From Dehalococcoidia bacterium (GTDB lineage: Bacteria; Chloroflexota; Dehalococcoidia; GIF9; AB-539-J10), in contig JAUWOR010000007.1 in NCBI GenBank assembly GCA_030612025.1, positions 15,104-79,103 on the forward strand: a DNA stretch of 64,000 bases, in the 5' to 3' direction. This document shows positions 1-64,000 of this stretch, piece by piece. The position numbers were made by a program, and so were the translations under genes. Position 1 is the first letter of the stretch. Every line of letters begins with the position of its first letter. The notes beneath the pieces are model-generated. The model was not told the origin of the DNA. It did no database searches and worked only from the letters and a program-made list of their open reading frames with translations.

Positions 1-12
1 TAATTGCAAATC

Positions 13-1182
13 TTACTTAATTGTCAGAGGGAATCTCCAGTTTGTTTTCCCCTTGCCCACATCCATAGCGTATAGACAGTTATCCTGGGCACGGATATAG
101 ACTATGCCTTCCTGGATGCAAAGAGACCCCTGAATGGGAGCATCGATGGATACTTCATTAATCAGCTTACCATTAAATATATCAAGCGCATACACCTCGC
201 CTGAGTCACAAGCTACCACCAGCAAATCATCTGCTAAGGCTGGTGAAGAAACAATGGGACTTCCAGCATCAAATTCCCACAAATCGTTACCCGTCTTCGA
301 GTCAATAGCATAAACTTTGCCATCGAGGCAGCCAGCATAAACAACACCATTGGCTACCACGGGAGCAGCCCAAAACCAATTATCTCCAGGGAATTTCCAC
401 AATGGCTCATTATCGCCTACCCTTACAGCATATAGGTTACGGTCAAATGAACCAGCAAATATAGTGTTTTCATAAAGCACTGGAGAAGAGACAAATCCCG
501 CTTCCGCTTCGAAAGCCCAAGGCAATAGGCTACCATCCTTAGCTGATAAAGCATAAATATGCCCGTCAAAGGTACTCACATACACAGTTTCCTCTTTTAG
601 CACTGGTGTTATCCATAACTTGTCACCTAATGGGTCAGATTTCCACTTTTCATCACCATAGGTCATATCCAAAGCATAGACCCTGCCATCTGAACTGCAC
701 ACATAGACAGTATCATCGGCTGCCACAGGGCTACCTACAATAGGCTCGATTACATCCTCGGTCCTAGGGTAAGCCCACTCACCACTTCTTGTCTGAGGAA
801 AAGGCAAATTCTGGCTCCTGGCTGAAGGGCTCATCATCAAGACTTTACCATTATAGGTGCCAATACAAACCGATTCACCAACTACAACAGGTGTGCCATA
901 TATATTGACTGGCACAGATGAGGGGCCACATGATATGCCTTTAGAGGGCATAGTAATAGCAAAAGACCACTCCCCATCGGAAGAGGGAAACGACATTTCC
1001 TGATTTCGAGCCGAGGGGTTTACTGCCACTATTTTGCCATCTGTGGAACCTAAATAGAGAATTCCATCATAAGAAATAACTCCAGAGAATCCTAGAGGCT
1101 TTTGTTGTCCTCCTATACAACCACCAGCGCTTAAGGCAAGGAAACAAAAAATGCCAAGGAAAATTAATATTTTAATCCTCAT
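13..1182 (-). CDS. PQQ-like beta-propeller repeat lipoprotein (BamB/YVTN-like)
   Basis: The N-terminus has a signal/lipobox-like segment (LALSAGGC). The body shows recurring beta-propeller repeat motifs (GxVYAxD/GxxYAxD, e.g. GKVYAIDSKTG, GEVYALDIFNG). A minus-strand ORF fills the interval. Confidence 0.7.
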   Translation of the reverse strand: MRIKILIFLGIFCFLALSAGGCIGGQQKPLGFSGVISYDGILYLGSTDGKIVAVNPSARNQEMSFPSSDGEWSFAITMPSKGISCGPSSVPVNIYGTPVVVGESVCIGTYNGKVLMMSPSARSQNLPFPQTRSGEWAYPRTEDVIEPIVGSPVAADDTVYVCSSDGRVYALDMTYGDEKWKSDPLGDKLWITPVLKEETVYVSTFDGHIYALSAKDGSLLPWAFEAEAGFVSSPVLYENTIFAGSFDRNLYAVRVGDNEPLWKFPGDNWFWAAPVVANGVVYAGCLDGKVYAIDSKTGNDLWEFDAGSPIVSSPALADDLLVVACDSGEVYALDIFNGKLINEVSIDAPIQGSLCIQEGIVYIRAQDNCLYAMDVGKGKTNWRFPLTIK

Positions 1183-1204
1183 TGCAATACATTAGAGCCC
1201 ATAA

Positions 1205-1417
1205 CTAAGGCATAGGGTCATAACCACCTTTAGAGAAAGGATTGCATCGAGCTAACCTCTTAGCTACTAGCCAGCTACCTTTGATAAATCCATACCTCTT
1301 AATCGCCTCGCAGGCGTAGTGCGAGCATGTTGGCTGGAAGCGGCAAGAATGAGGGGTAACCTCTGATATCGTCGCCTGATATAATTTAATTAACTTTAGC
1401 GCTAGCTGTTTCATCAC
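1205..1417 (-). CDS. yidD: membrane protein insertion efficiency factor YidD
   Basis: The 70-aa product carries the conserved Cys-rich core (SCRFxPTCSxYAxEAI) and lies immediately downstream of rnpA, which is the classic rpmH-rnpA-yidD arrangement. Confidence 0.85.
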   Translation of the reverse strand: MMKQLALKLIKLYQATISEVTPHSCRFQPTCSHYACEAIKRYGFIKGSWLVAKRLARCNPFSKGGYDPMP

Positions 1418-1748
1418 CCTCTGTAATTAGCCCTGCTTGGGTTAGCAACTTAATTACTGCCTTTTCCAGTTGATGGTAATCAGCAGTAACTGCCTCTCGA
1501 CGAACGACAAAGACGATGTCCCATCCCGGCTTTACCAATTGCAAATGTATTACTTCTTTAAGCAACCTCTTCAAACGATTGCGCTGTACCGCCTTACCCA
1601 CTTTCTTAGTTACAGAAAAGCCATATCTACTCAAGTTCAATCCGTTAGGCAGCGCTTTCATCACAATTAAACTATCTATATATGTGCTCCCTTGCTGGTA
1701 AACTAGAGCATACTGTGCTCGCTTAGTTAAAGCCCAAGGCCCCCTCAT
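1386..1748 (-). CDS. rnpA: ribonuclease P protein component
   Basis: The 120-aa basic protein contains an RNase P protein RNR-like region (VQRNRLKRLLKE) and sits between rpmH and yidD. Confidence 0.85.
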   Translation of the reverse strand: MRGPWALTKRAQYALVYQQGSTYIDSLIVMKALPNGLNLSRYGFSVTKKVGKAVQRNRLKRLLKEVIHLQLVKPGWDIVFVVRREAVTADYHQLEKAVIKLLTQAGLITEGDETASAKVN

Positions 1749-1757
1749 GAAATGTAA

Positions 1758-1898
1758 CTAAGCTGGAGTCAACCTCCATCGCCCCTTAAGACGTCTCGCC
1801 TTAAGCACCTTCCGCCCATCACGAGAAGCCATTCGGGCGCGGAAGCCCAATTTACGTCTGCGGGAAATTTTCTTTGGCTGGTAAGTACGTTTTGGCAT
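1758..1898 (-). CDS. rpmH: 50S ribosomal protein L34
   Basis: This small ORF falls below the ORF-track length cutoff and was translated by hand. It gives [46 protein letters not shown], a canonical L34. Confidence 0.85.
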
Positions 1899-1919
1899 GC
1901 AGTTCCTTCAAGAGACTTA

Positions 1920-2198
1920 TTAACGTAGACCTACACCCCCCGTCTTCCAAATATGGCTTGGGGCATAAGGTAATAGAGCTAAAAATCGAGCCCTCTTTAT
2001 AGCATGTGCCAAACGCCGCTGGTGCTTAGCACAAGCCCTAGTTCTCCGCCGCGATTCAATCTTGCCACGACCGGAAATATATTGAGACAACATAGAAACA
2101 TTCTTGTAATCTATATTTATTTTTTCAGTACAAAAGGGGCAAATTGCTGGCCTGGGAATATAATTTCTCGGTTTTCTCGCTCTCCTACGATTAATCAA
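1920..2198 (-). CDS. rpsR: 30S ribosomal protein S18
   Basis: The product has the CPFC motif and a basic C-terminal region ([13 protein letters not shown]) typical of S18. It is adjacent to ssb and rpsF. Confidence 0.85.
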
Positions 2199-2614
2199 CT
2201 TCCAATTCCTTCACTCTGCTCAAAAGGTATGTCCTCAGGTTCAAGCTCGCCCTCTTCTGGAAGAGGAGCCAAAGCTCGCTGACCAAGAAAAAGCACCCGA
2301 TTTGCAGTTACCTCAAGGCTAGTGCGCATCTGCCCATCTTGGCCTTGCCAGTTGCGCGCGTGCAATCTTCCTTCGACATAAACCTGCCTTCCTTTGGTTA
2401 CGAACTGATTACAACTCTCCGCTTGCTTGCCAAAAACAGTAATTCTAAACCAATCGGTTTCCTCCCTGCTCTCCCCTGCAGAAGTAGTGTAACGATAATT
2501 AGTAGCTAGGCGAAAAGAGGTAACCGCTTTGCCATTAGGTGTAAACCTCATCTCAGGATCACTACCTAAATTGCCAATGAGTATTACTTTGCTTAAGCTT
2601 GCCATATCAATCAC
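2195..2614 (-). CDS. ssb: single-stranded DNA-binding protein
   Basis: An N-terminal OB fold ([22 protein letters not shown]) is followed by an acidic C-terminal tail ending DIPF. Confidence 0.85.
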
Positions 2615-2906
2615 CCACTTTCACTATAAGCTGCCGTAGAATTTCTTCGGAAGCCACAAGATCTGCTTCGAGTGCCTTAACCAATTTCGGCTCTAACTTG
2701 AAGCGAGTCAAAATGTAATCACCTTCCATAAATTTCTTTATAGGATAAGCTAACTTCCTTCTCCCCCGCTGCTCTGTCTCCTCCACAATCCCATTTCTGT
2801 CGCTAATAAACCGATTCACTTTTTCCACCACCTTGGGCAACTCTTCTCCGTCAACCTCAGGGCTAATTACAATCACTAATTCGTAATTACGCATTGTTAG
2901 ATTCAC
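2607..2906 (-). CDS. rpsF: 30S ribosomal protein S6
   Basis: The product opens MRNYELVIVISPEV, a typical S6 N-terminus, and heads the rpsF-ssb-rpsR cluster. Confidence 0.85.
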   Translation of the reverse strand: MNLTMRNYELVIVISPEVDGEELPKVVEKVNRFISDRNGIVEETEQRGRRKLAYPIKKFMEGDYILTRFKLEPKLVKALEADLVASEEILRQLIVKVGD

Positions 2907-2920
2907 CCCATTATAGCATG

Positions 2921-3655
2921 CTAATAACCATAATTTAAGCGAAGAACCAGTGGTAAAGGCAATTTGTGCTCCATCATTTTCTTTTGGGTAACAGTTATAT
3001 CATAATTAACACGACAATGATACATGATTTGAGCTTCATTGTCATAGAGAGCATAACTCGCTCTGGGGTCGCCATCGCGAGGCTGTCCCACACCGCCAGG
3101 ATTAATAATTAAGCGACGGTTTTTAGATCCCAATCTTAGTGCACTAGGAGTTTTTGCCGCAAAACATTTGCCATCTTTATTTTGCCCAAAAATTAGTGGC
3201 ACGTGAGAGTGCGCCACGAGGCAGAAATTGGTATCAAAATAGCCAAAATTATCACGAGCGGCATTCACCGATAGCAGATATTCCCAGATGGGCTGACGGG
3301 GACTCCCGTGAACCAGAGTAAAGTCGTCTCGCCTTAATTTAATAGCGAGGCCCTGTAAGTAATTTACATCCTCTGCAGTTAGCTGCTGTGCTGTCCACTG
3401 GCAAGCTTGGGCAGCGTCCAGGTTAAAATCTGAGGTATCAATCTTGCCAATAGCAGCCCAATCGTGATTGCCAGCAACAGAGATATGTTTGTACCGCCGC
3501 AAAAGCTCAATGCAAGCATGAGGTTCAGGACCATATCCCACTATGTCTCCTAGACACCATATTTCATCAAATCCCCCTTTAGCTTCAATGTCCTCAAACA
3601 CAGCTTCGAAAGCAGCTAAATTAGCATGAATATCACCAAGAATGGCATACTTCAT
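2921..3655 (-). CDS. metallophosphoesterase (calcineurin-like phosphoesterase family)
   Basis: Metallophosphoesterase motifs are present: GDIHAN, GDIVGYG, GNHD and a downstream histidine-containing motif. Confidence 0.7.
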   Translation of the reverse strand: MKYAILGDIHANLAAFEAVFEDIEAKGGFDEIWCLGDIVGYGPEPHACIELLRRYKHISVAGNHDWAAIGKIDTSDFNLDAAQACQWTAQQLTAEDVNYLQGLAIKLRRDDFTLVHGSPRQPIWEYLLSVNAARDNFGYFDTNFCLVAHSHVPLIFGQNKDGKCFAAKTPSALRLGSKNRRLIINPGGVGQPRDGDPRASYALYDNEAQIMYHCRVNYDITVTQKKMMEHKLPLPLVLRLNYGY

Positions 3656-3731
3656 GGGAGCAAACTATAGCATTTACCAGCCAAATTGTTAAAGTTGAGG
3701 TCACGATAAAGCCAATGCTATAATTTCAAGG

Positions 3732-4760
3732 ATGAAGCTATTGGAGTTAGGGGAATTTGGTTTAATCAACCTCATACGTAACATCACTGACAAATTCAAG
3801 AATCCTCAACAAGCTTCCTGGCAGCAACTCTTGGTTGGCATTGGTGATGATGCGGCAGCGTGGCAAAGTGATAACCGCATCCAGTTGGCTACCACAGATA
3901 GTTTAGTCCAAGGTATACACTTCGACCTAAACACCGTTACATGGGAGGAATTAGGTTGGAAGGCGCTGGCGGTAAATTTAAGCGATATAGCCGCTATGGG
4001 TGGCATTCCCAAATATGCCTTAGTCTCTTTAGCAGCACCTGGTGAACTTGAAGTAGAAAATATTACCAAATTTTGCCATAGCATGGCATGCCTAGCCACA
4101 GAATTTGGGGTAGCTATAGTCGGTGGCAACCTTGCTGCCGCCCCTAATATAGTTATCACTATCGCTATCCTAGGCCACTCAAAAGGCAAATCGATACTTA
4201 AGAGGTCAACAGCAACACCCGGTGAGCAAATAGCTGTCACAGGATGGCTAGGATTATCAGCAGCTGGCCTGGAAATGTTTAAGGGGAAAATGAGCTTTGA
4301 CCCTGAAACAACCAGTATCTTGAGACGTGGTCATCTTCAGCCTACGCCTAGAGTAAAAGAGGGACAGATCTTAGTCGAGCAGAGAGTCAAGACTACCATA
4401 GATATAAGCGACGGATTGATTGCTGACCTTGACCACATTTGCCAAGCTAGCAAGGTCAGTGCCAAAATAAGAATGGAGCAAGTGCCCACACATCCACTAG
4501 TCAAGGTTAATTTCCCAAACTATCGTGAGTTAGCTCTATATGGGGGAGAGGACTATGAACTGCTTTTTACCGCTAACAAGACTATTATGGACAAAGTCAG
4601 ACAGGCTCTAAATTGTCCCGTGACTGTAATCGGTGACATAGTAGAAGAAACGTTGCCAAATCGAGTGACGTTGCTAAATAGCAAAGGAAATGTTATCCCC
4701 CTTAAAAAGGGGGGCTGGGAGCACTTCCGGGATGAATCTCCTAAAGGTGAAATCGCATAG
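3732..4760 (+). CDS. thiL: thiamine-monophosphate kinase
   Basis: The product shows the AIR-synthase-related fold with a GDDAA motif and ThiL-like N-terminal and C-terminal domains. Confidence 0.8.
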   Translation: MKLLELGEFGLINLIRNITDKFKNPQQASWQQLLVGIGDDAAAWQSDNRIQLATTDSLVQGIHFDLNTVTWEELGWKALAVNLSDIAAMGGIPKYALVSLAAPGELEVENITKFCHSMACLATEFGVAIVGGNLAAAPNIVITIAILGHSKGKSILKRSTATPGEQIAVTGWLGLSAAGLEMFKGKMSFDPETTSILRRGHLQPTPRVKEGQILVEQRVKTTIDISDGLIADLDHICQASKVSAKIRMEQVPTHPLVKVNFPNYRELALYGGEDYELLFTANKTIMDKVRQALNCPVTVIGDIVEETLPNRVTLLNSKGNVIPLKKGGWEHFRDESPKGEIA

Positions 4761-5271
4761 CCCAGAGCAAACTCAGCTTCTAGGAAACTACCTAGGCAAG
4801 CTAGCTCAAAGAGGCGATATTTTTCTTCTTGTGGGTGATTTAGGAACAGGCAAAACTTGCCTTGTCCAGGGCATGGCATATGGATTAGGCACAAAGGAGT
4901 ACGCTTTCAGTCCATCTTTTGTCATAGTCAGGGAGTACCATGGTAGGCTTCCCCTGTACCATGTTGATTTCTATCGCCTCGACCATATTGGCGAAATTGC
5001 TGACTTGGGGCTAGAGGAATACTTCTATGGCGATGGAGTCTCCGTAGTTGAATGGGCAGAAAAGGGGCTACAAGTACTACCCCAGAACAATTTGCTTATA
5101 GAATTAAACTACGTCTCCAATTGTGAAACACAACGCGCTATTAGTCTTAAACCTAGGGGTGAGCACTACTTAGAATTAATAAAACAGCTTAAATCGACTT
5201 TAAGCAGGGTGTTTAACTGTCACCCGGAACAAAGTGAAGGGTCTCTAGATTCTTCGCGGAGCCTGTCCTGA
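4732..5271 (+). CDS. tsaE: tRNA threonylcarbamoyladenosine biosynthesis ATPase TsaE (YjeE)
   Basis: A P-loop (GDLGTGKT) sits in YjeE-like context. The start was chosen at the internal Met (MNLLKV), which overlaps the thiL 3' end. The C-terminal 20 aa run into a REP-like repeat. Confidence 0.7.
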   Translation: MNLLKVKSHSPEQTQLLGNYLGKLAQRGDIFLLVGDLGTGKTCLVQGMAYGLGTKEYAFSPSFVIVREYHGRLPLYHVDFYRLDHIGEIADLGLEEYFYGDGVSVVEWAEKGLQVLPQNNLLIELNYVSNCETQRAISLKPRGEHYLELIKQLKSTLSRVFNCHPEQSEGSLDSSRSLS

Positions 5272-5400
5272 GTGGTGTGAGATTCTTCGTGGAGTTTATC
5301 CTGGTGAGCCGAAGCTCTGAACGAAGTGAAGAGGAGATTCTTGGGTCGCTTCGCTCCCTTAGAACGACAAGGAGCGAAGGGCTCAGAATGACAAAAGGGA
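5225..5400. repeat. REP-like palindromic repeat cluster (GTCATTCTGAG / CTCAGAATGAC family)
   Basis: Three tandem degenerate units each contain GAAGCGAAG and AGAATCTC cores and end with CGAAGGGCTCAGAATGACA. Related copies lie at 6112-6150, 57935-58050, 59145-59182, 63320-63480, and a divergent one at 15883-15920. Confidence 0.65.
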
Positions 5401-5433
5401 GTGTTAAATAATTGCTCTAAATAAGGAAAAGGT

Positions 5434-6150
5434 ATGGAGTTAGCTATAGATACTTCTTCTAATACCGCTAGCATTGCTTTATCGCATAAGGGTGAAATTC
5501 TAACCGAGCTAGCTTGGGAATCAGCCCAAAACCACACTGTAGAATTGATGCCCAATTTGGTTCATCTGCTAAAACAAGTTAAGGCAAAGCCGAACTCTAT
5601 AGAAGCCATCATCGTAGCTAAAGGTCCGGGGAGTTTCAACGGGCTACGGGTGGGGATAGGCACAGCCAAGGGACTAGCCTTCTCCTTAGCCATTCCTTTG
5701 CTTGGTATAAGTACCTTGGAAGCCGAAGCTTATCCTTTTGCTTATACTGGCTTGCCATTGTCTCCCATCCACAAGGCTGGTCGTGAGGAAATAGCTACTG
5801 CCTTTTATCAACAAAAGAATAACGAATGGCGATGTTTAGAAGAGGAACATTTAACTACGCTCGATGCTTTATGCCAACGAATACGCCAAAAGACGCTTTT
5901 TTGTGGTGAAATCCCGCCTGATATGGTAAATGAAATACAACAGAAGTTGGGCCAGCGAGCTATAATACCGCAAACTTCTACATTGTCTCGAGCTGGCTCT
6001 TTAGCTATATTAGGTTGGCAAAGATTGAGCAAAGGAGAGCAAGATGACCCGGCTACCTTGCAACCTTTATATCTTCGCCCTCCCCATATAACGAAACCCA
6101 AAAAAAGGTATCCCTCTGTCACCCTGAGTGAAGCGAAGGGCTCAGAATGA
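5434..6150 (+). CDS. tsaB: tRNA threonylcarbamoyladenosine biosynthesis protein TsaB (YeaZ)
   Basis: The N-terminus (MELAIDTSSNTASIAL) is the characteristic inactive Kae1/YgjD-like fold. It is adjacent to tsaE. The 3' end overlaps a REP-like repeat. Confidence 0.75.
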   Translation: MELAIDTSSNTASIALSHKGEILTELAWESAQNHTVELMPNLVHLLKQVKAKPNSIEAIIVAKGPGSFNGLRVGIGTAKGLAFSLAIPLLGISTLEAEAYPFAYTGLPLSPIHKAGREEIATAFYQQKNNEWRCLEEEHLTTLDALCQRIRQKTLFCGEIPPDMVNEIQQKLGQRAIIPQTSTLSRAGSLAILGWQRLSKGEQDDPATLQPLYLRPPHITKPKKRYPSVTLSEAKGSE

Positions 6151-6176
6151 CAGTGGGCTTTAGCTAACGAAACCAA

Positions 6177-7256
6177 ATGAAAGGAGAAAGGGAAATGCAA
6201 ATTCCAAAATTAGACCTTGAGTATTCAACCAGGCTTTGCTTTGGCTGTGGCGAAGATAATCCCATAGGGTTAAAGCTGAAACCTGTTTACGATGGAGAAA
6301 AGGTCAGGGCAGAGTTCACCCCAGGAGAATACCACCAAGGCTGGGATAATGTAACTCATGCGGGTATTCTCTATACCCTCCTTGATGAAGTAACTGCTTA
6401 CGTCATCCTCTGCTGCGGCATCGATTTCGGCGTTACTGCTAAAAGCGAGGTGAGATTCAAACAAGTAGCCCCCATCAATGAGCCAATCCAAATCTCCGCC
6501 TGGGTCACCAAATTGACAAGAAGACTAGTGGAAACCAAGGGAGTGCTTGCCCTTAAAGATAACACAGTTATAGCTGAAGGCAGCTCTTTGTTCTACGTAT
6601 GGAGGCGATCAAAAAAGACAATCCTCTGGGATATGGATGGGGTTATTGCTAATTCTGGTTCATTTCACTTTGCTGCCTGGCAGGAAACCTTCGCCAAGAG
6701 GGGAATAAACTTTACTAAAAAAGATTTTACCAAGTTTTTTGGCACTAGAAATGACTTCATAATTCGTAACGTTCTCGGAGAAGAATTGTCAGAAGAGAAT
6801 GTTAAAAGCATAGTACAGGAAAAGGAGGCAAGTTTTCGAGAGAAGGCAAAGGGGAATATCAAGCCATTTCCCGGGGTGGTTAAGCTACTAAACACGATTA
6901 AGAGGGGAAACTTCAAGCAAGCCCTGGTTTCCTCAGCACCAAAGGAAAACATAGATTTGCTCAGTAGCGAACTTAACCTCGAGGGAATTTTCGATTGTAT
7001 TGTTTCTGGTAGGGAAGTAGCGGAAAGTAAGCCCAGTCCCCAGATATCTCTTTTAGCTGCGGAGAAGTTGGGGGCGGAGCCCAAGGATTGCATTGTAATT
7101 GAAGACTCCCCCTTCGGCGTTAAAGCAGCTAAAGCTGCTGGAATGAGATGTCTAGCGGTAACCAACACCCATCCCAAACAAGACCTTGAAGACGCTGACA
7201 GAGTAGTTGATTCTTTAGAAAAAGTAGATTTAATCACCCTGATACAAAGGGTGTAA
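6177..7256 (+). CDS. fusion protein: PaaI/4HBT hotdog thioesterase (N) + HAD-IA hydrolase, beta-phosphoglucomutase-like (C)
   Basis: The N-terminal half has the CFGCGxDNPxGLxL hotdog thioesterase signature. The C-terminal half has HAD motif I (WDMDGVIANS) and later motifs. The frame is continuous with no internal stop. Confidence 0.6.
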   Translation: MKGEREMQIPKLDLEYSTRLCFGCGEDNPIGLKLKPVYDGEKVRAEFTPGEYHQGWDNVTHAGILYTLLDEVTAYVILCCGIDFGVTAKSEVRFKQVAPINEPIQISAWVTKLTRRLVETKGVLALKDNTVIAEGSSLFYVWRRSKKTILWDMDGVIANSGSFHFAAWQETFAKRGINFTKKDFTKFFGTRNDFIIRNVLGEELSEENVKSIVQEKEASFREKAKGNIKPFPGVVKLLNTIKRGNFKQALVSSAPKENIDLLSSELNLEGIFDCIVSGREVAESKPSPQISLLAAEKLGAEPKDCIVIEDSPFGVKAAKAAGMRCLAVTNTHPKQDLEDADRVVDSLEKVDLITLIQRV

Positions 7257-7269
7257 AGAGGAACTGACA

Positions 7270-7743
7270 TTGCAAGCGAAGCAAAGCAATCCCAACGAGC
7301 AGAGAAGCTTAGTGCTTATTAAACCCGATGCCATACAAAGAGGATTAGCCGGGGAAATAATTTCCCGCCTTGAGAGAAGAGGGCTCAAAATTGTAGCTAT
7401 GAAAATGTTACAAATGGATAAAACCTTGGCTCAACGTCACTACGCCATTCATAAAGACAAAGCCTTCTTTAATGAATTGGTTAATTTCATTACCTCTAGC
7501 CCTATCATCGCCCTTGTTTTTCAGGGAAAAGATGCTGTGGAGATAATAAGGCAAACAATGGGCGAAACTGACCCGGCTAAAGCTCCCCCTGGCACCATCA
7601 GGGGTGACTTTGGCCTCGATATTGAGCATAACCTAATCCATGGCTCCGACTCAGCCGAGAATGCCTCTAAGGAAATAAATCTCTTCTTCTCACCAGAAGA
7701 AATTTTTGACTATCATAAAGATATTGATAGATGGGTTAGCTAA
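7270..7743 (+). CDS. ndk: nucleoside-diphosphate kinase
   Basis: The product contains RSLVLIKPDAIQRGL, NLIHGSDS and the histidine region typical of Ndk. The start codon is probably TTG. Confidence 0.85.
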   Translation: MQAKQSNPNEQRSLVLIKPDAIQRGLAGEIISRLERRGLKIVAMKMLQMDKTLAQRHYAIHKDKAFFNELVNFITSSPIIALVFQGKDAVEIIRQTMGETDPAKAPPGTIRGDFGLDIEHNLIHGSDSAENASKEINLFFSPEEIFDYHKDIDRWVS

Positions 7744-7753
7744 GAGTCACTAT

Positions 7754-8068
7754 CTATTGGATTCTAACCACAGGAATTGCCTTGTCCCACAGCTTATCTA
7801 GTTGATAATAATCCCGCTCAGCTGAGCCAAATATATGAACAATAACTGCCTCAAAATCACCAAGGAGCCAACCTGAATCAGGGGTGCCCTCTTTATGATG
7901 GGGCATAACGCCCTTGCTCCTCAGTACCTCATCAATGCCTCGCCAAATGGCCTCTATCTGACGGTCGCTTTCTCCACTACAAATAACGAAATAATCGGCA
8001 AAGGAGCATAACCCTCTTACGTCAAGCATCACAATATCATTTGCTTGCTTCTCAGAAGCAGCTTCCAC
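7754..8068 (-). CDS. rsfS: ribosome silencing factor RsfS (Iojap)
   Basis: Iojap/RsfS core motifs are present (DIVMLDVRGL...DYFVICSGESDRQ). The true start may lie about 30 nt upstream. Confidence 0.75.
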   Translation of the reverse strand: MEAASEKQANDIVMLDVRGLCSFADYFVICSGESDRQIEAIWRGIDEVLRSKGVMPHHKEGTPDSGWLLGDFEAVIVHIFGSAERDYYQLDKLWDKAIPVVRIQ

Positions 8069-8224
8069 AGCTAACTTCGCTAGCTCTTCAGCCTCCAGAA
8101 AGAATTAGCCTCCTTCATTTATATTATAACACTTTCATGTTTACAACTGCCCGATATAAACCCTTCCCTCACTTTAAGACAAGTTTCATCAGTAGGTAAG
8201 GCTTACCATGAGTAAACAGATAAC

Positions 8225-9115
8225 TCATATGGAATGGTTTGTACTTTTACATAATCTTACCTCATTATAAAAGTCAATAGCATTGAAGGAGCTACGCACC
8301 AGCGGCCCCGACGCCACGCCTAAGAACCCCATTTTCCTCGCGATAGCCTCATATTGGGCAAACTCATCAGGAGTAACATATCTTACCACCCCGTGATGCT
8401 TTAGAGAAGGCCTCAGGTACTGCCCCAAGGTAATAGAATCGCACCCAGCTTCCCTTAGATCCTCCATAACCCCCATCACCTCGTCCTCCCTTTCCCCCAA
8501 CCCTAACATGAGCCCGGATTTGGTCAAAAGCCCCCTATCCAAGGATTTCGCCCTCCTTAAAAGCTCCAAGGAACGGTGATATTTCGCCTGAGGTCGCACC
8601 TCTGAATAGAGCCGGGGGACTGTCTCTACATTATGATTCAAGACGGTGGGCTGGGCAGCAATCACTTCCTCCAGTGCCGATAGGGAACCTCGAAAATCGG
8701 GAATGAGCACCTCAACCCCTATACTTGAGTTATGGCGGTGCAGGGCTCTTATAGCCTGAGCAAACTGCACTGCACCTCCGTCAGGGAGGTCATCGCGGCA
8801 AACAGAAGTAATGACCACATAGCGTAGCCCCAATTTCTTGACTGCTGACACGATATGCTCTGGCTCTTCTGGGTCAAGAGCTTCAGGCTTTCCGTGCTTT
8901 ACGGCACAAAAGGTACAGTTGCGAGTACAAATATCCCCCAAGATCATAAATGTGGCTGTGCCTTGAGCAAAGCATTCTGTCCGGTTGGGGCAGCGAGCAC
9001 TTTCGCAGATGGTATGCAGCTTTAGCCCCCGGGTGAGCTTCCTCATTTTGCTCAGTGTGGTGGAATCCAGGGGTTTTAGCTTTAGCCACTCAGGGCGTCT
9101 AGCATAACTGGACAT
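8225..9115 (-). CDS. lipA: lipoyl synthase
   Basis: The radical-SAM CxxxCxxC (CTRNCTFC) is present together with an N-terminal Cys cluster (CPNRTECF) for the auxiliary Fe-S cluster. Confidence 0.9.
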   Translation of the reverse strand: MSSYARRPEWLKLKPLDSTTLSKMRKLTRGLKLHTICESARCPNRTECFAQGTATFMILGDICTRNCTFCAVKHGKPEALDPEEPEHIVSAVKKLGLRYVVITSVCRDDLPDGGAVQFAQAIRALHRHNSSIGVEVLIPDFRGSLSALEEVIAAQPTVLNHNVETVPRLYSEVRPQAKYHRSLELLRRAKSLDRGLLTKSGLMLGLGEREDEVMGVMEDLREAGCDSITLGQYLRPSLKHHGVVRYVTPDEFAQYEAIARKMGFLGVASGPLVRSSFNAIDFYNEVRLCKSTNHSI

Positions 9116-9783
9116 CTATCGACCTCCTGTTTGTATTCGAAACCAAATATATCTGAAAAGGAATGAAGCAACCCCCCTATGATGGATTCGACCTCTATAG
9201 GATACCCCAATATTTTTGAAATAGAGGTCATTATTCCCGCCTTTTTCATGCCGCAAGGGTTTATATATTCGAAATAGCGTAGGTCCGTATCTACATTAAG
9301 AGCAAAACCATGCATAGTAATACCATGGTTAACCTTCACCCCTATAGAACAAACTTTTTTCACATTCACCCAGACACCAGGATACTTGCTAATCCGATGA
9401 CCTCGGATACCAAGAGAATGCAGCAAGTTAATGATAACTGACTCTAGTTTCCAGACATATTGACGCACACCAAGCCCGTTTTCTTCAAGACTGAGAATAG
9501 GATAGCCTATAAGCTGTCCTGGGCCATGGTAGCTGATGCCTCCTCCCCTACCGATGTGAAAGACGTCTATCCCCTCTTGAGCCAGCCTCTCTGGGGGGAC
9601 AATTATGTCCTCTTCTCCTCTAAAGCGTCCTATGGTGAAAACTGGGGGGTGCTGGAGGAGCAGCAGCACATCAGGGTTAATTCCCTTAACTCTTGCCTCT
9701 ACCAATGATTGTTGCAAGTTTAAGGCAAGTTGGTATGGCACCACCCCCAAGTAATAAGCTTGGTAAGACTTCTTTGATTCCAA
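9082..9783 (-). CDS. lipB: lipoyl(octanoyl) transferase
   Basis: The LipB signature RGGGISYHGPGQLIGYPIL and a downstream conserved Lys region are present. The gene overlaps the lipA start. Confidence 0.7.
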   Translation of the reverse strand: MESKKSYQAYYLGVVPYQLALNLQQSLVEARVKGINPDVLLLLQHPPVFTIGRFRGEEDIIVPPERLAQEGIDVFHIGRGGGISYHGPGQLIGYPILSLEENGLGVRQYVWKLESVIINLLHSLGIRGHRISKYPGVWVNVKKVCSIGVKVNHGITMHGFALNVDTDLRYFEYINPCGMKKAGIMTSISKILGYPIEVESIIGGLLHSFSDIFGFEYKQEVDRCPVMLDALSG

Positions 9784-9803
9784 AATCCCCTACGAATTCG
9801 AGT

Positions 9804-11198
9804 TTAGCCAGCCTGTTTAGTTTGAAAGTGAATCAAGCCATCCAACTGTCCTAAAGCCGCTTCCAGCACTGCCTCAGGCAGTGTGGGGTGAGCATGCATG
9901 GTGTCGGCGATATCTTTGGCTGTGAGGCCACATTTGACTGCCAGCACGCCTTCTGCTATCAGATCGTCAGCATGAGGCCCCATGATGTGCATCCCCAGTA
10001 CCCTTCCACTTTCTGCTTCGCAAACCATCTTAACCATGCCTATCGTTTCCCTCATGGTATAAGCACGGCCACAGGCGCTAAAAGGGAAGCTACTCACTTT
10101 ATAAGAAAGCCCCCTAGTTTTGGCTTCATTTTCGGTCAAGCCAACACCTGCTATCTCAGGGTGGGTGAAGACACAAATAGGAACAGCTTGGTAGTCTACC
10201 CAGCGAGAGTGACCAAGAGCATTCTCTACAGCAATCTTCCCCTCGTAGGAGGCAACATGAGCTAGCATATGCCCGCCAATTACGTCTCCGATAGCGTAAA
10301 TATTAGGGATATTTGTTTCCAGTCTCTCGTTCACCGTGATAGCTCGTCTTTTCATCTTCATCCCTAGTTCAGTTAAGCCCAGTCCTTCAGTATAGGGGGA
10401 ACGCCCAGTAGCCATGAGAACCATTTGCGCCTCGATTCCTCGTTCTCCCTCCGGTGTGTCCCAGACCACTTTAGTCATTGTCCCTTCCTGCATTATTGCC
10501 TTGACTGTAGCGCTAGTTATGATCGTAATGCCTTGTCTCCTTAGGATCTGGGCAAAACGTTGGCTGATCTCCAGGTCAACTGACTCCAGGAGGAAGGGTC
10601 GCATCTCGAGGATAGTCACCTTAGTGCCAAAGGCATTGAAGATGGTGGCAAATTCCACACCCACGACGTTTCCCCCGATGACTATCAGGCTTTTGGGGAG
10701 TTTGGTCACATCTAGCATCTCATCAGTGGTAACCACCCCTGGAAGGTCTAAACCGGGGATAGGAAGTGAAGCAGTCTCCGAGCCTGTGGCGATAATGATC
10801 CTCTTGGTTGGAATCTCCTCATCGTTTACCTTCACTAACGTGGGAGACACAATGCGCCCCGCACCCTTGTAAATACTTATGTTACCAGCCAGCGTTAGGT
10901 GGTTAATTCCAGCTAACAGCCCATCTACTATATTATTCTTGCGGGCAATAATCTGGGGCAAATTCACCTCAATATGGTCAATCTCCAGGCCAAACTCACT
11001 CGCTCTCCTAGCCTGCTGTAGTACCTCGGCACTTCTAAGCAATGACTTTGTCGGGATACAACCATGATTGAGGCATGTACCACCGAGGCGATCCTTTTCC
11101 ACCAAAGCTACCCTCGCTCCTAGCTGGGAGGCATAAATAGCTGCTACGTATCCCCCAGGGCCGCCGCCAATTATGGTGACATCATATTCAGTTTCCAT
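9804..11198 (-). CDS. lpdA: dihydrolipoyl dehydrogenase
   Basis: An FAD-binding GGGPGG motif, the redox-active CLNHGCIP disulfide and a C-terminal dimerisation domain with HAHPTLPE are all present. Confidence 0.85.
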   Translation of the reverse strand: METEYDVTIIGGGPGGYVAAIYASQLGARVALVEKDRLGGTCLNHGCIPTKSLLRSAEVLQQARRASEFGLEIDHIEVNLPQIIARKNNIVDGLLAGINHLTLAGNISIYKGAGRIVSPTLVKVNDEEIPTKRIIIATGSETASLPIPGLDLPGVVTTDEMLDVTKLPKSLIVIGGNVVGVEFATIFNAFGTKVTILEMRPFLLESVDLEISQRFAQILRRQGITIITSATVKAIMQEGTMTKVVWDTPEGERGIEAQMVLMATGRSPYTEGLGLTELGMKMKRRAITVNERLETNIPNIYAIGDVIGGHMLAHVASYEGKIAVENALGHSRWVDYQAVPICVFTHPEIAGVGLTENEAKTRGLSYKVSSFPFSACGRAYTMRETIGMVKMVCEAESGRVLGMHIMGPHADDLIAEGVLAVKCGLTAKDIADTMHAHPTLPEAVLEAALGQLDGLIHFQTKQAG

Positions 11199-11360
11199 CG
11201 CTTACTGCTTTGCCTAAAGAATTGGTTTCTTACCCAGGTTAGCTATCTCGTTTAAGGTAAGGCAAACTAAATAAAGATTAAATTTTCTCAGCTTGAAAAA
11301 CTTCCGAAAAGTTCCTCAATCACTAGTTTCTAAACAGCTTCTTTTGGTTCTGCAATTCCT

Positions 11361-12488
11361 TTACCTTTTATTAACTGGTTTGACAAAAGGCGTATCAACA
11401 ACCTCAGCTTCCACTTCTTTATCCCTGATGACAACATTTACTTTACTGCCTTTCTCGGTATAAGGGAGATCAATGATGGCCCACGCATATACCTTCTTTA
11501 GAGAAGGACAGTAACTCCCTGAGGTGATGTATCCAATCTTCTTTCCGTCTTTCTTCACTTCCATTTTATGTCTGGGAATACCACCTGCGGGAATATAGAG
11601 GCCCACAAGCTTCCGGCTAATTCCCCTCTCTCTTATTTTAAGAAGTGCTTCTTTGCCAATAAACTTCTCCTTGTCAAATTTTACTGTCCACCCTTGACCT
11701 GTTTCGAGCGGATTTATTGTTTCATCAATATCATTGCCATAAAGCCAGTAGCAAACCTCAAACCTTGTTGTATCTCTTGCTCCTAATCCTACAGGTTTTA
11801 TGCCAAACCTTTTACCTTCCTCAAGAATACCATTCCAGATGTCTACAATGTCTTTTGCCTTAGAGTAAACTTCGAACCCATCCTCTCCTGTGTAACCTGT
11901 ATGCGAGATAAGAATCTTTTTACCAAACAACTCCCCATACATAAACTTAAAACGCTTCAGTTCTTTAAGGGGCATATCTCCGCCTAATTTTACTAAAGGC
12001 CCCAGCAATTTTTCTGACATAGGTCCCTGTACTGCTACCTCTCCGTAGTCCTGGCTCTTATTCGAAATTTCTACATCAAAGCTTCCCTTTTGCTGTGAAA
12101 TCCAAGTGAAATCCTTCACGGAATAGTTAGGAGATGCATTGACAACCAATAATACGAAATCATCCTCTACTTTGTAGACAAAAAGATCGTCCACCTGGCC
12201 ACCATTGGGATAACACAATGGAGAGTACTTTATATCTCCGTCCCTCATCTTCATTACTGAATTCGTTACAATGTAGTCGGTGAAAGGAAGTGCATCTTTG
12301 CCCCGTAATTCAATCTCCCCCATATGGGAGACATCAAAGATGCCTACTTTTTCTCTTACAGCAAAGTGCTCTTCAATAATGCTTGTATATTGCACCGGCA
12401 TATCAAAACCATCAAATGGTATCATCCTCGCTTTTAACTTTAGGTGTTCCTCATGAAGAGGGGTCAATAACGACTCTTCCATATCCAC
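11361..12488 (-). CDS. gcvT: glycine cleavage system aminomethyltransferase T protein
   Basis: N-terminal GcvT motifs (TPLHEEHLKLKARMIPFDGFDMPVQY) and a folate-binding fold are present. Confidence 0.9.
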   Translation of the reverse strand: MDMEESLLTPLHEEHLKLKARMIPFDGFDMPVQYTSIIEEHFAVREKVGIFDVSHMGEIELRGKDALPFTDYIVTNSVMKMRDGDIKYSPLCYPNGGQVDDLFVYKVEDDFVLLVVNASPNYSVKDFTWISQQKGSFDVEISNKSQDYGEVAVQGPMSEKLLGPLVKLGGDMPLKELKRFKFMYGELFGKKILISHTGYTGEDGFEVYSKAKDIVDIWNGILEEGKRFGIKPVGLGARDTTRFEVCYWLYGNDIDETINPLETGQGWTVKFDKEKFIGKEALLKIRERGISRKLVGLYIPAGGIPRHKMEVKKDGKKIGYITSGSYCPSLKKVYAWAIIDLPYTEKGSKVNVVIRDKEVEAEVVDTPFVKPVNKR

Positions 12489-12495
12489 CTCCTAA

Positions 12496-13995
12496 CTAAA
12501 AATTAATATCTTCATCTCTCCATTTCAATTCATCTTTAAGTTTCAGCTCATCGCCGTAATTCAAGATTGGTCTCTTTACTGCCAGTACGTCATCTACTCT
12601 CCTTATACGGGTGTTATGCGGTGCACCTGTTAATAATTCAGGATTTGTCTTCGCCTCGTGGGAAATTTTGATCATGGCATCAATGAACTCATCAAGCACT
12701 TCCTTACTTTCGGATTCAGGTGGCTCTATCATTATTGTTTCCTCAGCGTAAGGCTCAAAGTGAGGGAAATAGATTGTTGGTGGGTGAAAACCATAATCCA
12801 TTAATCTCTTGGCAATATCCAAAGTTTTTATCCCATACTTCTTATAGTCTCTTCCTGTAACCACACATTCGTGCCCACAATAGCGATCATATGCCGGTCG
12901 ATAATATTTCTTTAACTTAGCCAGCACATAGTTGGCATTAATAACACTTGTTTCTGAGACATTACGAAGCCCGTCTGGCCCCATAGAAAGAATCCAGGCA
13001 TAACTCTTAACCAGCACGAGAAAATTGCCCCAAAATGCCCTCACCCTACCGATGCTTTTTTCTCCCACGTCCGAGAAGTAATATTTCTCCCCGTCAAAAG
13101 CAACTATAGGTGTAGGAAGATACGGAATAAGAGCTTTCTTTACTCCGATAATTCCTGAACCTGGGCCACCACCTCCGTGTGGGGTAGAAAATGTTTTGTG
13201 CAGATTGAGATGGACGATATCAAAACCGGCATCTCCAGGTCTGACAATTTCAAATGAGGCATTCAGGTTGGCACCATCATAATAAAGCAATCCGCCCTTA
13301 CCATGCACAATGCTTTCAATATCCTGCATCCCTTCATCATATAACCCAACTGTATTAGGATCGTTCAGCATTAATCCTGCGGTATCTTCATCCATTAGCT
13401 CCTCAAGCCGTCTGATGTCAACCGTCCCCCTTTCGTTTGACTTTAGTTCTATCATTTTAAAACCACCCATTGTAGCAGAAGCTGGATTGGTACCATGGGC
13501 AGAATCAGGCACTAACAGCTTATGCCTTTTATCATCATGATCGACAAAATGCTGCCTCATAATGAGAACACCAGTTAATTCACCATGTGCACCAGCGGCA
13601 GGAGCCATAGTATATTGGTCGACGCCCGTTATTTCACAAAGTAACTTGTTTAAATCGTACATTAGCTCTAAACAACCTTGAACAGTCTCTTCAGGAGCTA
13701 ATGGATGGGCGTAGACAAAGTTCCTTAGTGATGCCAGTTCCTCATTCACTCTGGGGTTATATTTCATGGTACATGACCCCAATGGGTATAAGCCATCATC
13801 AACGCCGTAATTAAACTTGGAAAGCTTGGTGAAGTGCCGAATAACATCAACCTCGGAAACTTCACTAAGCACCTTTTTGCTATCGCTAACTGCATACTCA
13901 GGTATGCAATCTTTAGTGTTTACCTCGTCGAATAAATCTTTGGGCAGGGAATAACCATCTCTAGCCTTTACGCTTTTCTCAAATATTAACTTCAT
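12496..13995 (-). CDS. gcvPB: glycine dehydrogenase (decarboxylating) subunit 2
   Basis: This PLP-dependent P-protein C-terminal half lies next to gcvPA. Confidence 0.9.
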   Translation of the reverse strand: MKLIFEKSVKARDGYSLPKDLFDEVNTKDCIPEYAVSDSKKVLSEVSEVDVIRHFTKLSKFNYGVDDGLYPLGSCTMKYNPRVNEELASLRNFVYAHPLAPEETVQGCLELMYDLNKLLCEITGVDQYTMAPAAGAHGELTGVLIMRQHFVDHDDKRHKLLVPDSAHGTNPASATMGGFKMIELKSNERGTVDIRRLEELMDEDTAGLMLNDPNTVGLYDEGMQDIESIVHGKGGLLYYDGANLNASFEIVRPGDAGFDIVHLNLHKTFSTPHGGGGPGSGIIGVKKALIPYLPTPIVAFDGEKYYFSDVGEKSIGRVRAFWGNFLVLVKSYAWILSMGPDGLRNVSETSVINANYVLAKLKKYYRPAYDRYCGHECVVTGRDYKKYGIKTLDIAKRLMDYGFHPPTIYFPHFEPYAEETIMIEPPESESKEVLDEFIDAMIKISHEAKTNPELLTGAPHNTRIRRVDDVLAVKRPILNYGDELKLKDELKWRDEDINF

Positions 13996-14007
13996 CTTTA
14001 TTCCTCC

Positions 14008-15351
14008 TTATTCCGAAAGAATTTCAACCACACGGTTCAAATCTTCTCTACACAATACTTCGGTTACGGCAAAAAGCAAAACATCCTTAAACCTTTCCTC
14101 TTTATAGAATTTGCTTACTTCCAGAGGAGGAATGAAATTGTTCTCTAGCAGTTTTTTATTTAAAGTAGCCACACTGTCTTTGCTCTTTAGCAAAAACTCA
14201 TTATAGAAGGGATAGTGAAAAACCTTTTCAAATTTCCCCGATTTCAATAACAAGTTTTCTAAGTAGTGAGCAGCTTTGGTGTTAAGAAGAGAAACTTTGT
14301 AAAGCCCTTCTGTTCCCATAAGAGAAAGATAAATATTGGCTGCGGTAGCGTTTAAAAAATGGTTAGTACAAATATTAGAAGTCGCCTTCTCTCTCCTTAT
14401 ATCTTGCTCTCTGGCGCGCATGGTCATCACGAAAACACGCTTACCATCTAAATCTCTTGTTTCACCAATAATTCTTCCGGGAAGCTGCCTGAGGAATTGT
14501 TTCCTGGTTGCCAGGTAAGCATTATAAGGACCGCCGTAATTCAAGTCCATGCCAAATGATTGAGCCTCCCCGGCTACGATATCAACCCCCACTTCCCCAG
14601 GAGCTTTTAAAACCCCCAGTGACATGCTTTCAGCAATGGCATTTATTACTAAAGCATTCTTAGAATGAACAAGCTCGCAGATTTCAGCTAGGTTCTCTAT
14701 GCCACCAAAGAAATTAGGATTTTGAACGATAACAGAAGCAACATCATCATCAACTAATTTCTTCAGCCCATCAATATCAACTAAACCATCCTTATGTGGC
14801 AATTCGACAATTTCTGGCTCGTGTGGTGCTATGTATGTCTTAACAGTTTCTTTATAATGAGGATGAAGTAATGCCGAAATAATAATTTTATTTCTATGTG
14901 TTAACCTGAAGGACATTAATGCCGCTTCGGCAGTTGCCGAAGCACCATCATAGATAGAAGGTATTACGACATCCATTTTGGTAAGTCGGGCAATATACGT
15001 CTGAAACTCAAATATTGACTGCAGGGTGCCTTGACTAAGTTCAGGTTGATATGGTGTATAACAGGTCCAAAATTCTTCTCTTTGCAAGAGAAATTTTTCT
15101 GCCTCAGGAACATGATGCCTGTAAGCACCCGCTCCAATAAGGGGTTTCATTAAGAAAAAATCTGAGTTTTTCTTAGCAATCTGGTAAATCTTTTCTTCCA
15201 GTTCAGCTTCTGAAATTGCCTCGGGGACATTTAACCTTCCTTTAAACCGAAAACCAGCGGGAATAGCTTCAATTAAATCCTCAAAAGAAGAGACGCCAAT
15301 CTCTTTCAGCATCGCTTTTTTCTGCTCTTCAGTACTTGGAATATATCTCAT
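14008..15351 (-). CDS. gcvPA: glycine dehydrogenase (decarboxylating) subunit 1
   Basis: This is the P-protein N-terminal-half homologue, sitting between gcvH and gcvPB. Confidence 0.9.
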   Translation of the reverse strand: MRYIPSTEEQKKAMLKEIGVSSFEDLIEAIPAGFRFKGRLNVPEAISEAELEEKIYQIAKKNSDFFLMKPLIGAGAYRHHVPEAEKFLLQREEFWTCYTPYQPELSQGTLQSIFEFQTYIARLTKMDVVIPSIYDGASATAEAALMSFRLTHRNKIIISALLHPHYKETVKTYIAPHEPEIVELPHKDGLVDIDGLKKLVDDDVASVIVQNPNFFGGIENLAEICELVHSKNALVINAIAESMSLGVLKAPGEVGVDIVAGEAQSFGMDLNYGGPYNAYLATRKQFLRQLPGRIIGETRDLDGKRVFVMTMRAREQDIRREKATSNICTNHFLNATAANIYLSLMGTEGLYKVSLLNTKAAHYLENLLLKSGKFEKVFHYPFYNEFLLKSKDSVATLNKKLLENNFIPPLEVSKFYKEERFKDVLLFAVTEVLCREDLNRVVEILSE

Positions 15352-15360
15352 ACTGCACCT

Positions 15361-15747
15361 CTACTCTTCTCTATACTCTGAGTATTCTTTAGCTCCCATA
15401 AGATTCTTCAATTCATCAGCATTCTCAATCTTTATCTTGGCAATCCATCCTTCGCCGTAGGGATCTTTATTGATAATAGAACTATCCGCAACAACTTTTT
15501 CGTTTACCTCGATTACCTCTCCCGAGATAGGGGCGTAGATGTCAGATGCCGCCTTTACCGATTCAATGGCCGTAAGCGTTTCAGTTTGTTTTACTTTCTT
15601 CCCCTTCTCCGTTTTCTCAAGGTAGACAATATCGCCAAGCTTATCCTGGGCATAATCAGTAATTCCTACCGTCCCTACACTATCTTCCACTTTCAGCCAT
15701 TCATCAGTTTGGGTATAATAAAGACCTTCGATAACTTTAACTGCCAT
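15361..15747 (-). CDS. gcvH: glycine cleavage system H protein
   Basis: The product has the lipoyl-lysine motif ESVKAASD and a GcvH fold. It is the first gene of the gcv operon. Confidence 0.9.
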   Translation of the reverse strand: MAVKVIEGLYYTQTDEWLKVEDSVGTVGITDYAQDKLGDIVYLEKTEKGKKVKQTETLTAIESVKAASDIYAPISGEVIEVNEKVVADSSIINKDPYGEGWIAKIKIENADELKNLMGAKEYSEYREE

Positions 15748-16018
15748 CTCTCCTCCTATTTATATTATACTTTCCATTATTCAGATTAGCCTTTAGTTTG
15801 CTATTTGTCAAAATCTGTACTCGTCCATATGATTAGTGACACATCACTTTTCTCCTTGCTATTGTAAAGCACATGCTCTCTCGTCATTGCGAGGAGCAAA
15901 GCGACGAAGCAATCTCAAAATAAAGCAACACTAGAGGCAGCGTGAGCGTGTAAAGTGTCACTCATCTATCTGAACTAGATCAAAATCTTTATGCCGGGCA
16001 AAACTGGCCCCCCGTCTT

Positions 16019-16053
16019 AAATTAAATAAGCCCCTCCTTAAAAGAAGGGGCTT
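16019..16053 (-). terminator. rho-independent terminator after the AGCS transporter gene
   Basis: An 8-bp GC-rich perfect stem (AAGCCCCT/AGGGGCTT) with a 10-nt loop is followed on the minus strand by AUUUAAUUU. It lies 30 nt after the transporter stop codon. Confidence 0.6.
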
Positions 16054-16086
16054 ATTTAATTAGGCCATGATTTTTCCTCTACTTAA

Positions 16087-17502
16087 TCACAACTCTTCTA
16101 TATGTACCTCAGGCGTATACTCTTCCTTACCTTCTACGAAGTAATCTCTGGCCATTTTGCCTACCAGACCACCCAGGATCATAAGCGATACCAGGCTAGG
16201 TATGGCCATGGCACCATTGAGAGTATCGGTGAGTAGCCAGACAAAGTCAACCTTCCATATTCCACCCATAAAGGCGAATATTATCCATACCACTCCATAT
16301 CCCAGCTTAAACCTCTTTACAGCCGCTGGCGAAATCTTTTTGCCAAATAAATAACGACCACACTGTGAACCATAATAATACCAGGCAAGCAGGGTGGAAT
16401 AACCAAAGAGAAGGGAACCCATAGCTGTTATAGCGACACCAGCACCACCAAGGACTGATTGGAAACCCCAGGCAGTTAAAGCCGTGCTGGTATAGCCTGT
16501 TCCCAGAGCGCCGGTCGTTAGAATTACCAGGGCGGTCATGGAACAAACTACTATGGTATCAAGAAAAACTTCAAAGAAGCCAAGGGTTCCCTGGCGAGCT
16601 GGTATAGGTATTCTAGTTGGGCTATGAGAAAGACCCCCGGTGCCTAAACCAGCCTCATTAGAGAATATACCCCGAGCCACACCGTATCTCATTGCCATCA
16701 TTACCGTAGCACCGGCAAATGCACCAAAGCCAGCACGAGGAGTGAAAGCATGTTTAAATATCTCTCCAATTGCTGCCGGTATTGCAGTAATATTAATAAG
16801 CAGTATAATTATGGCTCCAATTATATAAACGACGCACATCCAGGGAGCCAAGTATTCAGCTACTCTTCCAATTCTCTTAATTCCGCCGACAACTACCAGG
16901 CCAATAAGAATAGCTAAAGTAGTGCCAGTGGCCATAAAGGGAATACCATAGTACTCGTTCAAAACCAGAGCCATGGAATTAGTCTGAACAGCGTTACCAA
17001 TTCCAAAAGCACATATTGCCCCAAAAAAAGCAAACAATATGGCTAACCATTTCCACTTTGGTCCTATTAGCCTTTCTATAGTCATAAATGGACCGCCAAG
17101 AATAGTGCCATCTGCATCTACTACTCTACTTTTAACTGCTAATGAGGCCTCAGCGAATTTAGTACCCATTCCAACAAGGGCGGTGATCCACATCCAAAAT
17201 ACCGCTCCGGGACCACCCATAGCTATGGCCGTGGCTACACCAGCAATGTTACCATTCCCTACCGTACCGGTTATAGCTACTGTTAAGGATTGAAAAGGAG
17301 TAATATCTCCTTTGGTCGCTTCACCCTTTTCTTTCCCTCTCCAACCACTGAAGAACATTTTTATTGAATAACCAAGCTTGCTAAACTGCCTTCCGGCAAT
17401 TCTAGCCGTGATATACAAGCCTGTTCCCACCAACACGACCATCATTGGTGGCCCCCACACAATTCCATTAAACCAGCCTAATGCCGCCATTATGGCTTCC
17501 AT
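16087..17502 (-). CDS. alanine/glycine:cation symporter (AGCS family)
   Basis: The 471-aa polytopic membrane protein has AGCS-family N-terminal (FQSLTVAITGTVGNGNIAGVATAI) and C-terminal conservation. It lies directly upstream of the gcv operon. Confidence 0.85.
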   Translation of the reverse strand: MEAIMAALGWFNGIVWGPPMMVVLVGTGLYITARIAGRQFSKLGYSIKMFFSGWRGKEKGEATKGDITPFQSLTVAITGTVGNGNIAGVATAIAMGGPGAVFWMWITALVGMGTKFAEASLAVKSRVVDADGTILGGPFMTIERLIGPKWKWLAILFAFFGAICAFGIGNAVQTNSMALVLNEYYGIPFMATGTTLAILIGLVVVGGIKRIGRVAEYLAPWMCVVYIIGAIIILLINITAIPAAIGEIFKHAFTPRAGFGAFAGATVMMAMRYGVARGIFSNEAGLGTGGLSHSPTRIPIPARQGTLGFFEVFLDTIVVCSMTALVILTTGALGTGYTSTALTAWGFQSVLGGAGVAITAMGSLLFGYSTLLAWYYYGSQCGRYLFGKKISPAAVKRFKLGYGVVWIIFAFMGGIWKVDFVWLLTDTLNGAMAIPSLVSLMILGGLVGKMARDYFVEGKEEYTPEVHIEEL

Positions 17503-17534
17503 ATAACACCTCCTTTTGTTTACTATGTAATACT

Positions 17535-17564
17535 ATAGTATCAACAAGGGGTAAATTTTGTCAA
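17535..17564 (-). promoter_or_regulatory. sigma70-like promoter for the transporter-gcv operon
   Basis: On the minus strand a TTGACA box is followed by an 18-nt spacer and TACTAT. The predicted TSS is about 25 nt upstream of an AAAAGGAGGTG RBS and the ATG. Confidence 0.45.
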
Positions 17565-17707
17565 TAGTTTTGTGGACTTTACCATAATTTTTTGCAGTTG
17601 CCCCATTTCACCTTTGGCTATATTGTTTATTTTGTCATCGCCCTTGACAGTTGAGATTGATTGAGCAATAATCCTTTAATTCATTTTGCGGTAAATAGGA
17701 GGTCCGG

Positions 17708-18118
17708 ATGAAAAGTAAATTGAGCTGGCAGCTATTTTTATTGCCAGGATTAATTCTTATACTAATGAGCTCGCTTGTGGCTTGTAGTGAGGCTATACGG
17801 GGACCTGTTATAGGCTTCGACCCATCAAGCCTTAGCTTCGCTGCTGAAGAAGGAAGGCAAAATCCACCAAGCCAGACTTTAGAAATCAGGAACGCTGGCA
17901 TAGGAGCTATGCCTTGGGCAGTAGCAGTGAGTAGTGATGCCGCATGGCTCAGCCTTAGTCCACCTATTGGAACTTCGTCTAGCGAAATTGATAAGGTAAC
18001 CGTAACAGTAGATATCTCAGGAATGAGCACTGGCGATTATTCCGCCACCATTACTATCACGGCTGAAAAGGCACCAAATACCCCTCAGACAGTGCCAGTA
18101 GACCTAAGCATTGGTTGA
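17708..18118 (+). CDS. secreted lipoprotein with Ig/BACON-like beta domain
   Basis: A signal peptide with a lipobox (LVAC) leads into a Ser/Thr-rich all-beta composition. No catalytic motifs were seen. Confidence 0.5.
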   Translation: MKSKLSWQLFLLPGLILILMSSLVACSEAIRGPVIGFDPSSLSFAAEEGRQNPPSQTLEIRNAGIGAMPWAVAVSSDAAWLSLSPPIGTSSSEIDKVTVTVDISGMSTGDYSATITITAEKAPNTPQTVPVDLSIG

Positions 18119-18134
18119 TTTCAGTGATGCGACC

Positions 18135-18410
18135 AGTAGCTGGGGTGCTTTGCTGACAAAAGCCCTTTTGTTTTCTATCGACGAGCCATCCCTTGGCTTA
18201 GCTCCAAACCTAGTTGTCTTTCTGTTTCACACTATTAAGTCCTTAAATGACGAAGGCTTGACTATATTAATCGTCGAACAACATATTCCTCAAGTCTTAC
18301 AAATAGCTGACAGGGCCTATATCTTGGAGAATGGCTCTATAGTATTAGAAGGGGCTGCTGAAGAAGTATTTAACAATGAGCGTATTAAAACGGCTTACCT
18401 GGGTTTATGA
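18135..18410 (+). pseudogene. 3' remnant of branched-chain amino acid ABC transporter ATP-binding protein (livF-like)
   Basis: Translation begins inside the Walker B/D-loop (DEPSLGLAP) and runs to a LivF-like C-terminus (VEQHIPQVLQIADRAYILENGSIVLEG...YLGL). The Walker A and signature-motif portion is absent. Confidence 0.65.
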
Positions 18411-18448
18411 TAATATTAAGTCAAATTTATTAAACAGGAGGTGATTTT

Positions 18449-19216
18449 ATGTCAGCTTTACTTTTGCAAGAGATGAAATGGCCAGAGGTAAAGGATTACC
18501 TAGCTAAGGATGACAGGGTAATTATACCTGTTGGCAGTACAGAGCAGCATGGTTGTTGGTTGCCTATGGGCACTGATACCTTTACTGCAATATCTTTGGC
18601 TGAGGATGCTAGTGAGAAAACAGGAGTCATGGTTACTCCACCAAATTGGTTTGGATGGTCACCGCACCATATGGCATTACCGGGAACCATAAGCATAAGG
18701 CCTGAGATTCTTATAGAGCTTTTATATGATGAAATAGAATCCTTAGCGAAACACGGGTTCAAGAACTTCCTCACTATAAATGGACATAGAATAGTCAACT
18801 TGATATGGATGCAAATTGCTGCTGAGAGAGCCCAAAGAAAGCTTGGTGTTAAAGTTGTTATTTTTGACCCTGCTTATATGCAAAAGGAGCTTGCCGATAA
18901 GTTAGGATTTGGGGCTATAGGACACGCTGAAGAATCAGAAGGTTCACAGATGATGTATAAATATTCAGACTTAGTTGATATAAGCAAAGCAAGGGATTAT
19001 GTCCTAGGAGAGGCGAAGTTGTATCATATAGACCCAAGGGACCGCAGAGATACTTTGTGCTATGTTCCTAGTACAGAGGAAGCCACGAGAAAAATTGCGG
19101 AAATCTCTGGTGGCCCCATCGGACATCCTTCACAAGCCTCTACAGAAAAAGGAAAGAAGCTTCATGAGCATTTAGTCTCAAGACTTGTTGAAGTGATAGA
19201 GCAATTGAAGAAATAA
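18449..19216 (+). CDS. creatininase family amidohydrolase
   Basis: Creatininase-fold motifs are present: IIPVGSTEQHGCWLPMGTDT plus downstream His/Glu residues. Confidence 0.75.
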   Translation: MSALLLQEMKWPEVKDYLAKDDRVIIPVGSTEQHGCWLPMGTDTFTAISLAEDASEKTGVMVTPPNWFGWSPHHMALPGTISIRPEILIELLYDEIESLAKHGFKNFLTINGHRIVNLIWMQIAAERAQRKLGVKVVIFDPAYMQKELADKLGFGAIGHAEESEGSQMMYKYSDLVDISKARDYVLGEAKLYHIDPRDRRDTLCYVPSTEEATRKIAEISGGPIGHPSQASTEKGKKLHEHLVSRLVEVIEQLKK

Positions 19217-19249
19217 TCTCTTGAGTTAGAAGAGAAAGTTTAATTAAAG

Positions 19250-19417
19250 GTGCTCGTGAAAAGAATTTTAGTCACAGGAGCCTGTGGTCAGATTGGCTCG
19301 GAGCTCACATTGGCTTTGCGGGAAAGAAAATAAGGTTCCAGACTTGTGCTGAGCACACTAAATACGATGTAGATTATGTGCTTGAAGTTCTGGATGAGTA
19401 TAAAGGGATACATTGAT
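19250..19417 (+). pseudogene. remnant of an NAD-dependent epimerase/dehydratase (L-threonine 3-dehydrogenase/GalE-like)
   Basis: The first 25 codons (VLVKRILVTGACGQIGSELTLALRERK) form a Rossmann GxxGxxG N-terminus and then hit a stop. A short C-terminal-like piece follows (DVDYVLEVLDEYKGIH*). About 280 codons of body are missing. Confidence 0.5.
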
Positions 19418-19431
19418 AATCCAGTATATAT

Positions 19432-20589
19432 TTATAGTAACCTTTCCCCTAACATAGACTTGATTTTGTAAGGTTTCCCATCCTTAATAAAGAGTTTAGG
19501 GACGCGCCTTTTATCCACCATACACACAACTTCATTAACAATAGTTTCAATTCTTTCGGCAGTCTCCTCTACACCTTGATTTCCGCACAAGGTCACTTCT
19601 TCTCCTATCGCAACGCCAGGGATATGGGTAACATCTATCATAGTTTGGTCCATGCAAACTCGTCCTATTACCGGAGCTTTGCTTCCTCTAATTAAAACTT
19701 CACTATTATTAGAGAGGAGGCGAGAGTAACCATCAGCATAACCTACTGGTAAAGTAGCTACTAAAGTCTCAGAAGTGGTAGTATAGGTTCTGCCATAACC
19801 AACACTTTTGCCGGCTGGTAATTTTTTGAGATAAACAATTCTGGTCTTGAGTTTTAAAGCCGGTTTTAATTTTATTACCCTCTTAACTTCAGCAGAAGGA
19901 TATAATCCGTAAATAATAATTCCCGGCCTTACCATATCTAAATTCATGTGAGGTAAGTCAAGGATAGCGGCGCTATTAGCGACATGTTTTAATGGTATTT
20001 TTATACCTTTCTTTTCTAAGGTGTTTAATACGGTGGTAAATTTTTCAAACTGTTCTTCAGTATAGCTTTTATCCTTTTCATCTGCTACGGGAAAATGGGT
20101 GAATATACCCTCTATCTGGATATTTTTCATAGCTTGTACTCTTTGGACAAAATTCAAAGCATCTTCAGGGAATACTCCTATCCTTCCCATTCCTGTATCC
20201 ACTTTTATATGAACTTTAGCTACCTTATTCATCTTAATTGCTAATTGAGAAAGGAACTCTACCATTTCAATGTCACAAACTGCTGGAGTAAGGTCATATA
20301 AAAGCAACGCCTCTGCCTGTTCTTTTGGAGTGAGACCAAGAATCAAAATAGGAGCTTTGATATTAGCCCGGCGCAACTCTACTCCTTCATCCAGCCGAGC
20401 CACAGCCAAGTAAGATGCACCATTCTTTAACAACACATGGGCCACTTCTGAAGCATCATGTCCATAAGCGTTAGCTTTTACCGTGGCCATAATTTTTACT
20501 TTTTCCCCAAGTAACCCCCTAATCGCTTTAATGTTGCTAACTATGGCATCCAGGTCAATTTCCGCCCAGATAGGTCCTAAATTCTGCAT
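19432..20589 (-). CDS. alr: alanine racemase
   Basis: The PLP-lysine motif VKANAYGHD and full-length Alr architecture are present. Confidence 0.85.
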   Translation of the reverse strand: MQNLGPIWAEIDLDAIVSNIKAIRGLLGEKVKIMATVKANAYGHDASEVAHVLLKNGASYLAVARLDEGVELRRANIKAPILILGLTPKEQAEALLLYDLTPAVCDIEMVEFLSQLAIKMNKVAKVHIKVDTGMGRIGVFPEDALNFVQRVQAMKNIQIEGIFTHFPVADEKDKSYTEEQFEKFTTVLNTLEKKGIKIPLKHVANSAAILDLPHMNLDMVRPGIIIYGLYPSAEVKRVIKLKPALKLKTRIVYLKKLPAGKSVGYGRTYTTTSETLVATLPVGYADGYSRLLSNNSEVLIRGSKAPVIGRVCMDQTMIDVTHIPGVAIGEEVTLCGNQGVEETAERIETIVNEVVCMVDKRRVPKLFIKDGKPYKIKSMLGERLL

Positions 20590-20708
20590 AGCAAACCCCC
20601 TCTAATTAGTAACCTTTCGTGCTATAATAATTTATATACTACTATAATTTACAGCAATTAAAAATTGCAATATGTGTCTTCGAAATAGAACTAACTAAAA
20701 AGAAAGGA

Positions 20709-20838
20709 GGGCGATTAAAAATGTAGTTGCCCAATTTATTGGGCGACTGTGCCTGATAAATCAGGCAACTACAAAAATTTGGCGGTGAGGCATCTCTAGA
20801 ATGCTCAAAATTGAACGAGAAGGTGAAATTAAACAGCC
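20709..20838 (+). repeat. MITE-like element, copy A (GGCTGTTTAA...TTAAACAGCC termini)
   Basis: About 85% identical to the copies at 28020-28207 and 36959-37088. It contains the GCCTGATAAATCAGGC hairpin and ends 27 nt before the glyA ATG with an AAGGAGG RBS in between. Confidence 0.7.
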
Positions 20839-20865
20839 TAAAGAAAGGAAGGAGGTAAGTTAAAG

Positions 20866-22104
20866 ATGGGGTACGAAAATTTGAAAAGAGGTGACAAGGT
20901 GGTTTATGCCACAATGCTGAAGGAGATAGAGAGAGTAAACACTGGTCTTGAATTGATACCTTCAGAGAATTTTCCTAGCGAAGCAACTCTTGAAGCGCTT
21001 GGCTCTGTTTTCAATGACAAGTATTCCGAGGGATATCCAGGTAAGAGATACTACGGGGGGAATAAGTTTATCGATGTTATCGAGAATCTAGCTATTGAAA
21101 GAGCAAAGAAGTTATTTGGAGCAGAGCATGTAAATGTCCAGCCATACTCCGGCAGTCCAGCTAACATGGAAGTTTATCTTGCTTTGATGAATCCTGGAGA
21201 TACCTTTATGGGAATGAAATTGGACCAGGGAGGACATTTAACTCATGGGCATAAGGTAAGTTTCACTGGTAAGCTATTCAATGCGGTTCAATATGGAGTA
21301 AATAAAGAGACGGAGCTATTAGATTATGACGAAATCAGAAAAACTGCTCTAGAGGTAAGACCCAAAATGATTGTTTGCGGGGCCACTGCTTATCCGCGTG
21401 AGATTGATTTCAAGGCATTTCATGAGATAGCAGCGGAAGTCGGAGCTATTTCCATGGCTGATATTGCTCATATTGCCGGGCTTATTGTTGGTGGTGTCCA
21501 TCAATCACCCTTTCCTTACATAGACGTGGTAACAACAACGACACATAAAACTCTTAGAGGCCCAAGAGGAGCAATGATAATGTGCAAAGAGAGATTTGCT
21601 AAAGATATAGACGAAACAGTTTTCCCTGGGATGCAGGGAGGACCACATGACCATGTTACAGCAGCAATGGCTGTTGCTTTTGGCGAAGCTCTAAAGCCGG
21701 AGTTTAAAAATTATGCCAGACAGATTATGAAAAATGCCAGAGCATTAGCGGAATCCTTAATGGAAAATGGTTTTAGGTTAGTAACTGGAGGGACTGATAA
21801 CCATTTAATCCTTGTTGATTTGCGGAGTAAAGGTGTTACCGGGAAAGAGGCGGAGACAGCCTTAGATATTGCTGGTATAACCGTAAACAAAAATACGATT
21901 CCATTCGATCCAAGAAAACCTTTTGATCCCAGTGGCATAAGATTGGGAACACCGACGGTAACAACCAGAGGAATGAGGGAAGCAGAGATGAAACAGATTG
22001 GAAATTTTATAACCGCGGCAATAGACGCGAAAGACAATCGGGAAAAGTTAGAAAAAATCCAACAGGAGGTTAAAGCATTATGTCAGCCATTCCCTGTATA
22101 TTGA
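20866..22104 (+). CDS. glyA: serine hydroxymethyltransferase
   Basis: PLP-binding region ([16 protein letters not shown]) and full SHMT length are present. Confidence 0.9.
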
Positions 22105-22150
22105 TGCTGGCCCTAATCTATTTAAGCCTCAGAAATTATTAGGAGGTAAA

Positions 22151-23194
22151 GTGAAAGATTGGGAAATGCGAGGAAAAGTTGCTCAGCATGTGTTTGAAAC
22201 AATAGGTTCTACACCATTGGTAAAACTCAATAAGGTAAGTCAAGGGATAAATGCTGATATTCTGGGGAAATTGGAGTGGTTTTCTCCCACTGGTTCGCTG
22301 AAGGATAGAATCTATTATCAGATGATTACGCAAGCAATAAAAAATCAGGAACTAAAACCGGGTATGGAAATTTTAGAAACTTCTACTGGCAATGCTGGAA
22401 TTGCTTGTGCCTTCGTAGGTGGTTTATTAGGTTATCCGGTAACGATTATTCTTCCTGATGGAATGAGTGCTGAGAGAGCAAAAATTATGCAAGCATATGG
22501 AGCAAAGGTTATCTATACTCCGGGCGCAGAATCAGACGTAGACCTCTGCCTAATAAAGCAGGAAGAAATTATAAGAGAAAACCCTGGGAAATATTGGGTG
22601 CCTAGTCAATACACTAACCAAAACAATGTTGTGGCCCATTACCTTACTACTGGCCCTGAAATTTGGGAACAAACGGAGGGTAAGGTGGATGCCTTTTTAG
22701 TTACTCAGGGAACAGGGGGGACAATTAGTGGGGTGGGAAGGTATTTGAGGGAGAGAAATCCTAAGATTTTGCTTTATGCTGGTGAGCCGTCTGAAGCACC
22801 AATGTTGGCCAGAAGAAAATGGGGCTCCCATCGGATCGAAGGTATCGGTGATGGGTTTGTTCCTCGAAATTTGGATGCGAGTTTACTCAATGGCGTCTTT
22901 CTAGTCACTTCGGAAGAAGCTATTGAAATGGGGAAGAAACTAGCTCGGGAGGAAGGCTTATTTTGTGGGATTTCTTCTGGGGCAAATGTAGTCGGGGCCA
23001 TTAAATTAGCTAAACGACATCCAGAACTTAAGGTAATCGTTACTCTGATTAACGATACAGGGCAGCGTTATTTCTCTACCCCATTATGTGGCGTTGAAAA
23101 GCACATTGAAATTCCAGAGAGGGAGCACCCATTTGATGATTATACTATTGCAGAACTTGATAAATACCAATCAGGTTGGGAGATTATAGAGTGA
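22151..23194 (+). CDS. cysteine synthase / O-acetylserine sulfhydrylase family PLP enzyme
   Basis: PLP-Lys motif (SLKDR), Gly-rich loop (GTGGTISG) and CysK/CBS-family length are present. Confidence 0.75.
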   Translation: MKDWEMRGKVAQHVFETIGSTPLVKLNKVSQGINADILGKLEWFSPTGSLKDRIYYQMITQAIKNQELKPGMEILETSTGNAGIACAFVGGLLGYPVTIILPDGMSAERAKIMQAYGAKVIYTPGAESDVDLCLIKQEEIIRENPGKYWVPSQYTNQNNVVAHYLTTGPEIWEQTEGKVDAFLVTQGTGGTISGVGRYLRERNPKILLYAGEPSEAPMLARRKWGSHRIEGIGDGFVPRNLDASLLNGVFLVTSEEAIEMGKKLAREEGLFCGISSGANVVGAIKLAKRHPELKVIVTLINDTGQRYFSTPLCGVEKHIEIPEREHPFDDYTIAELDKYQSGWEIIE

Positions 23195-23245
23195 GAAAAA
23201 GTTCTAACTTCTGTGGAAGACGTGCTAGGATAATAACTATTTAAA

Positions 23246-24538
23246 GTGTTTCAAAGTCAAGGAGGAGCAATGGAACCGGGTATAGAAGGCGAGGTTCTCA
23301 AACTTATTGAAAAAAGGCGAGATGCAATCGTTGAATTTCTGAGAGAATTAATATCTTTTCCTAGTGTGACAGGGGATGAGCTTGAAATTCAGAAGTTTAC
23401 TGCTCGCAATCTTGAAAGTATGGGTCTTGTAGTTGACAAGTGGGAGCCTGATCATGAGAAGCTGAAGAAACATCCTGCCTATGTACCGGTTGAATATGGA
23501 TACGCAAATCGCCCGAATGTGGTTGGAACATATAAAGGGACAGAAGGTGGGAAGTCTTTGCTTCTCAACGGTCATGTTGATGTTGTCCCTCCAGGGCCTT
23601 TAGATGCTTGGGAGCACCAACCATGGTCGGGAGATGTTGTGGGGAATCGGTTATATGGAAGAGGGGCTTCAGATATGAAAAGTGGTCTGGCTGCAATGAC
23701 AATGGCTCTTGATAGCTTAATACGTTTGGATATTAGCTTGAGAGGAGATGTAATTCTTGAATATGTGGTGGATGAAGAGCTGAGTGGGAATGGAACATTG
23801 GACTGTGTAATGAAAGGATATCATACTGATGCCGGTATTTGTTGTGAGAGTAGCAGCCTTCATGTTCAGCCAGCTTGCCTAGGGAGGATCTGGTTTGAAA
23901 TCTCTGTTCGGGGGAAACCAGCGGGGATCCAGAGAAGATGGGAAGGGGTAAATGCGATAGAGAAGGGATACGCAATTGTGCAGGTTGTTTCAAACCTTGA
24001 AGATATTAGGATCAATGAAGTGAGCCACCCTCTTTACCCTGAAAATCGAAGTGCGATCCCTTGCATGGTTGGTATGTTTCAATCTGGATCCTTTGCTAGT
24101 TCATTTCCTGATACTTGCTTGCTCAAAGGGAGTATCGCTTCTCTGCCTGGGGAAAACACAAATGAAGTAAAACAAAGTCTTGTTGAACAGATCTCGACTT
24201 TTTCAAAAACAGATCCTTGGCTCAAGGACAACCCACCTGAAGTTAAATTTGTTGGCTATTGTGGTGAGCCTGCTGAAATACCTCCGGATCATCCTATTGT
24301 CCGTACCCTAGCTCGAAGATTTGCCTTTGTTACTGGTAAACAGCCTCAGATCACCGGAAGGCAAGGAGCGGCTGATACCAGATATCTCATAAAATACGGC
24401 AATACACCGACAGTAATTTTTGGACCAGGTTTGACAGAACAGATGCATGCTACTAATGAGTGGGTAGATATTGATTATCTGGTTACTGCTACCAAGGTCT
24501 TGGCCTTATCTATCATGGACTGGTGTGGCTATGAATAG
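23246..24538 (+). CDS. M20 family metallopeptidase (ArgE/DapE-like)
   Basis: Metal-binding motifs (LLLNGHVDVVP; GRGASDMKSGLAAM) and a dimerisation domain are present. Confidence 0.75.
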   Translation: MFQSQGGAMEPGIEGEVLKLIEKRRDAIVEFLRELISFPSVTGDELEIQKFTARNLESMGLVVDKWEPDHEKLKKHPAYVPVEYGYANRPNVVGTYKGTEGGKSLLLNGHVDVVPPGPLDAWEHQPWSGDVVGNRLYGRGASDMKSGLAAMTMALDSLIRLDISLRGDVILEYVVDEELSGNGTLDCVMKGYHTDAGICCESSSLHVQPACLGRIWFEISVRGKPAGIQRRWEGVNAIEKGYAIVQVVSNLEDIRINEVSHPLYPENRSAIPCMVGMFQSGSFASSFPDTCLLKGSIASLPGENTNEVKQSLVEQISTFSKTDPWLKDNPPEVKFVGYCGEPAEIPPDHPIVRTLARRFAFVTGKQPQITGRQGAADTRYLIKYGNTPTVIFGPGLTEQMHATNEWVDIDYLVTATKVLALSIMDWCGYE

Positions 24539-24544
24539 AGATAG

Positions 24545-24762
24545 CCATAGTAACTACTTCAAGCAAGGCAACTCCTAACCTAGCAGCACCATTTTTTAAA
24601 GCTACCCGGGATACTTCCACAGCATCATGCCCATAGGCATTTGCCTTGACAATTGGCCATAATTTCGCAATTTTTGCCTACCACCTTCTTTATCATGCTA
24701 ACATTATGGCCTACGGCATCAAGGTCAATCTCTAGCCATGCCAACCCCTGGTTCTGCATTTA
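24545..24762 (-). pseudogene. duplicated 5' fragment of alanine racemase (alr) with frameshift
   Basis: The minus-strand translation MQNQGLAWLEIDLDAVGHNVSMIKKVVGKNCEIMA parallels the alr N-terminus (MQNLGPIWAEIDLDAIVSNIKAIRGLLGEKVKIMA). The DNA aligns to 20440-20589, with a 1-nt indel before the KANAYGHD codons. The fragment has its own GAGGAGG RBS. Confidence 0.55.
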
Positions 24763-24783
24763 TGCCCCTCCTCTTATTATCAG

Positions 24784-24816
24784 GGCTGTTTAATTTTGCC
24801 TCAGCTTCAAAATCTA
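24784..24816 (-). repeat. truncated terminal fragment of the MITE-like element
   Basis: GGCTGTTTAATTTTG plus a partial right end matches the TIR of the full copies. Confidence 0.4.
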
Positions 24817-24849
24817 CCCCGTGTAGTAATCTTCGCTACTACACAGGGC
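24817..24849 (+). repeat. perfect hairpin repeat (11-bp stem CCCTGTGTAGTA-like / 8-nt loop), copy 1
   Basis: CCCCGTGTAGTAATCTTCGCTACTACACAGGGC is identical to the copy at 24930-24962. A reverse-orientation copy is nested in MITE copy B at 28041-28072. Confidence 0.7.
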
Positions 24850-24929
24850 AGGTTCATCTTATCCAGTTTTAATAATCTTCACCCCAAAGATTCTCGTAGT
24901 GCGACCCTTTAGGGTCGTGCACGAGGCTA

Positions 24930-24962
24930 CCCCGTGTAGTAATCTTCGCTACTACACAGGGC
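24930..24962 (+). repeat. perfect hairpin repeat, copy 2
   Basis: This is the same 33-nt sequence as copy 1, in direct repeat 113 bp away. Confidence 0.7.
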
Positions 24963-24997
24963 CGAAGCCTCGCACTACATTTTTAAACACCCTTTTA

Positions 24998-26392
24998 TTA
25001 TCCTCTGTCAGACAAACCCTTGATAAGCCTATCAAGGGTTTCCTTGGCATCTCCCCACAGTAAAATAGCGTGTTTTTCTTTATAGAGAGGATTTTCTACT
25101 CCAGAGTAGCCAGGTCTTTCATCGAGATTACAGACCAATATGTTTTCTGCCTCAAAAACTTTCAGTATAGGCATGCCAGAGATAGGAGTTCCGGCAACTC
25201 TAATAGCAGATGGATTTACTACATCACAGGCGCCTACTGTCACCGCCACGTCTGTATTCTTAAAATCCTCATTTATAGCATCCATTTCCAGGAGTTTATC
25301 ATAAGGAACCCCAGCCTCGGCTAATAAAACATTCATATGCCCTGGCATTCTTCCCGCTACAGGATGAATGGCAAACCTTACCCTAGCCCCCCTTGCTTCC
25401 AGGATTTCTGCCAGCTCCCACACCTTGAATTGAGCTTGAGAAAGTGCCATTCCGTAACCAGGGGCAATAATGACTTCATCAGCCTCTTTTAGAATTTTCA
25501 AAGAAAAACTGAATTTGTCCTCTTCCGTCATTTCAGCTTCTTTTTTCAATTGCAAGGAATCCGGTTCCAGCCTCTTACCGCTCACTGGTGTGACTCCCAG
25601 CCCCAGAAAAACATTTGCTAAATTTCTGTTCATCGCCCGACACATTTTTTGGCTGAGTAAAATTCCCGAGGCTCCAACCATTGCCCCGCAAGCTACCAAT
25701 AAAGGATTTTGCGTTACAAAACCACACAAAGAGGCAGCTAGCCCTGATAAAGCATTTAAAAAACAAATAACAACAGGCATATCCGCTCCACCTATCCGAA
25801 TAGTAAAGATTACTCCTAGAGCAAGGGCGAAAGGTAACAAAATTATACCGTAGAGTAAGAAAGAGGTAAATCTTAGGTAGACGGCAAAAGCCCAATAGAG
25901 AATCAGGAGAAGAGCTATTCCTGAAGTTAGCCAGGAATGGTGAGGCAGGATTACTGGTTGTTGTTTCACTTTCCCACTTAGTTTACCGACAGCTATTAGG
26001 CTGCCGCTAAAGGTAAAAGAGCCCACAATGACCGCCCAGCCGCATATATACATATTCGCAGTTGTTGCCGGGTTTGCTGTCTCGGCTAGAGAAACCAGGC
26101 AAGAGGCAGCCCCCCCACATCCGTTTAGAAAAGCAACTAACTGGGGCATTTGAATCATCTTTACCTGGATGGCAAGCGCAGCTCCTATTATGCTGCCAAT
26201 GAGAAGAGCTACTGCCACAGAGCCAACGCCTAATAATTCCTGCTGAGCTAAAATTAATACAATCGCGGCTAACATAGCTATAGCAGCAATAATATTTCCC
26301 CAGCGCGCATATTCAGGGGAACTGAGAAGTCTTATCCCGGAGATTACTGCTACAGCAACAATTAGATAAAGATAAAAAATAGTAGAAGGCAA
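24998..26392 (-). CDS. pntB: NAD(P) transhydrogenase subunit beta
   Basis: A polytopic N-terminal domain is followed by a C-terminal NADP(H)-binding dIII domain (GYGMALSQAQ...VVNPSA). Confidence 0.85.
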   Translation of the reverse strand: MPSTIFYLYLIVAVAVISGIRLLSSPEYARWGNIIAAIAMLAAIVLILAQQELLGVGSVAVALLIGSIIGAALAIQVKMIQMPQLVAFLNGCGGAASCLVSLAETANPATTANMYICGWAVIVGSFTFSGSLIAVGKLSGKVKQQPVILPHHSWLTSGIALLLILYWAFAVYLRFTSFLLYGIILLPFALALGVIFTIRIGGADMPVVICFLNALSGLAASLCGFVTQNPLLVACGAMVGASGILLSQKMCRAMNRNLANVFLGLGVTPVSGKRLEPDSLQLKKEAEMTEEDKFSFSLKILKEADEVIIAPGYGMALSQAQFKVWELAEILEARGARVRFAIHPVAGRMPGHMNVLLAEAGVPYDKLLEMDAINEDFKNTDVAVTVGACDVVNPSAIRVAGTPISGMPILKVFEAENILVCNLDERPGYSGVENPLYKEKHAILLWGDAKETLDRLIKGLSDRG

Positions 26393-26396
26393 CGCT

Positions 26397-26678
26397 TTAT
26401 TCTTTCCCCTTGCTTTTTCCTTTTTTAAACATAGCTAGCATTCTTCCAGTGACAAGAAAACCACCAACCACGTTTACCATTGCCAGAACTATGGCTACCA
26501 TGGCTAAGGATTTGCTGGAGGTAGTGGCAGCAACAGCAACAGCTATGAGAGCACCTAAAACTGTGACTCCTGAAATAGCATTGGTTCCAGACATCAATGG
26601 AGTATGCAGCAGGGAAGGTACTTTGGTAATAACCCAGTATCCTATAAGGCCCGAAAGAATAAAGACAAGAACAAGCAT
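26397..26678 (-). CDS. pntA: NAD(P) transhydrogenase subunit alpha part 2 (membrane)
   Basis: This 93-aa protein of 3-4 TM helices sits between pntAA and pntB. Confidence 0.75.
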   Translation of the reverse strand: MLVLVFILSGLIGYWVITKVPSLLHTPLMSGTNAISGVTVLGALIAVAVAATTSSKSLAMVAIVLAMVNVVGGFLVTGRMLAMFKKGKSKGKE

Positions 26679-26712
26679 AGATTTTAGCTTTAAATTATAG
26701 TTCTCTCAGGGT

Positions 26713-27891
26713 TTATTTAACTTCCTCCATAGCCTTTAAAGTGCCCTGGTGAACTATTTTCCCATCAATGGTAACCAAAGCTTTTTTAACAATCTCATCT
26801 TCTTGGTCTATCTTGAGTTCCTTAGCTTTAATCAGCGAATCAAGAAAGTTAGAAATATTGGTAGCATAAAGCCTGGTAGAATCCCTAGGCATCCTACCAG
26901 GTATGTTTGCTATCCCACTTATGAGGACATCGTGTTCCCATATCTGCTTTCCGTGTTGAGTGAGACTACAATTCCCCCCTTGATCTATAGCCACATCACA
27001 GATGATGGAACCCTTTTTCATTCCTGTTATCATTTCTCTAGTAATGAAAACTGGAGCTCTTTCACCAGGAATCAAGGCAGCGCTTATCACTATGTCAGAC
27101 TCCTCAACCAGGGGTACTAGAGCCTCTTTCTCTTTTTCTAGCCACTCCTCAGGCAAAGCTTTAGCGTATCCTCCTTCCCCTATGGCTAAATCTGGAGGAA
27201 CATCAAATCCGACAACTTTCGCCCCAAGACTAGCTGCTTGCTCCCGGGCATCAGGTCGAATATCTACAGCAGAAACAACCCCTCCTAATCTTTTAGCCGT
27301 AGCTATAGCCTGAAGTCCTACTATACCCGTCCCGATTATCAAAAATTTGGCTGGTTCTATCATACCAATGGCAGTCATGGTCATAGGAATAAACTTAGGA
27401 AAACAATTAGCCGCCATTATAGCTGACTTATATCCGGCAACTGTGCTCATCGAGGTTAAAGCATCCATCTTCTGAGCTCGAGTTATTCTGGGAATGCTAT
27501 CCATGGTGAAAGAAATTATTTTTCTATCCCTAATCTTTTTGACCATCTCGTGATTGGTAGGAGAAGCAGGATGGAGAAAAGAAATAAGGACGGTGTTTTC
27601 CTTCATCATATCAATTTCGTGCTTATTTTTTTCGTGATTATATAAGGGCTCTTTAACCTTTAAAATTACGTTGGCCCTATCATAAAGGGCTTCCACATCA
27701 TCTATGATTTCAGCCCCGGCTATCCTGTATTCCTCATTCCCAAAAAGGGCACCTTCTCCAGCCGATTTTTCTACCAGCACCTTGATTCCCATTTCTACAT
27801 ACTTCTTGCAAGTAGAAGGGATTGCTGATACTCTTTTTTCACCCTCCATTATCTCTTTTGGTATTCCCAGCACAATCTCTTTTGAATACAC
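26713..27891 (-). CDS. pntA: NAD(P) transhydrogenase subunit alpha part 1 (dI, AlaDH/PNT family)
   Basis: An NAD-binding Rossmann fold (GTGIVGLQAIATAKRLGG) and AlaDH/PNT N-terminal domain are present. Confidence 0.85.
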   Translation of the reverse strand: MYSKEIVLGIPKEIMEGEKRVSAIPSTCKKYVEMGIKVLVEKSAGEGALFGNEEYRIAGAEIIDDVEALYDRANVILKVKEPLYNHEKNKHEIDMMKENTVLISFLHPASPTNHEMVKKIRDRKIISFTMDSIPRITRAQKMDALTSMSTVAGYKSAIMAANCFPKFIPMTMTAIGMIEPAKFLIIGTGIVGLQAIATAKRLGGVVSAVDIRPDAREQAASLGAKVVGFDVPPDLAIGEGGYAKALPEEWLEKEKEALVPLVEESDIVISAALIPGERAPVFITREMITGMKKGSIICDVAIDQGGNCSLTQHGKQIWEHDVLISGIANIPGRMPRDSTRLYATNISNFLDSLIKAKELKIDQEDEIVKKALVTIDGKIVHQGTLKAMEEVK

Positions 27892-28019
27892 CTTCTACCT
27901 CCTTTTGCGTCAATTTTTACAATTATATACCCCGATGGCAGTAAATTCTAGGCTCTATTGGCTCTATACTGAATTTTGTAGAAAATGGTAAGGTGGTAAG
28001 AACCACAGAGACAAAAAGG

Positions 28020-28207
28020 GGCTGTTTAAAAATGTAGTTGCCCTGTGTAGTAGCGAAGATTACTACACAGGGCGACTGTGCCTGATAAATCAAGCAACTT
28101 TGGCCCTCCATTCATTAAGGCCTGATAAATCAGGCAACTACGAAAATTTGGGAGTGAAACACCTCCGAGATGGCTGAAATTGAACGGGGAATCAAAATTA
28201 AACAGCC
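28020..28207 (+). repeat. MITE-like element, copy B (with nested hairpin repeat and internal partial duplication)
   Basis: The termini and core match copy A. The 33-nt hairpin is inserted in reverse orientation and the CCTGATAAATCA(G/A)GCAACT segment is duplicated. It lies about 195 nt upstream of the co-oriented gene at 28402. Confidence 0.7.
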
Positions 28208-28401
28208 ACCGCGGGTGTGGAACTTGTGCCTCTCCACTCAAGATTGACTAAGCAGGCTGAGGCAGAAGCCCTAGGCCTTTATAAGGCAAGAAAAAAGAAC
28301 GCCGGGGCTCCAATAAACCACTACCTTGGTAATGAACTCTTGGCACAAAAACTGCGGAATTTTGACTAAGGCCCGCCTAATTAGTTAAATTATAAGTATA
28401 A

Positions 28402-29232
28402 ATGGCAGATTTACTCTTTGGTCCGGCAGGAGTTTCACTAAGCGCTAAGGAACGCTCCACAGAAAGTGGCATCCAACGCGTTGCTGAGCTAGGTTTAGGA
28501 TGTATGGAGCTGGAATTCGTCCGAGGGGTGAAGATGAGCGAAAGGAGTGCTCTAGCTATAGGGCAACTAGCCAGAGAAAAGGGAGTGGCACTCAGTGCCC
28601 ACGCTCCTTACTTCATAAACCTTAATGCTCAAGAGTTAGAGAAGATAAGAGCTAGTCAAGAAAGGTTGCTTCACACTGCTCGAATTGCCTCCCTGTGTGG
28701 TGCTAGAAGTGTGGTTTTTCACGCCGCCTATTATCTAAGTGACCCACCAAATAAAGTTTATGACACGGTGAAGAGACAACTACAGGAGGTAACAAACAGA
28801 CTAAGAATGGAAAGCAATAGAATTTGGATTAGACCGGAGAACACCGGGAAAGTTAGCCAATTCGGCACCCTAGACGAGGTGATAAAGCTAAGCAAAGAAA
28901 TTGAGGGAATAACCCCTTGCATCGATTTCGCTCATTGGCATGCTCGAACAGGGAATTTCAATTCCTACCCTGAATTTACTGCTACCTTGGAACAAATAGG
29001 AAACAAACTGGGAAGAGCAACCTTGGATAATATGCACATACATGCCTCGGGAATAGCCTATGGGGAAAAAGGCGAAATTAAACACTTAAATATGAAAGAA
29101 TCCGACTTCAATTATGTTGACCTAGTTAAAGCCTTGAAAGATTATAAGGTTAAAGGATTGGTTATCAGTGAAAGTCCCAACCTAGAAGAAGATGCCCTCC
29201 TTTTACAGGAGACTTACAATTCCTGTATGTGA
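28402..29232 (+). CDS. endonuclease IV-like / xylose-isomerase-like TIM-barrel protein (AP endonuclease family 2)
   Basis: Nfo-like motifs are present: SAHAPYFINLNA, ENTGK and CIDFAHWHARTGNF (compare E. coli CIDTCHAFAAGY). Confidence 0.65.
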   Translation: MADLLFGPAGVSLSAKERSTESGIQRVAELGLGCMELEFVRGVKMSERSALAIGQLAREKGVALSAHAPYFINLNAQELEKIRASQERLLHTARIASLCGARSVVFHAAYYLSDPPNKVYDTVKRQLQEVTNRLRMESNRIWIRPENTGKVSQFGTLDEVIKLSKEIEGITPCIDFAHWHARTGNFNSYPEFTATLEQIGNKLGRATLDNMHIHASGIAYGEKGEIKHLNMKESDFNYVDLVKALKDYKVKGLVISESPNLEEDALLLQETYNSCM

Positions 29233-29299
29233 TGCTTCGCTACTTCCAGCAATTTTTTCCATTTATAGTGTTTGTGCTATAATAAACGTGAGTTAAACT

Positions 29300-31132
29300 A
29301 TGAAACCGAAATCGTGGCCCAATAGCCTTGTCTACTTACTACTTCTAGCAGTGATAGTAGCCACTGTATTTGTTTTTTTACCAAGCAGTGGTAAACCTCA
29401 AGAGGTAGGAATTACCGAATTCATCACCTACATTAAACAAGGGGAAATTGACCATATCGTGCAGAAGGAAAACACCCTTACTGGTTCGTATGGTGAAGAG
29501 GAAAGATATACTGCCGACTATTATGGCACTACCAATGACCTGGTGGCTATCCTTAGCGATAACGGAGTTAACGTCGGCGAAGGTGGGATAAGCCTCGATG
29601 TTAAAGCTAGCGGCATTGATTGGGGAATGATAGCCCTGCAAATCCTCTTACCAATTATGTTGATTGGGGCGTTATTCTATTTTTTATTCCGCTCAGCCCG
29701 TGGAGCCGGCACGCAAGCCTTCAATTTTGGTAAAAGCCGCGCCCGACTAAGTTCCGGCAATAAACCTACGGTAACTTTTGCCGATGTCGCTGGAACTGAG
29801 GAGGCCAAAGAAGAGGTTCAAGAGGTGGTGGATTTTCTCAAATCACCCCAGAAATTCCGCACATTGGGGGCTCGCATCCCTCGAGGTGTGCTCCTAGTAG
29901 GACCGCCAGGGACAGGCAAAACATTGCTGGCTAAAGCTATAGCTGGGGAGGCCAATGTGCCTTTTTACTCCATTAGCGGCAGTGAATTTGTGGAGATGTT
30001 TGTCGGCGTTGGCGCTGCTAGAGTCAGGGACCTTTTTGAGCAAGCCAAACGTAACTCACCATGCATAGTTTTTATGGATGAAATTGATGCCGTAGGCCGA
30101 CACCGTGGCGCTGGCTTGGGTGGAGGACATGATGAAAGAGAGCAAACTCTAAATCAAATCCTATCTGAGATGGATGGCTTTGACACCAATACTAACATTA
30201 TTGTCCTGGCTGCCACCAATCGTCCCGATATTCTCGATCCAGCCTTACTACGCCCTGGCCGCTTTGATCGTCATATCGTCGTCGATTTACCTGATATCAA
30301 TGGCCGCAAAGCTATTTTAGAAGTACATGCCAAGGGCATGTCCCTGGCCAAAGAAGTCAACCTGGAAACAGTAGCTAAGGGAACACCTGGTTTTAGCGGC
30401 GCTGACCTAGCCAGCCTAATTAACGAAGCAGCTATTTTGGCTGCTAGACGCAACCGCAAAGATATTAGCTTAAAGGAGCTAGAGGATGCTGCCGATCGAG
30501 TTATCGCTGGGCCTGAGAAAAAAAGCCGGGTAATCATCCAGAAAGAAAAGGAAATAATCGCCTATCATGAAAGTGGACATGCTCTGACAGCCAGGATGTT
30601 GCCCAATGCTGACCCGGTGCACAAAGTTTCCATTATTGCTCGAGGAGTAATGGGAGGCTGGACGCGCTTCTTACCAACCGAGGACCGCTATTTATGGAGC
30701 CGCTCTCAATTTGATGACAGATTAGCAGTAAGCTTAGGTGGACGGGTTGCCGAGGAAATCAGCTTTGGAGAAATAACTACCGGGGCACAAAATGACTTAG
30801 CCGAGGCAACTAAATTAGCCCGGAGGATGGTTACTGAATACGGGATGAGCGATAAATTGGGACCGCGAACTTTCGGGCAAAGACAGGAACTTGTTTTCTT
30901 AGGTCGCGAGATTAGCGAGCAAAGAGATTACAGCGATAAGACAGCTCAAAAGATAGATGAAGAGGTACACGATATTATTCAGCGTGCCTATAATACTGCC
31001 AAGAAAATACTGACCAAAAACAAAGCCAAACTAAAGCAAATCGCTGAGGAACTCATCGCTCACGAAACTCTGGAGGAACCAGCGCTCAATAAGCTATTTG
31101 AAGGATTAACACCACAAACAGCCTCCAGCTAA
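29300..31132 (+). CDS. ftsH: ATP-dependent zinc metalloprotease FtsH
   Basis: Two N-terminal TM helices are followed by an AAA+ Walker A (GPPGTGKT), an SRH region and a zinc-binding HESGHAL. Confidence 0.9.
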
Positions 31133-31165
31133 AAGGTTTTGTTAACTTCTTCTGCCCTTACCTCA

Positions 31166-32848
31166 CTAATAAGCTACATGGCCAACTTGGCTGGCTTCTT
31201 GAGCAATAACACTATCATCCAGCTTAACAAATAGTGGCTGGGGCTGGCGAAGTTTCTGCCCCGGCACTGGCGACTGAAGCTTCCAACCTGCCTCACTGAC
31301 GCTCCCCACAAAGCCAAGAGAAGTGTGGAGCTTCTCAGAGCTAAAGGGAAGAAAGGGGTAGAAAGCAGTCTTTAAAACTGATAATACGGACAAGACAGTA
31401 TAGGCAGACTTGGCCGAGGTTTCTGGGGATTTTTTAATCGTTTTCCAGGGAGCCTGGTCATCAAGATACCGATTAGCTTCTTGAGCCAAGAACATAATCT
31501 GTCTAATCGCTTCTCTGAAACTACAGCGATAAAGCGCTCTATCAACATCGCTTAGAGTAGTCTCAGCCTTATGAAGCAACCCCTGGCTTTGCTCATCAAG
31601 TTCGCCTGGCGCGGGCACCATTCCGTTGAAATTGCGATAAGCAAAAGTAAGGATACGATGCGCTAGGTTACCATAAGTAGCTACCAGCTCATCGTTATTG
31701 CGGCGAACAAATCTATCCCAAGAAAAATCGCTATCCCTGGCCTCAGGCATATTTATGGATAAAATGTAGCGCAGAGGGTCCGGGTCATATCTCTCCAGAT
31801 AATCAGGTAGCCAAACTGCCCAATTCCGGCTGGTGGAAAGCTTCTTGCCTTCAATAGTTAAAAATTCATTGGCGGGAACATCGTAGGGAACATTTAATCC
31901 GCCATAGCCTATCAGCATCGCTGGCCAGATTAAGGTATGGAAAAAAATGTTGTCCTTGCCGATGAAATAAAAACTCTTGGACTCCCCTGTCCAAAAAGGT
32001 TGCCAAGCTGCGTCATCGCCATGCAGCTTTGCCCACTCTTTACTGGCTGACAAATAACCAATAACTGCCTCAAACCAGACGTAAATTCGCTTCTGCTCAA
32101 AGCCCGATTGCGGCACAGTCACTCCCCAATCTATATCACGGGTTATAGCCCTATCCCTTAATCCTTCATGCAAAAATTTCCAAGTGGTGCTAAGTACATT
32201 ATGCCGCCAGTGAGACTGCTCTTTTATCCATGCCGTCAATTTATCCTGAAAAGAAGTAAGGCGTAGGAAAAAGTGCTCCGAGGTCTCAAACCGCGCTGGG
32301 GCGCCACAAAGATAGCAGCGAATATTCTCAAGCTCTGAGGGATTTAAAGGTTTACCACATTCATCACATTGATCGCCTCGCGCTTTGGGAAAGCTGCAAT
32401 AAGGACATGTACCCTCAAGATAACGGTCAGGAAGAAACCTCTGGCACTTAGGACAGTAAGCCTGAAGCATCTTATCCTTGTAAATATAGCCATTATTGAG
32501 CAAAGTAAGAAATATATCATGCGTAACCTGAGCATGATTTGCAGTGCCTGTAGTAGTAAATAAGTCAAAGGAGATGCCCAATTTTTGCCAGCAATCGATA
32601 AATTGCTGATGATATTTAGATGCTATTTCCTGTGGCGACTTGGATTCCTGCTCAGCTCGAATAGTAATGGGTGCTCCGTGCTGATCACTCCCTGAAACCA
32701 TTAGCACATCGTCGCCTTTGAGGCGATGATAACGAGCAAAAATATCTGCTGGCAAATAAGCCCCGGCAATATGTCCTAAATGTAAAGAACCATTGGCATA
32801 AGGCCAAGCAACACCTATAAAGATACGCTCACTCAAGAAAGCCTCCAA
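31166..32848 (-). CDS. metG: methionine--tRNA ligase
   Basis: A HIGH-type motif (HLGHIAGAYL), the zinc knuckle cysteines (CPKC...CPYC...CDEC...CYLC) and a KMSKS-like KLSTS are present. Confidence 0.9.
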   Translation of the reverse strand: MEAFLSERIFIGVAWPYANGSLHLGHIAGAYLPADIFARYHRLKGDDVLMVSGSDQHGAPITIRAEQESKSPQEIASKYHQQFIDCWQKLGISFDLFTTTGTANHAQVTHDIFLTLLNNGYIYKDKMLQAYCPKCQRFLPDRYLEGTCPYCSFPKARGDQCDECGKPLNPSELENIRCYLCGAPARFETSEHFFLRLTSFQDKLTAWIKEQSHWRHNVLSTTWKFLHEGLRDRAITRDIDWGVTVPQSGFEQKRIYVWFEAVIGYLSASKEWAKLHGDDAAWQPFWTGESKSFYFIGKDNIFFHTLIWPAMLIGYGGLNVPYDVPANEFLTIEGKKLSTSRNWAVWLPDYLERYDPDPLRYILSINMPEARDSDFSWDRFVRRNNDELVATYGNLAHRILTFAYRNFNGMVPAPGELDEQSQGLLHKAETTLSDVDRALYRCSFREAIRQIMFLAQEANRYLDDQAPWKTIKKSPETSAKSAYTVLSVLSVLKTAFYPFLPFSSEKLHTSLGFVGSVSEAGWKLQSPVPGQKLRQPQPLFVKLDDSVIAQEASQVGHVAY

Positions 32849-32930
32849 ATTTAGCTTTCAGCTCTCAGTCTTCAGCTATCAACTGTCAAGTAACATCTGA
32901 CCACTGAGTGCTGACCGCTTCTTATCATGC

Positions 32931-33134
32931 CTAGTCCTCAGGGAAAAAGGTGATTATTTTCTCTCCCTTTTCCGTCTTATAGGAAGCATAACCGCGGCTT
33001 AAGCAGCAATCAAGACAAAAACGTTGACTCTGCTCCCCCACATCATCAGCCACTAAATAACGCTCACCATATTCCAGAAATCTATGACAGATGTCGCATT
33101 GCACTTTGCTTATAGCGATACAGCCACAACGCAA
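32931..33134 (-). CDS. small Cys-rich hypothetical protein (zinc-ribbon-like)
   Basis: A 67-aa ORF with CxC...CxxC...CxxCC spacing. There is no other support. Confidence 0.35.
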   Translation of the reverse strand: MRCGCIAISKVQCDICHRFLEYGERYLVADDVGEQSQRFCLDCCLSRGYASYKTEKGEKIITFFPED

Positions 33135-33308
33135 TTTAATCTCCTTCAGCAGGCTTTGTCCAGCCTGCTACAAACTTCGCTTCCCATTAAAGGTATAAGA
33201 CGCCTAAGAAGGTATCACCCTGTCGTCCACCAATAGCAGCGGTGAAAATAGGCAAAAACAAACATAGCCGATAATTATAGCCCTTAATTACAATTCCATC
33301 CACCCGTC

Positions 33309-33337
33309 TTGACTCCAAACTGTCACCCTTGTATAGT
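33309..33337 (+). promoter_or_regulatory. sigma70-like promoter upstream of the IMPDH-family gene
   Basis: TTGACT is followed by an exact 17-nt spacer and TATAGT. The predicted TSS lies about 26 nt before the ATG at 33370. Confidence 0.5.
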
Positions 33338-33369
33338 TTACAACAATTATCTCTCCGAAGAAGAAAAAA

Positions 33370-34515
33370 ATGCCTCAGCTTAAATTCAAAGAAATGGTGC
33401 CAACATATGGGTTTGACGACGTAGCCCTTGTCCCTGGCGATGTAACCATCAACCCTGACCAGACAAATATAGATTTTATTATTGGTAATTTTAAATTCTC
33501 CATCCCCATCCTAGCCTCAGCCATGGATGCTGTTGTTGATCCCACCTTAGCCATCAAGTTTGGCAAACTGGGAGGCCTAGCTGTCCTCAACCTCGAGGGA
33601 GTACAGACAAGGTATGAAAATCCTGACGAAATTCTGGAGCAAATTGCTCAAGCTCTGGAAATCGAGGTTACTTCTCTGCTGCAAAAGATTTACTCCGCAC
33701 CTATTAAGGAAAATCTTATCGCTGACTGCATCAGCAAGGTCAAACAAGGAGGCGTCACCTGTGCCGCCTCACTAACCCCAGCCAATACCAAACGACTAGC
33801 TCCAATAGCCAAGGAAGCCGGGATTGACGTGCTAGTAGTGCAATCTACAATTACCACCGCCAAGCATATCTCCAAGAGCTACCGAGGGCTTATCTTGTCC
33901 GAATTATGCCAGATGCTGTCCTTGCCCATCATAGTGGGCAACTGCTGCAGCTATAGCGCCGCATTAGAGTTGATGAGAACAGGGATTGATGCCATTTTAG
34001 TCGGCGTCGGTCCTGGAGCTGCCTGTACCACCAGAGAAGTCATCGGCGTTGGCGTTCCCCAGATAACTGCCACCATGGATTGCGCTGCTGCTAGAGAGAC
34101 TTATTTTAAAGAGGGTGGTAAATATGTATCAGTCATAACTGATGGAGGCATTCGCATTGGCGGTGACTTGTGTAAAGCATTTGCCGCTGGCGCCGATGCT
34201 GTCATGGTTGGTTCACCACTAGCTCAGGCTACGGAGGCTCCGGGTAGAGGTTATCATTGGGGTATGTCTCAGCCTCACCCAGTATTGCCTAGAGGGACAC
34301 GTATCAAAGTTGGCACCGCTGCTCCCTTAGAACAAATTCTCTTCGGACCCACTACTGTTACCGATGGGACGCAAAACCTGGTTGGTGCCTTGCACACCAG
34401 CATGGGAATCTGCGGTGCTCGAACCATTAAAGAAATGCATAAAGTTAAGATGATCATTGCTCCAGCTATAAAGACAGAAGGAAAATACTTCCAGGCAGCC
34501 CAAAGTATTCCTTGA
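33370..34515 (+). CDS. IMP dehydrogenase/GMP reductase family protein (no CBS pair)
   Basis: An IMPDH-type TIM barrel with an active-site Cys loop region and the [23 protein letters not shown] motif is present. The 381-aa length is consistent with a CBS-less family member. Confidence 0.65.
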
Positions 34516-34518
34516 TTT

Positions 34519-35133
34519 TTAAAGAAACGCACTAATACAAAACCAGACTCCAAAGCCAACCAGTACAAAAGCACAAACACTAAACACAACTCTCTGCACC
34601 TTTCGTGTCCACCACTTCCTCGACTTAAACGTACCCGCAGAGAGAACTTCATACCAGGTTAAATCGCAAAGCCAGTGCACCAAGGTGAAAAGAGCAATGC
34701 CAATAAGCCCAAACCTGGTAGCGCCAACTATCAGGACTATGCCTATAGTCACCCACCATATATAAAAAGCGGGGTTGGCTCCCGTGATCACAATGCCAGT
34801 GACTAAAGAACTAGTTGGCAGCCCGCCTATTTCTCCAACCGCATTGCCAGCAGTTCGAAACACCCGGAAACCCAGGTAAAATAACATCAGGCCGCCCACT
34901 ATATATATAACCTTCACAACCTGCGGAGAGCCGATGAGATGCCCCAACCCCAAATAAATTGCTGCTATGAGCGGTATCTCGATGACAGCATGCCCTACGG
35001 CAATCAAGGCACCGGCATTTTTATCACCATAACCTTTGGCTATTGTGGCGGCAGTAAGTGGCCCTGGCAGCATAACACCAGTAAGGGAAATACCAACTGC
35101 CGATAATAGAAATAAACCAAGGTTTGTCTCCAT
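34519..35133 (-). CDS. LysE/RhtB-type amino-acid exporter-like membrane protein
   Basis: The 204-aa protein has 6 predicted TM segments and an N-terminal LPGP-containing helix typical of LysE-superfamily translocators. Confidence 0.5.
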   Translation of the reverse strand: METNLGLFLLSAVGISLTGVMLPGPLTAATIAKGYGDKNAGALIAVGHAVIEIPLIAAIYLGLGHLIGSPQVVKVIYIVGGLMLFYLGFRVFRTAGNAVGEIGGLPTSSLVTGIVITGANPAFYIWWVTIGIVLIVGATRFGLIGIALFTLVHWLCDLTWYEVLSAGTFKSRKWWTRKVQRVVFSVCAFVLVGFGVWFCISAFL

Positions 35134-35161
35134 AATTTATTGGGGCAAATGCAGATTTAGG

Positions 35162-35923
35162 CTAGATTTCCTCCTCTTCCTCCTCCTCAGCAGTTATGTC
35201 CCCTCCATAATGAGGAAGCACCACACCCACCTTGCCTCGTCGGTGTTTAGCCCTTTTAGGCAGATTATCAATCATTTTCCTTAATTCTGTGAATGCTTCT
35301 ACTGGCTGTGCTGGCGGAATAACTATGCCATCCATCCCAGCCTCCCATAAATTACCGAGCTCGGCACTGGTGATCAGTGAAGGTAAAGTTACCACAAGCG
35401 GCTTATCCAATAGCTCACTGAACCTTCGGCAAATGAGCAGATATTCCACAGTAATAAATGACTCCTCGCCTCTGTTAATAAACACACCGTCTATCTCAAG
35501 AGCATTAATAGCTCTAACCAAGCCCTGATCCAACGAAGGTTCTATCACCAGAAATTTACCCGCCCCTTCTCCTCGCAGTGCTGCCACAGATGCCTTCATA
35601 TCAAAAACTACAAAGTCGCAGCCTGAGTCAACAAGCTCAGCAGCCCTCTTTTTGCTCATCCCCTTTATAACCACTCCCAGAGGAATATCGCCCATAGCCT
35701 TGACCATTTCCTTCAGGCTTTCGACCTTGGAATTTTGCTTCAATATCAGCCCAGCATCCACATTGCTACCAGTTAAGGCATCAGCTTCCTTGACATCTAC
35801 CCCAGCCAACCCGGCAACAAGCAACATCGGTGAGCTTTTCAGTTTGCTGGCAGCCGCATGGAAACCTATGGGTGATGCTGAAGACTTGGAAAGGTTATGC
35901 AATTTATCCACAAATTTGCTCAT
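35162..35923 (-). CDS. hypothetical protein with poly-Glu C-terminal tail (EEEEEEEI)
   Basis: The start was reassigned to the internal Met (MSKFVDKL), because the upstream part of the track ORF is a read-through of the tRNA. The body looks like alternating beta/alpha (TIM-barrel or Rossmann-like). Function is unknown. Confidence 0.5.
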   Translation of the reverse strand: MSKFVDKLHNLSKSSASPIGFHAAASKLKSSPMLLVAGLAGVDVKEADALTGSNVDAGLILKQNSKVESLKEMVKAMGDIPLGVVIKGMSKKRAAELVDSGCDFVVFDMKASVAALRGEGAGKFLVIEPSLDQGLVRAINALEIDGVFINRGEESFITVEYLLICRRFSELLDKPLVVTLPSLITSAELGNLWEAGMDGIVIPPAQPVEAFTELRKMIDNLPKRAKHRRGKVGVVLPHYGGDITAEEEEEEEI

Positions 35924-35935
35924 CTTACCCCCAAA

Positions 35936-36006
35936 GCCAGCGGTCGGATTCGAACCGACGACCGGCGGTTTACGAAACCGCTGCTCTACCCCTGAGCTAC
36001 GCTGGC
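35936..36006 (-). tRNA. tRNA-Thr (anticodon CGT)
   Basis: A hand-folded cloverleaf shows acceptor GCCAGCG/CGCTGGC, a D-arm GCTCAGGGGTAGAGC, anticodon stem-loop GCGGT-TTCGTAA-ACCGC and T-arm GTCGG-TTCGAAT-CCGAC. CCA is not encoded. Confidence 0.85.
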
Positions 36007-36372
36007 ACGAGATTAGTATAGCTGATGAGATAGGCTCTGACAAACGGTCTTACTAAAATCGCCAAAGCTACTCAGATAGGGGAGTTGAACAACGGTTTTC
36101 TCTAAAACAGACTTCAGAATGATGGGCACACCAATCTATATATAGCGTCCTAAATAATTGCGCATAGACCCTTCAGGCTGAGCCCTCAGGACGAAGTCCT
36201 GTGCAGGGATTAAATCCTAAGCAATATCTAAATTCAAAGATAAAAAATCAAAATTACAAATCAAAGCTCAAAATTAAAATTGCGGGCGCTCTTGACCATC
36301 TATTTTGAATTTTGCTCTGTCATTTTTCCTTTTGCATTTTGATACTTGAATTTATTTAGAATTTGCCCGTAT

Positions 36373-36933
36373 TCATTCCTCTATAGTTATTCGCATTATG
36401 GTGTCACCCTGTTCAATTTTTTCCAGGATATCCCTTCCCTCTATTAGCTGACCAAAGACTGAGTGCTCACCATCAAGGTGATGCTGGGGTGTATAAGTAA
36501 TGAAGAACTGGCAGCCATTGGTATTAGGTCCAGAATTAGCCATTGATAGGGCACCGGCAACATGGGTATGCTCGGTGAATTCATCAGCAAAGGAATAACC
36601 AGGAGTGCCAGTTCCAGTTCCCGTAGGGTCTCCCCCTTGAGCCATAAAGCCCGGTATTACACGATGGAATGTGGTACCGTCGTAAAACCCCTCGCGGGCA
36701 AGGAAGACAAAGTTGTTGACAGTTACTGGAACATCACTAGCGAACAGCTCCAGCACTATATTCCCCTTTTCTGTCTGAATGGTAGCAATGTATTGCTTAC
36801 TGGAATCAATTGTCATCGGTGGTGAGGCTGAGTAAGTTTTAGGCTTTGGCTCTCCACCAGCACATGACGTCGAAAGAAGTGCTAGCAGAACCAAGATGAT
36901 GCCAGCTATTCGGAACAGACCGCCAGTTGTCAT
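36373..36933 (-). CDS. ppiB: peptidyl-prolyl cis-trans isomerase, cyclophilin type, secreted/lipoprotein
   Basis: Cyclophilin motifs ([15 protein letters not shown]; [17 protein letters not shown]) follow an N-terminal signal. The start was moved to MTTGGLF because the track ORF N-terminal extension overlaps MITE copy C. Confidence 0.8.
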
Positions 36934-36958
36934 AAGCTTGCCTCCTTCTTTATTATAA

Positions 36959-37106
36959 AGCTGTTTAATTTTGATTCTCCGTTCAATTTCAGCCATCTCA
37001 GAGGTGTTTCATCCCCAAATTTTTGTAGTTGCCTGATTCATCAGGCACAGTCGCCCAATAAATTGGGCAACTACATTTTTAAACAGCCTTTCTTATAAGG
37101 CTGTTT
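36959..37106 (-). repeat. MITE-like element, copy C (reverse orientation) with extra terminal hairpin
   Basis: The reverse complement matches copies A and B end-to-end. It ends 25 nt upstream of the ppiB ATG with an AAGGAGG RBS, and an additional AAACAGCC-loop-GGCTGTTT hairpin sits at its distal end. Confidence 0.7.
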
Positions 37107-37136
37107 CGCAACACCTAACTGTCACTCTGAGTAAAG

Positions 37137-37487
37137 CTAAGAATCCCTCTTCTCACTTGCAAGGGACTTCTCCAGTTCAGCAATCAAATAAGGGAGATCT
37201 TCGATAATCGTTTGATAAAGGATGTCAAAGTCAATGTCGTCATAGCCGTGAATCAGACGGTTACGCATCCCGATGATTTGTAGCCAAGGAATGCCACCAT
37301 ACTTGGCCTGCCCTTCCGTGGAGACGCGGTTAGCTGCCTCTCCAACAACCTCGATCAATCTCACCAGCGAAAGGTTGAGCATTCGCTCGTTTTCAATGTT
37401 ATGCCTCGTTTTCCCGGCTGCCAATTCCACCGCCTCCTTTGCAGCGTCAAGCATATGTCGCAATCGGATCAAGTCATTCTTTGGCAT
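37137..37487 (-). CDS. hepT: HepT-like RNase toxin (DUF86)
   Basis: The C-terminal Rx4HxY motif (RNRLIHGY) is present and the gene overlaps the upstream mntA by 14 nt. Confidence 0.8.
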   Translation of the reverse strand: MPKNDLIRLRHMLDAAKEAVELAAGKTRHNIENERMLNLSLVRLIEVVGEAANRVSTEGQAKYGGIPWLQIIGMRNRLIHGYDDIDFDILYQTIIEDLPYLIAELEKSLASEKRDS

Positions 37488-37788
37488 ATTGCACCTCTGC
37501 TATTCTAACCACCTCATCGCGGAAATACCTGCTCAAACATTGCGCCGTGTTTATATCCACCTTACGCCCCCCAAATAATTTGGAAAGCTCCAATTCCATA
37601 CTTGCCAGACGGATAAATCCGGGGACATGCCCCGGCTCAAATTCCACCAGTACATCCACATCGCTCTCAGGGCGGAAGTCCTCACGCAGGGCCGAACCAA
37701 ATAAAGAAAGTTTACGGATATGGTGTTCCTGGCAGAATTCAACTATGTTCTCTCGAAGAATGTCAATCTGTATCTCGTTGTTCATCAC
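37474..37788 (-). CDS. mntA: MntA-like minimal nucleotidyltransferase antitoxin
   Basis: Nucleotidyltransferase GS motif and DxD (LFGSALRED...DVDVLVEF) are present, and the gene is paired with hepT. Confidence 0.8.
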   Translation of the reverse strand: MMNNEIQIDILRENIVEFCQEHHIRKLSLFGSALREDFRPESDVDVLVEFEPGHVPGFIRLASMELELSKLFGGRKVDINTAQCLSRYFRDEVVRIAEVQYAKE

Positions 37789-37887
37789 TGCATCTTAATC
37801 ATTTCTCAGAGGCATATTCTGCCTGGAGAAACTCACGGCTATCGAATCTGCCACAACATTGAATTTTAGCACGAATTCTACTAGCTA

Positions 37888-38160
37888 CTCAAAAATTCGC
37901 CTGCTTGATGAAAACTAAAATCAATCACAAAATTCCTTATAATCCTCCCTCCCCTAGCGGGAGGGAGGAAGAGGGAGGGGGAAATTCACCCTCACCTTAC
38001 CTCTCTTGTAAGGAAGAAAAATTCATTACATGAGAGGTATTTTTTCACGATACCATGCGGAAGACTATAAGAATTCATGTAACATGCACCTGGTTACATC
38101 ACCAGGGCGAGTAAACCTAGCCCACCGCCTCTTCCTCAAGGAGAGACCGCTTCTTTTTCC
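37888..38160 (+). repeat. ~275-bp structured direct repeat R1
   Basis: About 90% identical to 40400-40674. Internal hairpins include CCTCCCTCCCC-TAGC-GGGAGGGAGG and ACCTCTCTTGTAA...TTACATGAGAGGT. The 3' end carries a hairpin followed by a T-tract. Confidence 0.7.
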
Positions 38161-38229
38161 TAACGGAGTTTGTTAAACGTTCTGCTATTCCGAAAAGAAG
38201 CGCCAATCGAATTCTAGAGAAATTAAATG

Positions 38230-39200
38230 AACAAAATACAATTAAACTTACGTGATTATCCCTTGACAACAAGTAATCCCTATATTATAATGGAAGCATG
38301 AAGAAATACACAATAGTAGATTTCAACAAAGATTTCCCCGATGATGACGCTTGCCTACAATGGCTAAAGAACTATCTTTATCCTAATGGTATCTTCTGCA
38401 AACAATGTGGAATGGTCACAACACACCACAAAGTAGGTAAACGGCCGTGCTATGCCTGTGCCCGATGTGGTAGTCATGTTTACCCGATGGTAGGGACTAT
38501 CTTTGAGAAATCCGTTACACCGCTCAAGCTCTGGTTCTATGCTATCTTCCTTATAAGTTCTACTCGCTGCGGTATATCAGCCAAGCAACTTCAACGAGAG
38601 TTAGGAGTTACTTACAAAACAGCTTGGCGTATATTCCATGCAATTCGCTCCCTACTACGAGAGGACACCAAGCCTATGTCCGGAGAAGTTGAAATAGACG
38701 AAACTTACATCGGTGGGAAAGCTCATGGCAAGCGTGGCTGTGGTGCCGGGAATAAGACCCTTGTATTCGGCATGGCACAACGACAGGGCGACCTGAAGGC
38801 CTTTGCAACTAGCAACGTCAAACACTCAACTATCTATCCTATTATGAAGCAGCATATCTTACCCCAAAGTATGATTTACACCGATGAATTTACGACGTAC
38901 GATAACCTAAACCAACAAGGTTATCATCACAAACAGGTGCATCATGCCTCAAAAGTCTACGTTTCTGGCAATGCACACACCAATACAGTCGAAGGCTTTT
39001 GGAGTGTATTAAAGTGTGGTATTGATGGCGTGTATCATGCCGTAAGTGAGAAGCACTTACAAGGTTATATCAACGAGTATAGTTTCAGGTATAATCACAG
39101 GCAAGATGATAAGCCTATGTTTAAGACGGGTTTGGAGAAGATTTAGGCTTTTCTATTCGGCGACAAGCCTTCTTTAGGGCGAAGCTAAAGCTCTTCTTTG
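38230..39200 (+). mobile_element. IS1595-family insertion sequence (boundaries approximate)
   Basis: A single transposase ORF of about 0.85 kb has short flanks. The terminal inverted repeats could not be defined by eye. Confidence 0.45.
38298..39146 (+). CDS. IS1595-family (ISXO2-like) transposase
   Basis: An N-terminal zinc-ribbon (CKQCG...CYACARCG) is followed by a DDE domain with an IS1595-like C-terminus (NTVEGFWSVLKCGIDGVYHAVSEKHLQGYINEYSFRYNHR). Confidence 0.8.
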   Translation: MKKYTIVDFNKDFPDDDACLQWLKNYLYPNGIFCKQCGMVTTHHKVGKRPCYACARCGSHVYPMVGTIFEKSVTPLKLWFYAIFLISSTRCGISAKQLQRELGVTYKTAWRIFHAIRSLLREDTKPMSGEVEIDETYIGGKAHGKRGCGAGNKTLVFGMAQRQGDLKAFATSNVKHSTIYPIMKQHILPQSMIYTDEFTTYDNLNQQGYHHKQVHHASKVYVSGNAHTNTVEGFWSVLKCGIDGVYHAVSEKHLQGYINEYSFRYNHRQDDKPMFKTGLEKI

Positions 39201-39233
39201 TAGTAGAGATTTGCTTTATGTCTATCGGTTTTG

Positions 39234-39611
39234 TCATGGCTCTATAATACGCAACCTGTCATCGAGTCCTAGGCTTATTTGTAGAGCTTTATCGACTTCG
39301 TCCATTTTCTCTTTACTCAGTTCACCACACTTATCACCCAGTCGTGACTTTTCTATCGTCATTATTGTTGCCAAATTAATATTACAACCCTTCGGTAACC
39401 CACTCTCCTGAGCCGTTACAGGCACAAGGAAAGGAAATGGCTTCTCTGGGGCAGTACTACAACTAGCAACAATTGTTGTTGGGCTGACTTCATTTCCAAT
39501 ATCATTTTGAATTATTAAGGCTGGTCTTGTGCCTATTATTTCAGTACCCCTACCAGGACTCCAATCTACCCAATATAATTCCCCACGCCTACACTTAATC
39601 GCCATTGCCAC
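39234..39611 (-). CDS. mazF: PemK/MazF-family mRNA interferase toxin
   Basis: N-terminal GELYWVDWSPGRGTEIIGTRPALIIQND matches the MazF/PemK fold signature. Confidence 0.8.
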   Translation of the reverse strand: MAMAIKCRRGELYWVDWSPGRGTEIIGTRPALIIQNDIGNEVSPTTIVASCSTAPEKPFPFLVPVTAQESGLPKGCNINLATIMTIEKSRLGDKCGELSKEKMDEVDKALQISLGLDDRLRIIEP

Positions 39612-39612
39612 A

Positions 39613-39858
39613 TTATTTCCACTCAGGCAAGACCTCGTGTGCTATTTCCATAGCTTCTCTCGCAACTTGCAGGTTTCCCTCTGCCATGACTCTATAACCC
39701 TCTACCATCTCCTCACGTAAACGCTTATCTGCAAACTCCTGCAAACACGTAGAAAACACTTTGCTACGACTTACATTCCACTCGTTTGCAATTTCATCGA
39801 TCAATGCGATTAAGTCACGAGGCACACTAATAGTCAACTTCGCCACCTTCACAGTCAT
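39613..39858 (-). CDS. antitoxin (RHH/MazE-like) for the MazF-family toxin
   Basis: An 81-aa ORF sits immediately upstream with only a 1-nt gap. An N-terminal beta-strand plus helices is consistent with an RHH/SpoVT-AbrB antitoxin. Confidence 0.6.
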   Translation of the reverse strand: MTVKVAKLTISVPRDLIALIDEIANEWNVSRSKVFSTCLQEFADKRLREEMVEGYRVMAEGNLQVAREAMEIAHEVLPEWK

Positions 39859-40029
39859 AACTTTCCTCCTTACATTATGTTATGATATATTTGGAGTAAA
39901 AATATAACTTAACAAAAATTATTTGTCAACTTGCGTTGATGGGATAATCACGTAAAATTATTAAAGAGGGAAAGGGAACAAGACCGCCAGTTTTCATATT
40001 TTCAGAATTAATCGAAATCGTTGGGTAAA

Positions 40030-40330
40030 GAATTTGTGCGTGTCATAAATGGCGTGCAACCCCAATAGTGCGCCACAAAATAGAAATTATGGCGTGCAAG
40101 CAATTTAGTGGGACATAGATGGCTCGCAAATCGATTTTTTGTCCAATATCCCTAGAAAAATGACTTGTGGGCGATATTGTGCATCATAATCGGCAATTTT
40201 TGGCACACAAAAAGATTTGTGTGCCATTTTGGAATGCAAAGACGATTAGTGTGCCACAATTCTTGATTTATGGCACACAAGAAGGTTTGTGGGACATAAA
40301 TGAGACACAAAAGGCAGTTTGAGACTGCAA
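40030..40330. promoter_or_regulatory. iteron-like array of TGGCRCRCAA / TTGYGYGCCA sites
   Basis: At least 10 copies occur in both orientations within 300 bp. One is a perfect 10-bp inverted repeat spaced by 6 bp (TGGCACACAA-AAAGAT-TTGTGTGCCA at 40201-40226). The array lies upstream of the mazEF-like operon. Confidence 0.5.
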
Positions 40331-40399
40331 TGCAACGATATTCGGCAGAAATAAAGAGAGGGTAGTCAGGTCTGGCACTACCTCAGCTAAAGCGCTGCA

Positions 40400-40674
40400 C
40401 TCAGAAAATCGCCTGCTTGATGAAAACTATAGTCAATCACAAAATTCCTTATAATCCTCCCTCCCCTAGCGGGAGGGAGTTAGAGGGAGGGGGAAATTCA
40501 CCCTCACCTAACCTCTCTTGTAAGGAAGAAAAATTCATTACATGAGAGGTATTTTTTCACGATACTATGCGGAAGACTATAAGAATTTATGTAACATGCG
40601 CCCGGTTATATCACCAGGGCGAGTAACTTTGCTCCGACGGTCTCTTCCTCGTGAAGAGGCCGTTTTCTTTTTTC
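40400..40674 (+). repeat. ~275-bp structured direct repeat R2
   Basis: This is the second copy of R1. It ends with GGTCTCTTC-CTCGT-GAAGAGGCC followed by GTTTTCTTTTTTC, a terminator-like hairpin plus T-tract. Confidence 0.7.
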
Positions 40675-40779
40675 TATGATTCTCAACGCATAAAGTATAT
40701 CTTCAAATGGCGCTAAGGCATATTAGGCCGATGAAGTTTAAGGAGAGCCTAAAGATTTATCGAAGGCTCTGAGCTCTAC

Positions 40780-42231
40780 CTAAAACCTAGTTTTTCGCCG
40801 CACCTGAAACGTGAATGAAAGAAGTTTCTCGAGAAAGTCATTTACCGCCTTCGACTTGTCATTATAGGCTATCGTCTCTTTACCAATCATGAGGGTAGCA
40901 TAAGCGAGTTTTGCCTCTTCTGACCCTGCCATTTCCCGCTTGTAGTCAGGGTTGACTTTATTAACTTGGACAACGCCGCTCAGGAAACGACTATGATGCG
41001 AAGGGCCATCCTCGAAAGGCACCTCCGCAAAAGCAATTCGCATACCACCCGGGCGTGAAGTGTCACCAGGCTTAGTTGACCGAGTTCCTGTCTCCCTTCC
41101 CTTGTGGGTTCCCGTATGTTGACTGATAGGTGCCTTTTGCCTTCGTAGTCCACCAAGAAGCTCTAAACCTTTGAAATCTCCTTGATTAAGGATTTCCCTC
41201 GCAAGCTCAATCGCCCTCCGTTGAATCTGTGTAAGCTTTTTCTCCTCCGCTTCCAGCCTTAATTCGTCTACCTCATCCTCAATCGAAGGGCGGAGCTTGT
41301 CAAGTTCTAACAAAAATTGGATCCAGTCCTGATTTTCTTCAAAACCAGTCCTTGCAGGAAGTGGCTTAAGAAAGTCAGCATCAATATAACCCTTGAGAAA
41401 TCCGCTTGCATAAACGCTTTCCTCAAGACCGTAGGCTTGAATCGCCTTCACATCATCAACTACAGGAATCCCAGTGTGCCGAATGGAAACTTTGCTTTTC
41501 CCGGAAGCATCAAACCAAAATTGACAATTAAAAACCTTTTGCCAGTCGCTTGAAAAATGCACTTCTCTAAACGCTTCCCCAACACCGGGGAGACTTATTT
41601 CTAATGGTTCCACCTTATAAATCTTGCCAGCGCAAGTTATCGTGATTTTTAAATTCCCTTCCCTTAGGTAAGCATCAAACTTTTCAGCGAACACATGCTG
41701 TAGTCGTTCCGCTCCTAAGGGGCCACGCAACCTTGTAGGGTCATGCTGTAACCCAGCGATAACGATAGTCATCCCGGGTTCCTTGCGAGATTCTCTTTTA
41801 GTCGCTGTTTCTATCTCAGCATCGTCAGACTGCTTTCTAAGAACAACCTTAATAGTGGGCATGCCTTTTGCTTTCTTGCTATAAAAAGTGCAACTTGTTC
41901 CAACCTGGTTGAAGGCAAAAATCCCAATGCCTAATTCTCCAATTTGAGGTATAGTTAATCCCGGCTTTACTGAATCAGCAACTTTATCAAGTGCTGCCTC
42001 AAATTCCTTCTGGGCCATTCCCGGGGAATTATAGTCAATAGTTATCTTTCCCTTCTCAAGAAGGTAACCTACCTCGCAGGGTCCTTCCATTTCTCCTTTA
42101 TCTCTAGCCTTTCGCCATTCATCCACAGCATTGCTAATATATTCTTTGATAGCATCAGCAGGGTTACGATAAAGGCTTCCAATATAGGTGAGAAGGTTAG
42201 CCATGTTTCCTCGGATTTTCTTCTTTGCCAT
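40780..42231 (-). CDS. GHKL-superfamily ATPase (HATPase_c / MORC-Hsp90-MutL-like Bergerat fold) with coiled-coil C-terminal region
   Basis: The N box (EYISNAVDEW), G1 box (DYNSPGM) and G2 box (GELGIGIFA) occur in the canonical order within the first ~110 aa. A predicted coiled coil (EDEVDELRLEAEEKKLTQIQRRAIELARE) precedes a ~130-aa C-terminal region of unknown fold. Confidence 0.55.
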   Translation of the reverse strand: MAKKKIRGNMANLLTYIGSLYRNPADAIKEYISNAVDEWRKARDKGEMEGPCEVGYLLEKGKITIDYNSPGMAQKEFEAALDKVADSVKPGLTIPQIGELGIGIFAFNQVGTSCTFYSKKAKGMPTIKVVLRKQSDDAEIETATKRESRKEPGMTIVIAGLQHDPTRLRGPLGAERLQHVFAEKFDAYLREGNLKITITCAGKIYKVEPLEISLPGVGEAFREVHFSSDWQKVFNCQFWFDASGKSKVSIRHTGIPVVDDVKAIQAYGLEESVYASGFLKGYIDADFLKPLPARTGFEENQDWIQFLLELDKLRPSIEDEVDELRLEAEEKKLTQIQRRAIELAREILNQGDFKGLELLGGLRRQKAPISQHTGTHKGRETGTRSTKPGDTSRPGGMRIAFAEVPFEDGPSHHSRFLSGVVQVNKVNPDYKREMAGSEEAKLAYATLMIGKETIAYNDKSKAVNDFLEKLLSFTFQVRRKTRF

Positions 42232-42237
42232 TTCTCT

Positions 42238-42690
42238 TTACCTCCCTTTGAAGGATTGAAATTGGATTGTGGTGAGGGCGAGCCACCTTATAAATTTATC
42301 CTCCTCACTCATCATAGCAAGGAGACTAGAAATATAGCCTATATCAGATGCATCAAGTTCTTTGCGAAATACCTCTCTTGCATCAGGGTTATTGTCTCGA
42401 AACCACCGTAGTTCGTCTTCAAGTAGAAGTAAAAGATATTTAATTTTTTCTGTTCTGTGCCTTGCCTCTTCAATCTGGCGATAAACCTCGGGCCTTTCTT
42501 TGCTTTCTAGGAAAGTTCTAATCTTAGTCAAATTAGCTTCAGAGGGTTTCCTGGCACCTTTACCATGTTGAAACCACTTCTTAATAGTGCTATAGGGAAT
42601 CCCAAGCGTGTTAGCGAGCTCTTTTCTTGGAATACCAAGCCTCTTAGCATAAGTATCCAATCCCAAAAGCACTGTTTCTATTGTTTCCAT
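42238..42690 (-). CDS. HTH-domain protein (putative regulator/partner of the GHKL ATPase)
   Basis: An N-terminal helix-turn-helix (RKELANTLGIPYSTIKKWFQHGKG) is present. The stop lies 6 nt before the ATPase start, implying the same operon. Confidence 0.5.
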   Translation of the reverse strand: METIETVLLGLDTYAKRLGIPRKELANTLGIPYSTIKKWFQHGKGARKPSEANLTKIRTFLESKERPEVYRQIEEARHRTEKIKYLLLLLEDELRWFRDNNPDAREVFRKELDASDIGYISSLLAMMSEEDKFIRWLALTTIQFQSFKGR

Positions 42691-42746
42691 CGTTTATCCT
42701 TCGTAGTTCCTCATTCGCCCGCTCCAAATCCGCTAGTTGGGCTATC

Positions 42747-42965
42747 TCATCCTTGCTTCTCAAGGCCCTTGGCTATCGCCTCATATTCAAAAGGAAATTT
42801 ATTCCTGAACCATGCCCTATATACCCATTTATGGCATTCACAAGCATTGATCTTGGCTATTCCATCAGATTTAAGTTCTGGATTACAAAATGGGCAAATC
42901 CTGTTATCTGTAATTTTCAGTTCGCTTCTATGTAATGCTTTTTTGATCCAACCAGCTTCTGACAT
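42747..42965 (-). CDS. small zinc-finger protein (CPFC...CECH)
   Basis: A 72-aa protein with two Cys pairs spaced like a zinc ribbon. It is the first gene of the ZnF-HTH-ATPase operon and is preceded by a 40-bp repeat box. Confidence 0.35.
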   Translation of the reverse strand: MSEAGWIKKALHRSELKITDNRICPFCNPELKSDGIAKINACECHKWVYRAWFRNKFPFEYEAIAKGLEKQG

Positions 42966-43197
42966 TTTTAGCTTCCATCACAAGGTGCAGTTGTCCAAGT
43001 AATCGTAATTGTAACACTTGCAGAGGAATTATTCGCTTCACTCAGATTGCTAGTTACTCATTATCAGGAATACTGGTATCAGTAGCAGAAGCACTGCTAT
43101 CAGAGATACCTAAGCAAACTGCTATCAACACCAGAGTAACTAAGACAATCAACTTTTCCATCATTCCTACTTAGTCTGGCTCCTGTTCACTCAATTT

Positions 43198-43560
43198 CTA
43201 GCTATCCTGCTGCCTAGTATTTAAGGTATTGGCTTTAGCATTTTTGCCTGTGTGGGCTTTCTCTTTCCTGAGCTTCCGCCACGTTAGCGAACAATATACT
43301 ACAAGGCTGAAGCCAAGTGCTATGAAAAAATATGCGTCGAACCATCGCCAATGAGGACTTGCTTGCATTGTAACGAGAATACTAATGCCCAGAAAGCAAA
43401 TTGCACCCCCTACACCTAGACCACTCATAATAGCGGTCTGCTTATGTTGTGTTTTAGCTTCCTCCCTCATAGATTGAATCTTATTTTGAATATCAGCTAA
43501 TGTAACGTTATCATTATTTTGCTCCCCTGACATGTCTTTCTCCTTTGTCGTATCAATCAT
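43198..43560 (-). CDS. hypothetical membrane protein (2 TM)
   Basis: A 120-aa protein with two hydrophobic helices and no recognisable motif. Confidence 0.4.
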   Translation of the reverse strand: MIDTTKEKDMSGEQNNDNVTLADIQNKIQSMREEAKTQHKQTAIMSGLGVGGAICFLGISILVTMQASPHWRWFDAYFFIALGFSLVVYCSLTWRKLRKEKAHTGKNAKANTLNTRQQDS

Positions 43561-43757
43561 TTTAGCCGAATTATACCCTCAACAAACCTCAAATAGAAGA
43601 GCCGTTAAGTTTGGGGATAGATAGTTTGAGGCTTTACTGTGGGCTTAAGGTTTCACCTTCAAGGGATAGCCCATAATCCTAGAGTTTTCAACCATATCAG
43701 GAGGTCAAGATTAGTCTGAGGTCATTTCGTGGCATTTACCCTGTGCAGTAAGAAATG

Positions 43758-44207
43758 CTATGTTTCCCTATTCCTCTTTTTCGTCTCAACAGAGATGTCT
43801 ACGGGTATATCAGAAACGCCTTCCCAGGCATTCTTTTCTTCATTCCAAATTTGGGTACGAAAGCTATACATCCCCGATTCACTAACCGGGAAGTTCGCCA
43901 CATTCCTTTTTGTTCGTAATCGCTTATGTTTGGAAAGGTCGATAGGATATTCGTTCTCAACTACGACTTTCCCAGTAGGACTTAAGATGGTATCTTTACC
44001 ACGACTATGGCCGGGGTACTCAATTGGTTCCCGTTGCCACGTGGTTACCCATGCGATCTTCACAGGAAACGGAATCATAGGCTCTTCTATGTTGCTTTCC
44101 GACGTCGTTATGCGCACTTCCTCAAGAACGTCAAACAAACTTACGTTATTTGATTCTTTATCTATGACAGCACGTAAACATATGACTGTCCAAATATGCC
44201 GAATCAT
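43758..44207 (-). CDS. hypothetical protein
   Basis: The minus frame has normal amino-acid composition, whereas the overlapping plus ORF (43729-44298) is low-complexity S/T/F-rich. The minus frame was chosen for that reason. Confidence 0.4.
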   Translation of the reverse strand: MIRHIWTVICLRAVIDKESNNVSLFDVLEEVRITTSESNIEEPMIPFPVKIAWVTTWQREPIEYPGHSRGKDTILSPTGKVVVENEYPIDLSKHKRLRTKRNVANFPVSESGMYSFRTQIWNEEKNAWEGVSDIPVDISVETKKRNRET

Positions 44208-44213
44208 TTATTA

Positions 44214-44636
44214 TCATGCCTCCACGGGAGTAAAATCCCGAACACTATTTTCTGAACTAGATACAACGACTTCGCTCTTTTCACCAGCCCATCTATAGTC
44301 CAGTATATCAGCCTCTTCTAATTTGCGACTCTCTACACTAGGTTGGGGACTGGATATTAAGGGAACTGCCTTTGTTGAAAGACGTAGCCCTAGGATCGCT
44401 AAGATTTTCCCAATCCTTCCGATTGTAGGATTTGCGTCTCCTGCTTCTAGCTTGGCTATGTATGATTGGCTTGTCCCTAAAGAGCTTGCCAAGTCTGTCT
44501 GAGTACAACTGGCGATGCGACGTGCTCTAGCCAAAGTTAAAGCAAACTCACTTTTTGCGGCAGCAGCACCAAACTCTTGAGCGAATTCCAAATCTGCGAG
44601 TTCTCTCTCTAAATCTTCCTTGAATGTTCTGTTCAT
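44214..44636 (-). CDS. XRE-family HTH antitoxin (HigA-like)
   Basis: A helix-turn-helix (TQTDLASSLGTSQSYIAKLEAGDANPTIGRIGKILAILG) is present and the gene sits directly downstream of a RelE/ParE-family toxin gene. Confidence 0.65.
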   Translation of the reverse strand: MNRTFKEDLERELADLEFAQEFGAAAAKSEFALTLARARRIASCTQTDLASSLGTSQSYIAKLEAGDANPTIGRIGKILAILGLRLSTKAVPLISSPQPSVESRKLEEADILDYRWAGEKSEVVVSSSENSVRDFTPVEA

Positions 44637-44645
44637 AAGCCCTCC

Positions 44646-44984
44646 TTATTTGTTTGAGCGATATTCATTCAATAGGTCACGGGCTTCGTTAATCTGTCCA
44701 GCCTCGCGCCTCCTCTTTTTTAAGAAGCCATTCAACAAGACAAATTTATTGTCTTGTTTGTCGTAATACACAATAACCCTACATTGGCCCCCTACTAATT
44801 CATATAGGTGACCCTCCCCGATAACCGACTTTAGCATGTTTGTACCAAGAAGCTCCAAACCATATTCTCCAAGCTTCTGTATCTTAGCCATAATGACAGC
44901 CCTTGACCTCTTCTCCAATTTATCAATCCAATCAACTATAGGTTTGTCACCATTAGGCCTTGTATAATAATCAACTTGGTACAC
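44646..44984 (-). CDS. RelE/ParE-superfamily toxin (HigB/Gp49-like)
   Basis: A 112-aa product in the toxin-first gene order typical of higBA. A conserved YELVGGQCRVIVYYD...FVLLNGFLKKRRRE pattern is present. A TTGACA-16-TTATAT promoter lies just upstream. Confidence 0.6.
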   Translation of the reverse strand: MYQVDYYTRPNGDKPIVDWIDKLEKRSRAVIMAKIQKLGEYGLELLGTNMLKSVIGEGHLYELVGGQCRVIVYYDKQDNKFVLLNGFLKKRRREAGQINEARDLLNEYRSNK

Positions 44985-45346
44985 GTCTAATATAACCCCT
45001 TAGGTGATATTTGTCAATACCAGCCTCCTTTCATGGCGGCCGTGGGTCCCACAGTCTTGGGACTCAATTAACTGAACTACTGCTCAGGCAAAGACAGAGT
45101 TCACCAAGTAATCGTAATTGTAGCACTTGCTGAGGAATCAGAGATACACTAGGTCGGTAAGGTTTGAGGATAAGTTAAGGCTTTGTCGTAGGCTTGAGGC
45201 TCTGTCTACAGATGGCGAAAAAGACTAAATCAGATCTGAAGGGTGTTGGAGCATGGAGGAGTAACTTTTGAGAACGGATTTGGCTCTTGGTGGCAAACAC
45301 AACAGTACGCTATATTGCGCAATTGAAAAGGATTAACAAACCCAAG

Positions 45347-46435
45347 TCAGTTACTTAAAGTACTATTACTAAGTTGTGCCAACTTGAGTTTATAGATAAA
45401 ACCCACATATTTTCTTAGAATACTTACATCGTTGTTGAGTAAATCCAAATTACTTTCTAAATCTGCAACTAAAGTGTCTATTCCCTCATCAAATTTTCGC
45501 AATGAATTCGAAACTTGCTGAGTATAATGAATGAGCCCTACGCAAAAATCGTTGATTCCCTTCAACTTTTTTTCGTTGCTTCTTATCACTTCTGTGAATT
45601 TGTCGGTATAATCTAGCTGATGGAATAGGACAATTTTAGGGATGTCTTCTTTTCTAATTGCTTTGTTCTGGTTTTTGTCAAGATATTCAACAAACTTCTT
45701 GAATCGAAAAAGTTCTTTTTTGTAAGAACAGAGTTGCTTTCTATAGGTAGTTAGTTTTTTAAGAAGCTTTTTCTTTAAATTAATATTTCTCTTCTGAATT
45801 CCACTTATTTTATTAGAAGCAAAGTAAAATTGTTTATCTGATAAATACCCATAAGTTGTTGTGGATGTTTGTGTTAAGATAACATAGTTTTTTGTTTCCT
45901 CAACTTTGCGGCCAATCTCCATGACTTTCGAAAAGCCTAAAATCATAGCTGTAAGGTCAGTGTAGACCTCGTTATCCTTTTCTTTATGCCACAAGGAATG
46001 CAAAAGGATATGAGAAAGTTCGTGCGCCATAATAGCCATAAATGTTTCAGGGTGTTCTAGGCAATTATCGCTGATCTTTACGGCTATCGGGAAATTTTTT
46101 AACTCTGATGTGCCATATAAGGGGAGATAACTTGGAATAGAGACTTGAGCAGTAATGCTCTCTATCCCTCGGCCAGCATGGTCTGTCTTGGCTAAATCAG
46201 TACTCTCAAATCTATTACTGTAACTTCGTGGCTCATATTTTGCCGGCACATAGGAAAGATTGATTGCAATGGGTAAGCCCAAATAATTTGCGATGTTTCT
46301 TATACATCCCTTTATATTTCCTGCGCGGAAGGGTTTATGTAGTATCTCCCTGGGAATCTCTTCTTTGACTCCCAGTAGGTTAACTAACTCATCTATTGCA
46401 TTATTAATGTATTTGTTGGCTATACTATTACCCAT
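45347..46435 (-). CDS. HExxH zinc-metallopeptidase-like protein with long Lys-rich coiled-coil C-terminal half
   Basis: MAHELSHILLH contains an HExxH motif with a downstream Glu. The gene is visibly AT-rich relative to its flanks. The C-terminal 180 aa are K/L/E-rich (KKKLLKKLTTYRKQL...). Confidence 0.5.
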   Translation of the reverse strand: MGNSIANKYINNAIDELVNLLGVKEEIPREILHKPFRAGNIKGCIRNIANYLGLPIAINLSYVPAKYEPRSYSNRFESTDLAKTDHAGRGIESITAQVSIPSYLPLYGTSELKNFPIAVKISDNCLEHPETFMAIMAHELSHILLHSLWHKEKDNEVYTDLTAMILGFSKVMEIGRKVEETKNYVILTQTSTTTYGYLSDKQFYFASNKISGIQKRNINLKKKLLKKLTTYRKQLCSYKKELFRFKKFVEYLDKNQNKAIRKEDIPKIVLFHQLDYTDKFTEVIRSNEKKLKGINDFCVGLIHYTQQVSNSLRKFDEGIDTLVADLESNLDLLNNDVSILRKYVGFIYKLKLAQLSNSTLSN

Positions 46436-46603
46436 AATTATTATCTTAGGTCAATTACTGTACTGAATTGGTATTATCTGATACATCTACACTGGTATTC
46501 ACCTCATCATCGGCAATACTTGATAAGAGGAAGCCTGCTAACATTATTAAGCAACCAAATTAAGCGACCAAAACAATCAGGCTTTTCATTATCTCCGTCT
46601 ACG

Positions 46604-47452
46604 TTATAGTTCGCCCCAGCCGTCAAGAGAAGAACTGGTATTAGTTAGCATATCAGAAACGAAGACTCCGATTAATTGCCCTACAGTTGTGGGTGTAGCG
46701 TGGTTTAGGCCCAGTTTCCATAGCTCTATTATTTTCTTACCGACCTCACTATTGCAGAGCGCTTCGTAGTCAAAAGCGAAGCCGTTCTGAGCTGTAGTTG
46801 AGAGCACTTTTTTGAGGTCACGTGAAATTAGGGGGTCATATGTAACGCACGATACCGATGCCAAGTGGAGAAAATCGAGGGTGGTCAGGGTAAGGTCCTG
46901 ATAGAAATATAATCTCCTCTCTAACCACTCTGACGCCCAAACATTTGAGATTTCCTTCGGCATGTTGGGTGGACAACCAACTGGTCGAAGAAACCACAGG
47001 TTTGCCAATAGACCCAACGCTTTCAGTTGCCTGAGATTTAACATTGGGACTGCGTCACAAGCTAACTTACTGCATAAAGCAAATAAGCTTTCTGGACTTT
47101 GTGTTAATCTATCCGAGACTAATCTTGCAAGCAGCTCATGCTTTTGCCTATCGCCTGTTTGCGCACTTGAAATCAGAGCTTTTTGCAAAAGGACAGAGAA
47201 ATCAGGGTGATTTAGAGAATCGCCTATAATCTTCTTGTATTGTTCTCCTTGCTGCTCCAGTGCTTTTACTCTCTTGGCCAACTGGTCTAGAAAGTCTAGC
47301 GAGTTCTGTTGAGCTTCTTCACTTGCTTTTGGTGCATGGTCTTTAAAATACGTTGAAAGCCACTTCTCACCTAAATCCCATGCTCTACCAACAAACTTCC
47401 CAGCTACTCCGCCAACGGCTGCGCTTATGACAACGACTGATAACGGCTCCAT
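46604..47452 (-). CDS. hypothetical protein
   Basis: A 282-aa ORF with no motif I can name. It is the last gene before the tRNA-fragment repeat. Confidence 0.45.
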   Translation of the reverse strand: MEPLSVVVISAAVGGVAGKFVGRAWDLGEKWLSTYFKDHAPKASEEAQQNSLDFLDQLAKRVKALEQQGEQYKKIIGDSLNHPDFSVLLQKALISSAQTGDRQKHELLARLVSDRLTQSPESLFALCSKLACDAVPMLNLRQLKALGLLANLWFLRPVGCPPNMPKEISNVWASEWLERRLYFYQDLTLTTLDFLHLASVSCVTYDPLISRDLKKVLSTTAQNGFAFDYEALCNSEVGKKIIELWKLGLNHATPTTVGQLIGVFVSDMLTNTSSSLDGWGEL

Positions 47453-47599
47453 ACGTCTCCCTCTTTACAATCAACCAGTCACACTGGCATAACGCCAATC
47501 GGCCTTTTCACCGCCACCGCCTCTTAAATCAATTATACCCTCAACCAACCAAATAGAAAACCTGAACAAGCTCGACATTTGTTTAACCCAGAGGAATGC

Positions 47600-47668
47600 C
47601 AAACTGCTGCTCTGCCCCTGAGCTACGCTGGCAACGAAATTGGTATAGCTGATGGCAACGATTTTGAC
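47600..47668 (-). pseudogene. tRNA-Thr 5'-half fragment plus upstream flank (att-like direct repeat)
   Basis: The reverse complement of 47607-47632 is GCCAGCGTAGCTCAGGGGCAGAGCAG, matching tRNA-Thr positions 1-26 with 1 mismatch. Homology continues about 35 nt into the 5' flank (TTGGTATAGCTGATG vs TTAGTATAGCTGATG at 36026-36040) and diverges after about tRNA position 33. Confidence 0.6.
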
Positions 47669-47712
47669 TAGCACCCTTGTGCATATGCTGAGGAGTGAGG
47701 AGAGAATATAGC

Positions 47713-48720
47713 TCAGACCTCCAGCTTCTCTGGCTGGAAGGGATGACTATCACGTTCGAAATGCGGCAGGTAGTTTTCTGCTGCGTCCATCTGTTGAATC
47801 CAGCCATTTTCTAATCCAAGCTTGTCAACCAATTCAAGGACTTCGGAATACTCTGAGGCAGAGATTTTACGACACAGCTCGGCTATCTGGGTGGCCAGAT
47901 GTGTGGGATAATATTGAGACATGATACTTACAGTAACGTTGGGCGAAATATCATGCACCAGCCAGGTAAGTGAATCGTAACTGCCTGCCAATCGATTGGG
48001 GAGAATGAGATGACGTATAATTAACCCTCTCTGAGCCAGCCCCCAGCCATCTAATACCAACTCATCCCCGACTTGCCGATGCATCTCCAGAATAGCCCGG
48101 CGAGCTCGCATCACATAATCACTGGTATGAGAGAACTTTGCTGCCCAAGCATCAGAAGCATATCTCAAATCAGGCAGGTAGATATCCACAATCCCGTCCA
48201 GCGCCTGGAGGGATGCCACAGAATCATAGGCATTAGTGTTATAAATTATGGGCACTCTAAGTCCCATAGGCACTGCTTCTAAAACTGCTCGAACTAGCTG
48301 AGGCACAAAATGAGAGGGCGAAATAAAACTGATGTTGTGACATCCTAACTCGTCTTGAAGATATATCATACGTTCAGCCAAAGTATGAAAATCCATCTCC
48401 CTAGAAGCTTGGTATTCTGGATCCTGGCTAATGTGATAGTTCTGACAATAAACGCACCTCATGTTGCAATTACCAAAGAAGATAGCTCCGGTCCCTCTAG
48501 TGCCTGAGATAGCTGGCTCCTCGCCATGATGGTCACAGACCGCAGAGACGATGGGCAAATATCCAGAATGGCAAAACCCTTGCTCATTTTTTAGACGGTT
48601 GACATGGCACTTCCTAGGGCAAATATCACACGATGCCAACTGCATTTCCAGCGCCTCCGCCCGGCGCTCAAGCTCACCGCTATGATATAAGCGAAGATAT
48701 GAAGGTTCCACTCCAGGCAC
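47713..48720 (-). CDS. radical SAM protein, pyruvate formate-lyase-activating-enzyme-like (PflX/COG1313 type)
   Basis: An N-terminal CxxxC (CDICPRKC) and the radical-SAM CxxxCxxC (CNMRCVYCQN) are present. Confidence 0.75.
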   Translation of the reverse strand: MPGVEPSYLRLYHSGELERRAEALEMQLASCDICPRKCHVNRLKNEQGFCHSGYLPIVSAVCDHHGEEPAISGTRGTGAIFFGNCNMRCVYCQNYHISQDPEYQASREMDFHTLAERMIYLQDELGCHNISFISPSHFVPQLVRAVLEAVPMGLRVPIIYNTNAYDSVASLQALDGIVDIYLPDLRYASDAWAAKFSHTSDYVMRARRAILEMHRQVGDELVLDGWGLAQRGLIIRHLILPNRLAGSYDSLTWLVHDISPNVTVSIMSQYYPTHLATQIAELCRKISASEYSEVLELVDKLGLENGWIQQMDAAENYLPHFERDSHPFQPEKLEV

Positions 48721-48790
48721 TCCTATACTTTGGTTTTATCCCTCATTGAGGATTAGCTGCCTCCCAACCCTACTATTAGCAATTCCTACC

Positions 48791-49213
48791 TCATAAATCT
48801 TCCAAATCCTGGTAAAAACGAATCATAAGTTGAGTTAACTTATTCCCTTCGTTTAATCTAAAGATTTTAGTTTGCTTTCCCAGAGGCTCTTCCTCCACTA
48901 TCCCAATTCTTACCAAGTCTTCAATCACACGAGAAACACTGGAATGAGATAGACCTGTTTCCACAGCAAGCCCTGATAGATATGTGATTTTACCTCGATT
49001 CTTTAATAGCGTCTCTAGAATAGTTATCCGCGCACTTCGTCCAAGAACTTCTTCTAATATTCCCATAAAAGCCTCGTTGCGTAACATAAGTTTCTCATAA
49101 ATTAGCAGGCTTGTCAATAATACTTCCAAGCTTGCTATTATTCGAAAAAATTGACAAAATAAAGAAAGGTCCGTATAATATTCGGAGTAACTATTTTGCC
49201 ATAGGTCTGCCAA
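48791..49213 (-). CDS. winged-helix transcriptional regulator
   Basis: A wHTH (ITILETLLKNRGKITYLSGLAVETGLSHSSVSRVIEDLVRIGIVEE) is present. The true start is likely an internal Met. The gene is divergent from the DegV gene at 49241. Confidence 0.5.
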   Translation of the reverse strand: MADLWQNSYSEYYTDLSLFCQFFRIIASLEVLLTSLLIYEKLMLRNEAFMGILEEVLGRSARITILETLLKNRGKITYLSGLAVETGLSHSSVSRVIEDLVRIGIVEEEPLGKQTKIFRLNEGNKLTQLMIRFYQDLEDL

Positions 49214-49240
49214 TCAGTAGAGCAGGCCAAGGAGGATTTA

Positions 49241-50077
49241 ATGACAATTAGAATCGTTGCCGATAGTGCATCAGATATTCCAAGCGAGGTCGCACAGAAG
49301 CTAGGGATTAGCATTGTGCCCTTAACAGTCTCTTTTGGAAAGGAGGTTTATAGAGATGGCATTGACCTCAATGCCGCGGAATTCTACTCCAAATTAGTTC
49401 AAAGCAAGACACACCCCGTAACTTCCCAGCCATCGATAGGAAATTTCATCGATGCCTACAAGGCGCTTGCCCGGAAGGGCGATGAGATAATTTCCATTCA
49501 CCTTTCCAGTAAACTGAGCGGCACTTATAATGCCGCGTCACAAGCCAAGGAGGCTATGACGAAAGACTGCCGCATCGAAGTTGTGGATTCTGAATCAGTG
49601 TCCATGGGCACAGGACTCACAGTCATTGCCGCTGCCAAGGCAATTCGAGATGGAGCTAGTTTCCAGCAAGCTATAGATATAGTGCATCATAGCATCCCAC
49701 GAATACATCTGGTGGCCTTTTTCCAGACACTGGAGTATTTAGAGAGAGGGGGACGGATAGGCAAAGGCAAAGCACTTCTCGGCACACTGCTGCATGTAAA
49801 GCCCATAATTATAGTCCGGGATGGTGAGGTTCAGCCATTCGGAAGGGCGCGCACCAGGATGGGTGCATTACGGCGTTTATATAATTTCGCCGAGTCCCTT
49901 CTACATATTAGAGAGCTATCCATTATGTATACCACTATCTTTGAGGAGGTGAAAATACTCGCCGGCTTGTTAAACCCAATTTTTCCTCAAGCTCGTATCC
50001 AGACGGCACAGGTTGGTTCTACATTAGGCACACATACTGGGCCAGGTACCCTTGCTGTTGCCGCCCTAGTAGAATAA
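49241..50077 (+). CDS. DegV family fatty-acid-binding protein
   Basis: N-terminal IVADSASDIP and DegV-fold conservation are present. Confidence 0.8.
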   Translation: MTIRIVADSASDIPSEVAQKLGISIVPLTVSFGKEVYRDGIDLNAAEFYSKLVQSKTHPVTSQPSIGNFIDAYKALARKGDEIISIHLSSKLSGTYNAASQAKEAMTKDCRIEVVDSESVSMGTGLTVIAAAKAIRDGASFQQAIDIVHHSIPRIHLVAFFQTLEYLERGGRIGKGKALLGTLLHVKPIIIVRDGEVQPFGRARTRMGALRRLYNFAESLLHIRELSIMYTTIFEEVKILAGLLNPIFPQARIQTAQVGSTLGTHTGPGTLAVAALVE

Positions 50078-50097
50078 CACGACCCCAGATTGTGTAT

Positions 50098-51045
50098 TTA
50101 TATGAGGGCGATGACCAAAGTTCCGGGGCCTACATATGTAGATGTAACACAGCCAAGCCTCGTGATAAGAATACGCTCTCTGGGAAGTAATGGCCCCAGA
50201 CGCTCAGCGAGCATCTCTGCCTCATCAATTACTGTGGAATAGGCAATCGCTATCTCTTTTACACCTGGAAAGCTTTCTGCCCACCGCTTTAAGCGATTTA
50301 AGGCCATTGCCCGACCAATAAGCAACATAGGAGAACGTATTTTACCACCATTGTAGACCTCGCCCAGCAGCTTAATACCTAGTGCCATGCTTATTTTCCC
50401 CAAGAGAATTAGCCCCCTCGTTAGCCGAAAGCGTTTTCCCTTAAAAAGATAAGCAAAGTTATCAACCTTCCCAAACATGCGACTCCGTGACACAGTTTGA
50501 TGTATTATGTCAAGAATCTGGTCTAAATTCTTCCCTTCTTGGACTGCCCTGGCAGCGGCTATGACTATCAGCCCCAAGCCTACAGAGACCGAGTTCGAAT
50601 CTACTACTTCCACGCGGCACTTACCCCCTATGTAACTCTGGGCTAACTTTGCCACATCATGTGTGCCGCTATAGCCGGGGGAGAGATGGATAGAAATGAT
50701 TTCATCAGTTTCAACGGCCAGATTGTTATACACTGTGACAAAATCGCCTGGCGATGGCACAGAGGTTTTGGGGGATTCCCGCCCATGAACTAGCTCGTGG
50801 TAAACCCTGTCAGGTTTAAGGTCTACGCCATCGCGATAAGTCTCGGCACCTATTTGGATATACAGTGGCACTATAGTAATGGAGAGCTGGCGCGCTATCT
50901 CAAGAGGAATGTCGCAAGTACTATCAGTCACTACTTTAACCATTATTGCTAATCCTCCTAGTTCAAAGTGAAAGCTACTGGCTTTCTCCGTTATTATATC
51001 ATTGAGCAACTGCGATAACTCTTGAGTAACCAGAAAAGGTAACAA
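50098..51045 (-). CDS. DegV family protein (second paralogue)
   Basis: An internal VVTDSTCDIP motif is present. The real start is probably the Met before KVVTDS, about 35 codons in. Confidence 0.7.
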   Translation of the reverse strand: MLPFLVTQELSQLLNDIITEKASSFHFELGGLAIMVKVVTDSTCDIPLEIARQLSITIVPLYIQIGAETYRDGVDLKPDRVYHELVHGRESPKTSVPSPGDFVTVYNNLAVETDEIISIHLSPGYSGTHDVAKLAQSYIGGKCRVEVVDSNSVSVGLGLIVIAAARAVQEGKNLDQILDIIHQTVSRSRMFGKVDNFAYLFKGKRFRLTRGLILLGKISMALGIKLLGEVYNGGKIRSPMLLIGRAMALNRLKRWAESFPGVKEIAIAYSTVIDEAEMLAERLGPLLPRERILITRLGCVTSTYVGPGTLVIALI

Positions 51046-51094
51046 GAAACTTGATAAACTATCATCGATGATGCCTCTCCAGATGGCTTAGAAT

Positions 51095-51898
51095 GTGTTT
51101 CAATTCAGCCAATCATTAGCTAGGCATACTCCTACAGGAACCAATATGGAAAGAGAAGCTGTTAGCAAAAGGAAGCTATACAACCTACTGGCTAAACTCA
51201 AAACCAGCCCTGGAGATTATATAACCCTGTATGTGAAACCTTCTTCCTTTCCAAATTTTATAAACGAACTATTGCTAGAACCTAAATATAGTATATGCGT
51301 TGATGAAATCAAAGAGTCGGTTAATACTAAAGCCGTTATCCAAGAAGCTGGGAGGTATAAAACGGGAGCAGCTATATTTTGGCATGAAATTGGAAACAGG
51401 TATATAGTGCTGCCTCCATTCCCTATCAGAGAAAATAAAGTTTTGCTTGGCGCGCTTGATACTTCGCTTCTACAGGAAACACTGGGGAGAAAATATACTA
51501 TAGGAGTCGTATTAGTAACCTGGGGTTCATACGCTCTAGGAATTTTCCACGGCGCTGACTTGATAGAATCAAAAGTGGGTACCGGGTACATCCATAAGGA
51601 ACATAAGAAAGGCGGCAGAAGCCAAAAAAGATTTGCCCGGAGAACTGAAGAGCAGAAAAAGGACTTCCTGAGAAAAGTTAGTAATAGAATTAAGGAAAGA
51701 TTTAAAAATCACGCCCTGGACTATATTTTCTTCGGGGGGAACAGATTAATTAGCAAGCCATTGTTGACAGAGTGCCGATATCTTGAATTAGAGAGTGACA
51801 AAATTTCGGCAAGAATTTTGAATGTAAGGTATGCAAACAAGGAAGCCTTAGACCACAGCCTGGATGAAATAACAAAATCGCTAGCCTTTACTTACTGA
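51095..51898 (+). CDS. eRF1-like / VLRF1-family putative peptidyl-tRNA hydrolase domain protein
   Basis: A central GGRSQKRF segment resembles the GGQ-like catalytic loop of Vms1/VLRF1 and archaeo-bacterial homologues. An eRF1-domain-2-like fold is predicted from alternating hydrophobic patterns. Confidence 0.45.
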   Translation: MFQFSQSLARHTPTGTNMEREAVSKRKLYNLLAKLKTSPGDYITLYVKPSSFPNFINELLLEPKYSICVDEIKESVNTKAVIQEAGRYKTGAAIFWHEIGNRYIVLPPFPIRENKVLLGALDTSLLQETLGRKYTIGVVLVTWGSYALGIFHGADLIESKVGTGYIHKEHKKGGRSQKRFARRTEEQKKDFLRKVSNRIKERFKNHALDYIFFGGNRLISKPLLTECRYLELESDKISARILNVRYANKEALDHSLDEITKSLAFTY

Positions 51899-52048
51899 AG
51901 GCGTAAAAATATATGGCCTAACAAATACCATACTTGCCGGAGACCAAATCACCAAGCTTCTTTCTAACCCCTGAATTTCGAGCGCCTAGAGGCAACCTAG
52001 ATATCAAATCTAAGTTCCTCCAGACGCTCAGCAAATGGCTGCGAGTAT

Positions 52049-52192
52049 TTAGGCTTTACCTATTCTGAATACCTTCGTCCCACAGCTCGGGCAGACACCC
52101 TGCACTGCTGGTCTGCCGTTCTTAAGGGTAATCTGTCTGGGGTTTCTTATTTCGACTTTCCTCCTGCACTTCATGCAATACGCTGTTGCCAT
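52049..52192 (-). CDS. DUF5679-family small zinc-ribbon protein
   Basis: A hand-translated 47-aa ORF missed by the ORF track: MATAYCMKCRRKVEIRNPRQITLKNGRPAVQGVCPSCGTKVFRIGKA. It has CxxC...CxxC and an AGGAGGG RBS 5 nt upstream. Confidence 0.7.
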   Translation of the reverse strand: MATAYCMKCRRKVEIRNPRQITLKNGRPAVQGVCPSCGTKVFRIGKA

Positions 52193-52253
52193 GATGCCCT
52201 CCTTTTTCTAAAATTATTTCTACTAATATAATTACTGCAAGATTGAACTCTTG

Positions 52254-52910
52254 TCAATACCCTAGGCCCTGTTTTTTAAACAAAATTACCCTGACCACTC
52301 CTAAAATGAATAAACCAAAAACCAGAAGAGCCTTTCTGCCCTCAGGCATAGGATTCCAGAAGCTTCGCCAAAAGGAATCCATTACCTCGCCCAGTTCAAT
52401 GTCAGGAATCTGAAAGAACCTCTTACCTGTTTCGGGATCCCGTTGGTAAAACTTGACTTTAGGATTCTCAAGGGAGGTCTCCATTTTGCCCTCATAATCC
52501 ACCCACATATGTATGGGAGAACAGTTAAAGTAGTAGGGAATGTTCTTCGCTTCAAAGATGGATGCTAGAACTAAAGCTTGGGCTTTGCAATCCCCCTTTT
52601 CTTTCTCCAATACCACTTTGGTGGCGGGGAAATACCACGGCATGCCATGAACTTCCCAGTCATAGTTATAAGTTATTCTCGCCTGAACTGTCTTTTCTAT
52701 CGCTACAGGATCGGAGGGAAGGCCCGCCAGCATGGGTTCAACAGCACCAGGGTCAACATCTGGGCTAAAAATCCTGTGCACGCTAATAATCAAGTTTAAG
52801 GGATTGGGATATAACACAAACAATATCCAAAGTCCCAGTAATAAGGGAAAATACCGGTGAAAAACTTTTCCAGTAAAAATCCACCACTTCACTTTAATGC
52901 TATCTGGCAT
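52254..52910 (-). CDS. transglutaminase-like cysteine peptidase domain membrane protein
   Basis: An N-terminal TM helix is followed by a transglutaminase-core Cys (KGDCKAQALVLASIF) and a downstream His. Confidence 0.6.
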   Translation of the reverse strand: MPDSIKVKWWIFTGKVFHRYFPLLLGLWILFVLYPNPLNLIISVHRIFSPDVDPGAVEPMLAGLPSDPVAIEKTVQARITYNYDWEVHGMPWYFPATKVVLEKEKGDCKAQALVLASIFEAKNIPYYFNCSPIHMWVDYEGKMETSLENPKVKFYQRDPETGKRFFQIPDIELGEVMDSFWRSFWNPMPEGRKALLVFGLFILGVVRVILFKKQGLGY

Positions 52911-53106
52911 TCCTTTTCGTCAATCTCGTCTCTCCCCTGAATGCCCTTTAATATGCACTTGCAGCACTGCTTTAAGCAGTTATGATAAACTCAAAGCCAG
53001 TCGGCTAACTCATAATCAATAATCTCATCAACCAAGAACCTTGTGACGAGAGCGATATTTCTAAAGGTATCAGTGTCAAGCAATGAAAACCTTTCATAAA
53101 TTATCT

Positions 53107-53712
53107 TTACTGCTCATCCTGAATTAAAGGCACAGCACAGCTAACATCCCTGATAATTGAAGCTAGATAAAGGATCTTTTCCAATCTATTTCGTAGTGCT
53201 ACCTCCCAAGCTAGAACCTCCTCAACACTCGGGTCAAGGATATACTTAGCATAAGCCGCCTGATCCACAACAAAGTTCTTACCATATAATAACCTGGTAA
53301 CTCTATATTCCTTGGCAGCCATTCCAATATTATAGAGAAGCGCATTTACGCAACCTTGGGAAAGATTGTATTGCTTCGCCACCCTTATCAAGTCTTTGGG
53401 AACCTTGATAAGGTAGTATTCTAAAGAGCCATGTAAAACGGAATGCGCCGCCTGGCGTCTAATCCCAGCTAAACCGACAAGCTGAGGTATTTCCAGAAAC
53501 TTATCCACATAAACAGTGATTGTCGATTTTCCAGACAAAGCATCATGGGTAGCAAAAAAAGTTTCCCTGGCAGATTTTTCAACTATGTGGAGGTCAACTG
53601 AATCAGCCATCGGCTCGCCTATGATTTTATAGCACCCATCTAAAGCGCTCACGATTTTATCCACAATAGATTGCGATACTTCTCCGCTCTTTGTTACCGA
53701 GAGCTTTGTCAT
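53107..53712 (-). CDS. hypothetical protein
   Basis: A 201-aa ORF with no recognisable motifs. Confidence 0.4.
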   Translation of the reverse strand: MTKLSVTKSGEVSQSIVDKIVSALDGCYKIIGEPMADSVDLHIVEKSARETFFATHDALSGKSTITVYVDKFLEIPQLVGLAGIRRQAAHSVLHGSLEYYLIKVPKDLIRVAKQYNLSQGCVNALLYNIGMAAKEYRVTRLLYGKNFVVDQAAYAKYILDPSVEEVLAWEVALRNRLEKILYLASIIRDVSCAVPLIQDEQ

Positions 53713-53830
53713 CAGCGTTTTGTCACCTTAAATGCCAGCCAGCCACAAACGCCCCAAAACCAAAATTAGCCCGCTGCCAAATCCCCAGCGTGTATGAGTA
53801 ACTAGCTTGCCAACAGAACAAAAATTTCAC

Positions 53831-54280
53831 CTAACACTTGCCTCTCCTAAGCTTCTCTCTTCTTATCCTCTGTAAAGTTCCCTCGCTAATGCCAAAGTGG
53901 TGGGCTATTTCGTGGCGCACTACTTCCTGTACTTTCATTTCAATTTCCTTATCAAAACGGCACAGCGCCTCTATAGGCTTCTGGAAGATGGTTATCTTGT
54001 CTGGCAAAACCATTCCATACCCTCTACCTCGTTTGGTTTGGGGTACACCTTGATAAAGGCCTAGCAGTTGGGTGGGGTGTTTAAGTTTAACCTGCCTTAG
54101 TTGCCTCGATGTCGGCCAGTCCTCTACAACCACATCAACATTTTCCAGTTTGCTTTGAAACTCTGGAGGCAAATCCTCAATTGCCTTGGCCACAAGAGAC
54201 TCAAATCTCTCCTCTGGCATATCTCTAAATCCACTCACCGGCATTATTCTACCACGTATCTTGCTTTTTCCCTTTATCAA
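53831..54280 (-). CDS. zincin-like metallopeptidase family protein (DUF1025-type)
   Basis: A C-terminal HEIAHHFG motif and acidic N-terminal region match this small family. Confidence 0.6.
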   Translation of the reverse strand: MIKGKSKIRGRIMPVSGFRDMPEERFESLVAKAIEDLPPEFQSKLENVDVVVEDWPTSRQLRQVKLKHPTQLLGLYQGVPQTKRGRGYGMVLPDKITIFQKPIEALCRFDKEIEMKVQEVVRHEIAHHFGISEGTLQRIRREKLRRGKC

Positions 54281-54349
54281 CCAGCTTTTCTTGACGAGAG
54301 CTAATAAATAGGATAGGCTATTTGCTCAAAGCTAGGAGGAAAAACCAAA

Positions 54350-54733
54350 TTGTGGTGTCGCGGCATCAGAGGTGCTATTACAGTTACGGCAAATAATAAA
54401 GCGAGCATTATAGCTGCCAGCAAGGAGCTACTCGAGGAAATGGTACAGGCCAATGGAATTGAGATTGACGAGGTAGCTGCCATCTTTTTCACTACCACGT
54501 CAGACTTAAATGCTGAGTTCCCAGCAGCGGCAACACGGGAGCTAGGATGGCCACAGCACCTTGCCTTACTTTGCGGACACGAGATGAATGTTCCCCACAG
54601 TCTACCTCGCTGCTTGAGGGTTTTAATGCTAGTAAATACAGGAAAAGGAGCCGAAGAAATTAAGCATATTTACTTAAGGGAAGCAAGAAAGCTGAAAAGA
54701 GACGAAGCAATAATACCTGGAGGTAAAACATGA
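54350..54733 (+). CDS. aroH: chorismate mutase, AroH type
   Basis: The N-terminus RGIRGAITV and a ~120-aa length are typical of monofunctional AroH. It is adjacent to DAHP synthase. Confidence 0.8.
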   Translation: MWCRGIRGAITVTANNKASIIAASKELLEEMVQANGIEIDEVAAIFFTTTSDLNAEFPAAATRELGWPQHLALLCGHEMNVPHSLPRCLRVLMLVNTGKGAEEIKHIYLREARKLKRDEAIIPGGKT

Positions 54734-55755
54734 TTGTAGTCATGAAAACTAGCTGCAGCCAAGGTGAAATTGATGGGGTTGTGGAGCGCATCCAACAACT
54801 AGGATTAAAGACGCATGTATCACAAGGTGTCGAGCGTACAATTATAGGGATATTAGGCCAAGTTCTTACCAATCTCCAAGATACATTGCTGCTATTGCCC
54901 GGGGTGGAAGAGATTATCCCCGTTAGTAAGCCTTATAAGCTTGCCAGTCGGGAGTTCCACCCTCAAAATACCATAGTCAAGATAAATGACATTGCCATTG
55001 GTGGTGATGAAATAGTTATTATGGCTGGACCCTGCGCGGTAGAAAGCGAAGAGCAACTTCTAGCTACCGCTCGGGAAGTCAAAGCAAATGGCGCTAGTAT
55101 CTTACGCGGTGGCGCCTTTAAACCAAGTACCTCACCTTATCACTTTCGTGGATTAGGTGAGGTGGGGCTCAAAATGCTAGCAAAAGCCCGAGAGGAAACT
55201 GGGATGCCCATCATTACTGAAGTAATGGCACCAAATGACGTTGAGCTCGTAGCTAGCTATGCTGACATCCTCCAGATTGGGGCACGAAACATGCAGAATT
55301 TCATTCTGCTGGACGAAGTGGGGAAAACGAGGAAACCGGTGATGCTCAAGCGAGGTTTATCAGCTACAATTCAAGAATGGCTATTAGCTGCTGAATATAT
55401 TCTAGCCCAAGGTAATGAACAACTTATCCTCTGCGAACGTGGCATTAGAACCTTTGAAACTTCCACTCGTTATACTATGGATATCAGCGCTATCCCCTTA
55501 ATTAAAAGAGTTAGCCATCTGCCCATCATTGCTGACCCCAGTCATGCCACAGGCAAGTGGTATTTGGTAGCTCCACTGGCACTAGCAGCGATAGCCGCTG
55601 GGGCTGATGGATTGATGATAGAAGTCCACCCTAACCCTGATCTGGCGCTTAAAGATGGTGCTCAATCGCTTACCTTTGAACATTTCCGACAATTTACGTC
55701 TCAATTAATACCTGTAGTCCAAGCTAGCGGGAGAAAATTGGCTACTTCTGAATAA
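54730..55755 (+). CDS. 3-deoxy-7-phosphoheptulonate (DAHP) synthase, type I-beta with N-terminal regulatory domain
   Basis: An N-terminal ACT/ferredoxin-like domain (~70 aa) precedes [13 protein letters not shown]-like and downstream motifs. This matches the Thermotoga-type architecture. Confidence 0.85.
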
Positions 55756-55776
55756 AGATTAAGTCCCAAGCTTCGA

Positions 55777-56703
55777 ATGAGGATTGAGCAAGAATTAATC
55801 GGCATAGTTCCCGAAAAGGAAACACTTATCACCATCGGCGTCTTTGATGGCGTTCATGCAGGGCATCGCTACCTGATTAAAAGACTGAACCAGCGAGCCA
55901 GGGAGGAAAATTTGCTTAGCGGCGTAGTCACCTTCAACCCCCATCCACAATCTATGTTGCGCCCCCGTAATCAATTACTGTGGCTAAGCAGCCTAGAGGA
56001 CCGAGGTAAGGAACTTCAAGAACTGGGTGTAGCTTTAATCGCAGTGCTATCTTTCACTTTAGAGCTAGCTCAACTCAGTGCCAGAGAGTTTGTCGCCTTG
56101 CTTAAGAAGTATCTCAAGATGCGTGGCCTTATAATCGGCCCTGACTTCGCTTTAGGCAGAGGACGCGAGGGCGATGCTAATTTACTGCGCACATTGGGAC
56201 AAGAAATGACGTTTAGCGTGGAAGTCATGCCTCCATTTACAATCAATGGTGAAATAGTGCGTAGCACTCTTATTCGTCGAGCGCTGGCTCAAGGTGATAT
56301 GACGAAGGTAGAAAGTTTGATGGGGCGCTATTTCAAGCTTAGTGCCAAAGTTATCTCCGCAGACAAACGCGGCCAAAGGTTAGGATTTCCTACTGCTAAC
56401 TTAGATATAAGGCCAGGACAAGCATTGCCCGGCAACGGTGTTTATGCCACTATTACTCAAGTAGAGGGAAAGCAATTTGCTTCAGCCACCAATATTGGCA
56501 CACGCCCCACTTTTGAAAGTGGTAAAAAGACCGTGGAAACTCACCTCCTCGATTACGAAGGTAATTTATACGGCAAAGAACTCCAGGTTAAATTTATACA
56601 CAAATTGAGAGATGAGCAACGCTTTGCTTCGTCTAAAGAACTAGAGGCTCAGATTAAAAAAGATGTCGAAAAGGTAAAAATAATAACTAGAGAATTAAAA
56701 TGA
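55777..56703 (+). CDS. ribF: bifunctional riboflavin kinase / FAD synthetase
   Basis: The FAD synthetase N-terminus (GVFDGVHAGHRYL) and a riboflavin kinase C-terminal domain (PTANL...; GVYA) are present. Confidence 0.85.
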   Translation: MRIEQELIGIVPEKETLITIGVFDGVHAGHRYLIKRLNQRAREENLLSGVVTFNPHPQSMLRPRNQLLWLSSLEDRGKELQELGVALIAVLSFTLELAQLSAREFVALLKKYLKMRGLIIGPDFALGRGREGDANLLRTLGQEMTFSVEVMPPFTINGEIVRSTLIRRALAQGDMTKVESLMGRYFKLSAKVISADKRGQRLGFPTANLDIRPGQALPGNGVYATITQVEGKQFASATNIGTRPTFESGKKTVETHLLDYEGNLYGKELQVKFIHKLRDEQRFASSKELEAQIKKDVEKVKIITRELK

Positions 56704-57929
56704 CCGATCCTTCATTCTTCAGGACAGGCTTCAAATTTAGCTCCCTCCTAAAGCGAGGGGTAGCTGAAGTCATCGTCGAACAGGAGCTGATACAGCTACT
56801 AGAATCAGGAAAACGCCTAAGGTTAAAACAAGGTTTTGACCCCAGCACCACAGATATCCACCTAGGACATGTAGCTGGTTTGAGGAAATTGCGCCAGTTT
56901 CAAGAGCTAGGACATAAAGTCATTCTCATAGTTGGTGACTGGACAGCACGAATTGGAGACCCAAGCGGTCAATCAGCTACTCGCCCCATGCTTTCTCAAA
57001 AAGAAGTAGAGGCTAATGCCCAAACTTATTTGAGACAATTCTTCAAAGTGGTAGATAAGGATAAAACGGAAGTAAGATGGCAAAGCGAGTGGTACGACAA
57101 ATTCACTCTAAACGAGGTAATTAAACTCACGAGCAGATTTACTATAGCGCAACTTTTAGCTAGGGAAGATTTCAATAAAAGATATAGCTCTGGCAATCCT
57201 ATTTCTCTAACCGAGATGCTCTATCCCTTACTCCAGGGTTATGACTCAGTAGTTATCAAAGCTGATGTCGAATTTGGCGGTACTGACCAGAAATTTAATT
57301 GCCTCCTAGGTAGAGAACTACAGCAGTCCATGGGCCAGTCTCCTCAACAGGTTTTCCTCGTTCCCCTTCTCATTGGCACTGATGGCAGCCAGAAGATGAG
57401 CAAGAGCCTGGGTAACCATATAGGTATTGACGAACCACCCCGGGAAATGTATAGCAAGGTAATGTCTATTCCTGACCATCTTATCATCGATTATTTTGAA
57501 TTAGTAACTGATGTCCCAGATGAAGAAATCGCTGAATTTAAGAAGCAGTTGAATACCCACTCAGTTAACCCCATAAAGCTTAAAAAACGGTTGGCCTATG
57601 AAATTGCAACACAATTCCATGGTCATAAGGCAGCAAGCGAGGCAGAAGAGTACTTTACTAAAGTATTTCAGAAAAGAGAAATACCAGAGGAGATCCCCGA
57701 ATATGTTTTTGCAGCTAGCTATACCAAGGACAGGCTATACCATATTGATATCGCTCCAACTCTACTTCAAGAGGGACTGGTTAAAAGCAATAGTGAATTG
57801 AAGCGCTTACTGACTCAAGGAGCAATTGAGCTAGACGGTGAAAAGATAAGCAGTAGTCTCATTGCTGCTCATAGTGGCAGCATCCTTAGAATAGGGAGGC
57901 GCCGTTTTGTCAAGATAGCCATCAAATAA
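56700..57929 (+). CDS. tyrS: tyrosine--tRNA ligase
   Basis: HIGH-type motif (HLGHVAGL), KMSKS, and a C-terminal S4 domain are present. Confidence 0.9.
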   Translation: MTDPSFFRTGFKFSSLLKRGVAEVIVEQELIQLLESGKRLRLKQGFDPSTTDIHLGHVAGLRKLRQFQELGHKVILIVGDWTARIGDPSGQSATRPMLSQKEVEANAQTYLRQFFKVVDKDKTEVRWQSEWYDKFTLNEVIKLTSRFTIAQLLAREDFNKRYSSGNPISLTEMLYPLLQGYDSVVIKADVEFGGTDQKFNCLLGRELQQSMGQSPQQVFLVPLLIGTDGSQKMSKSLGNHIGIDEPPREMYSKVMSIPDHLIIDYFELVTDVPDEEIAEFKKQLNTHSVNPIKLKKRLAYEIATQFHGHKAASEAEEYFTKVFQKREIPEEIPEYVFAASYTKDRLYHIDIAPTLLQEGLVKSNSELKRLLTQGAIELDGEKISSSLIAAHSGSILRIGRRRFVKIAIK

Positions 57930-57934
57930 AATGC

Positions 57935-58050
57935 ACTCTTATGTCATCTTGAGCCCTTCACTTCCTGTCATTCTGAGGAAGCGAAGCGACCGAAGAATCT
58001 CGCTCAGGGTAAACTCCGCGAAGGGTCTAAGGAATGACAAGGAGGCGAAC
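57935..58050. repeat. REP-like palindromic repeat (same family)
   Basis: GTCATCTTGAGCCCTTCAC...GTCATTCTGAGGAAGCGAAGCGACCGAAGAATCTCGCTCAGGG...AGGAATGACA, lying between tyrS and the aminotransferase gene. Confidence 0.65.
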
Positions 58051-58065
58051 TGGAGGTAAATATAA

Positions 58066-59154
58066 ATGCAGCTGCGTATACCAGGACCGACACCTTGCCC
58101 ACCGCAAGCCCTTCAAGCTATGGGCAAACAGATGATAAGTCACCGAGGTAAGGAATTTGGCAACATCCTTAACTCAATAACAGAAAAACTAAAACAAGTA
58201 TTCCAAACCAAGGGAGATGTTCTTACCCTTACGTGTGCAGGTACCGGTGGCCTGGAAGCAGCTATTGTCAATACCTTGTCGCCAGGTGACAAGATTTTGG
58301 CAGTATCTTGTGGCGTCTTTGGTGACCGTTTCGCCGATATTGCCAAGCAATATGGGGCTAATGTGAAGTGCCTCAATTTTGAATGGGGAAAACCAGCCGA
58401 CCCCGAAGCAATAGACAAAGCATTAAAAGCAGCTAATGGCATTAAGGCTGTGCTAGTAACTCATAATGAGACATCCACAGGAGTAACTAACGACCTTGCT
58501 AAAATAAGCTCTGTAGTCAAGGAATTTGACAAGCTTCTTCTGGTGGATGCCGTCTCAAGCCTTGGCTGCATTGACTTACCTACAGATGACTGGCATTGCG
58601 ATGTAGTTATCACCTGCTCTCAAAAGGGATGGATGGCTCCTCCAGGGCTAGCCATGGTCAGTATGAGCAAAAAAGCCTGGCAAGCCTATGTCACCGCTAA
58701 AATGCCACGCTATTATTGGGATTTCGGCAAAGCTAAAGATTACTTACAAAAGGGGCAAACGCCATGGACTCCAGCCATTTCCATTTGTTATGCTCTAAAC
58801 GCCAACCTAGATTTAATGCTAAGCGAGGGATTGCCTAACATATTCGCCCGGCATGCTAGAGTAGCCCAGCTGACCAGAAAGGGGGTAAGGTCATTGGGAT
58901 TATCTCTTTTCTCACCAGACAGCCATGCCTCCAATACCGTGACAGCGGTGAGAGCCAGTGATAAGCTTGATGTGTCTAAATTAATTCAGGTTCTCAGAGA
59001 CGAATATGATGTAGTTATTGCCGGAGGGCAAAAAAAACTATCAGGCAAAATCTTTCGCATTGGTCATCTTGGCTTGGTTGAAGAGAACGACATTAAAACA
59101 GTATTAGAAGCATTAGCCAAGGCTTTGCCCTCTGCTTACCGTCATTCTAAGTGA
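58066..59154 (+). CDS. class V aminotransferase (phosphoserine/serine-pyruvate/alanine-glyoxylate aminotransferase family)
   Basis: An AGXT-like fold with a PLP-Lys region (CSQKGWMAPPGLAMV). It is adjacent to serA. Confidence 0.8.
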   Translation: MQLRIPGPTPCPPQALQAMGKQMISHRGKEFGNILNSITEKLKQVFQTKGDVLTLTCAGTGGLEAAIVNTLSPGDKILAVSCGVFGDRFADIAKQYGANVKCLNFEWGKPADPEAIDKALKAANGIKAVLVTHNETSTGVTNDLAKISSVVKEFDKLLLVDAVSSLGCIDLPTDDWHCDVVITCSQKGWMAPPGLAMVSMSKKAWQAYVTAKMPRYYWDFGKAKDYLQKGQTPWTPAISICYALNANLDLMLSEGLPNIFARHARVAQLTRKGVRSLGLSLFSPDSHASNTVTAVRASDKLDVSKLIQVLRDEYDVVIAGGQKKLSGKIFRIGHLGLVEENDIKTVLEALAKALPSAYRHSK

Positions 59155-59185
59155 AGCGAAGAATCTCGGGATTGAAGCTCAGAAG

Positions 59186-60172
59186 ATGCAAATTTTAGTT
59201 GCTGACCCAATCGCTGAAGAAGGACTAGAAATCCTTCGCCATTATGCTCAAGTTGACATCAAACCCAAATTGAAGCCTGAAGAGCTTAAAGCCATAATTG
59301 GCAATTACGATGCTCTAATTGTGCGCAGTCAAACTCAAGTTCCCGCCGAAATTATTGACGCTGGGGAGAAACTTAAGGTAATTGGCCGAGCGGGAGTGGG
59401 CCTAGATAATATTGACGTTGCTGCTGCTACTAAAAAAGGTATAGTGGTAGTTAACGCTCCTACTGCTAACACTGTTTCCGCCGCTGAACATACTATTGCT
59501 CTTATGCTCGCCCTGTCACGTAATATACCTAAAGCTAATAGTCAACTTAAATCAGGCAGATGGCAAAGAAAAGAACTAGTAGGCACTGAACTTAGAAATA
59601 AAACTTTGGGCATAATCGGTTTAGGTAACGTAGGCTCAGAGGTAGCTAAACGGGCTCAAGCATTTGAAATGTGTGTTATCGCACACGATCCCTTTGTCTC
59701 TACAAATTATGCCCGCAAACTCAAAGTGGACTTAGTTCCCCTCGACCAACTTCTGGAACAATCTGATTTTATCACCCTTCATGTGCCACTAACAGCAACT
59801 ACCAAGGGGTTAATAGGTGCTGAAGAGCTAGCGAAGGTAAAACCAACAGTTCGGATTATTAATTGCGCCCGAGGTGGGTTGGTTGACGAAGAGGCAGTAG
59901 TTAAAGCAATTGAAGATGGGAAAATAGCCGGTGCTGCTTTCGACGTTTTCAGCACCGAGCCAGTAACCGACAGCTCCCGGTTTAAGAGTGACAAAATAGT
60001 TGTTACTCCCCATCTTGGTGCCTCCACAATCGAAGCTCAGGCTAATGTCGCCAAAGACATCGCTGAGCAAGTTTTGACAGTGCTTCAAGGAGAGCGCCCT
60101 CGCTATGCTGTCAATACCCCATATTTTGGCTTCAGCTCTGGGAAGAAAAACACTCATGATTTTATCCCCTAA
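59186..60172 (+). CDS. serA: D-3-phosphoglycerate dehydrogenase, short form (D-isomer 2-hydroxyacid dehydrogenase family)
   Basis: An NAD Rossmann motif (GIIGLGNVGSEV) and the catalytic His/Glu/Arg region are present. It has no ACT domain (328 aa) and overlaps the purL stop by 4 nt. Confidence 0.75.
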   Translation: MQILVADPIAEEGLEILRHYAQVDIKPKLKPEELKAIIGNYDALIVRSQTQVPAEIIDAGEKLKVIGRAGVGLDNIDVAAATKKGIVVVNAPTANTVSAAEHTIALMLALSRNIPKANSQLKSGRWQRKELVGTELRNKTLGIIGLGNVGSEVAKRAQAFEMCVIAHDPFVSTNYARKLKVDLVPLDQLLEQSDFITLHVPLTATTKGLIGAEELAKVKPTVRIINCARGGLVDEEAVVKAIEDGKIAGAAFDVFSTEPVTDSSRFKSDKIVVTPHLGASTIEAQANVAKDIAEQVLTVLQGERPRYAVNTPYFGFSSGKKNTHDFIP

Positions 60173-62406
60173 GGAGCCACATTTAATAACTGCTTTAATC
60201 CATTCCGCCATGCCTTTCCTATCTTAGCCAAAGGCAAATCGATATAACCTTTCACTGATAGGCGCTTACCGCCGACCATCCCCAGCAAAGTTAACGGCAC
60301 ATGCCACTTGGTAGCTATCCTATCTAACTTTGCCACCGAACCAGGCGCTACCGATATCACAACACGCGATTGAAGCTCACCAAAGAAAACAGAATCCAGC
60401 CTTCCCATTACCTTCCAGCTTGTCCCCCTAAAGCCAATATCACCAGCAAGGCAACTTTCCGCAATAGCTACCGCCGCTCCACCCTCAGAGCAATCATGAG
60501 CTGACTTGACAACCCCATGCTCTACGGCTTCCAGACAACAACGCTGCACCCTCATTTCCAAATCTAAATCAATAGAAGGTTTCCCCTTCACCAAGCCATG
60601 CACCAGTTCCAGATATTCACTGCCCCCAAGACCATCTTCTACACCACCACCAAGCAGAAATACCAAATCACCCTCGTCTTTAAAAGACATAGTGCAATGT
60701 CTATTTATGTCGCTGAGCAACCCCACCATACCCACTATCGGGGTAGGATAGATAGCTTGACCTTTAGTCTCGTTGTAAAGACTAACATTACCGCTAATAA
60801 CTGGAATTCCTAGTTCTCGACATGCCCTCGCCATGCCCTTGATACAATTTTTCAGTTGATAATAGACATCACCCTTTTCTGGATCACCAAAATTAAGGCA
60901 ATCGGTGATAGCTAAAGGTTCAGCACCACTGCAAACTAAATTTCGAGCCGCCTCAGCTACAGCAATCACACCACCCAAGTAAGGGTCAAGATAGCAATAC
61001 CGTCCATTACCATCGGTAGTCAAGGAAATACCTTTCTTAGTGCCCTTGATGCGCAAAACAGCGGCATCGCTGCCGGGAGGAACCACAGTATTACCCATTG
61101 CTTGATGGTCATATTGGCGATAAACACACTCCTTGCTGGCAATATTAGGCGAAGCCAGTAAACGAAGCAGGGTGGAATTGCATTGCTTCGGCTTAAGATC
61201 AGGGACAGTGCTCATGTCCAAAGATTGAAATCCAGCAAGCCAACTTGGCTTTTTGCTTCGCAGCCGATACAAAGGTGGAGATACCAACAAATTCACCGGG
61301 ACTTTAGCGACGATCTCCTCTCCTTCTCTAATTACAACCAAATTGTTATCGGTAACCTGACCAATGATATTAGAGCGTAGTCCCCAGCGGTCGAACAAGA
61401 CTTTTACCTTACCTTCACAACCCTTTCTGCTTATTAGCAACATTCTCTCTTGTGATTCTGAGAGCATTACTTCATAAGAGGTCATGTTCTCCTCGCGACG
61501 AGGCACTTTAAGCACATCTAATTCCACTCCGCCTCCACCTCTAGCCGCAGACTCTGCCGTAGCAGCAGCCAACCCAGCAGCCCCCAAGTCCTGCATGCCT
61601 ACAATCCAATCAGTCTGCGCTAATTCAAGGCACGCTTCAATGAGCAGTTTCTCCAGAGAGGGATTGCCTACCGGAACCACTGACTTCGTCTCTGGCTCAC
61701 CCTCAAAAGCACGCGATGCTAGACCGGAAGCACCATGAATCCCGTCACGACCAGTGTCAGCTCCTACTAGCATCAACAAGTTACCTTCACCACTAGCCTT
61801 GGCTTTGACTAGTCTATCTTTCTCACAAATGCCCAAACATAAGCCATTAACTAACGGATTGCCAGTATACCCATCAGCAAAAAATACTTCACCGCCTACA
61901 CTAGGTATTCCTAGACAATTACCATAGTCGGCAAGGCCACCGACAACTCCATTAAATAAGTAGCGATTACTGGATTCGGTTAAAGGACCAAAACGAAGCG
62001 AGTTAAGCAAAGCTATAGGGCGAGCGCCCATAGTAAAGATATCGCGTACAACTCCACCTATCGCTGTAGCTGCACCTTGATATGGGTCAATTGCAGAGGG
62101 GTGATTGTGGGACTCTATTTTCATTACCACCACCTGCCCATCACCAATATCCACCGCCCCAGCATTTTCCTCACCTGGACCGATTAAGACATGCTTGCCC
62201 CGCGAAGGCAAAAGCTTAAGCAAAGGTTTAGAATGTTTATAACCACAATGCTCGCTCCATAAAGAGCCGAACATGCCCAACTCTACCTCATTTGGCTCTC
62301 GCCCCAATTGCTGCACAATAAGGTTATATTCCTTTTCGCTTAAAGCAACTTTATCCAGAGCTTCTTTAGAGATAGTCAATAATCGACTCCCAAATGAGAT
62401 TGCCAT
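60169..62406 (-). CDS. purL: phosphoribosylformylglycinamidine synthase subunit PurL
   Basis: A 745-aa product with duplicated AIRS-like domains and a conserved N-terminus (LGREPNEVELGMFGSLWSEHCGYKHSK). Confidence 0.9.
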   Translation of the reverse strand: MAISFGSRLLTISKEALDKVALSEKEYNLIVQQLGREPNEVELGMFGSLWSEHCGYKHSKPLLKLLPSRGKHVLIGPGEENAGAVDIGDGQVVVMKIESHNHPSAIDPYQGAATAIGGVVRDIFTMGARPIALLNSLRFGPLTESSNRYLFNGVVGGLADYGNCLGIPSVGGEVFFADGYTGNPLVNGLCLGICEKDRLVKAKASGEGNLLMLVGADTGRDGIHGASGLASRAFEGEPETKSVVPVGNPSLEKLLIEACLELAQTDWIVGMQDLGAAGLAAATAESAARGGGGVELDVLKVPRREENMTSYEVMLSESQERMLLISRKGCEGKVKVLFDRWGLRSNIIGQVTDNNLVVIREGEEIVAKVPVNLLVSPPLYRLRSKKPSWLAGFQSLDMSTVPDLKPKQCNSTLLRLLASPNIASKECVYRQYDHQAMGNTVVPPGSDAAVLRIKGTKKGISLTTDGNGRYCYLDPYLGGVIAVAEAARNLVCSGAEPLAITDCLNFGDPEKGDVYYQLKNCIKGMARACRELGIPVISGNVSLYNETKGQAIYPTPIVGMVGLLSDINRHCTMSFKDEGDLVFLLGGGVEDGLGGSEYLELVHGLVKGKPSIDLDLEMRVQRCCLEAVEHGVVKSAHDCSEGGAAVAIAESCLAGDIGFRGTSWKVMGRLDSVFFGELQSRVVISVAPGSVAKLDRIATKWHVPLTLLGMVGGKRLSVKGYIDLPLAKIGKAWRNGLKQLLNVAP

Positions 62407-62592
62407 CTATATTGCCAAGAAGCGGCTCGCAAGCTCGCTCAGGATAGGGCATCACGCCTAAAACATTGCCCTCTTTACTACAAATAAAAACAATGACGGC
62501 ATTATTTTACCGCCACGCACCATTTAATTGCTAGAGCCTTTACCCCGTGGAATAAATGTTCCACGGGGGGACCCCTAAATATTGCTATAAAT

Positions 62593-63042
62593 TCAGAGGT
62601 TAGCAAGCAACTCTGAAACTACATCGCTAACTTCTTTACCACCAGCTTTACCCTTAAGCTTTGGCATAAGCTGAGACATAACTTTACCCTTGTCACTTAT
62701 CCCTTTAGCTCCAATTGCGCCAATTGCTTGCTGTGCCACAGTTACAACCTCCTCACGACTCATCTGCTTGGGAAGATATCCCATAAGGATGGACAATTCT
62801 GCTTCTTCCTGAGCTACAAGATCGCTGCGATTCCCTCGCTTGAAAGCTTCAATGCTCTCCCGATGTCGCTTTACTTCCTTACCAATAACATCAAGAATTT
62901 CATTATCATCAAGGGGGGTCCGTTGAGCAATTTCAGCCTTCTTTATTTCGGATAAAAGCAACCTCACTATAGAAACCCGGACTCCATCATGTTGCTTTAG
63001 CGCTTCTTTGAGGTCTTCCCTTATCTTTTTCTCGCACTTCAC
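62593..63042 (-). CDS. yqeY: GatB/YqeY domain protein
   Basis: A 149-aa helical protein with YqeY-family conservation, in the classic position downstream of rpsU. Confidence 0.8.
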   Translation of the reverse strand: MKCEKKIREDLKEALKQHDGVRVSIVRLLLSEIKKAEIAQRTPLDDNEILDVIGKEVKRHRESIEAFKRGNRSDLVAQEEAELSILMGYLPKQMSREEVVTVAQQAIGAIGAKGISDKGKVMSQLMPKLKGKAGGKEVSDVVSELLANL

Positions 63043-63047
63043 CTTGG

Positions 63048-63223
63048 CTACTTAGAACTTTTTTGCCTCTTTATCGCTTCTTTTTTCTTGCGCTCTTCGC
63101 TGGGTTTCTCATAAAACCTGCGACGGCGAAACTCAGCTAAAATATTGTCGTGCTGCACTTGCCTGTTAAACCTGCGCAGCAAACTTTCAAAACTCTCACC
63201 TGAACCAAGTCTTACATCAGCCA
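63048..63223 (-). CDS. rpsU: 30S ribosomal protein S21 (apparent -1 frameshift near codon 15)
   Basis: Hand translation gives MADVRLGSGESFES in one frame, and LLRRFNRQVQHDNILAEFRRRRFYEKPSEERKKKEAIKRQKSSK* in the -1 frame. Joined, these align along the whole length with E. coli S21 ([22 protein letters not shown]...EFYEKPTTERKR). The shift lies at an AA/AAA run at 63187-63188. Confidence 0.5.
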
Positions 63224-63319
63224 TATTACAGCATATCTGTCTTCATACAAAACACTATATTTTATCCATCACAGCCTAACTATGTCAAGCATTCTTAGGC
63301 GAGATTGTTTTAGTAACCT

Positions 63320-63480
63320 CGTTTTTTGTCATTCTGAGCCCTATGGGCGAGGAATCTCTTAATAGACTCTTCGCGGAGCTTGTCCTGAGAAAGATTCTTC
63401 GGTCGCTGACCCTTTCGCTATACTCAGGGCTTCGGCTCTTCCCCAGAATGACAAGAGGCGAAGGACTCAGAATGACAATT
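63320..63480. repeat. REP-like palindromic repeat cluster (same family)
   Basis: GTCATTCTGAGCCCTATGGGCGAGGAATCTC...CCCCAGAATGACAAGAGGCGAAGGACTCAGAATGACA, lying between rpsU and cca. Confidence 0.65.
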
Positions 63481-63611
63481 TGCTGTTAATAAACACTCTC
63501 TTTAAGCGATATAACGATTTGCGAGGAGGGAGGCAGCAATGACAAGCAAGAGTGATGATATAATGATATCAGTTATAATGGATTTTGAATCAACCTGAAA
63601 TGAGCTAACTA

Positions 63612-64000
63612 ATGAACCTTGCTTCACAAATTGAACACTATCTACCTCAACAACTCCTAGAGTTGGCTAGAAATATTAGCTTGGAGGCTGAGCGACTGGG
63701 GCAAAAGATATATCTTGTTGGCGGTGTGGTACGAGACTTGCTTCTAGGTTATCCTAATTTCGACCTAGATTTGGTAATCGAAGGTGATGCCGTAAAGTTA
63801 GCACGGCGGATAGCTAAAATTAGTGACACAAAGTTGATTATACATCCTCGCTTTGGCACTGCTAAGCTTAGCTACAGCAATTTCACTTTAGACATGGCTA
63901 CTGCGCGAGGTGAAACTTATGCCAGGCCAGGCGCATTACCAACAGTTACCCCAGGTTCCCTCAACGGCGATCTCTTTCGCCGGGATTTCTCCATCAATGC
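63612..64000 (+). CDS. cca: CCA-adding enzyme / tRNA nucleotidyltransferase, 5' partial
   Basis: The polymerase-beta head domain motif GGVVRDLLLG is present and Asp residues follow. The gene runs off the window end. Confidence 0.7.
   Translation, partial: MNLASQIEHYLPQQLLELARNISLEAERLGQKIYLVGGVVRDLLLGYPNFDLDLVIEGDAVKLARRIAKISDTKLIIHPRFGTAKLSYSNFTLDMATARGETYARPGALPTVTPGSLNGDLFRRDFSIN

Follow-up and report, generated by a model that had tools for sequence, protein, structure and literature searches.

A MITE-like element family of Dehalococcoidia found in one orientation just upstream of GGAGG motifs

Results

Four copies of a short element in a 64-kb window

The window, by which we mean the whole 64-kb stretch of Dehalococcoidia DNA that was analysed, contains glyA, pntB, ppiB, an AP-endonuclease-like gene and a frameshifted alanine-racemase fragment (alr pseudogene), and beside these genes lie four copies of one element, A to D (Table 1). 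The original prediction counted three copies and a fragment. All of these exist, but the copies extend by one more base at either end (AGG...CCT), and the supposed fragment at 24784–24816 is in fact the right end of copy D. The left end (as a 23-mer) and the hairpin motif (as a 22-mer) each occur 3–4 times in the window against 0 expected from shuffles. The reverse-complementary termini are also conserved across copies, except that the left terminus of copy A reads GGGCGATTAA and not GGCTGTTTAA, a variant with 3 mismatches.

The distances first given for copies A and C, 27 and 25 nt to the ATG codons of glyA (20866) and ppiB (36933), are correct, and for both copies the GGAGG starts 12–13 nt past the element end. 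The claim that all copies lie immediately 5′ of a ribosome-binding site holds for these two but not for copy B, which is separated by 193 nt from the AP-endonuclease-like gene downstream and has no adjoining ribosome-binding site in the window. In MAG WJOY01, the ortholog of copy B is followed in turn by a flank repeat of 8 nt, AAGGAGGGAGG and an ORF remnant of 11 codons; relative to this ortholog, the window copy has lost its right flank by deletion. The left end of copy D is 4 nt from the pntB stop codon (24998–25000), and the co-oriented ATG that opens the alr fragment is 23 nt past its right end. As the nested hairpin at 24817–24848 is missing from the otherwise ~99% identical WJOY01 ortholog of copy D, it is a recent insertion. 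The end-like sequence next to copy C pairs with the left end of that copy as a 9-bp inverted repeat and could be what is left of a second copy that abutted it; a genuine right-end/8-nt/left-end junction is found at 37081–37106, the only one in the 0.8 Mb examined.

Table 1. Element copies in the window and associated features, in order of position.
Feature	Position	Strand	Description
−10-like boxes upstream of copy A	20620–20648	+	TGCTATAAT and TACTATAAT; read from sequence
Copy A, left flanking direct repeat	20699–20707	+	AAAGAAAGG; target-site duplication, 9/9 identical to 20840–20848
Copy A	20708–20839	+	Canonical, 132 nt; left end AGGGCGATTAA (variant), right end TTAAACAGCCT
Double palindrome of copy A	20723–20772	+	GTAG...CTAC, REPIN-like; GTAGTTGCCCAATTTATTGGGC and inverted GTAGTTGCCTGATTTATCAGGC
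Copy A, right flanking direct repeat	20840–20848	+	AAAGAAAGG; then AA, GGAGG 20851–20855, glyA ATG 20866
Copy D, right side	ATG 24759–24757	−	Flank repeat GATAATAA, GAGGAGGGG, then ATG
Copy D	24783–24993	−	211 nt; divergent but complete, both termini present; type-2 GTAG doublet (GTAGTGCGAGGCT.../...GGGTCGCACTAC) and two nested 32-nt hairpins
Nested GTAG hairpin of copy D	24817–24848	−	CCCTGTGTAGTAGCGAAGATTACTACACGGGG; in 3′ domain
Second nested GTAG hairpin of copy D	24930–24961	−	In loop of first palindrome
Copy B	28019–28208	+	190 nt; canonical element, nested hairpin and internal duplication
Nested hairpin of copy B	28041–28072
40-nt internal duplication of copy B	28080–28101 / 28120–28141
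Downstream of copy C	GGAGG 36945–36941; ppiB ATG 36933–36931	−
Copy C	36958–37089	−	Canonical, 132 nt; flank repeat TATAAGAA / TATAATAAAGAA
Solo end-like sequence	37098–37106	+	AGGCTGTTT; 8 nt from copy C left end

Architecture of the element

The element has a modal length of 132 nt and is bounded by conserved terminal inverted repeats of 11–12 bp, (G)AGGSTGTTTAA...TTAAACAGCCT. Outside these lie A/T-rich (A-rich) direct repeats of 8 or 9 bp, which form a perfect 9-mer at copy A and are elsewhere frequently imperfect or shifted by 1–3 nt. The longest word common to left and right flanks averages 5.39 nt compared to 3.57 ± 0.16 in shuffled pairs, and a shared word of at least 6 nt is found in 46% of copies and 6% of shuffled pairs. 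An independent sample gave 5.03 compared to 3.68 ± 0.11, with exact 8-mers in the best cases, and in the two samples the similarity of the flanks is ~12 sd above shuffled pairings. Palindrome-associated transposable elements (PATE) derived from IS200/IS605 have subterminal hairpins, lack inverted ends and target duplications, and insert 3′ of a fixed tetra- or pentanucleotide; the inverted ends and flank duplications found here led us to reject this class.

The 5′ half of the element is an inverted doublet of ~22-nt GTAG-tagged palindromes, which in copy A, as in general, folds into a single long hairpin. The palindromes are imperfect and belong to the 20–40-nt class (GTAGTTGCCCAATTTATTGGGC, GTAGTTGCCTGATTTATCAGGC in reverse complement, GTAGTGCGAGGCTTTAGCCYCG and GTAGTGCGACCCTTTAGGGTCG). 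The remaining ~65 nt, here called the 3′ domain, are non-palindromic, with a small conserved hairpin UGGGGGU/ACCUCYR predicted within them, and the sole ORF of the element is a short, inconsistent uORF. The long hairpin has a predicted folding energy of −30 to −45 kcal/mol and would be transcribed, and the structured 5′ leader that was originally proposed is to this extent an apt description. Copy comparison revealed nearly no compensatory changes (2/28 pairs, covariation term −0.43). The hairpin tail is asymmetric, and reversal of the element would put AUUUUUAAA directly after the hairpin. Palindrome doublets come in two interchangeable sequence types, the doublet being kept when the type is swapped, and comparison of orthologs shows interiors swapped between copies at fixed junctions. 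Loci that are ~99% identical differ in whether they have a third GTAG hairpin, of 32–35 nt.

Distribution among genomes

The family is found in at least 25 species-level MAGs of uncultured Dehalococcoidia and in many metagenome contigs, and more than 150 non-redundant copies were counted among the matches listed, dispersed in many species beside unrelated genes; the genes downstream are likewise functionally unrelated. The element upstream of glyA is present in the window and in relatives with 95% amino-acid identity and absent in relatives at 84–88%. In the latter, the upstream DNA is unalignable with the window and no exactly alignable whole-element empty site was recovered; the nested 35-nt hairpin alone showed a clear presence/absence polymorphism. 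Different species have kept copies at orthologous loci beside a macro-domain gene (L001/L003) and beside the 'MAELLEVRWHG' gene (L005/L009/L088), and the window shares the copies at its glyA, alr-fragment and B loci with L104/L074. Old orthologous copies such as L009 are decayed in both ends and hairpins.

The assignment as a MITE-like family was well founded, given the terminal inverted repeats, the flank repeats above shuffles, the hundreds of dispersed copies and the lineage-specific presence at glyA. The element is short and non-coding, it carries target-site duplications, and its loci are unrelated. No transposase-sized ORF between matching ends, and thus no autonomous partner, was found in the 1.6 Mb of fetched DNA, which is weak evidence because insertion sequences often drop out of MAG assemblies. 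Nor did a crude search for the HUH...Y motif among the ORFs of these 1.6 Mb, which cover parts of genomes and here too give weak evidence, find any RAYT-like ORF.

Position relative to GGAGG motifs

Position was analysed in two independently anchored samples taken from genomes other than that of the window. In the first, a GGAGG-like motif starts 9–13 nt past the right end in 27 of 46 copies and past the left end in 1 of 46; the second, independent sample gave 58/111 and 3/77, against a random background of 3.8% for this offset. The offset in the latter sample has its mode at 11 nt (n = 29), followed by 12 nt (n = 14). The right end, with the flank repeat and ~3 nt in between, is thus 11–12 nt before GGAGG in more than half of the copies and the left end essentially never is. 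A Shine–Dalgarno (SD) motif, start codon and ORF of at least 50 aa follow 15–30 nt past the right end in 23/39 copies, and past the left end in 0/39. This positional pattern is far beyond chance in both samples, and the location directly before the ribosome-binding site of a co-oriented gene, first noticed in the window, proves to be general when copies in other genomes are oriented.

Approximately 30–40% of copies have no adjoining GGAGG motif. The adjacency persists where hundreds of nt of upstream spacer are available (L034, L072, L086, L088 and copy A). At a single locus (L090, recurring as L205), 11 nt separate the end of the element from a tRNA-Ser gene with GGAGGGG at its start, and several copies abut, at the same offset, other repeats beginning with GAGAGGGG or GGGGGTGG, which are G-rich and not translation starts. 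The tRNA-Ser case in particular points to recognition of a DNA motif at insertion and not to selection on translation alone. On the upstream side, a co-oriented gene has its stop codon inside the element or no more than ~20 nt before it in ~12/46 copies, which therefore sit inside operons; the upstream neighbor is divergent in 8/46, and only 5/46 copies lie between convergent genes.

Promoter and RNA searches

A scan for consensus sigma-70-type promoters, in a class whose promoters are poorly defined, found no −35/−10 pair within or leaving any window copy, and the TTGAAC read in the 3′ domain lacks a −10 partner 16–18 nt away. A promoter-bearing, Correia-like repeat is therefore not supported, as the scan called no hexamers in copies A, B and C or across their ends. 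The boxes TGCTATAAT and TACTATAAT lie upstream of copy A, outside the element, and are conserved in the glyA ortholog; they are candidate promoter elements of glyA, although a simple scan called no full −35/−10 pair at this position. The only Rfam covariance model to reach its gathering score in the window is that of tRNA-Thr, and a relaxed search of the copy A region returned only chance-level eukaryotic matches. With no Rfam match and unrelated downstream genes, a riboswitch or curated RNA leader was rejected.

Discussion

Small bacterial repeats usually lie downstream of genes or between convergent genes and insert in either orientation, whereas the Dehalococcoidia family keeps to one orientation and lies ~11 nt before ribosome-binding sites. 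We think it somewhat probable that we are dealing with a miniature transposon, non-autonomous, which targets sites beside the SD motif in an oriented way and is co-transcribed with its neighbors, forming a hairpin in the leader or between cistrons. The SD adjacency itself most likely stems from the choice of insertion site and not from supply of a promoter. Transposases acting on near-identical inverted ends normally insert in both orientations, and for this reason a bias of 100% requires either an unusual asymmetric capture of the target or selection.

We suggest that a transposase acting in trans would pick an A-rich 8–9-mer located ~3 nt 5′ of a GGAGG-type DNA motif, in fixed orientation. 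Transposases of the IS911/IS30 type insert beside sequences resembling their own inverted repeat, which gives an oriented arrangement of right end, spacer and left-end-like sequence. By analogy, the transposase may take the start region GGAGGTG...ATG, ~11 nt past the right end, for a look-alike of the element's left end GAGGSTGTTTAAAAATG; the comparison is purely one of analogy, and the spacer is longer than the 2–3 bp of IS30/IS911 junctions. The duplication of the target would leave the ribosome-binding site intact, which could explain why insertion is tolerated. A host promoter would then transcribe the element within a 5′ leader or intercistronic spacer, which would gain a stable hairpin and no promoter. 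The orientation probably receives added support from selection, because a reversed hairpin would run straight into the terminator-like AUUUUUAAA. After insertion, interiors may be exchanged by gene conversion and extra small GTAG hairpins acquired. More tentatively, we raise the possibility that the insertion machinery reads the GGAGG motif directionally and in this way colonises initiation regions and operon junctions across the bacterial class.

Alternatively, the element could be an exapted RNA, inserted without targeting and surviving only where a sense hairpin just upstream of a ribosome-binding site is useful, be it to stabilize or insulate the downstream cistron, to protect the 3′ end of the upstream cistron, or to modulate translation through the GGGGGUG/CACCUCY (SD-like/anti-SD-like) hairpin of the 3′ domain. 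Retention at orthologous loci, upkeep of the double hairpin despite swapped sequence types, the predicted small hairpin and the unfavorable placement of AUUUUUAAA on reversal are all in line with this. We nevertheless regard it as unlikely, as the 11–12 nt peak is too sharp for survival alone when long spacers are often available, and as the same spacing recurs at the tRNA gene and the non-coding G-rich repeats; the decay of old copies, the dearth of compensatory changes and the unrelated downstream genes also count against it. It is for this sharp peak and its recurrence that targeting accounts for the adjacency better than a leader function does.

A REP/BIME-like mosaic that is not a cut-and-paste transposon but owes its spread to a RAYT or to recombination among copies, and whose inverted ends are the outer arms of a larger palindrome around the GTAG doublet, is rather improbable. 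Transposition of single strands by HUH/tyrosine enzymes (the chemistry of IS200/IS605 and RAYTs) makes no flank direct repeats, whereas here such repeats bound the whole unit, and the weak RAYT screen also speaks against this reading. The inverted pairs of GTAG palindromes in two interchangeable types, the optional third hairpin and the lack of a DDE transposase partner in our searches are compatible with such a mosaic. There is moreover a precedent in Anabaena variabilis, where GTAG-15 dimers are likewise nested in longer palindromic sequence bounded by inverted repeats (Di Nocera et al., 2013; PMC3733652), but those repeats differ in sequence and belong to another phylum, and neither flank duplications nor an association with ribosome-binding sites is reported for them (PMC3733652). 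REPs, the GTAG super-family, are defined as imperfect palindromes of 20–40 nt with GTAG at one end and mostly lie 3′ of genes, where the flanking ORFs are convergent or unidirectional (PMC3733652). The Dehalococcoidia element shares the GTAG-tagged palindromes and, with the REPINs and BIMEs of Proteobacteria that are presumably mobilised by RAYTs, the inverted doublet forming one long hairpin, the high copy number, the extragenic location and the co-transcription with neighbors (PMC3733652). Unlike in REPINs, its doublet is embedded in a larger unit with inverted ends, a 3′ domain and flank repeats, and unlike REPs it is located upstream of ribosome-binding sites in one orientation.

The outward-facing promoter originally proposed to drive the downstream gene is very improbable, since neither the hexamer scan nor the lone TTGAAC supports it, only 11–12 nt separate the right end from the SD motif, ~12/46 copies are intra-operonic and the good −10 boxes at glyA lie upstream of the element, even if most copies are close to and co-oriented with the downstream gene and the 8/46 with a divergent neighbor need a promoter somewhere upstream of the gene.

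Two further groups of repeats invite comparison. MIRUs, which lie between operon cistrons in a single orientation, form tandem units of minisatellite type whose stop and start codons overlap; to our knowledge no SD spacing has been reported for ERICs, and neither ERICs nor MIRUs are known to contain GTAG doublets. Correia elements duplicate a TA target, carry a promoter and IHF sites and occur in both orientations, unlike the Dehalococcoidia element with its 8–9-bp duplications, fixed orientation and GGAGG spacing and without a promoter consensus. In other respects the Correia elements, which are Neisseria MITEs, are similar, being ~100–150 nt long, abundant, bounded by inverted repeats, often co-transcribed and able to form mRNA hairpins (PMC3049150). 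ERIC/IRU and MIRU resemble our family in that they are intercistronic, are transcribed and vary in effect or location with their orientation to transcription, the effect of ERIC being orientation-dependent (cited in PMC3049150).

If the targeting is confirmed, it would be a specificity not described before among bacterial MITEs and a new form of target recognition, in which GGAGG is read either by a transposase or through mimicry of the ends. It would further mean that a swappable hairpin cassette has been placed before dozens of genes per genome, rewiring 5′ leaders and intercistronic regions genome-wide, and would explain how compact Dehalococcoidia genomes tolerate many insertions within operons. 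Loci with and without the hairpin would supply natural leaders with which to study translational coupling and the stability of mRNA in a lineage not yet cultured. We point out that the element creates in-frame upstream ATGs and gives stop codons to upstream genes, and may thus mislead gene callers.

Copies of the element in the window

Three closely related copies of the element (A, B and C), a mobile repeat of about 132 nt, were present on reading the sequence where the original prediction had placed them; a left-end 23-mer occurs three times and a central 22-mer four times in the window, and neither was found in shuffled sequence. To set the limits, the window copies and their flanks were aligned, and about 150 copies from other genomes were added later. 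The ends are inverted repeats, as predicted, but the true unit is one base longer on each side and spans AGGSTGTTTAA to TTAAACAGCCT, giving 11-bp inverted ends, of which copy A carries the left-end variant AGGGCGATTAA. What had been taken for a fragment at 24784-24816 is really the right end of a complete fourth copy, D, which differs from the others in its double hairpin and also holds two nested hairpins of 32 nt.

Copies of the element and two associated features, in window coordinates
Feature	Position	Strand	Basis or remark
Copy A	20708-20839	+	Alignment of copies
Copy B	28019-28208	+	Alignment of copies
Copy C	36958-37089	-	Alignment of copies
Copy D, complete fourth copy	24783-24993	-	Both ends and general layout kept
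Second alanine racemase, frameshifted N-terminal fragment	24540-24759	-	75% DNA identity to intact alr, 19432-20589
tRNA-Thr (CGT)	35935-36006	-	Inside mechanically listed 293-aa ORF, 35162-36043

By Pfam, the neighbouring genes encode alanine racemase, serine hydroxymethyltransferase (glyA), a PLP enzyme, an M20 peptidase, pntB/pntA, an AP-endonuclease-2/xylose-isomerase-like protein, a cyclophilin (ppiB) and a HepT toxin. The glyA ATG lies 26 nt downstream of the end of copy A and the ppiB ATG 24 nt downstream of that of copy C, while 23 nt separate the end of copy D from an ATG preceded by GAGGAGGGG, which starts the frameshifted fragment resembling the alr 5′-end. A recent duplication of that 5′-end was ruled out, as identity between the fragment and the full alr reaches only 75%. 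In the relatives L104–L106 (loci fetched from other genomes) this second paralog is longer, and gene calling splits it into pieces of 77 aa and 234-254 aa. The next gene is 193 nt from copy B. In the ortholog of copy B in the closely related MAG WJOY01, GAAAAAAG, AAGGAGGGAGG and an 11-codon ORF remnant come next, a right-flank stretch that has been deleted from the window. Taking this ortholog together with the right flanks of A, C and D, all four copies were inserted beside a GGAGG motif, with the right end facing it.

Anatomy and folding

The element consists of three parts, namely the inverted ends, a 5′ half and a 3′ domain. The 5′ half, GTAGTTGCCCAATTTATTGGGC-GACTGT-GCCTGATAAATCAGGCAACTAC, is a palindrome of ~22 nt in two inverted copies with GTAG at the head of each, and the pair forms one long hairpin when folded. 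Folding of the whole element gives a minimum free energy between -41 and -46 kcal/mol (z-scores between -4 and -7). RNAalifold kept the long hairpin in 21/21 canonical copies and found compensatory double changes at two pairs only, among copies whose selection by an invariant left-end 18-mer restricts variation. The 3′ domain (~65 nt, reading ...AAAATTTGGGGGTGAAACACCTCTGAGATGGCTGAAATTGAACGGGGAATCAAAATTAAACAGCCT) is non-palindromic, with just one small predicted hairpin, UGGGGGU/ACCUCYR. A second type of GTAG doublet, GTAGTGCGAGGCT..AGCCTCG / CGACCC..GGGTCGCACTAC, is found in D and in some copies elsewhere, and a third component, a GTAG hairpin of 32-35 nt (CCCTGTGTAGTAGCGAAGATTACTACACAGGG), is nested once in B and twice in D. 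The 5′ half has the same architecture as the GTAG-tagged REP doublets, or REPINs, defined by Di Nocera et al. (2013; PMC3733652), who also describe GTAG dimers nested within longer palindromic repeats in Anabaena.

Evidence for mobility

The 9-bp sequence AAAGAAAGG stands on both sides of copy A (20699-20707 and 20840-20848) as a perfect direct repeat. Among 46 non-redundant copies from a scan of the genome collection, the longest word common to a copy's own left and right flanks averaged 5.39 nt, against 3.57±0.16 for shuffled pairings, and 46% of copies shared a word of at least 6 nt, against 6% when shuffled. For 71 complete copies in metagenome contigs, an independent set collected by a right-end 20-mer among the matches listed, the values were 5.03 against 3.68±0.11, the best being exact 8-mers. 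The flank repeats are A/T-rich, different in each copy and often blurred by 1-3 nt of slippage, so that the duplication length is given as 8 or 9 bp.

The family is widespread: among the left-end 18-mer matches listed, 80 copies with the hairpin come from at least 25 species-representative Dehalococcoidia/Dehalococcoidales MAGs. Upstream of glyA, the window has the element, as do relatives at 95% amino-acid identity; it is absent from those at 84–88%, where the upstream DNA is unrelated and cannot be aligned, and thus offers no exact empty site.

Position relative to genes

The original prediction had noted that three of three copies share the orientation of a gene whose ribosome-binding site they adjoin. 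We find the same across the family, in a genome sample ascertained through the left end only and in a metagenome sample ascertained through the right end only. In the genome sample, a Shine-Dalgarno (SD) sequence, a start codon and an ORF of at least 50 codons lie 15-30 nt past the right end in 23 of the 39 copies with a recognisable right end, and at the left end in none; some of the copies that seem to lack this also face a gene start (in locus L023 priA, which has no SD; in L099 rplU, whose start codon is unusual). Past the right end the sequence is A-rich at +1 to +11, followed by a G-rich block at +12 to +16. The first SD-like motif falls at offset 9-13 for 27/46 right ends versus 1/46 left ends. 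The metagenome figures are 58/111 right ends, peaking sharply at offset 11 (29 copies) and then 12 (14 copies), against 3/77 left ends and 3.8% of random positions of the same contigs. As the right-end excess appears in both samples, the three-of-three pattern is a general property of the family, and the original observation is thereby confirmed and extended.

Target choice or function

We suggest that oriented insertion about 3 nt upstream of GGAGG best accounts for the association, and we favor such target choice over function for several reasons. First, the spacing is too sharp for survival alone: in many copies, among them window copy A, L034, L072, L086 and L088, the element abuts the SD despite hundreds of bases of upstream spacer. 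Second, the same spacing is seen at sites other than translation starts. In L090 a tRNA-Ser gene that opens with GGAGGGG starts 11 nt past the element end, a locus found again in the metagenome set, and several copies adjoin other repeats that start with GAGAGGGG or GGGGGTGG at the same offset. Third, decay affects the ends as well as the hairpins of old orthologous copies (e.g., L009 compared with L005/L088), and covariation is near-absent. Fourth, many sites are operon junctions, of the form stop, A-rich spacer, GGAGG, ATG: about 12 of 46 copies either contain the stop codon of the co-oriented gene upstream or start no more than ~20 nt from it, and the left end itself supplies TAA at positions 9-11 and TAG at 17-19. 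Target duplication would keep the ribosome-binding site intact, and the element would be co-transcribed as a tolerated, hairpin-bearing leader. Some regulatory exaptation is possible.

That the element supplies an outward promoter, as had been proposed, finds no support and has a low probability. A consensus scan, in a group whose promoters are poorly characterised, found no -35/-10 pair within or leaving A, B or C, and the TTGAAC of the 3′ domain lacks a partner at 16-18 nt. The two good -10 boxes near copy A (TGCTATAAT, 20620-20628, and TACTATAAT, 20640-20648; both kept in the ortholog) lie upstream of and outside it, and the many operon junctions likewise speak against a promoter.

A conserved uORF with translational coupling is not favored: an ATG 39 nt from the right end reads out through it in 54/93 copies, and the stops scatter from -26 to +186 around the gene start, with 6/20 within -5 to +1. 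In copy C this ATG (36996-36934, -) lengthens ppiB by 21 codons in frame (mechanical ORF of 207 aa versus 186 aa), and in copy A (20801-20863, +) it opens a 20-codon uORF whose TAA is 2 nt before the glyA ATG. Such an ATG can mislead start-codon calling.

Strict orientation

Hardest to explain is the strict orientation, since transposons with near-identical inverted ends can normally insert either way round. Two explanations, which do not exclude each other, are asymmetric target capture and selection against the reverse orientation. For capture, the GGAGGTG(A-rich)ATG region would mimic the left end of the element itself, GAGGSTGTTTAAAAATG (31/46 copies have G at position -1), and insertion would yield a right-end/spacer/left-end-like arrangement. 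IS911 and IS30 target end-like sequences, to which this oriented arrangement would be analogous. One genuine right-end/8-nt/left-end junction lies beside copy C (37081-37106); as it was the only one found in the 0.8 Mb searched, tandem end-to-end junctions were rejected as a general feature.

Under selection, the reverse orientation would place the long hairpin directly before AUUUUUAAA and might be terminator-like, whereas in the observed orientation AAAAAUUUGG comes right after the hairpin. A simple scan of the A, B and C regions gave no canonical intrinsic terminator in either orientation; since a long branched stem is beyond such a scan, we infer the asymmetry from the hairpin tail sequence only.

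Changes after insertion

At the glyA locus of L104–L106 (glyA 95% identical) the junctions are the same as in the window, including the odd GCGATT left end of copy A and the right end GAAATTAAAC, and the interior ~100 nt is of the other type, with a type-2 doublet and a different 3′ domain. The D locus is type 2 in the window and type 1 in WJOY01 (L074), with flanks ~99% identical, so the swap runs in opposite ways at the two loci. Interiors swapped at fixed junctions mean that copies exchange interiors, which suggests gene conversion among dispersed copies, probably by way of TTTAAAAATGTAGT and ACTACRARAAT, the conserved edges.

An extra 35-nt GTAG hairpin (CCCTGTGTAGTAGCGAAGATTACTACACGGGG+TAG) at 24817-24851 is absent from the WJOY01 ortholog (WJOY01000023.1), and the nested hairpin of copy B (28041-28072) is inverted between the window and WJOY01. 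These comparisons indicate that the small GTAG palindromic element has been active recently and is mobile at present, inserting into hairpin loops, and hint at an active REP-type system beside the transposon. The elements are hotspots for nested insertions. An AT-rich repeat (...CTAAGCACTAAATACGAAAT...TTTGGTATTTGAATTTGGAATTTAGAATTTGTTTAGAG...) often lies inside the element just past the double hairpin (L090, 2226-2400; L007, L018, L030, L096, L101, L102).

Classification and partner enzyme

We regard the element as a composite MITE-plus-REPIN family, new for this lineage. Full-text literature searches returned no paper on MITEs or REPs in Dehalococcoidia and no bacterial MITE described as targeted to SD sequences; the one match, on pneumococcal repeats, reports that these show the usual enrichment between convergent genes (PMC3049150). 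Rfam gave nothing relevant at the gathering score or a relaxed E-value, and attC sites, CRISPR and group II introns were ruled out by the anatomy, with housekeeping genes lying in mixed orientations and neither arrays nor intron domains. An autonomous partner was sought first in the genome-scan loci and afterwards throughout 1.6 Mb of fetched DNA, as matching end pairs 0.5-4 kb apart that in later screens also had to enclose a large ORF; all candidates enclose ordinary metabolic genes. A motif heuristic (not an HMM) for REP-associated tyrosine transposases found no match in the same 1.6 Mb. As MAG assemblies often lose insertion sequences, the absence of either enzyme is a weak negative.

Other repeats and features in the window

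A 228-nt direct repeat unrelated to the element, 95% identical between its copies 2.5 kb apart (37887-38114 and 40399-40626), contains the palindrome CTCCCTCCCCTAGCGGGAGGGAG. Another dispersed repeat family (...TTCTTCGCGGAG..., ...GAAGCGAAGGGCTCAGAATGACA...) occurs in both orientations at 5246-5397, 6113-6153, 57938-58029 and 63363-63478; GTCATTSYGAGG / CGCAATGAC motifs like it interrupt or adjoin element copies in other MAGs. The 293-aa ORF around tRNA-Thr is probably spurious over that stretch. The arms of a small palindrome at 5221-5263, AAAACAGCTTAAATCGACTTTAAGCAGGGTGTTTAAC, resemble the ends of the element, and it may be a related or degenerate mini-element.

Follow-up and report, generated by a model that had tools for sequence, protein, structure and literature searches.

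The 64-kb stretch of DNA analysed here (the window) belongs to an uncultured Dehalococcoidia host, and it raises the question of how the DNA between about 36007 and 47600 came to be enclosed by an intact tRNA-Thr(CGT) gene and a detached copy of the 5' half of the same gene. Our analysis indicates that this island is very probably what remains, in degenerate form, of one site-specific integrative element at tRNA-Thr(CGT), or of several that accreted there. The initial annotation had also read it as an old and now immobile integrative element, and this overall reading is supported, with refinements concerning decay, heterogeneity, precedent and a cyclophilin gene.

The intact tRNA-Thr(CGT) is located at 35935-36006 on the minus strand (ARAGORN; 69.8 bits in Rfam) and is the sole tRNA found in the window by these two programs. 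Its nucleotides 1-32 recur at 47601-47632, also on the minus strand, with 2 mismatches, and no further match to these 32 nt was found in the window at up to 3 mismatches (expectation from 100 shuffles, 0.00). The BLAST alignment of the fragment with the intact copy showed 90.7% identity over 54 nt (47601-47654 versus 35975-36027), and weaker homology continues beyond this block across the -35/-10 pair up to about 47668. The fragment (47601-47668) is therefore co-oriented with the intact tRNA and covers the promoter and the first 32-33 nt, as had been claimed in the initial annotation and is now confirmed by ARAGORN, Rfam, BLAST and the shuffles. The homology ends in the anticodon loop, where the tRNA reads GCGGT TTCGTAA and the fragment GCAGT TTGGCAT. 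The anticodon loop is the classic crossover site of tyrosine integrases.

The comparison with relatives has revealed which of the two copies is original. The island is flanked by a radical-SAM gene on the fragment side (47713-48720, minus strand; Pfam, with synteny in L081, L084, L095 and the outgroups L087-L090) and by a conserved 253-aa gene on the tRNA side (35162-35923, minus strand), which was used as the anchor for the comparative work. In the outgroups L087-L090, the radical-SAM gene, a single tRNA-Thr(CGT) and the 253-aa gene follow each other with nothing between them, so that the island reading survived the search for an empty site in relatives which had been proposed as its check. 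These empty-site relatives share 69% identity in the flanking gene, and their emptiness may stem from excision or from a never-occupied lineage, which are not formally separable, the site being empty both ways. The native tRNA flank of the outgroups (gctagccaaaatcgccaccatcagctatactaatctcgt) matches the flank of the fragment, unlike that of the intact copy, and hence the fragment at 47.6 kb is the original chromosomal 5' half. The segment 47633-47668 (minus strand), contiguous with the radical-SAM gene and matching the native flank of the L087 and L090 tRNA, is the original tRNA promoter region, and 47601-47632 is the displaced 5' half, now a pseudo-fragment with 2 substitutions. In case of the intact tRNA, the proximal 21 nt of the 5' flank are identical to the native outgroup flank and lie within an identity block of about 59 nt, whereas the flank past -21 is unrelated to it; the tRNA 3' end and the 253-aa gene are 12 nt apart, the same as in the island-free L173. 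The intact gene is thus a chimera, with nt 1-33 derived from the insert and the 3' half and downstream flank from the original chromosome.

The promoter supplied by the insert (36007-36043, minus strand) has a -35 box TTGTCA, a 17-nt spacer and a -10 box TATACT, with 10/12 matches in the promoter scan. The promoter of the fragment is degraded (TAGTCA ... TATACC), the invariant final T of the -10 box being gone, and the scan makes no call at 47633-47668. The 5' half is identical among four intact tRNA copies and each fragment carries 1-5 private changes; the window fragment is mutated at 4/7 bases of the loop, which forms the overlap, and at one stem base, and the L081 fragment keeps an unmutated TTCGTAA loop. 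The divergence between the intact copy and the fragment is due to decay of a displaced, non-functional copy. At the old junction (47589-47600, minus strand), alignment showed the loop remnant TTGGCAT followed by the element arm TCCTCTG. The homology of the window stops here, at 47589 with L081 and at 47599 with L084, and similar arms are present in L172 (TCCTCTC), L081 (TCTTCTG) and L085 (TCCTTTA).

An integrase was searched for at several levels. Pfam analysis of all ORFs of the island showed zero integrase domains, the six-frame translations of seven of its nine intergenic regions (all but the two shortest, 36997-37136 and 46436-46603) also showed none, and three genuine integrases taken from related loci gave zero tBLASTn matches in the whole window. 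The claim that tyrosine and serine recombinases are absent is accordingly borne out for integrase, and the tBLASTn check suggested along with it was likewise empty. For the 64 kb as a whole, this result is based on Pfam of the island and its nearest flanking genes, the tBLASTn searches, precomputed Pfam of syntenic loci and the reading of the other ORFs by eye. The gene tables and Pfam scans of the sibling islands also lack an integrase domain except in L216, where a newer element has landed.

L216, a sibling metagenome contig, carries a live element at the same tRNA-Thr site. It has an older P'-type fragment followed by a 6.75-kb element ending in a 392-aa tyrosine integrase (PF14659 and PF00589), whose stop codon lies 15 nt ahead of the rebuilt tRNA-Thr, and further upstream are two 5' remnants of still greater age, arranged in tandem. 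The same new junction is present in L093, whose lineage retains the MntA-HepT-cyclophilin block described below. In L093, L216, L171 and L172, paired TAACGC(C/A) motifs, 11 nt apart, are found at a distance of 97-130 nt from the crossover, and L216 has a second arm-type pair at -64/-53 on the integrase side; the relics in the window, L081, L084 and L085 have no such pairs at their junctions. The phage contigs L171 (with a capsid gene) and L172 (with an ORF recognised as terminase-like by eye alone) are joined at this same position of the loop, L171 and L216 each have an AAA_25 primase-like gene, and displaced 3' halves beginning at the same loop were found in L181-L188 and L087. In L216, the tRNA stretch common to element and target is just about 40 nt long (starting near -3), whereas the identity block of the window begins at -21, so that the ancestral element of the window was not the same one.

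No integrase has been observed in the lineage of the window itself, so that L216 serves as the analogy for reconstructing the ancestral event, which we infer to have been integrase-mediated. An element would have entered the tRNA-Thr(CGT) of an ancestral Dehalococcoidia genome by crossing over within the 7-nt anticodon loop under the action of a tyrosine integrase. The attP of this element would have been of an uncommon type, bearing the 5' part of the tRNA gene and not the 3' part (identity block from about -21 to +38), with the element contributing its own -35 box. Integration would have rebuilt a working gene by joining the element promoter and 5' half to the chromosomal 3' half, and the original promoter and 5' half, displaced upstream beside the radical-SAM gene, are now a decaying pseudo-fragment. 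Later losses presumably removed the integrase, the arm-type binding sites and whatever transfer or phage genes there were, and the relic became fixed and was then vertically inherited.

The same fragment is present in at least five sibling lineages with a flanking protein 88-97% identical, and most of them also have MntA/HepT and cyclophilin adjoining the tRNA. Between lineages, the identity of these proteins is 86-96%, which resembles that of the flanks. The insertion is therefore old, and the relic has been vertically inherited in lineages whose flanking proteins differ by 3-12%. The claim of an old, immobilised element is supported by this distribution along with the mutated fragment loop and the missing arm repeats. 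The island might still be mobilisable in the manner of a CIME, an L216-type element or an integrase elsewhere in the genome excising it by recombination between the intact tRNA and the 47.6-kb fragment, or carrying it along when moving itself. Both boundary repeats are retained and co-oriented, integrase-bearing relatives land at the intact tRNA of relics and create tandem arrays (L216, L093), the L081 loop is still intact, and the CIME concept with its accretion is documented for decayed ICE-IME remnants (Pavlovic 2004; review PMC5704250), alongside which newer elements can accrete as in L093 and L216. However, the definition of a CIME needs a retained, usable attL and attR (PMC5704250), whereas the upstream overlap of the window is mutated, the TAACGCC arm pair is absent beside both window junctions, the searches described above found no integrase in the 64 kb and the inheritance is vertical. 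Moreover, no conjugation-related sequence was identified, and the live relatives here look phage- or satellite-like, as seen from the capsid of L171, the terminase-like ORF of L172 and the AAA_25 gene of L171 and L216. Continued mobility is thus very unlikely.

It is very unlikely that the locus arose with no site-specific recombinase, either by Campbell-type homologous recombination with a foreign full tRNA-Thr or by a local 5' duplication followed by insertions. Phage-borne tRNA genes do exist in the group, since relatives of the L172 phage often have a whole tRNA-Thr(TGT) near the terminase-like gene, and recent cargo swaps are most simply explained by homology-driven exchange via shared flanks. 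But two full tRNA genes that recombine in one crossover would again yield two full genes, whereas every upstream copy compared (window, L081, L084, L085, L093, sites 1 and 2 of L216, L171 and L172) ends in the 7-nt anticodon loop or a few bases past it. The displaced 3' halves of other lineages begin at this loop too, and the L216 integrase is placed exactly as the site-specific model predicts.

The contents of the relic, which were confirmed as initially listed by Pfam and by repeat and tandem-repeat searches, do not form one homogeneous element; the tRNA-proximal part is conserved and only the part near the fragment turns over. The conserved part contains a cyclophilin-type peptidyl-prolyl isomerase with a lipoprotein-like signal (36373-36996, minus strand; PF00160, E 1e-49), probably a lipoprotein, and a HepT (37137-37487) and MntA (37474-37788) toxin-antitoxin pair on the minus strand (PF01934, PF18765, PF01909). 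The cyclophilin is 86-91% identical in L081, L084, L085, L093 and L095 and missing from L216, and homologues at 70-83% identity occupy other genomic contexts. It is an odd gene at the position expected for the integrase, and a later rearrangement could have brought it there. It had been omitted when the island was described as containing nothing of housekeeping nature, which was too strong, as this gene is not obviously accessory. The HepT/MntA pair is present in L081, L084 and L093, and L085 retains MntA alone. Immediately upstream of mntA lies R1 (37887-38162, minus strand), a structured non-coding repeat; the repeat search found a repeat pair of 228-279 nt in the island. An IS1595-family insertion sequence (38251-39952, plus strand) was identified by Pfam, its terminal inverted repeats and an 8-bp target duplication; it contains the transposase (38298-39146, plus strand) and, as passengers, a MazE/MazF pair (39858-39234, minus strand; MazF and RHH antitoxin), and L085 provides its empty site, the target duplication reading TAATTTTA / TAAGTTTA. 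An array of about six palindromic units of 27-32 nt of the type TGGCACAC-N9-GTGTGCCA follows (40049-40301, minus strand); L081 and L085 have conserved it too, and it may represent a former origin, partition site or operator. The repeat R2 (40399-40778, minus strand; RNA fold z-score -5.3), with the 60-nt motif M as its left end (40709-40778), marks, in each of the four lineages compared, where the hypervariable cargo ends on its inner side.

Between R2 and the old junction, three cargo modules were identified on the minus strand. Module 3 (40780-43560; Pfam) encodes a 483-aa GHKL ATPase (40780-42231), a 150-aa HTH protein (42238-42690), a 72-aa zinc-ribbon ORF (42747-42965) and a 120-aa membrane protein (43198-43560); its HTH and GHKL unit recurs with 81-82% DNA identity in L194 (at tRNA-Arg) and L195, adjoining small tyrosine-recombinase genes in both. 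A solo motif M (43593-43655, minus strand; nhmmer E 7e-9), with the promoter-like repeat Pm at 43564-43600, separates it from module 2 (43758-44984; Pfam), which has a 149-aa ORF (43758-44207), an HTH antitoxin (44214-44636) and a HigB-like Gp49 protein (44646-44984), with a promoter TTGACA-17-TATATT at 45017-44989 (promoter scan). After a further solo M (45145-45202, minus strand; nhmmer E 3e-12), module 1 (45347-47452; GC 0.364) encodes an AT-rich 362-aa HExxH protein (45347-46435) and a 282-aa protein of the LPO_1073/Vpar_1526 family (46604-47452; NCBIfam NF045477, E 1e-53), neither of which has a significant Pfam match or any PADLOC match. Another Pm (TTCTATTTGG..GTTGAGGGTATAAT) lies just inside the old junction (47531-47567, minus strand), and Pm is also present in L085, L095 and L194. 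The variable cargo has a tetranucleotide distance larger than that of every same-size control segment; the compositional check proposed for the whole interval held for the cargo and the IS, which are atypical, but not for the conserved cyclophilin-HepT/MntA part, which is native-like.

The fragment-proximal 2-7 kb are wholly different in each lineage, and not one of the cargo proteins encoded between the fragment and R2 occurs in more than one lineage. The relic has since served as a sink for accessory genes, into which IS1595 with MazEF transposed, and in every lineage the 2-7 kb between the old junction and R2/M has independently given way to toxin-antitoxin, defence-like and function-unassigned modules. 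This exchange most likely proceeded by homologous replacement via the shared scaffold, with small integrative modules also being accreted and deleted. The fragment and junction could instead be a fixed landing pad for M-ended modules inserted by a trans recombinase and expressed from local promoters. This would resemble integrons and CALINs (attC clusters lacking an integrase) in the variable small-module array at a fixed site, the short module-end motif and the lack of a cis integrase. The most variable DNA always adjoins the fragment and ends inward at an M copy, the three window modules are each M-ended and co-oriented with the fragment, M follows the GHKL module beside a recombinase-like gene at the unrelated locus L195, and the promoter-like repeat recurs where modules start. 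Such a landing pad is nevertheless very unlikely, as M does not fold into an attC-like hairpin (z-scores of the fold from -0.7 to +0.8), neither IntI nor another recombinase is present in Pfam and six-frame scans, the modules bring their own promoters and are mixed in orientation (opposite-strand genes in L081, L084 and L085), the promoter of the fragment itself is decayed, and with only about ten M copies known the M pattern could come from ordinary duplication and homologous exchange.

Related systems place the preferred reading, a decayed site-specific element, among known ones. The dusA-specific integrative elements (PMC4482086) also swap the 5' end of the target gene for their own sequence and leave putative -10/-35 elements upstream after integration, but their target is protein-coding and not a tRNA, and a dedicated integrase is kept. 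The ssrA (tmRNA) islands of Dehalococcoides (PMC3146451) are also site-specific and occupy the gene of a small stable RNA, in a Dehalococcoidia lineage related to that of the window, the target gene being another one. In the tRNA-dependent lysogeny of actinobacteriophages (PMC10865867), a tyrosine integrase likewise targets a tRNA gene, but there the gene is not rebuilt and the phage brings a whole replacement tRNA, whereas in the window clade and L216 the tRNA is rebuilt at the junction; lysogeny of this type is possible for the partial junctions of L171 and L172, where one end each is seen.

The closest counterpart is the minority class of Islander islands with a 5' tDNA fragment (159 of 3919, or 4%, against 3760 with a 3' fragment; PMC4383910), so that the initial remark on the unusual 5' half was right, the arrangement being rare but catalogued. 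This class shares with the window an intact tRNA with a co-oriented end-fragment upstream, an anticodon-loop crossover, a gene restored by the island, an empty site in relatives and tandem arrays (as in L216). The window island differs in its uncultured Dehalococcoidia host, in an element which had to supply promoter sequence too, in its lost arm-type sites, and in its missing integrase gene, for which the Islander integrase filter would reject it. Judging from the junctions compared, the loop of tRNA-Thr(CGT) is a recurrent target. Islands with a displaced 5' fragment are an already known, uncommon kind, of which the window island is a well-documented example and not a new kind.

The tRNA-Thr(CGT) gene at 35935-36006 on the minus strand is the sole tRNA in the window (ARAGORN; Rfam, 69.8 bits), and Rfam has given no other match over the adjoining island. 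Nucleotides 1-32 of this tRNA were found to be repeated on the same strand at 47601-47632 with two mismatches; no other match at three or fewer mismatches occurs in the 64 kb, and the number of chance matches expected from shuffled sequences is 0.00. The co-oriented copy of the tRNA 5' half described in the initial annotation is therefore confirmed. The fragment begins at nucleotide 1 of the tRNA; 11.6 kb separate it from the 5' end of the gene, and it lies upstream, the correct side for a 5' fragment. The separation of the two tRNA copies (about 11.6 kb; repeat spacing 11626) falls inside the 2-200 kb length range of Islander. The likeness of both copies extends upstream over a promoter-like stretch, which reads TAGTCA - 17 nt - TATACC at the fragment and TTGTCA - 17 nt - TATACT at the intact gene. 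The homology ends within the anticodon loop (GCGGT-TTCGTAA in the tRNA versus GCAGT-TTGGCAT in the fragment), where four of the seven bases are changed in the fragment, and both repeats are still present. The canonical tDNA sublocations for the crossover are the anticodon loop, the T loop and the 3' end. All upstream 5' copies examined (those of the window, the siblings L081, L084, L085 and L093, two sites of the sibling metagenome contig L216, and the viral contigs L171 and L172) have their breakpoint in the anticodon loop or, in the case of L093, at most three bases past it.

By its flanking radical-SAM and 253-aa genes, the window belongs to uncultured Dehalococcoidia (Chloroflexota). The 253-aa gene adjoining the tRNA was used as the comparative anchor. 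Its protein has identified sibling loci at 97% (L081-L083), 89% (L084) and 88% (L085, L086) identity, outgroups at 69% (L087-L090) and the more distant L173-L188. A scan of metagenomes with the cyclophilin supplied L093, L095 and L110 as the sole clade members, the other matches being mostly in paralogous contexts. No relative above 85% identity was recovered from genome contigs with the radical-SAM protein, and downstream synteny was not conserved in those found; the 253-aa gene was the better anchor. Exact-protein look-ups with the radical-SAM and 253-aa proteins of the window matched no record. In the outgroups the gene order is DegV, DegV, MarR-like, radical-SAM, tRNA-Thr(CGT), 253-aa gene, LysE and IMPDH, and no cyclophilin, MntA/HepT or cargo is found between the radical-SAM and 253-aa genes, i.e. 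the site is unoccupied. The empty site by which the initial annotation had proposed to recognise an island is thus present in four relatives.

These outgroups also reveal the polarity of the insertion. Their native tRNA promoter flank (…gctagccaaaatcgccaccatcagctatactaatctcgt) runs directly into the radical-SAM gene and is homologous to the flank of the window fragment but not to the distal flank of the intact tRNA of the window. Over the final 21 nt 5' of the tRNA, the outgroup and the intact copy agree at every base. At the other end, the 3' end of the window tRNA is 12 nt from the 253-aa gene, and the same spacing is seen in the island-free L173. Hence, the fragment at about 47.6 kb corresponds to the original promoter and 5' half, and the intact tRNA is chimeric, its promoter and 5' half having come with the insert and its 3' half being chromosomal; the flank comparison gives a shared block of roughly 59 nt, between about -21 and the anticodon loop. 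A second variable hotspot was observed a few kb from the island, in the region after IMPDH: downstream of IMPDH, L087 (8500-16580) and L090 (8500-16347) have a cluster of type I restriction-modification genes together with HTH and toxin-antitoxin-like ones, and in the window and L081 IMPDH directly adjoins the methionyl-tRNA synthetase gene.

The insertion is old. The same fragment, flanked by sequence of the same type, also occurs in L081/L082, L084, L085, L095 and L216. The 5' half is invariant in all four aligned intact tRNA copies. The fragments have each acquired one to five substitutions of their own, and three of them have derived changes of the -10 region in common; accordingly, the fragment is a decaying pseudo-sequence derived from one ancestral event. 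The part of the island nearest to the tRNA is conserved: the cyclophilin-type prolyl isomerase (36373-36996, neighbour of the tRNA) and MntA/HepT are 86-96% identical across the lineages, similar to the flanking genes, and their composition is native-like. In other Dehalococcoidia, cyclophilin homologues at 70-83% identity occur in unrelated contexts. Many cyclophilin homologues of Dehalococcoidia adjoin tRNA-Ala(GGC). In L100 (1967-4022) a homologue of the L216 integrase (39% identical) adjoins tRNA-Ala(GGC) directly beside a cyclophilin homologue, and this proximity may bear on the route by which the cyclophilin gene entered the island.

The absence of a recombinase from the interval, another claim of the initial annotation, has also held. 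Pfam was run directly on the island ORFs and the nearest flanking genes, and no recombinase domain was found in any sizeable island ORF, nor in a six-frame Pfam scan of seven of the nine island intergenic regions (all but the two shortest). tBLASTn with the integrases of L194, L195 and L216 has given nothing better than E = 1.8 against the whole window and no remnants in the sibling islands. Apart from L216, with its newer element, the sibling islands carry no integrase either. The island was found to contain no relaxase, phage structural domain or recombinase, and the remaining ORFs of the window all look like housekeeping genes (by-eye reading, precomputed Pfam of syntenic loci and tBLASTn of the three integrases). 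The 282-aa protein beside the fragment was considered as an unfamiliar recombinase and set aside, as it is a member of the LPO_1073 family with no homologue in other islands.

A live counterpart is seen in contig L216, which comes from the same metagenome as L081. In tRNA orientation, this contig carries first a promoter remnant of the original type and HicAB. Next come a fragment of the original type, with a mutated loop and the arm seen in the window, 5.9 kb of cargo, and a fragment with an insert-supplied promoter (P' type) and an intact loop. These are followed by a 6.75-kb element with genes for an AAA_25 protein, an HTH protein of 257 aa and a tyrosine integrase of 392 aa (PF14659 and PF00589). 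A tRNA-Thr 5' half begins 15 nt past the integrase stop and continues across the loop into the 3' half, in which the contig breaks off. L216 thus shows an integrase-bearing element with the tRNA 5' half, in tandem with older relics. The recent junctions of L093, L216, L171 and L172 share two TAACGC(C/A) motifs placed 11 nt apart and 97-130 nt from the crossover, and L216 has a second pair of this type on the integrase side at -64/-53; these pairs are read as candidate arm-type integrase sites. In the window, L081, L084 and L085, no such pair was found at the relic junction.

The same loop has been used in the other direction as well. In L181-L188 the intact tRNA is followed by a 6.1-kb integrase-less island and then by a displaced 3' half before the 253-aa gene (canonical orientation, same loop), and in L087 a decayed 3' half lies 17 nt past the tRNA. 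With displaced 5' halves and 3' halves at one loop, the site is thus a recurrent target used in both orientations.

Comparison with known systems places the locus among the tRNA islands. The signature used by Islander is a tDNA with a displaced fragment, and 159 of its islands have a 5' fragment versus 3760 with a 3' fragment (PMC4383910). The locus shares the full gene, the same-orientation end fragment and the length, but has no integrase inside or overlapping the island; since Islander demands an integrase (PMC4383910), this locus would be filtered out. Decayed elements with their att repeats still in place, beside which new elements later insert, are described as CIMEs and accretion (PMC5704250). 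As in CIMEs, the window island lacks integration and transfer genes. Both of its repeats are present, with the loop of the fragment mutated and the arm pairs absent; of the steps expected with a helper element, accretion alone is visible, in the sibling contigs L093 and L216. In the dusA islands, the 5' end of the target gene is replaced and putative promoter elements are still found upstream (PMC4482086).

A further alternative, tRNA-dependent lysogeny (PMC10865867), is possible for L171 and L172, truncated phage contigs in which the loop junction continues into phage DNA, but it misfits the window and L216 because the tRNA is rebuilt there. L171 encodes an HK97-type capsid, AAA_25 and a MerR-like small gene, and an ORF of L172 resembles a large terminase subunit (by-eye reading only). 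No tRNA-Thr sites were found among relatives of the L171 capsid, no tRNA-Thr(CGT) site among L172 relatives reached via the terminase-like ORF, and nothing was found by a viral-contig search with the tRNA 3' half. The viral contigs L200-L213 have a terminase-like ORF 37-45% identical to that of L172, often with a complete tRNA-Thr(TGT) 0.7-1.6 kb downstream; in one of them tRNA-Tyr takes the place of tRNA-Thr(TGT).

The genes listed for the island in the initial annotation were found to be correct by Pfam and repeat searches, the cyclophilin gene alone having been omitted. Pfam supports three toxin-antitoxin pairs in the window. One of them, a complete MazE/MazF pair, is the passenger of an element at 38251-39952 which fits the IS1595 family, with a transposase (PF12762, E 8e-43) bearing an N-terminal zinc ribbon (PF12760), terminal inverted repeats (38243-38274 and 39929-39960) and 8-bp target duplications (TAATTTTA / TAAGTTTA); L085 has retained a clean empty site for it (4235-4241). 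In the L081 copy, the left end and the transposase N-terminus are gone.

Several non-coding repeats accompany these genes. Repeat R (270-380 nt) occurs at 37887-38162 and 40399-40778 in the window (copies R1 and R2), at 9679-9772 in L081 and at 3466-3826 and 5479-5843 in L085, and is confined to the island among the window and the fetched loci. It has four strong hairpins (RNA fold z-score -5.3) and no Rfam match; compared with the other copies, R1 of L085 and L110 have one of the hairpin loops, about 27 nt long, in inverted orientation. In L081 and L083 a further, partial copy separates the cyclophilin gene from the tRNA, and a viral-contig search with the conserved core of R found nothing. 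About six palindromic units (TGGCACAC-N9-GTGTGCCA and variants) at 40049-40301, kept in L081 and L085, may be what is left of an origin, a partition site or an operator of the ancestral element. Cyclophilin and hepT have between them a repeat of about 150 nt (36937-37082), with two inverted copies at 20715-20859 and 28120-28206; it is also present in L081 and L216. This distribution suggests that the repeat is small and dispersed in the genome, and it may be MITE- or REP-like.

The outer part of the island has been turned over extensively. The flanks of the window and L081 are 95-97% identical in nucleotide sequence, but the homology stops 11 nt past the loop remnant (47589) and restarts at 40766, the start of R2, enclosing 6.8 kb in the window versus 2.1 kb with a Shedu SduA_C gene in L081. 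The cargo of L084 comprises Zincin_1, HicB and a 925-aa N6/N4 methyltransferase, L085 has several variable-stretch ORFs of no assigned function and a Fic gene between its two R copies, and L095 is a minimal island without MntA/HepT. No cargo protein is common to different lineages; with regard to a defence island, the genes seen in these siblings are SduA_C (L081), the methyltransferase (L084) and Fic (L085). In the window, the HigB/HigA-like pair has weak, generic PADLOC matches only, and the cargo proteins of no assigned function have none. The tetranucleotide distance of the whole island, 0.148, exceeds that of every same-size control (0.095 ± 0.016; none as high), a difference driven by the cargo and the IS. 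Its GC is 0.423 versus 0.441 in the rest of the window.

The window cargo includes a co-oriented pair at 45347-47452, an LPO_1073/Vpar_1526 family protein and an AT-rich (GC 0.36) 362-aa HExxH protein, neither with a significant Pfam match or a PADLOC match. At 43055-43165, next after a 120-aa membrane gene, is an ORF of 36 codons whose product has a lipoprotein-like signal (MMEKLIVLVTLVLIAVCLG...), and a decayed copy of it lies between the LPO_1073 and HExxH genes at 46500-46595; L095 855-985 matches both regions.

On its inner side the variable stretch always stops at a copy of motif M (60 nt), which makes up the left end of R2. Two further solo copies of M in the window (45145-45202 and 43593-43655) divide the cargo into three co-oriented modules, and a promoter-like repeat at 47531-47567 and 43564-43600 recurs in L085, L095 and L194. 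The HTH+GHKL module, with an M-like tail, adjoins small tyrosine-recombinase genes outside the island in contigs L194 and L195, which suggests that the modules are remnants of small integrative elements. These outside copies, 81-82% identical in DNA, lie beside tRNA-Arg(TCT) in L194 (908-4025) and beside rpsO in L195 (8844-11520), where motif M comes next. With 457 matches, the GHKL protein family is a large one, and it has no PADLOC match.

The modules also bring to mind an integron or CALIN. No IntI-type integrase was found by Pfam on the ORFs and the six-frame scan of seven of the nine intergenic regions, and the window has no attC-like cassette-end structure: five M copies folded as single-stranded DNA gave z-scores of -0.7 to +0.8 and no hairpin in common, so an attC-like structure for M was rejected. 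A related and very improbable reading is that the dead junction (tRNA 5' half plus element arm) and motif M would form a reusable cassette-acquisition platform, at which M-ended modules are inserted beside the fragment by a recombinase encoded elsewhere. If true, Dehalococcoidia would have an integron-like system built on a dead tRNA attachment site and served by an integrase in trans; no other reading would be new in kind.

The comparative series supports the earlier view of the locus as an integrative relic, old and immobilised, which belongs to the rare type with replacement of the tRNA 5' half. The locus now acts as a hotspot for toxin-antitoxin and defence-like cargo. The locus does not reveal a new kind of system; its value lies in the completeness of the comparative series and in the recurrent two-way use of one loop in Dehalococcoidia. 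It provides a clean, fully polarised case of the rare 5'-fragment tRNA islands, with the empty site, relics of several ages and a live element at the same position, from an uncultured group whose mobile elements are poorly known, and island finders which require an integrase would overlook it. The locus also shows that one tRNA-Thr(CGT) anticodon loop has been struck repeatedly and in both orientations, and that a dead island can last long as a turnover hotspot for toxin-antitoxin and defence genes.

Follow-up and report, generated by a model that had tools for sequence, protein, structure and literature searches.

What are the two long direct repeats that lie on either side of a transposase gene and a mazEF-like gene pair in this Dehalococcoidia bacterium, and do they belong to the segment that they enclose? 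The window considered here is the whole stretch of DNA that was analysed, 64,000 nucleotides. A sequence-only reading of it had described ~275-bp repeats of ~90% identity that bracket an IS1595 transposase and MazEF-like genes, and physically this is so. BLAST of the first copy (R1) against the window aligned R1 (37887-38162) with the second copy, R2 (40399-40676), at 252 of 279 identical positions (90.3%, 4 gap positions, E 1e-105) and found no third copy in the 64 kb; a repeat search divided the alignment into 228 nt at 95% (37887-38114 / 40399-40626) and 38 nt at 74%. Both copies have the same orientation and lie in a variable toxin-antitoxin/defence island (36.0-47.6 kb) of a Dehalococcoidia-like genome, adjoining a tRNA-Thr gene, the only gene that ARAGORN reported in the window. 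Below, R is the repeat, R_A the copy beside MNT (the position of R1) and R_B the copy downstream of Fic (the position of R2). Coordinates are collected in Table 1.

Table 1. Features of the repeat locus, in window positions
Feature	Position	Strand	Basis or remark
R1	37887..38160	+	copy adjoining the divergent MNT-HepT operon; deletion breakpoint at the 3' border, joined there to a Fic gene remnant
R2	40399..40676	+	copy 3' of the Fic locus; convergent with a minus-strand gene cluster
Hairpin A of R1	37945..37979	+	perfect class II intrastrand-triplex motif CTCCCTCCC-ctagc-GGGAGGGAG-gaa-GAGGGAGGG; defining pattern from PMC4666352
Hairpin A of R2	40457..40491	+	perfect class II intrastrand-triplex motif
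C-rich tail CACCCTCACC and hairpin B of R1	37987..38039	+	degenerate BoxC/TM (TM_ECO) unit, inverted; interior flipped relative to all other alleles
Region III, nearly invariant block TATTTTTTCACGATACCATGCGGAAGACTATAAGAATTCATGTAAC	38040..38088	+	mean pairwise divergence 2.6% against 6-16% at four-fold sites
R1 terminator-like hairpin and T-tract, decayed	38121..38160	+	fold energy
R2 intrinsic terminator	40636..40674	+	12-pair stem, then TTCTTTTTTC; G-U pairs valid on the plus strand only
Fic gene remnant, codons ~312-339	38166..38249	+	tblastn with the L024 Fic protein, 75% identity
IS1595-family element	38251..39952		empty site in L026 and L024; own inverted repeats; Pfam
Transposase of the IS1595-family element	38298-39146	+	
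Passenger mazF	39234-39611	-	
Passenger mazE	39613-39858	-	
Fic gene remnant, codons 338-361 and stop	39954..40028	+	tblastn, 92% identity
Palindrome array, ~8 units (TGGCACACAA-N6-8-TTGTGTGCCA), 30-40-nt spacing	40030..40330		just 3' of Fic; conserved in L024, L026 and L025
Tail b, natural continuation of the repeat unit	40677..40790	+	present behind each copy in L024/L027; deleted at R1
Third copy of the 3' part of tail b	45143..45210	+	another intergenic spacer of the island; nhmmer E 3e-8, alignment

Related metagenome contigs separated R from the segment between its copies. In two of them, L026 and L024, window position 38250 is joined directly to 39953. This empty site shows that the transposase and mazEF segment is a single IS1595-family element, and that the element and its passenger mazEF arrived after R had been duplicated. 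The transposase contains the DDE_Tnp_IS1595 and Zn_ribbon_IS1595 domains (Pfam PF12762 and PF12760). Both inverted repeats of the element begin with CGTGATTATCCC, and it is flanked by an 8-bp target duplication (TAAACTTA / TAAAATTA), with a single TAAAATTA in the empty site. Such an 8-bp duplication is among the features of the IS1595 family. The segment 38251-39952 shares domains, terminal inverted repeats and target duplication with IS1595-family insertion sequences that carry passenger genes. Membership of the family is confined to 38251-39952, and R lies outside the element; the earlier link between the repeats and an IS/toxin-antitoxin cassette reflects an accident of position.

The same comparison revealed an older layout, present on 10 contigs from several samples: MNT, R with its tail, the Fic promoter (downstream of R_A), Fic, the palindrome array, R with its tail again, and convergent genes. 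The intact Fic gene encodes the Pfam domains Fic_N and Fic. A promoter with a palindromic operator is predicted for it (TTGACA-18-TATTCT), ~250 nt 3' of the R_A terminator. Tandem Repeats Finder did not report the array. R and a tail of ~70-115 nt were duplicated around Fic and the array before the sampled strains diverged; in the lineage of the window, a deletion brought R1 up against the final 50 codons of Fic, and the IS1595-family element with mazEF was later inserted into this remnant. The 3' border of R1, formerly taken for the end of a discrete unit, is thus a deletion breakpoint inside the former Fic locus. Parts of the tail also occur in two other spacers (45143-45210 and 43593-43657). 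At least six rearrangements fall inside R or no more than ~120 nt away from it. They comprise the borders of the duplication, the deletion in Fic at 38160/61, a change of all sequence from 40399 on for other sequence in L026, the flipped interior of hairpin B in R1 and R2, the loss of 18 nt from hairpin B of L024B, and the insertion of the IS. As to the suggested excision or amplification by homologous recombination, the ~230 bp of direct repeat at 95% identity are a plausible substrate for RecA-mediated deletion, but a recombined single-repeat allele was absent from the 17 related contigs.

R also proved not to be a duplicated fragment of a protein gene or an IS end, the trivial origins that had been considered for it. 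A 132-aa frame across one copy matched only this locus in a protein search, the reading frames in R differ between alleles by non-synonymous changes and stop codons, and the empty site leaves R in place. Look-up of the small frames of R2 returned no record. A 19-aa plus-strand peptide was rejected on stops in 4 alleles, and a 27-28-aa minus-strand peptide on its alteration by the hairpin flip and its absence from L011, a partial, distant homologue of the R core in another genome and context; neither frame is hydrophobic, and both are therefore unlike a type I toxin. BLAST of the palindrome array and R2 against plasmids and phages gave no match, and two scans of viral contigs gave 0 matches.

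To characterize R itself, we examined its strong internal hairpins, both of which are present in each copy as the sequence-only reading had quoted them, one with a central T-T mismatch. Hairpin A has arms CCTCCCTCCCC/GGGAGGGAGG at 37944-37969 (R1) and 40456-40481 (R2); hairpin B, which carries the mismatch, has arms ACCTCTCTTGTAA/TTACATGAGAGGT at 37998-38039 and 40510-40551. Class II intrastrand-triplex motifs consist of a 5' pyrimidine arm of at least 8-9 nt, a 3-6-nt loop, a fully complementary purine arm, a 1-6-nt loop and a mirror third purine arm, which gives G·G-C and A·A-T triads. In hairpin A (as a 37-nt sequence, CCTCCCTCCCCTAGCGGGAGGGAGTTAGAGGGAGGGG), the arms CTCCCTCCC / GGGAGGGAG pair with 0 mismatches in R1 and R2, and the third arm GAGGGAGGG is the exact mirror of GGGAGGGAG after a loop of gaa or tta. 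Apart from the two hairpins A, the 64 kb contain no perfect 9-nt class II motif. By its sequence motif, hairpin A is a member of the BoxC/PIT "intrastrand triplex" repeat type. The region might also form a G-quadruplex (GGG-A-GGG-N7-GGG-A-GGGGG), a pattern that the mirror-arm design entails by itself.

The published TM_ECO consensus, CCCTCNCCC-N3-6-GGGNGAGGG-N3-GGGNGAGGG, has no match in the window, hairpin A being a sequence variant and hairpin B degenerate (CCTCTC..GAGAGG-TTA-GGTGAGGG). Read on the minus strand, hairpin B with its tail, CCTCTC..GAGAGG-TTA-GGTGAGGGTG, is recognisably a TM_ECO unit, CCCTCTCCC..GGGAGAGGG-TTA-GGGTGAGGG. The centre of R is an inverted pair of BoxC/PIT-type units, in which the mirror G-tail of hairpin A faces the C-tail of hairpin B. 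These hairpins, to which the sequence-only reading had drawn attention, belong to a known class of DNA repeats, BoxC/PIT/TM, whose purine-motif triplex cannot form in RNA (PMC4666352).

A search of 185,579 species genomes with the hairpin A pattern (31 specified bases) identified 14 loci, all in Chloroflexota/Dehalococcoidia MAGs. They are mostly intergenic, as are the R copies in the window, and occur as several copies per MAG, usually with a B unit close by and in most cases with the tails facing. Seven B units in related Chloroflexota loci match TM_ECO exactly. All 7 matches in a metagenome scan with the long hairpin B were alleles of the present locus, which argues that R is not a high-copy mobile element. 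The L011 homologue lacks the 3' arm and the terminator; like R_B, it lies 300-400 nt 3' of a co-oriented gene, in a convergent spacer.

We then considered whether R acts as RNA. Each repeat had been said to end in a GC-rich hairpin followed by a T-tract. This is fully true only of R2, which has the GC-rich stem-loop and T-tract of an intrinsic terminator, since the terminal stem of R1 is degraded (-6.6 against -18.3 kcal/mol in R2) and its terminator copy weak. The stem is kept in 8 alleles, through U-G, C-G and U-A changes; T-tracts are better in the R copies downstream of Fic, and R_A has no co-oriented upstream gene to terminate. The plus strands of the two copies fold with z-scores of -5.7 and -5.9 (0/200 shuffles fold as well) and the minus strand with -4.6. 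The impression that R fits none of the known RNA families held up in a covariance-model scan of both copies: Rfam 15 gave no match on R at the gathering threshold or at E 10 (best scores 17-22 bits against thresholds of 50-93, E above 1), and only tRNA-Thr passed in the window.

Covariation in R is weak. In the long-range helix, one-sided wobble-compatible changes keep ~9 pairs and break 4; the structure as a whole is 96.2% paired, against 95.4% in shuffles (0/500 reach 96.2%). A search for covarying base pairs, as had been advised, yielded 5 double changes (equalled in 2/500 shuffles), mostly from the single homologue L011, but no compensatory changes among alleles of the locus. A different set of local hairpins accommodates these substitutions nearly as well. 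The wobble-compatible and double changes hint at selection on a plus-strand RNA fold. No canonical promoter inside R is conserved among the alleles: TATAAT at 37939 varies to CATAAT, TGTAAT and TATAAC, and the candidate TTCACG-16-TATAAG lacks the final T, its RNA being the fastest-evolving part of R. Given the lack of an Rfam match and of a conserved canonical promoter, and the weak covariation, the idea that the repeats are discrete transcribed units such as small RNAs was not sustained. A structured RNA is still conceivable on account of the nearly invariant block and of a plus-strand terminator with wobble-compatible changes. This block (region III, ~50 nt) contains ACTATA/ACTATG three times and is partly kept in L011.

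Together, these observations appear to favour a reading of R as a non-coding, intergenic, repeat-containing 3'-end or spacer module and recombination substrate, to which we assign a probability of about 0.55. R with its tail was duplicated first, followed by the Fic deletion and then by IS1595-family insertion into the Fic remnant. The copy downstream of Fic would work as a 3'-end module, with a terminator and stable hairpins between convergent units. Hairpin- and triplex-prone DNA combined with duplicated homology would make the locus a hotspot of deletion, inversion, gene conversion and cassette replacement, in which case the repeats would be both cause and scar of local rearrangement, rather than part of the IS or an established RNA gene.

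Other explanations draw on the same data. R could be the gene for a new structured small RNA of ~230-280 nt on the plus strand, with an internal promoter and its own terminator, in which a long-range helix (37896-37920 with 38095-38118) closes the structure and the BoxC-like pair has been co-opted as RNA hairpins; we consider this unlikely. The fold z-scores, the pairing excess with its double changes, the terminator G-U pairs valid only on the plus strand and a core far more conserved than four-fold sites all speak for it, as does the placement of R_A in a divergent spacer without an upstream plus-strand gene, where the terminator would serve only a transcript starting in R. It is opposed by the failure of Rfam even at E 10, by the reliance of the double changes on L011 with no compensatory changes among locus alleles, by the nearly equal fit of the local hairpins, by the want of a conserved canonical promoter, and by the missing 3' arm and terminator of L011 and the decayed terminator of R1. 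That R and its tail form an att-like site at which a dedicated recombinase exchanges island gene cassettes is improbable, even though in three contexts the R 5' border is precisely where allele homology ends, the cassettes after the tail differ in the window, L024, L025, L022 and L026, tail parts recur in two further spacers, and ACTATA/ACTATG is found three times in the invariant block. Among the genes of the island (36.0-47.6 kb) there is no integrase or recombinase, inspection found no integron-type core sites or conserved dyad at the borders, and ordinary homologous recombination with deletion explains the same junctions. An integron attC was rejected on inspection, with no R''/R' cores and no IntI.

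We regard it as very improbable that R is a cis-acting leader (attenuator or riboswitch-like) of the downstream Fic gene. R_A does lie upstream of Fic in the same orientation, and its conserved core with a variable terminator behind it is what riboswitches usually show; however, the predicted Fic promoter is placed past the R_A terminator, and the genes that R_B and the L011 copy face are convergent, which leaves these copies nothing to regulate. Imperfect inverted repeats near the core ends, the related core of L011 in a different genome and context, and other mobile short repeats in the same genome would suit a MITE-like mobile element inserted twice. Such an origin is highly doubtful, because no allele has an empty site for R or a target duplication, every metagenome match is this locus, and the 64 kb contain 2 copies. 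We give almost no credence to R1 and R2 as ends of a composite element that moves the transposase and mazEF. Their position around the cassette is the one point in its favour. In the empty-site alleles, both R positions or their flanks are retained; the IS carries inverted repeats and a target duplication of its own; and the R repeats are direct rather than inverted and flank the Fic gene in IS-free strains. A composite transposon or IS end is refuted by the empty-site alleles.

The terminator and recombination roles of the module leave the 50-nt block (2.6% divergence) and the L011-shared core unaccounted for, which points to some other constraint; R_A lacks a co-oriented upstream gene, and there are the hints of selection on an RNA fold. 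A more speculative and rather doubtful reading is that the ~170-280-nt core (5' arm, triplex-motif pair, invariant 50-nt block, 3' arm and terminator) is a new structured RNA or nucleoprotein element of Dehalococcoidia, a domesticated BoxC-type pair that borders exchangeable toxin-antitoxin/defence cassettes. It might act as a plus-strand regulatory RNA, or as a hairpin/triplex (or G-quadruplex) switch that programs cassette turnover.

The picture of repeats belonging to an IS/toxin-antitoxin cassette is replaced by a dated order of duplication, deletion and IS insertion. Chloroflexota, too, have BoxC/PIT-type triplex motifs, some of which match the E. coli consensus exactly, and here again they lie at rearrangement junctions; this provides independent support for the proposed link between the motif and genome instability, here in a defence/toxin-antitoxin island. 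For further work, the invariant 50-nt block offers a concrete starting point.

Among known repeat systems, BIME/REP clusters and ERIC (IRU) of enterobacteria are mosaic intergenic units of 100-300 bp, composed of palindromic repeats and conserved linkers. They typically lie 3' of genes or between convergent genes, where they act as RNA 3'-end stabilisers or terminators and as recombination substrates. R resembles them in mosaic build, placement and proposed 3'-end and recombination roles, but has no sequence similarity to them and is present at 2 copies per locus rather than tens to hundreds. A GTAG or CGTC tag at one palindrome end (PMC3733652) and a RAYT gene in the genome mark the RAYT-mobilised REP/REPIN elements; in the sequence beside the R stems, no such tag was seen.

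The hairpins of R are of a repeat type already known. BoxC/PIT elements go back to Hoyne et al. 2000 (cited in PMC4666352), and earlier work, as cited there, found no promoter or terminator activity in E. coli PIT elements. TM_ECO has been reported from 262 proteobacterial genomes (PMC4666352, Holder et al. 2015); in E. coli it is always intergenic and sometimes in inverted tandems, and strains differ by rearrangement at its loci far more than at control loci (PMC4666352). R shares with BoxC/PIT/TM_ECO the succession of pyrimidine arm, 3-6-nt loop, purine arm, 3-nt loop (TTA/CTA) and mirror purine arm, as well as the intergenic site, the inverted pair and the unusually rearranged locus. It differs from TM_ECO in the arm sequence of hairpin A (GGGAGGGAG with mirror GAGGGAGGG), in a degenerate hairpin B with a lengthened stem, and in its host, a member of the Chloroflexota. 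Finally, the pair in R forms part of a 275-390-nt unit that also includes an invariant block and a terminator, both missing from E. coli BoxC.

Alignment of R1 with R2 by BLAST gave 90.3% identity over 279 aligned positions (E 1e-105), and no third copy was found in the 64-kb window. The similarity is uneven: the first 228 nt match at 95%, the last 38 nt at 74%. Against shuffled sequence the plus-strand folds have z-scores of -5.7 and -5.9, and the minus-strand fold is less marked (z -4.6). The sequence-only reading, which had described two structured repeats about 90% identical, is thus borne out, and both hairpins that it named are present. It could not place the repeat unit, R, in RNase P, SRP, tmRNA, 6S or riboswitch consensus. 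Rfam gave no match, whether its gathering thresholds or a cut-off of E 10 were applied. Its statement that each copy ends in a terminator holds fully for R2, with a 12-pair stem (-18.3 kcal/mol) followed by a T-tract, and less so for R1, whose terminal stem is weak (-6.6 kcal/mol). R1 and R2 are real, non-coding, structured repeats without a link to the IS between them.

Features of the repeat locus and related repeats (window positions unless stated)
Feature	Position	Remark
54-nt direct repeat	35975-36027; 47601-47654	91% identity; spans 5' half of tRNA-Thr and upstream sequence
tRNA-Thr	35935-36006	minus strand
Intergenic family, ~146 bp	36937-37082; 20715-20859; 28120-28206	84-93% identity; paired hairpins (37024-37075)
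HepT	37211-37428 region	intact, 116 aa
R1	37887-38162	
Hairpin B interior	37998-38039; 40510-40551	
50-nt block	38040-38088	nearly invariant
R1 3' border	38160/61	deletion breakpoint
Fic remnant	38166-38249; 39954-40028	last 50 residues; 75% and 92% identity respectively
IS1595-family element	38251-39952	DDE_Tnp_IS1595 transposase (domain match), mazE (RHH), mazF (PemK)
Palindrome array	40030-40330	~8 dense units, aTGGCACACAA-N6-8-TTGTGTGCCAt, alternating 30- and 40-nt spacing
R2	40399-40676	
End of tail b	about 40744-40790	natural R unit continues to here
Tail b 3' part, further copies	45143-45210; 43593-43657	TAGGTCGGTGAAGTTTGAGGATAG..TTGAGGCTTTATCG..AGGCTTGAGG; island spacers
41-nt direct repeat	42989-43029; 45098-45138	90% identity; two island spacers
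Module GGATTTGGCTCTTGGTGGCAAACA	45262-45312	
Family ..TGTCATTCTGAGGAAGCGAAGCGACCGAAGAATCTC..	57938-58029; 5334-5397; 63363-63478	also L021 6565-6720, 10704-10844

Seven metagenome contigs (L020-L026) matched the second hairpin in a scan; each is an allele of the window locus, with 85-95% identity. In two of them, L026 and L024, window position 38250 abuts 39953 directly (ACAAT-TAAAATTA-TTAAAG); the window instead has a 1702-bp segment between TAAACTTA and TAAAATTA, and both ends of this segment begin CGTGATTATCCC. From this empty site, the shared end sequence and the gene content, the segment is therefore a single IS1595-family element with a toxin-antitoxin passenger, younger than the placement of the R repeats. 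The supposed tie between repeats and cassette is thereby undone, the cassette being a separate, later insertion. The element has predicted outward-facing sigma-70-like promoters of consensus quality: the transposase has TTGACA-17-TATAAT, which partly overlaps the left inverted repeat, and mazEF has TTGACA-17-TATATT, immediately internal to the right inverted repeat. The exact transposase sequence is on record in only one other contig. Contig L001 is 99.95% identical to the window (6 differences in 11.9 kb); four of the six fall in a 62-bp stretch of mazF (39388-39449) and include a premature stop (Pro55 to stop), so in a fraction of the population the toxin has apparently been inactivated.

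An older layout was found in L024 and ten further contigs (L027-L036). It runs from MNT-HepT (minus strand) through R_A with its tail, at R1's position adjoining MNT, a predicted TTGACA-18-TATTCT promoter that has a palindromic operator, a plus-strand Fic gene of 361 aa with Fic_N and Fic domains, and an array of ~8 palindromes, to R_B, at R2's position downstream of Fic with the same tail as R_A, and convergent minus-strand genes. Since the window keeps only the last Fic residues, a deletion, shared with L026, joined the R1 end to Fic codon ~312, making the 3' border of R1 a deletion breakpoint; the remnant was afterwards split by the IS insertion. HepT alleles in L021, L023, L024 and L027 have a 218-bp internal deletion, with only a 47-aa remnant called.

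Within R, a 5' arm is followed by hairpin A (CCTCCCTCCCC-TAGC-GGGAGGGAG, then TTA, or GAA in R1, then GAGGGAGGGGG), by CACCCTCACC-TAA, hairpin B and TATTTTTT, by the 50-nt block, by a variable 3' arm able to pair with the 5' arm, and by the terminator. Across ten R copies, mean pairwise divergence is 2.6% in the block, 6% in the hairpin A part and 17-20% in the 3' arm and terminator; at four-fold sites of the adjoining MNT and PPIase genes the divergence is 6-16%. The 3' part tracks orthology (R1 clusters with MNT-adjoining copies, R2 with L022 and L025), and the core is uniform across copies (92-98% identity). The hairpin B interior is reverse-complemented in both R1 and R2 relative to all other alleles (L020-L026), and the L024 copy L024B carries a short hairpin B. 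We infer a palindrome flip that gene conversion carried from one of these two copies to the other, as its presence in both paralogues implies. A homologue of the R core alone, ~70% identical, lies in an uncultured Dehalococcoidales MAG (L011 2536-2696, minus strand), flanked by the 3' ends of one GGDEF/HD-GYP and one methyltransferase gene; it comprises the 5' arm and hairpin pair, on to TATGCGG..ACTATAAT.

The surroundings hold further repeats. The 54-nt pair encloses an 11.6-kb island of toxin-antitoxin and defence-like genes (PPIase, HepT-MNT, Fic remnant, mazEF, a HATPase_c_3 protein and a HigBA-like pair), in which no integrase was found. The palindrome array begins directly after the Fic stop codon, is kept in L024, L025 and L026, had no plasmid or phage match, and looks like a putative operator or centromere-like binding-site array for a dimeric DNA-binding protein. 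L021, L023, L024 and L027 have the GGATTTGGCTCTTGGTGGCAAACA module as well, in the interval from R_A to the Fic promoter; with the recurring part of tail b, several sequence modules are therefore common to island spacers. Copies of the TGTCATTCTGAGGAAGCGAAGCGACCGAAGAATCTC family in L021 occupy two sites empty in the window, which suggests a mobile, MITE-like element.

Could R be a new small RNA gene? We consider this unlikely. The core is constrained, R_A has no plus-strand gene upstream, and the plus-strand terminator survives changes (U-G, C-G and U-A) that the other strand would show as mismatches. In the long-range helix an estimated ~9 substitutions keep pairing against 4 that break it (P about 0.03, crude neutral model), and 96.2% of cells are paired against 95.4% in shuffles, none of 500 reaching the former value. 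Covariation is weak: five double changes were reached in only 2 of 500 shuffles, but they are mostly due to L011, which lacks the 3' arm and terminator, and alleles of the window locus show no compensatory changes. Moreover, a local-hairpin model fits nearly as well as the long-range fold, R contains no conserved canonical promoter, evolution within R is fastest in the stretch that follows the best promoter-like site, and the R1 terminator is decayed. A dedicated cassette-exchange site is more doubtful still. As the predicted promoter of Fic is located downstream of R, R is no leader of that gene. Nor is R a MITE, since it has neither an empty site nor a target duplication, and every metagenome match is this single locus. 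Both R_B and the L011 copy occupy convergent spacers, 300-400 nt downstream of a gene that points the same way; REP/BIME/BoxC-type elements usually reside in such places. We favor, with a probability of about 0.55, a duplicated intergenic module built around BoxC/PIT-type triplex motifs, serving as a 3'-end or spacer element and recombination substrate, although the invariant 50-nt block remains unexplained by it.

Hairpin A of R1 and of R2 are the only two perfect class II motifs in the window, by sequence: a pyrimidine arm, then a purine arm complementary to it, then a second purine arm that mirrors the first exactly. A pattern of hairpin A plus its G-tail, with 31 specified bases, matched 14 loci among 185,579 species genomes, where far fewer than one match was expected by chance. 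Every one of these loci belongs to a Chloroflexota/Dehalococcoidia MAG, with several in a MAG; most are intergenic, and only a ~40-nt unit is common to them. From the taxonomy of the loci that share the repeat, the source organism of the window is probably a Dehalococcoidia relative. Usually nearby is a second unit, CCCTCNCCC-YWR-CCCTCTCCC-loop-GGGAGAGGG, with tails facing in most. Judged by its sequence, this unit corresponds to the E. coli BoxC/PIT/TM_ECO intrastrand triplex motif, CCCTCNCCC-N3-6-GGGNGAGGG-N3-GGGNGAGGG (Holder et al. 2015, PMC4666352); a pattern scan found seven exact matches in the Chloroflexota loci; exact matches lie in the MAG loci L006, L009, L013, L014, L016 and L019. 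The 2015 survey recorded TM_ECO in 262 proteobacterial genomes (PMC4666352), so this ~35-nt non-coding motif occurs in more than one phylum. In R, hairpin B is an inverted and degenerate TM unit. BoxC/PIT/TM motifs are intergenic without exception, at times form inverted tandems and had shown neither promoter nor terminator activity when tested previously, and purine-motif triplexes cannot form in RNA (PMC4666352). Their loci rearrange between strains much more than control loci (PMC4666352), and R resembles them, with at least six rearrangements in or beside it: the borders of the duplication, the deletion in Fic, the exchange in L026 of all sequence past 40399, the flip and the deletion in the hairpin, and the IS insertion.
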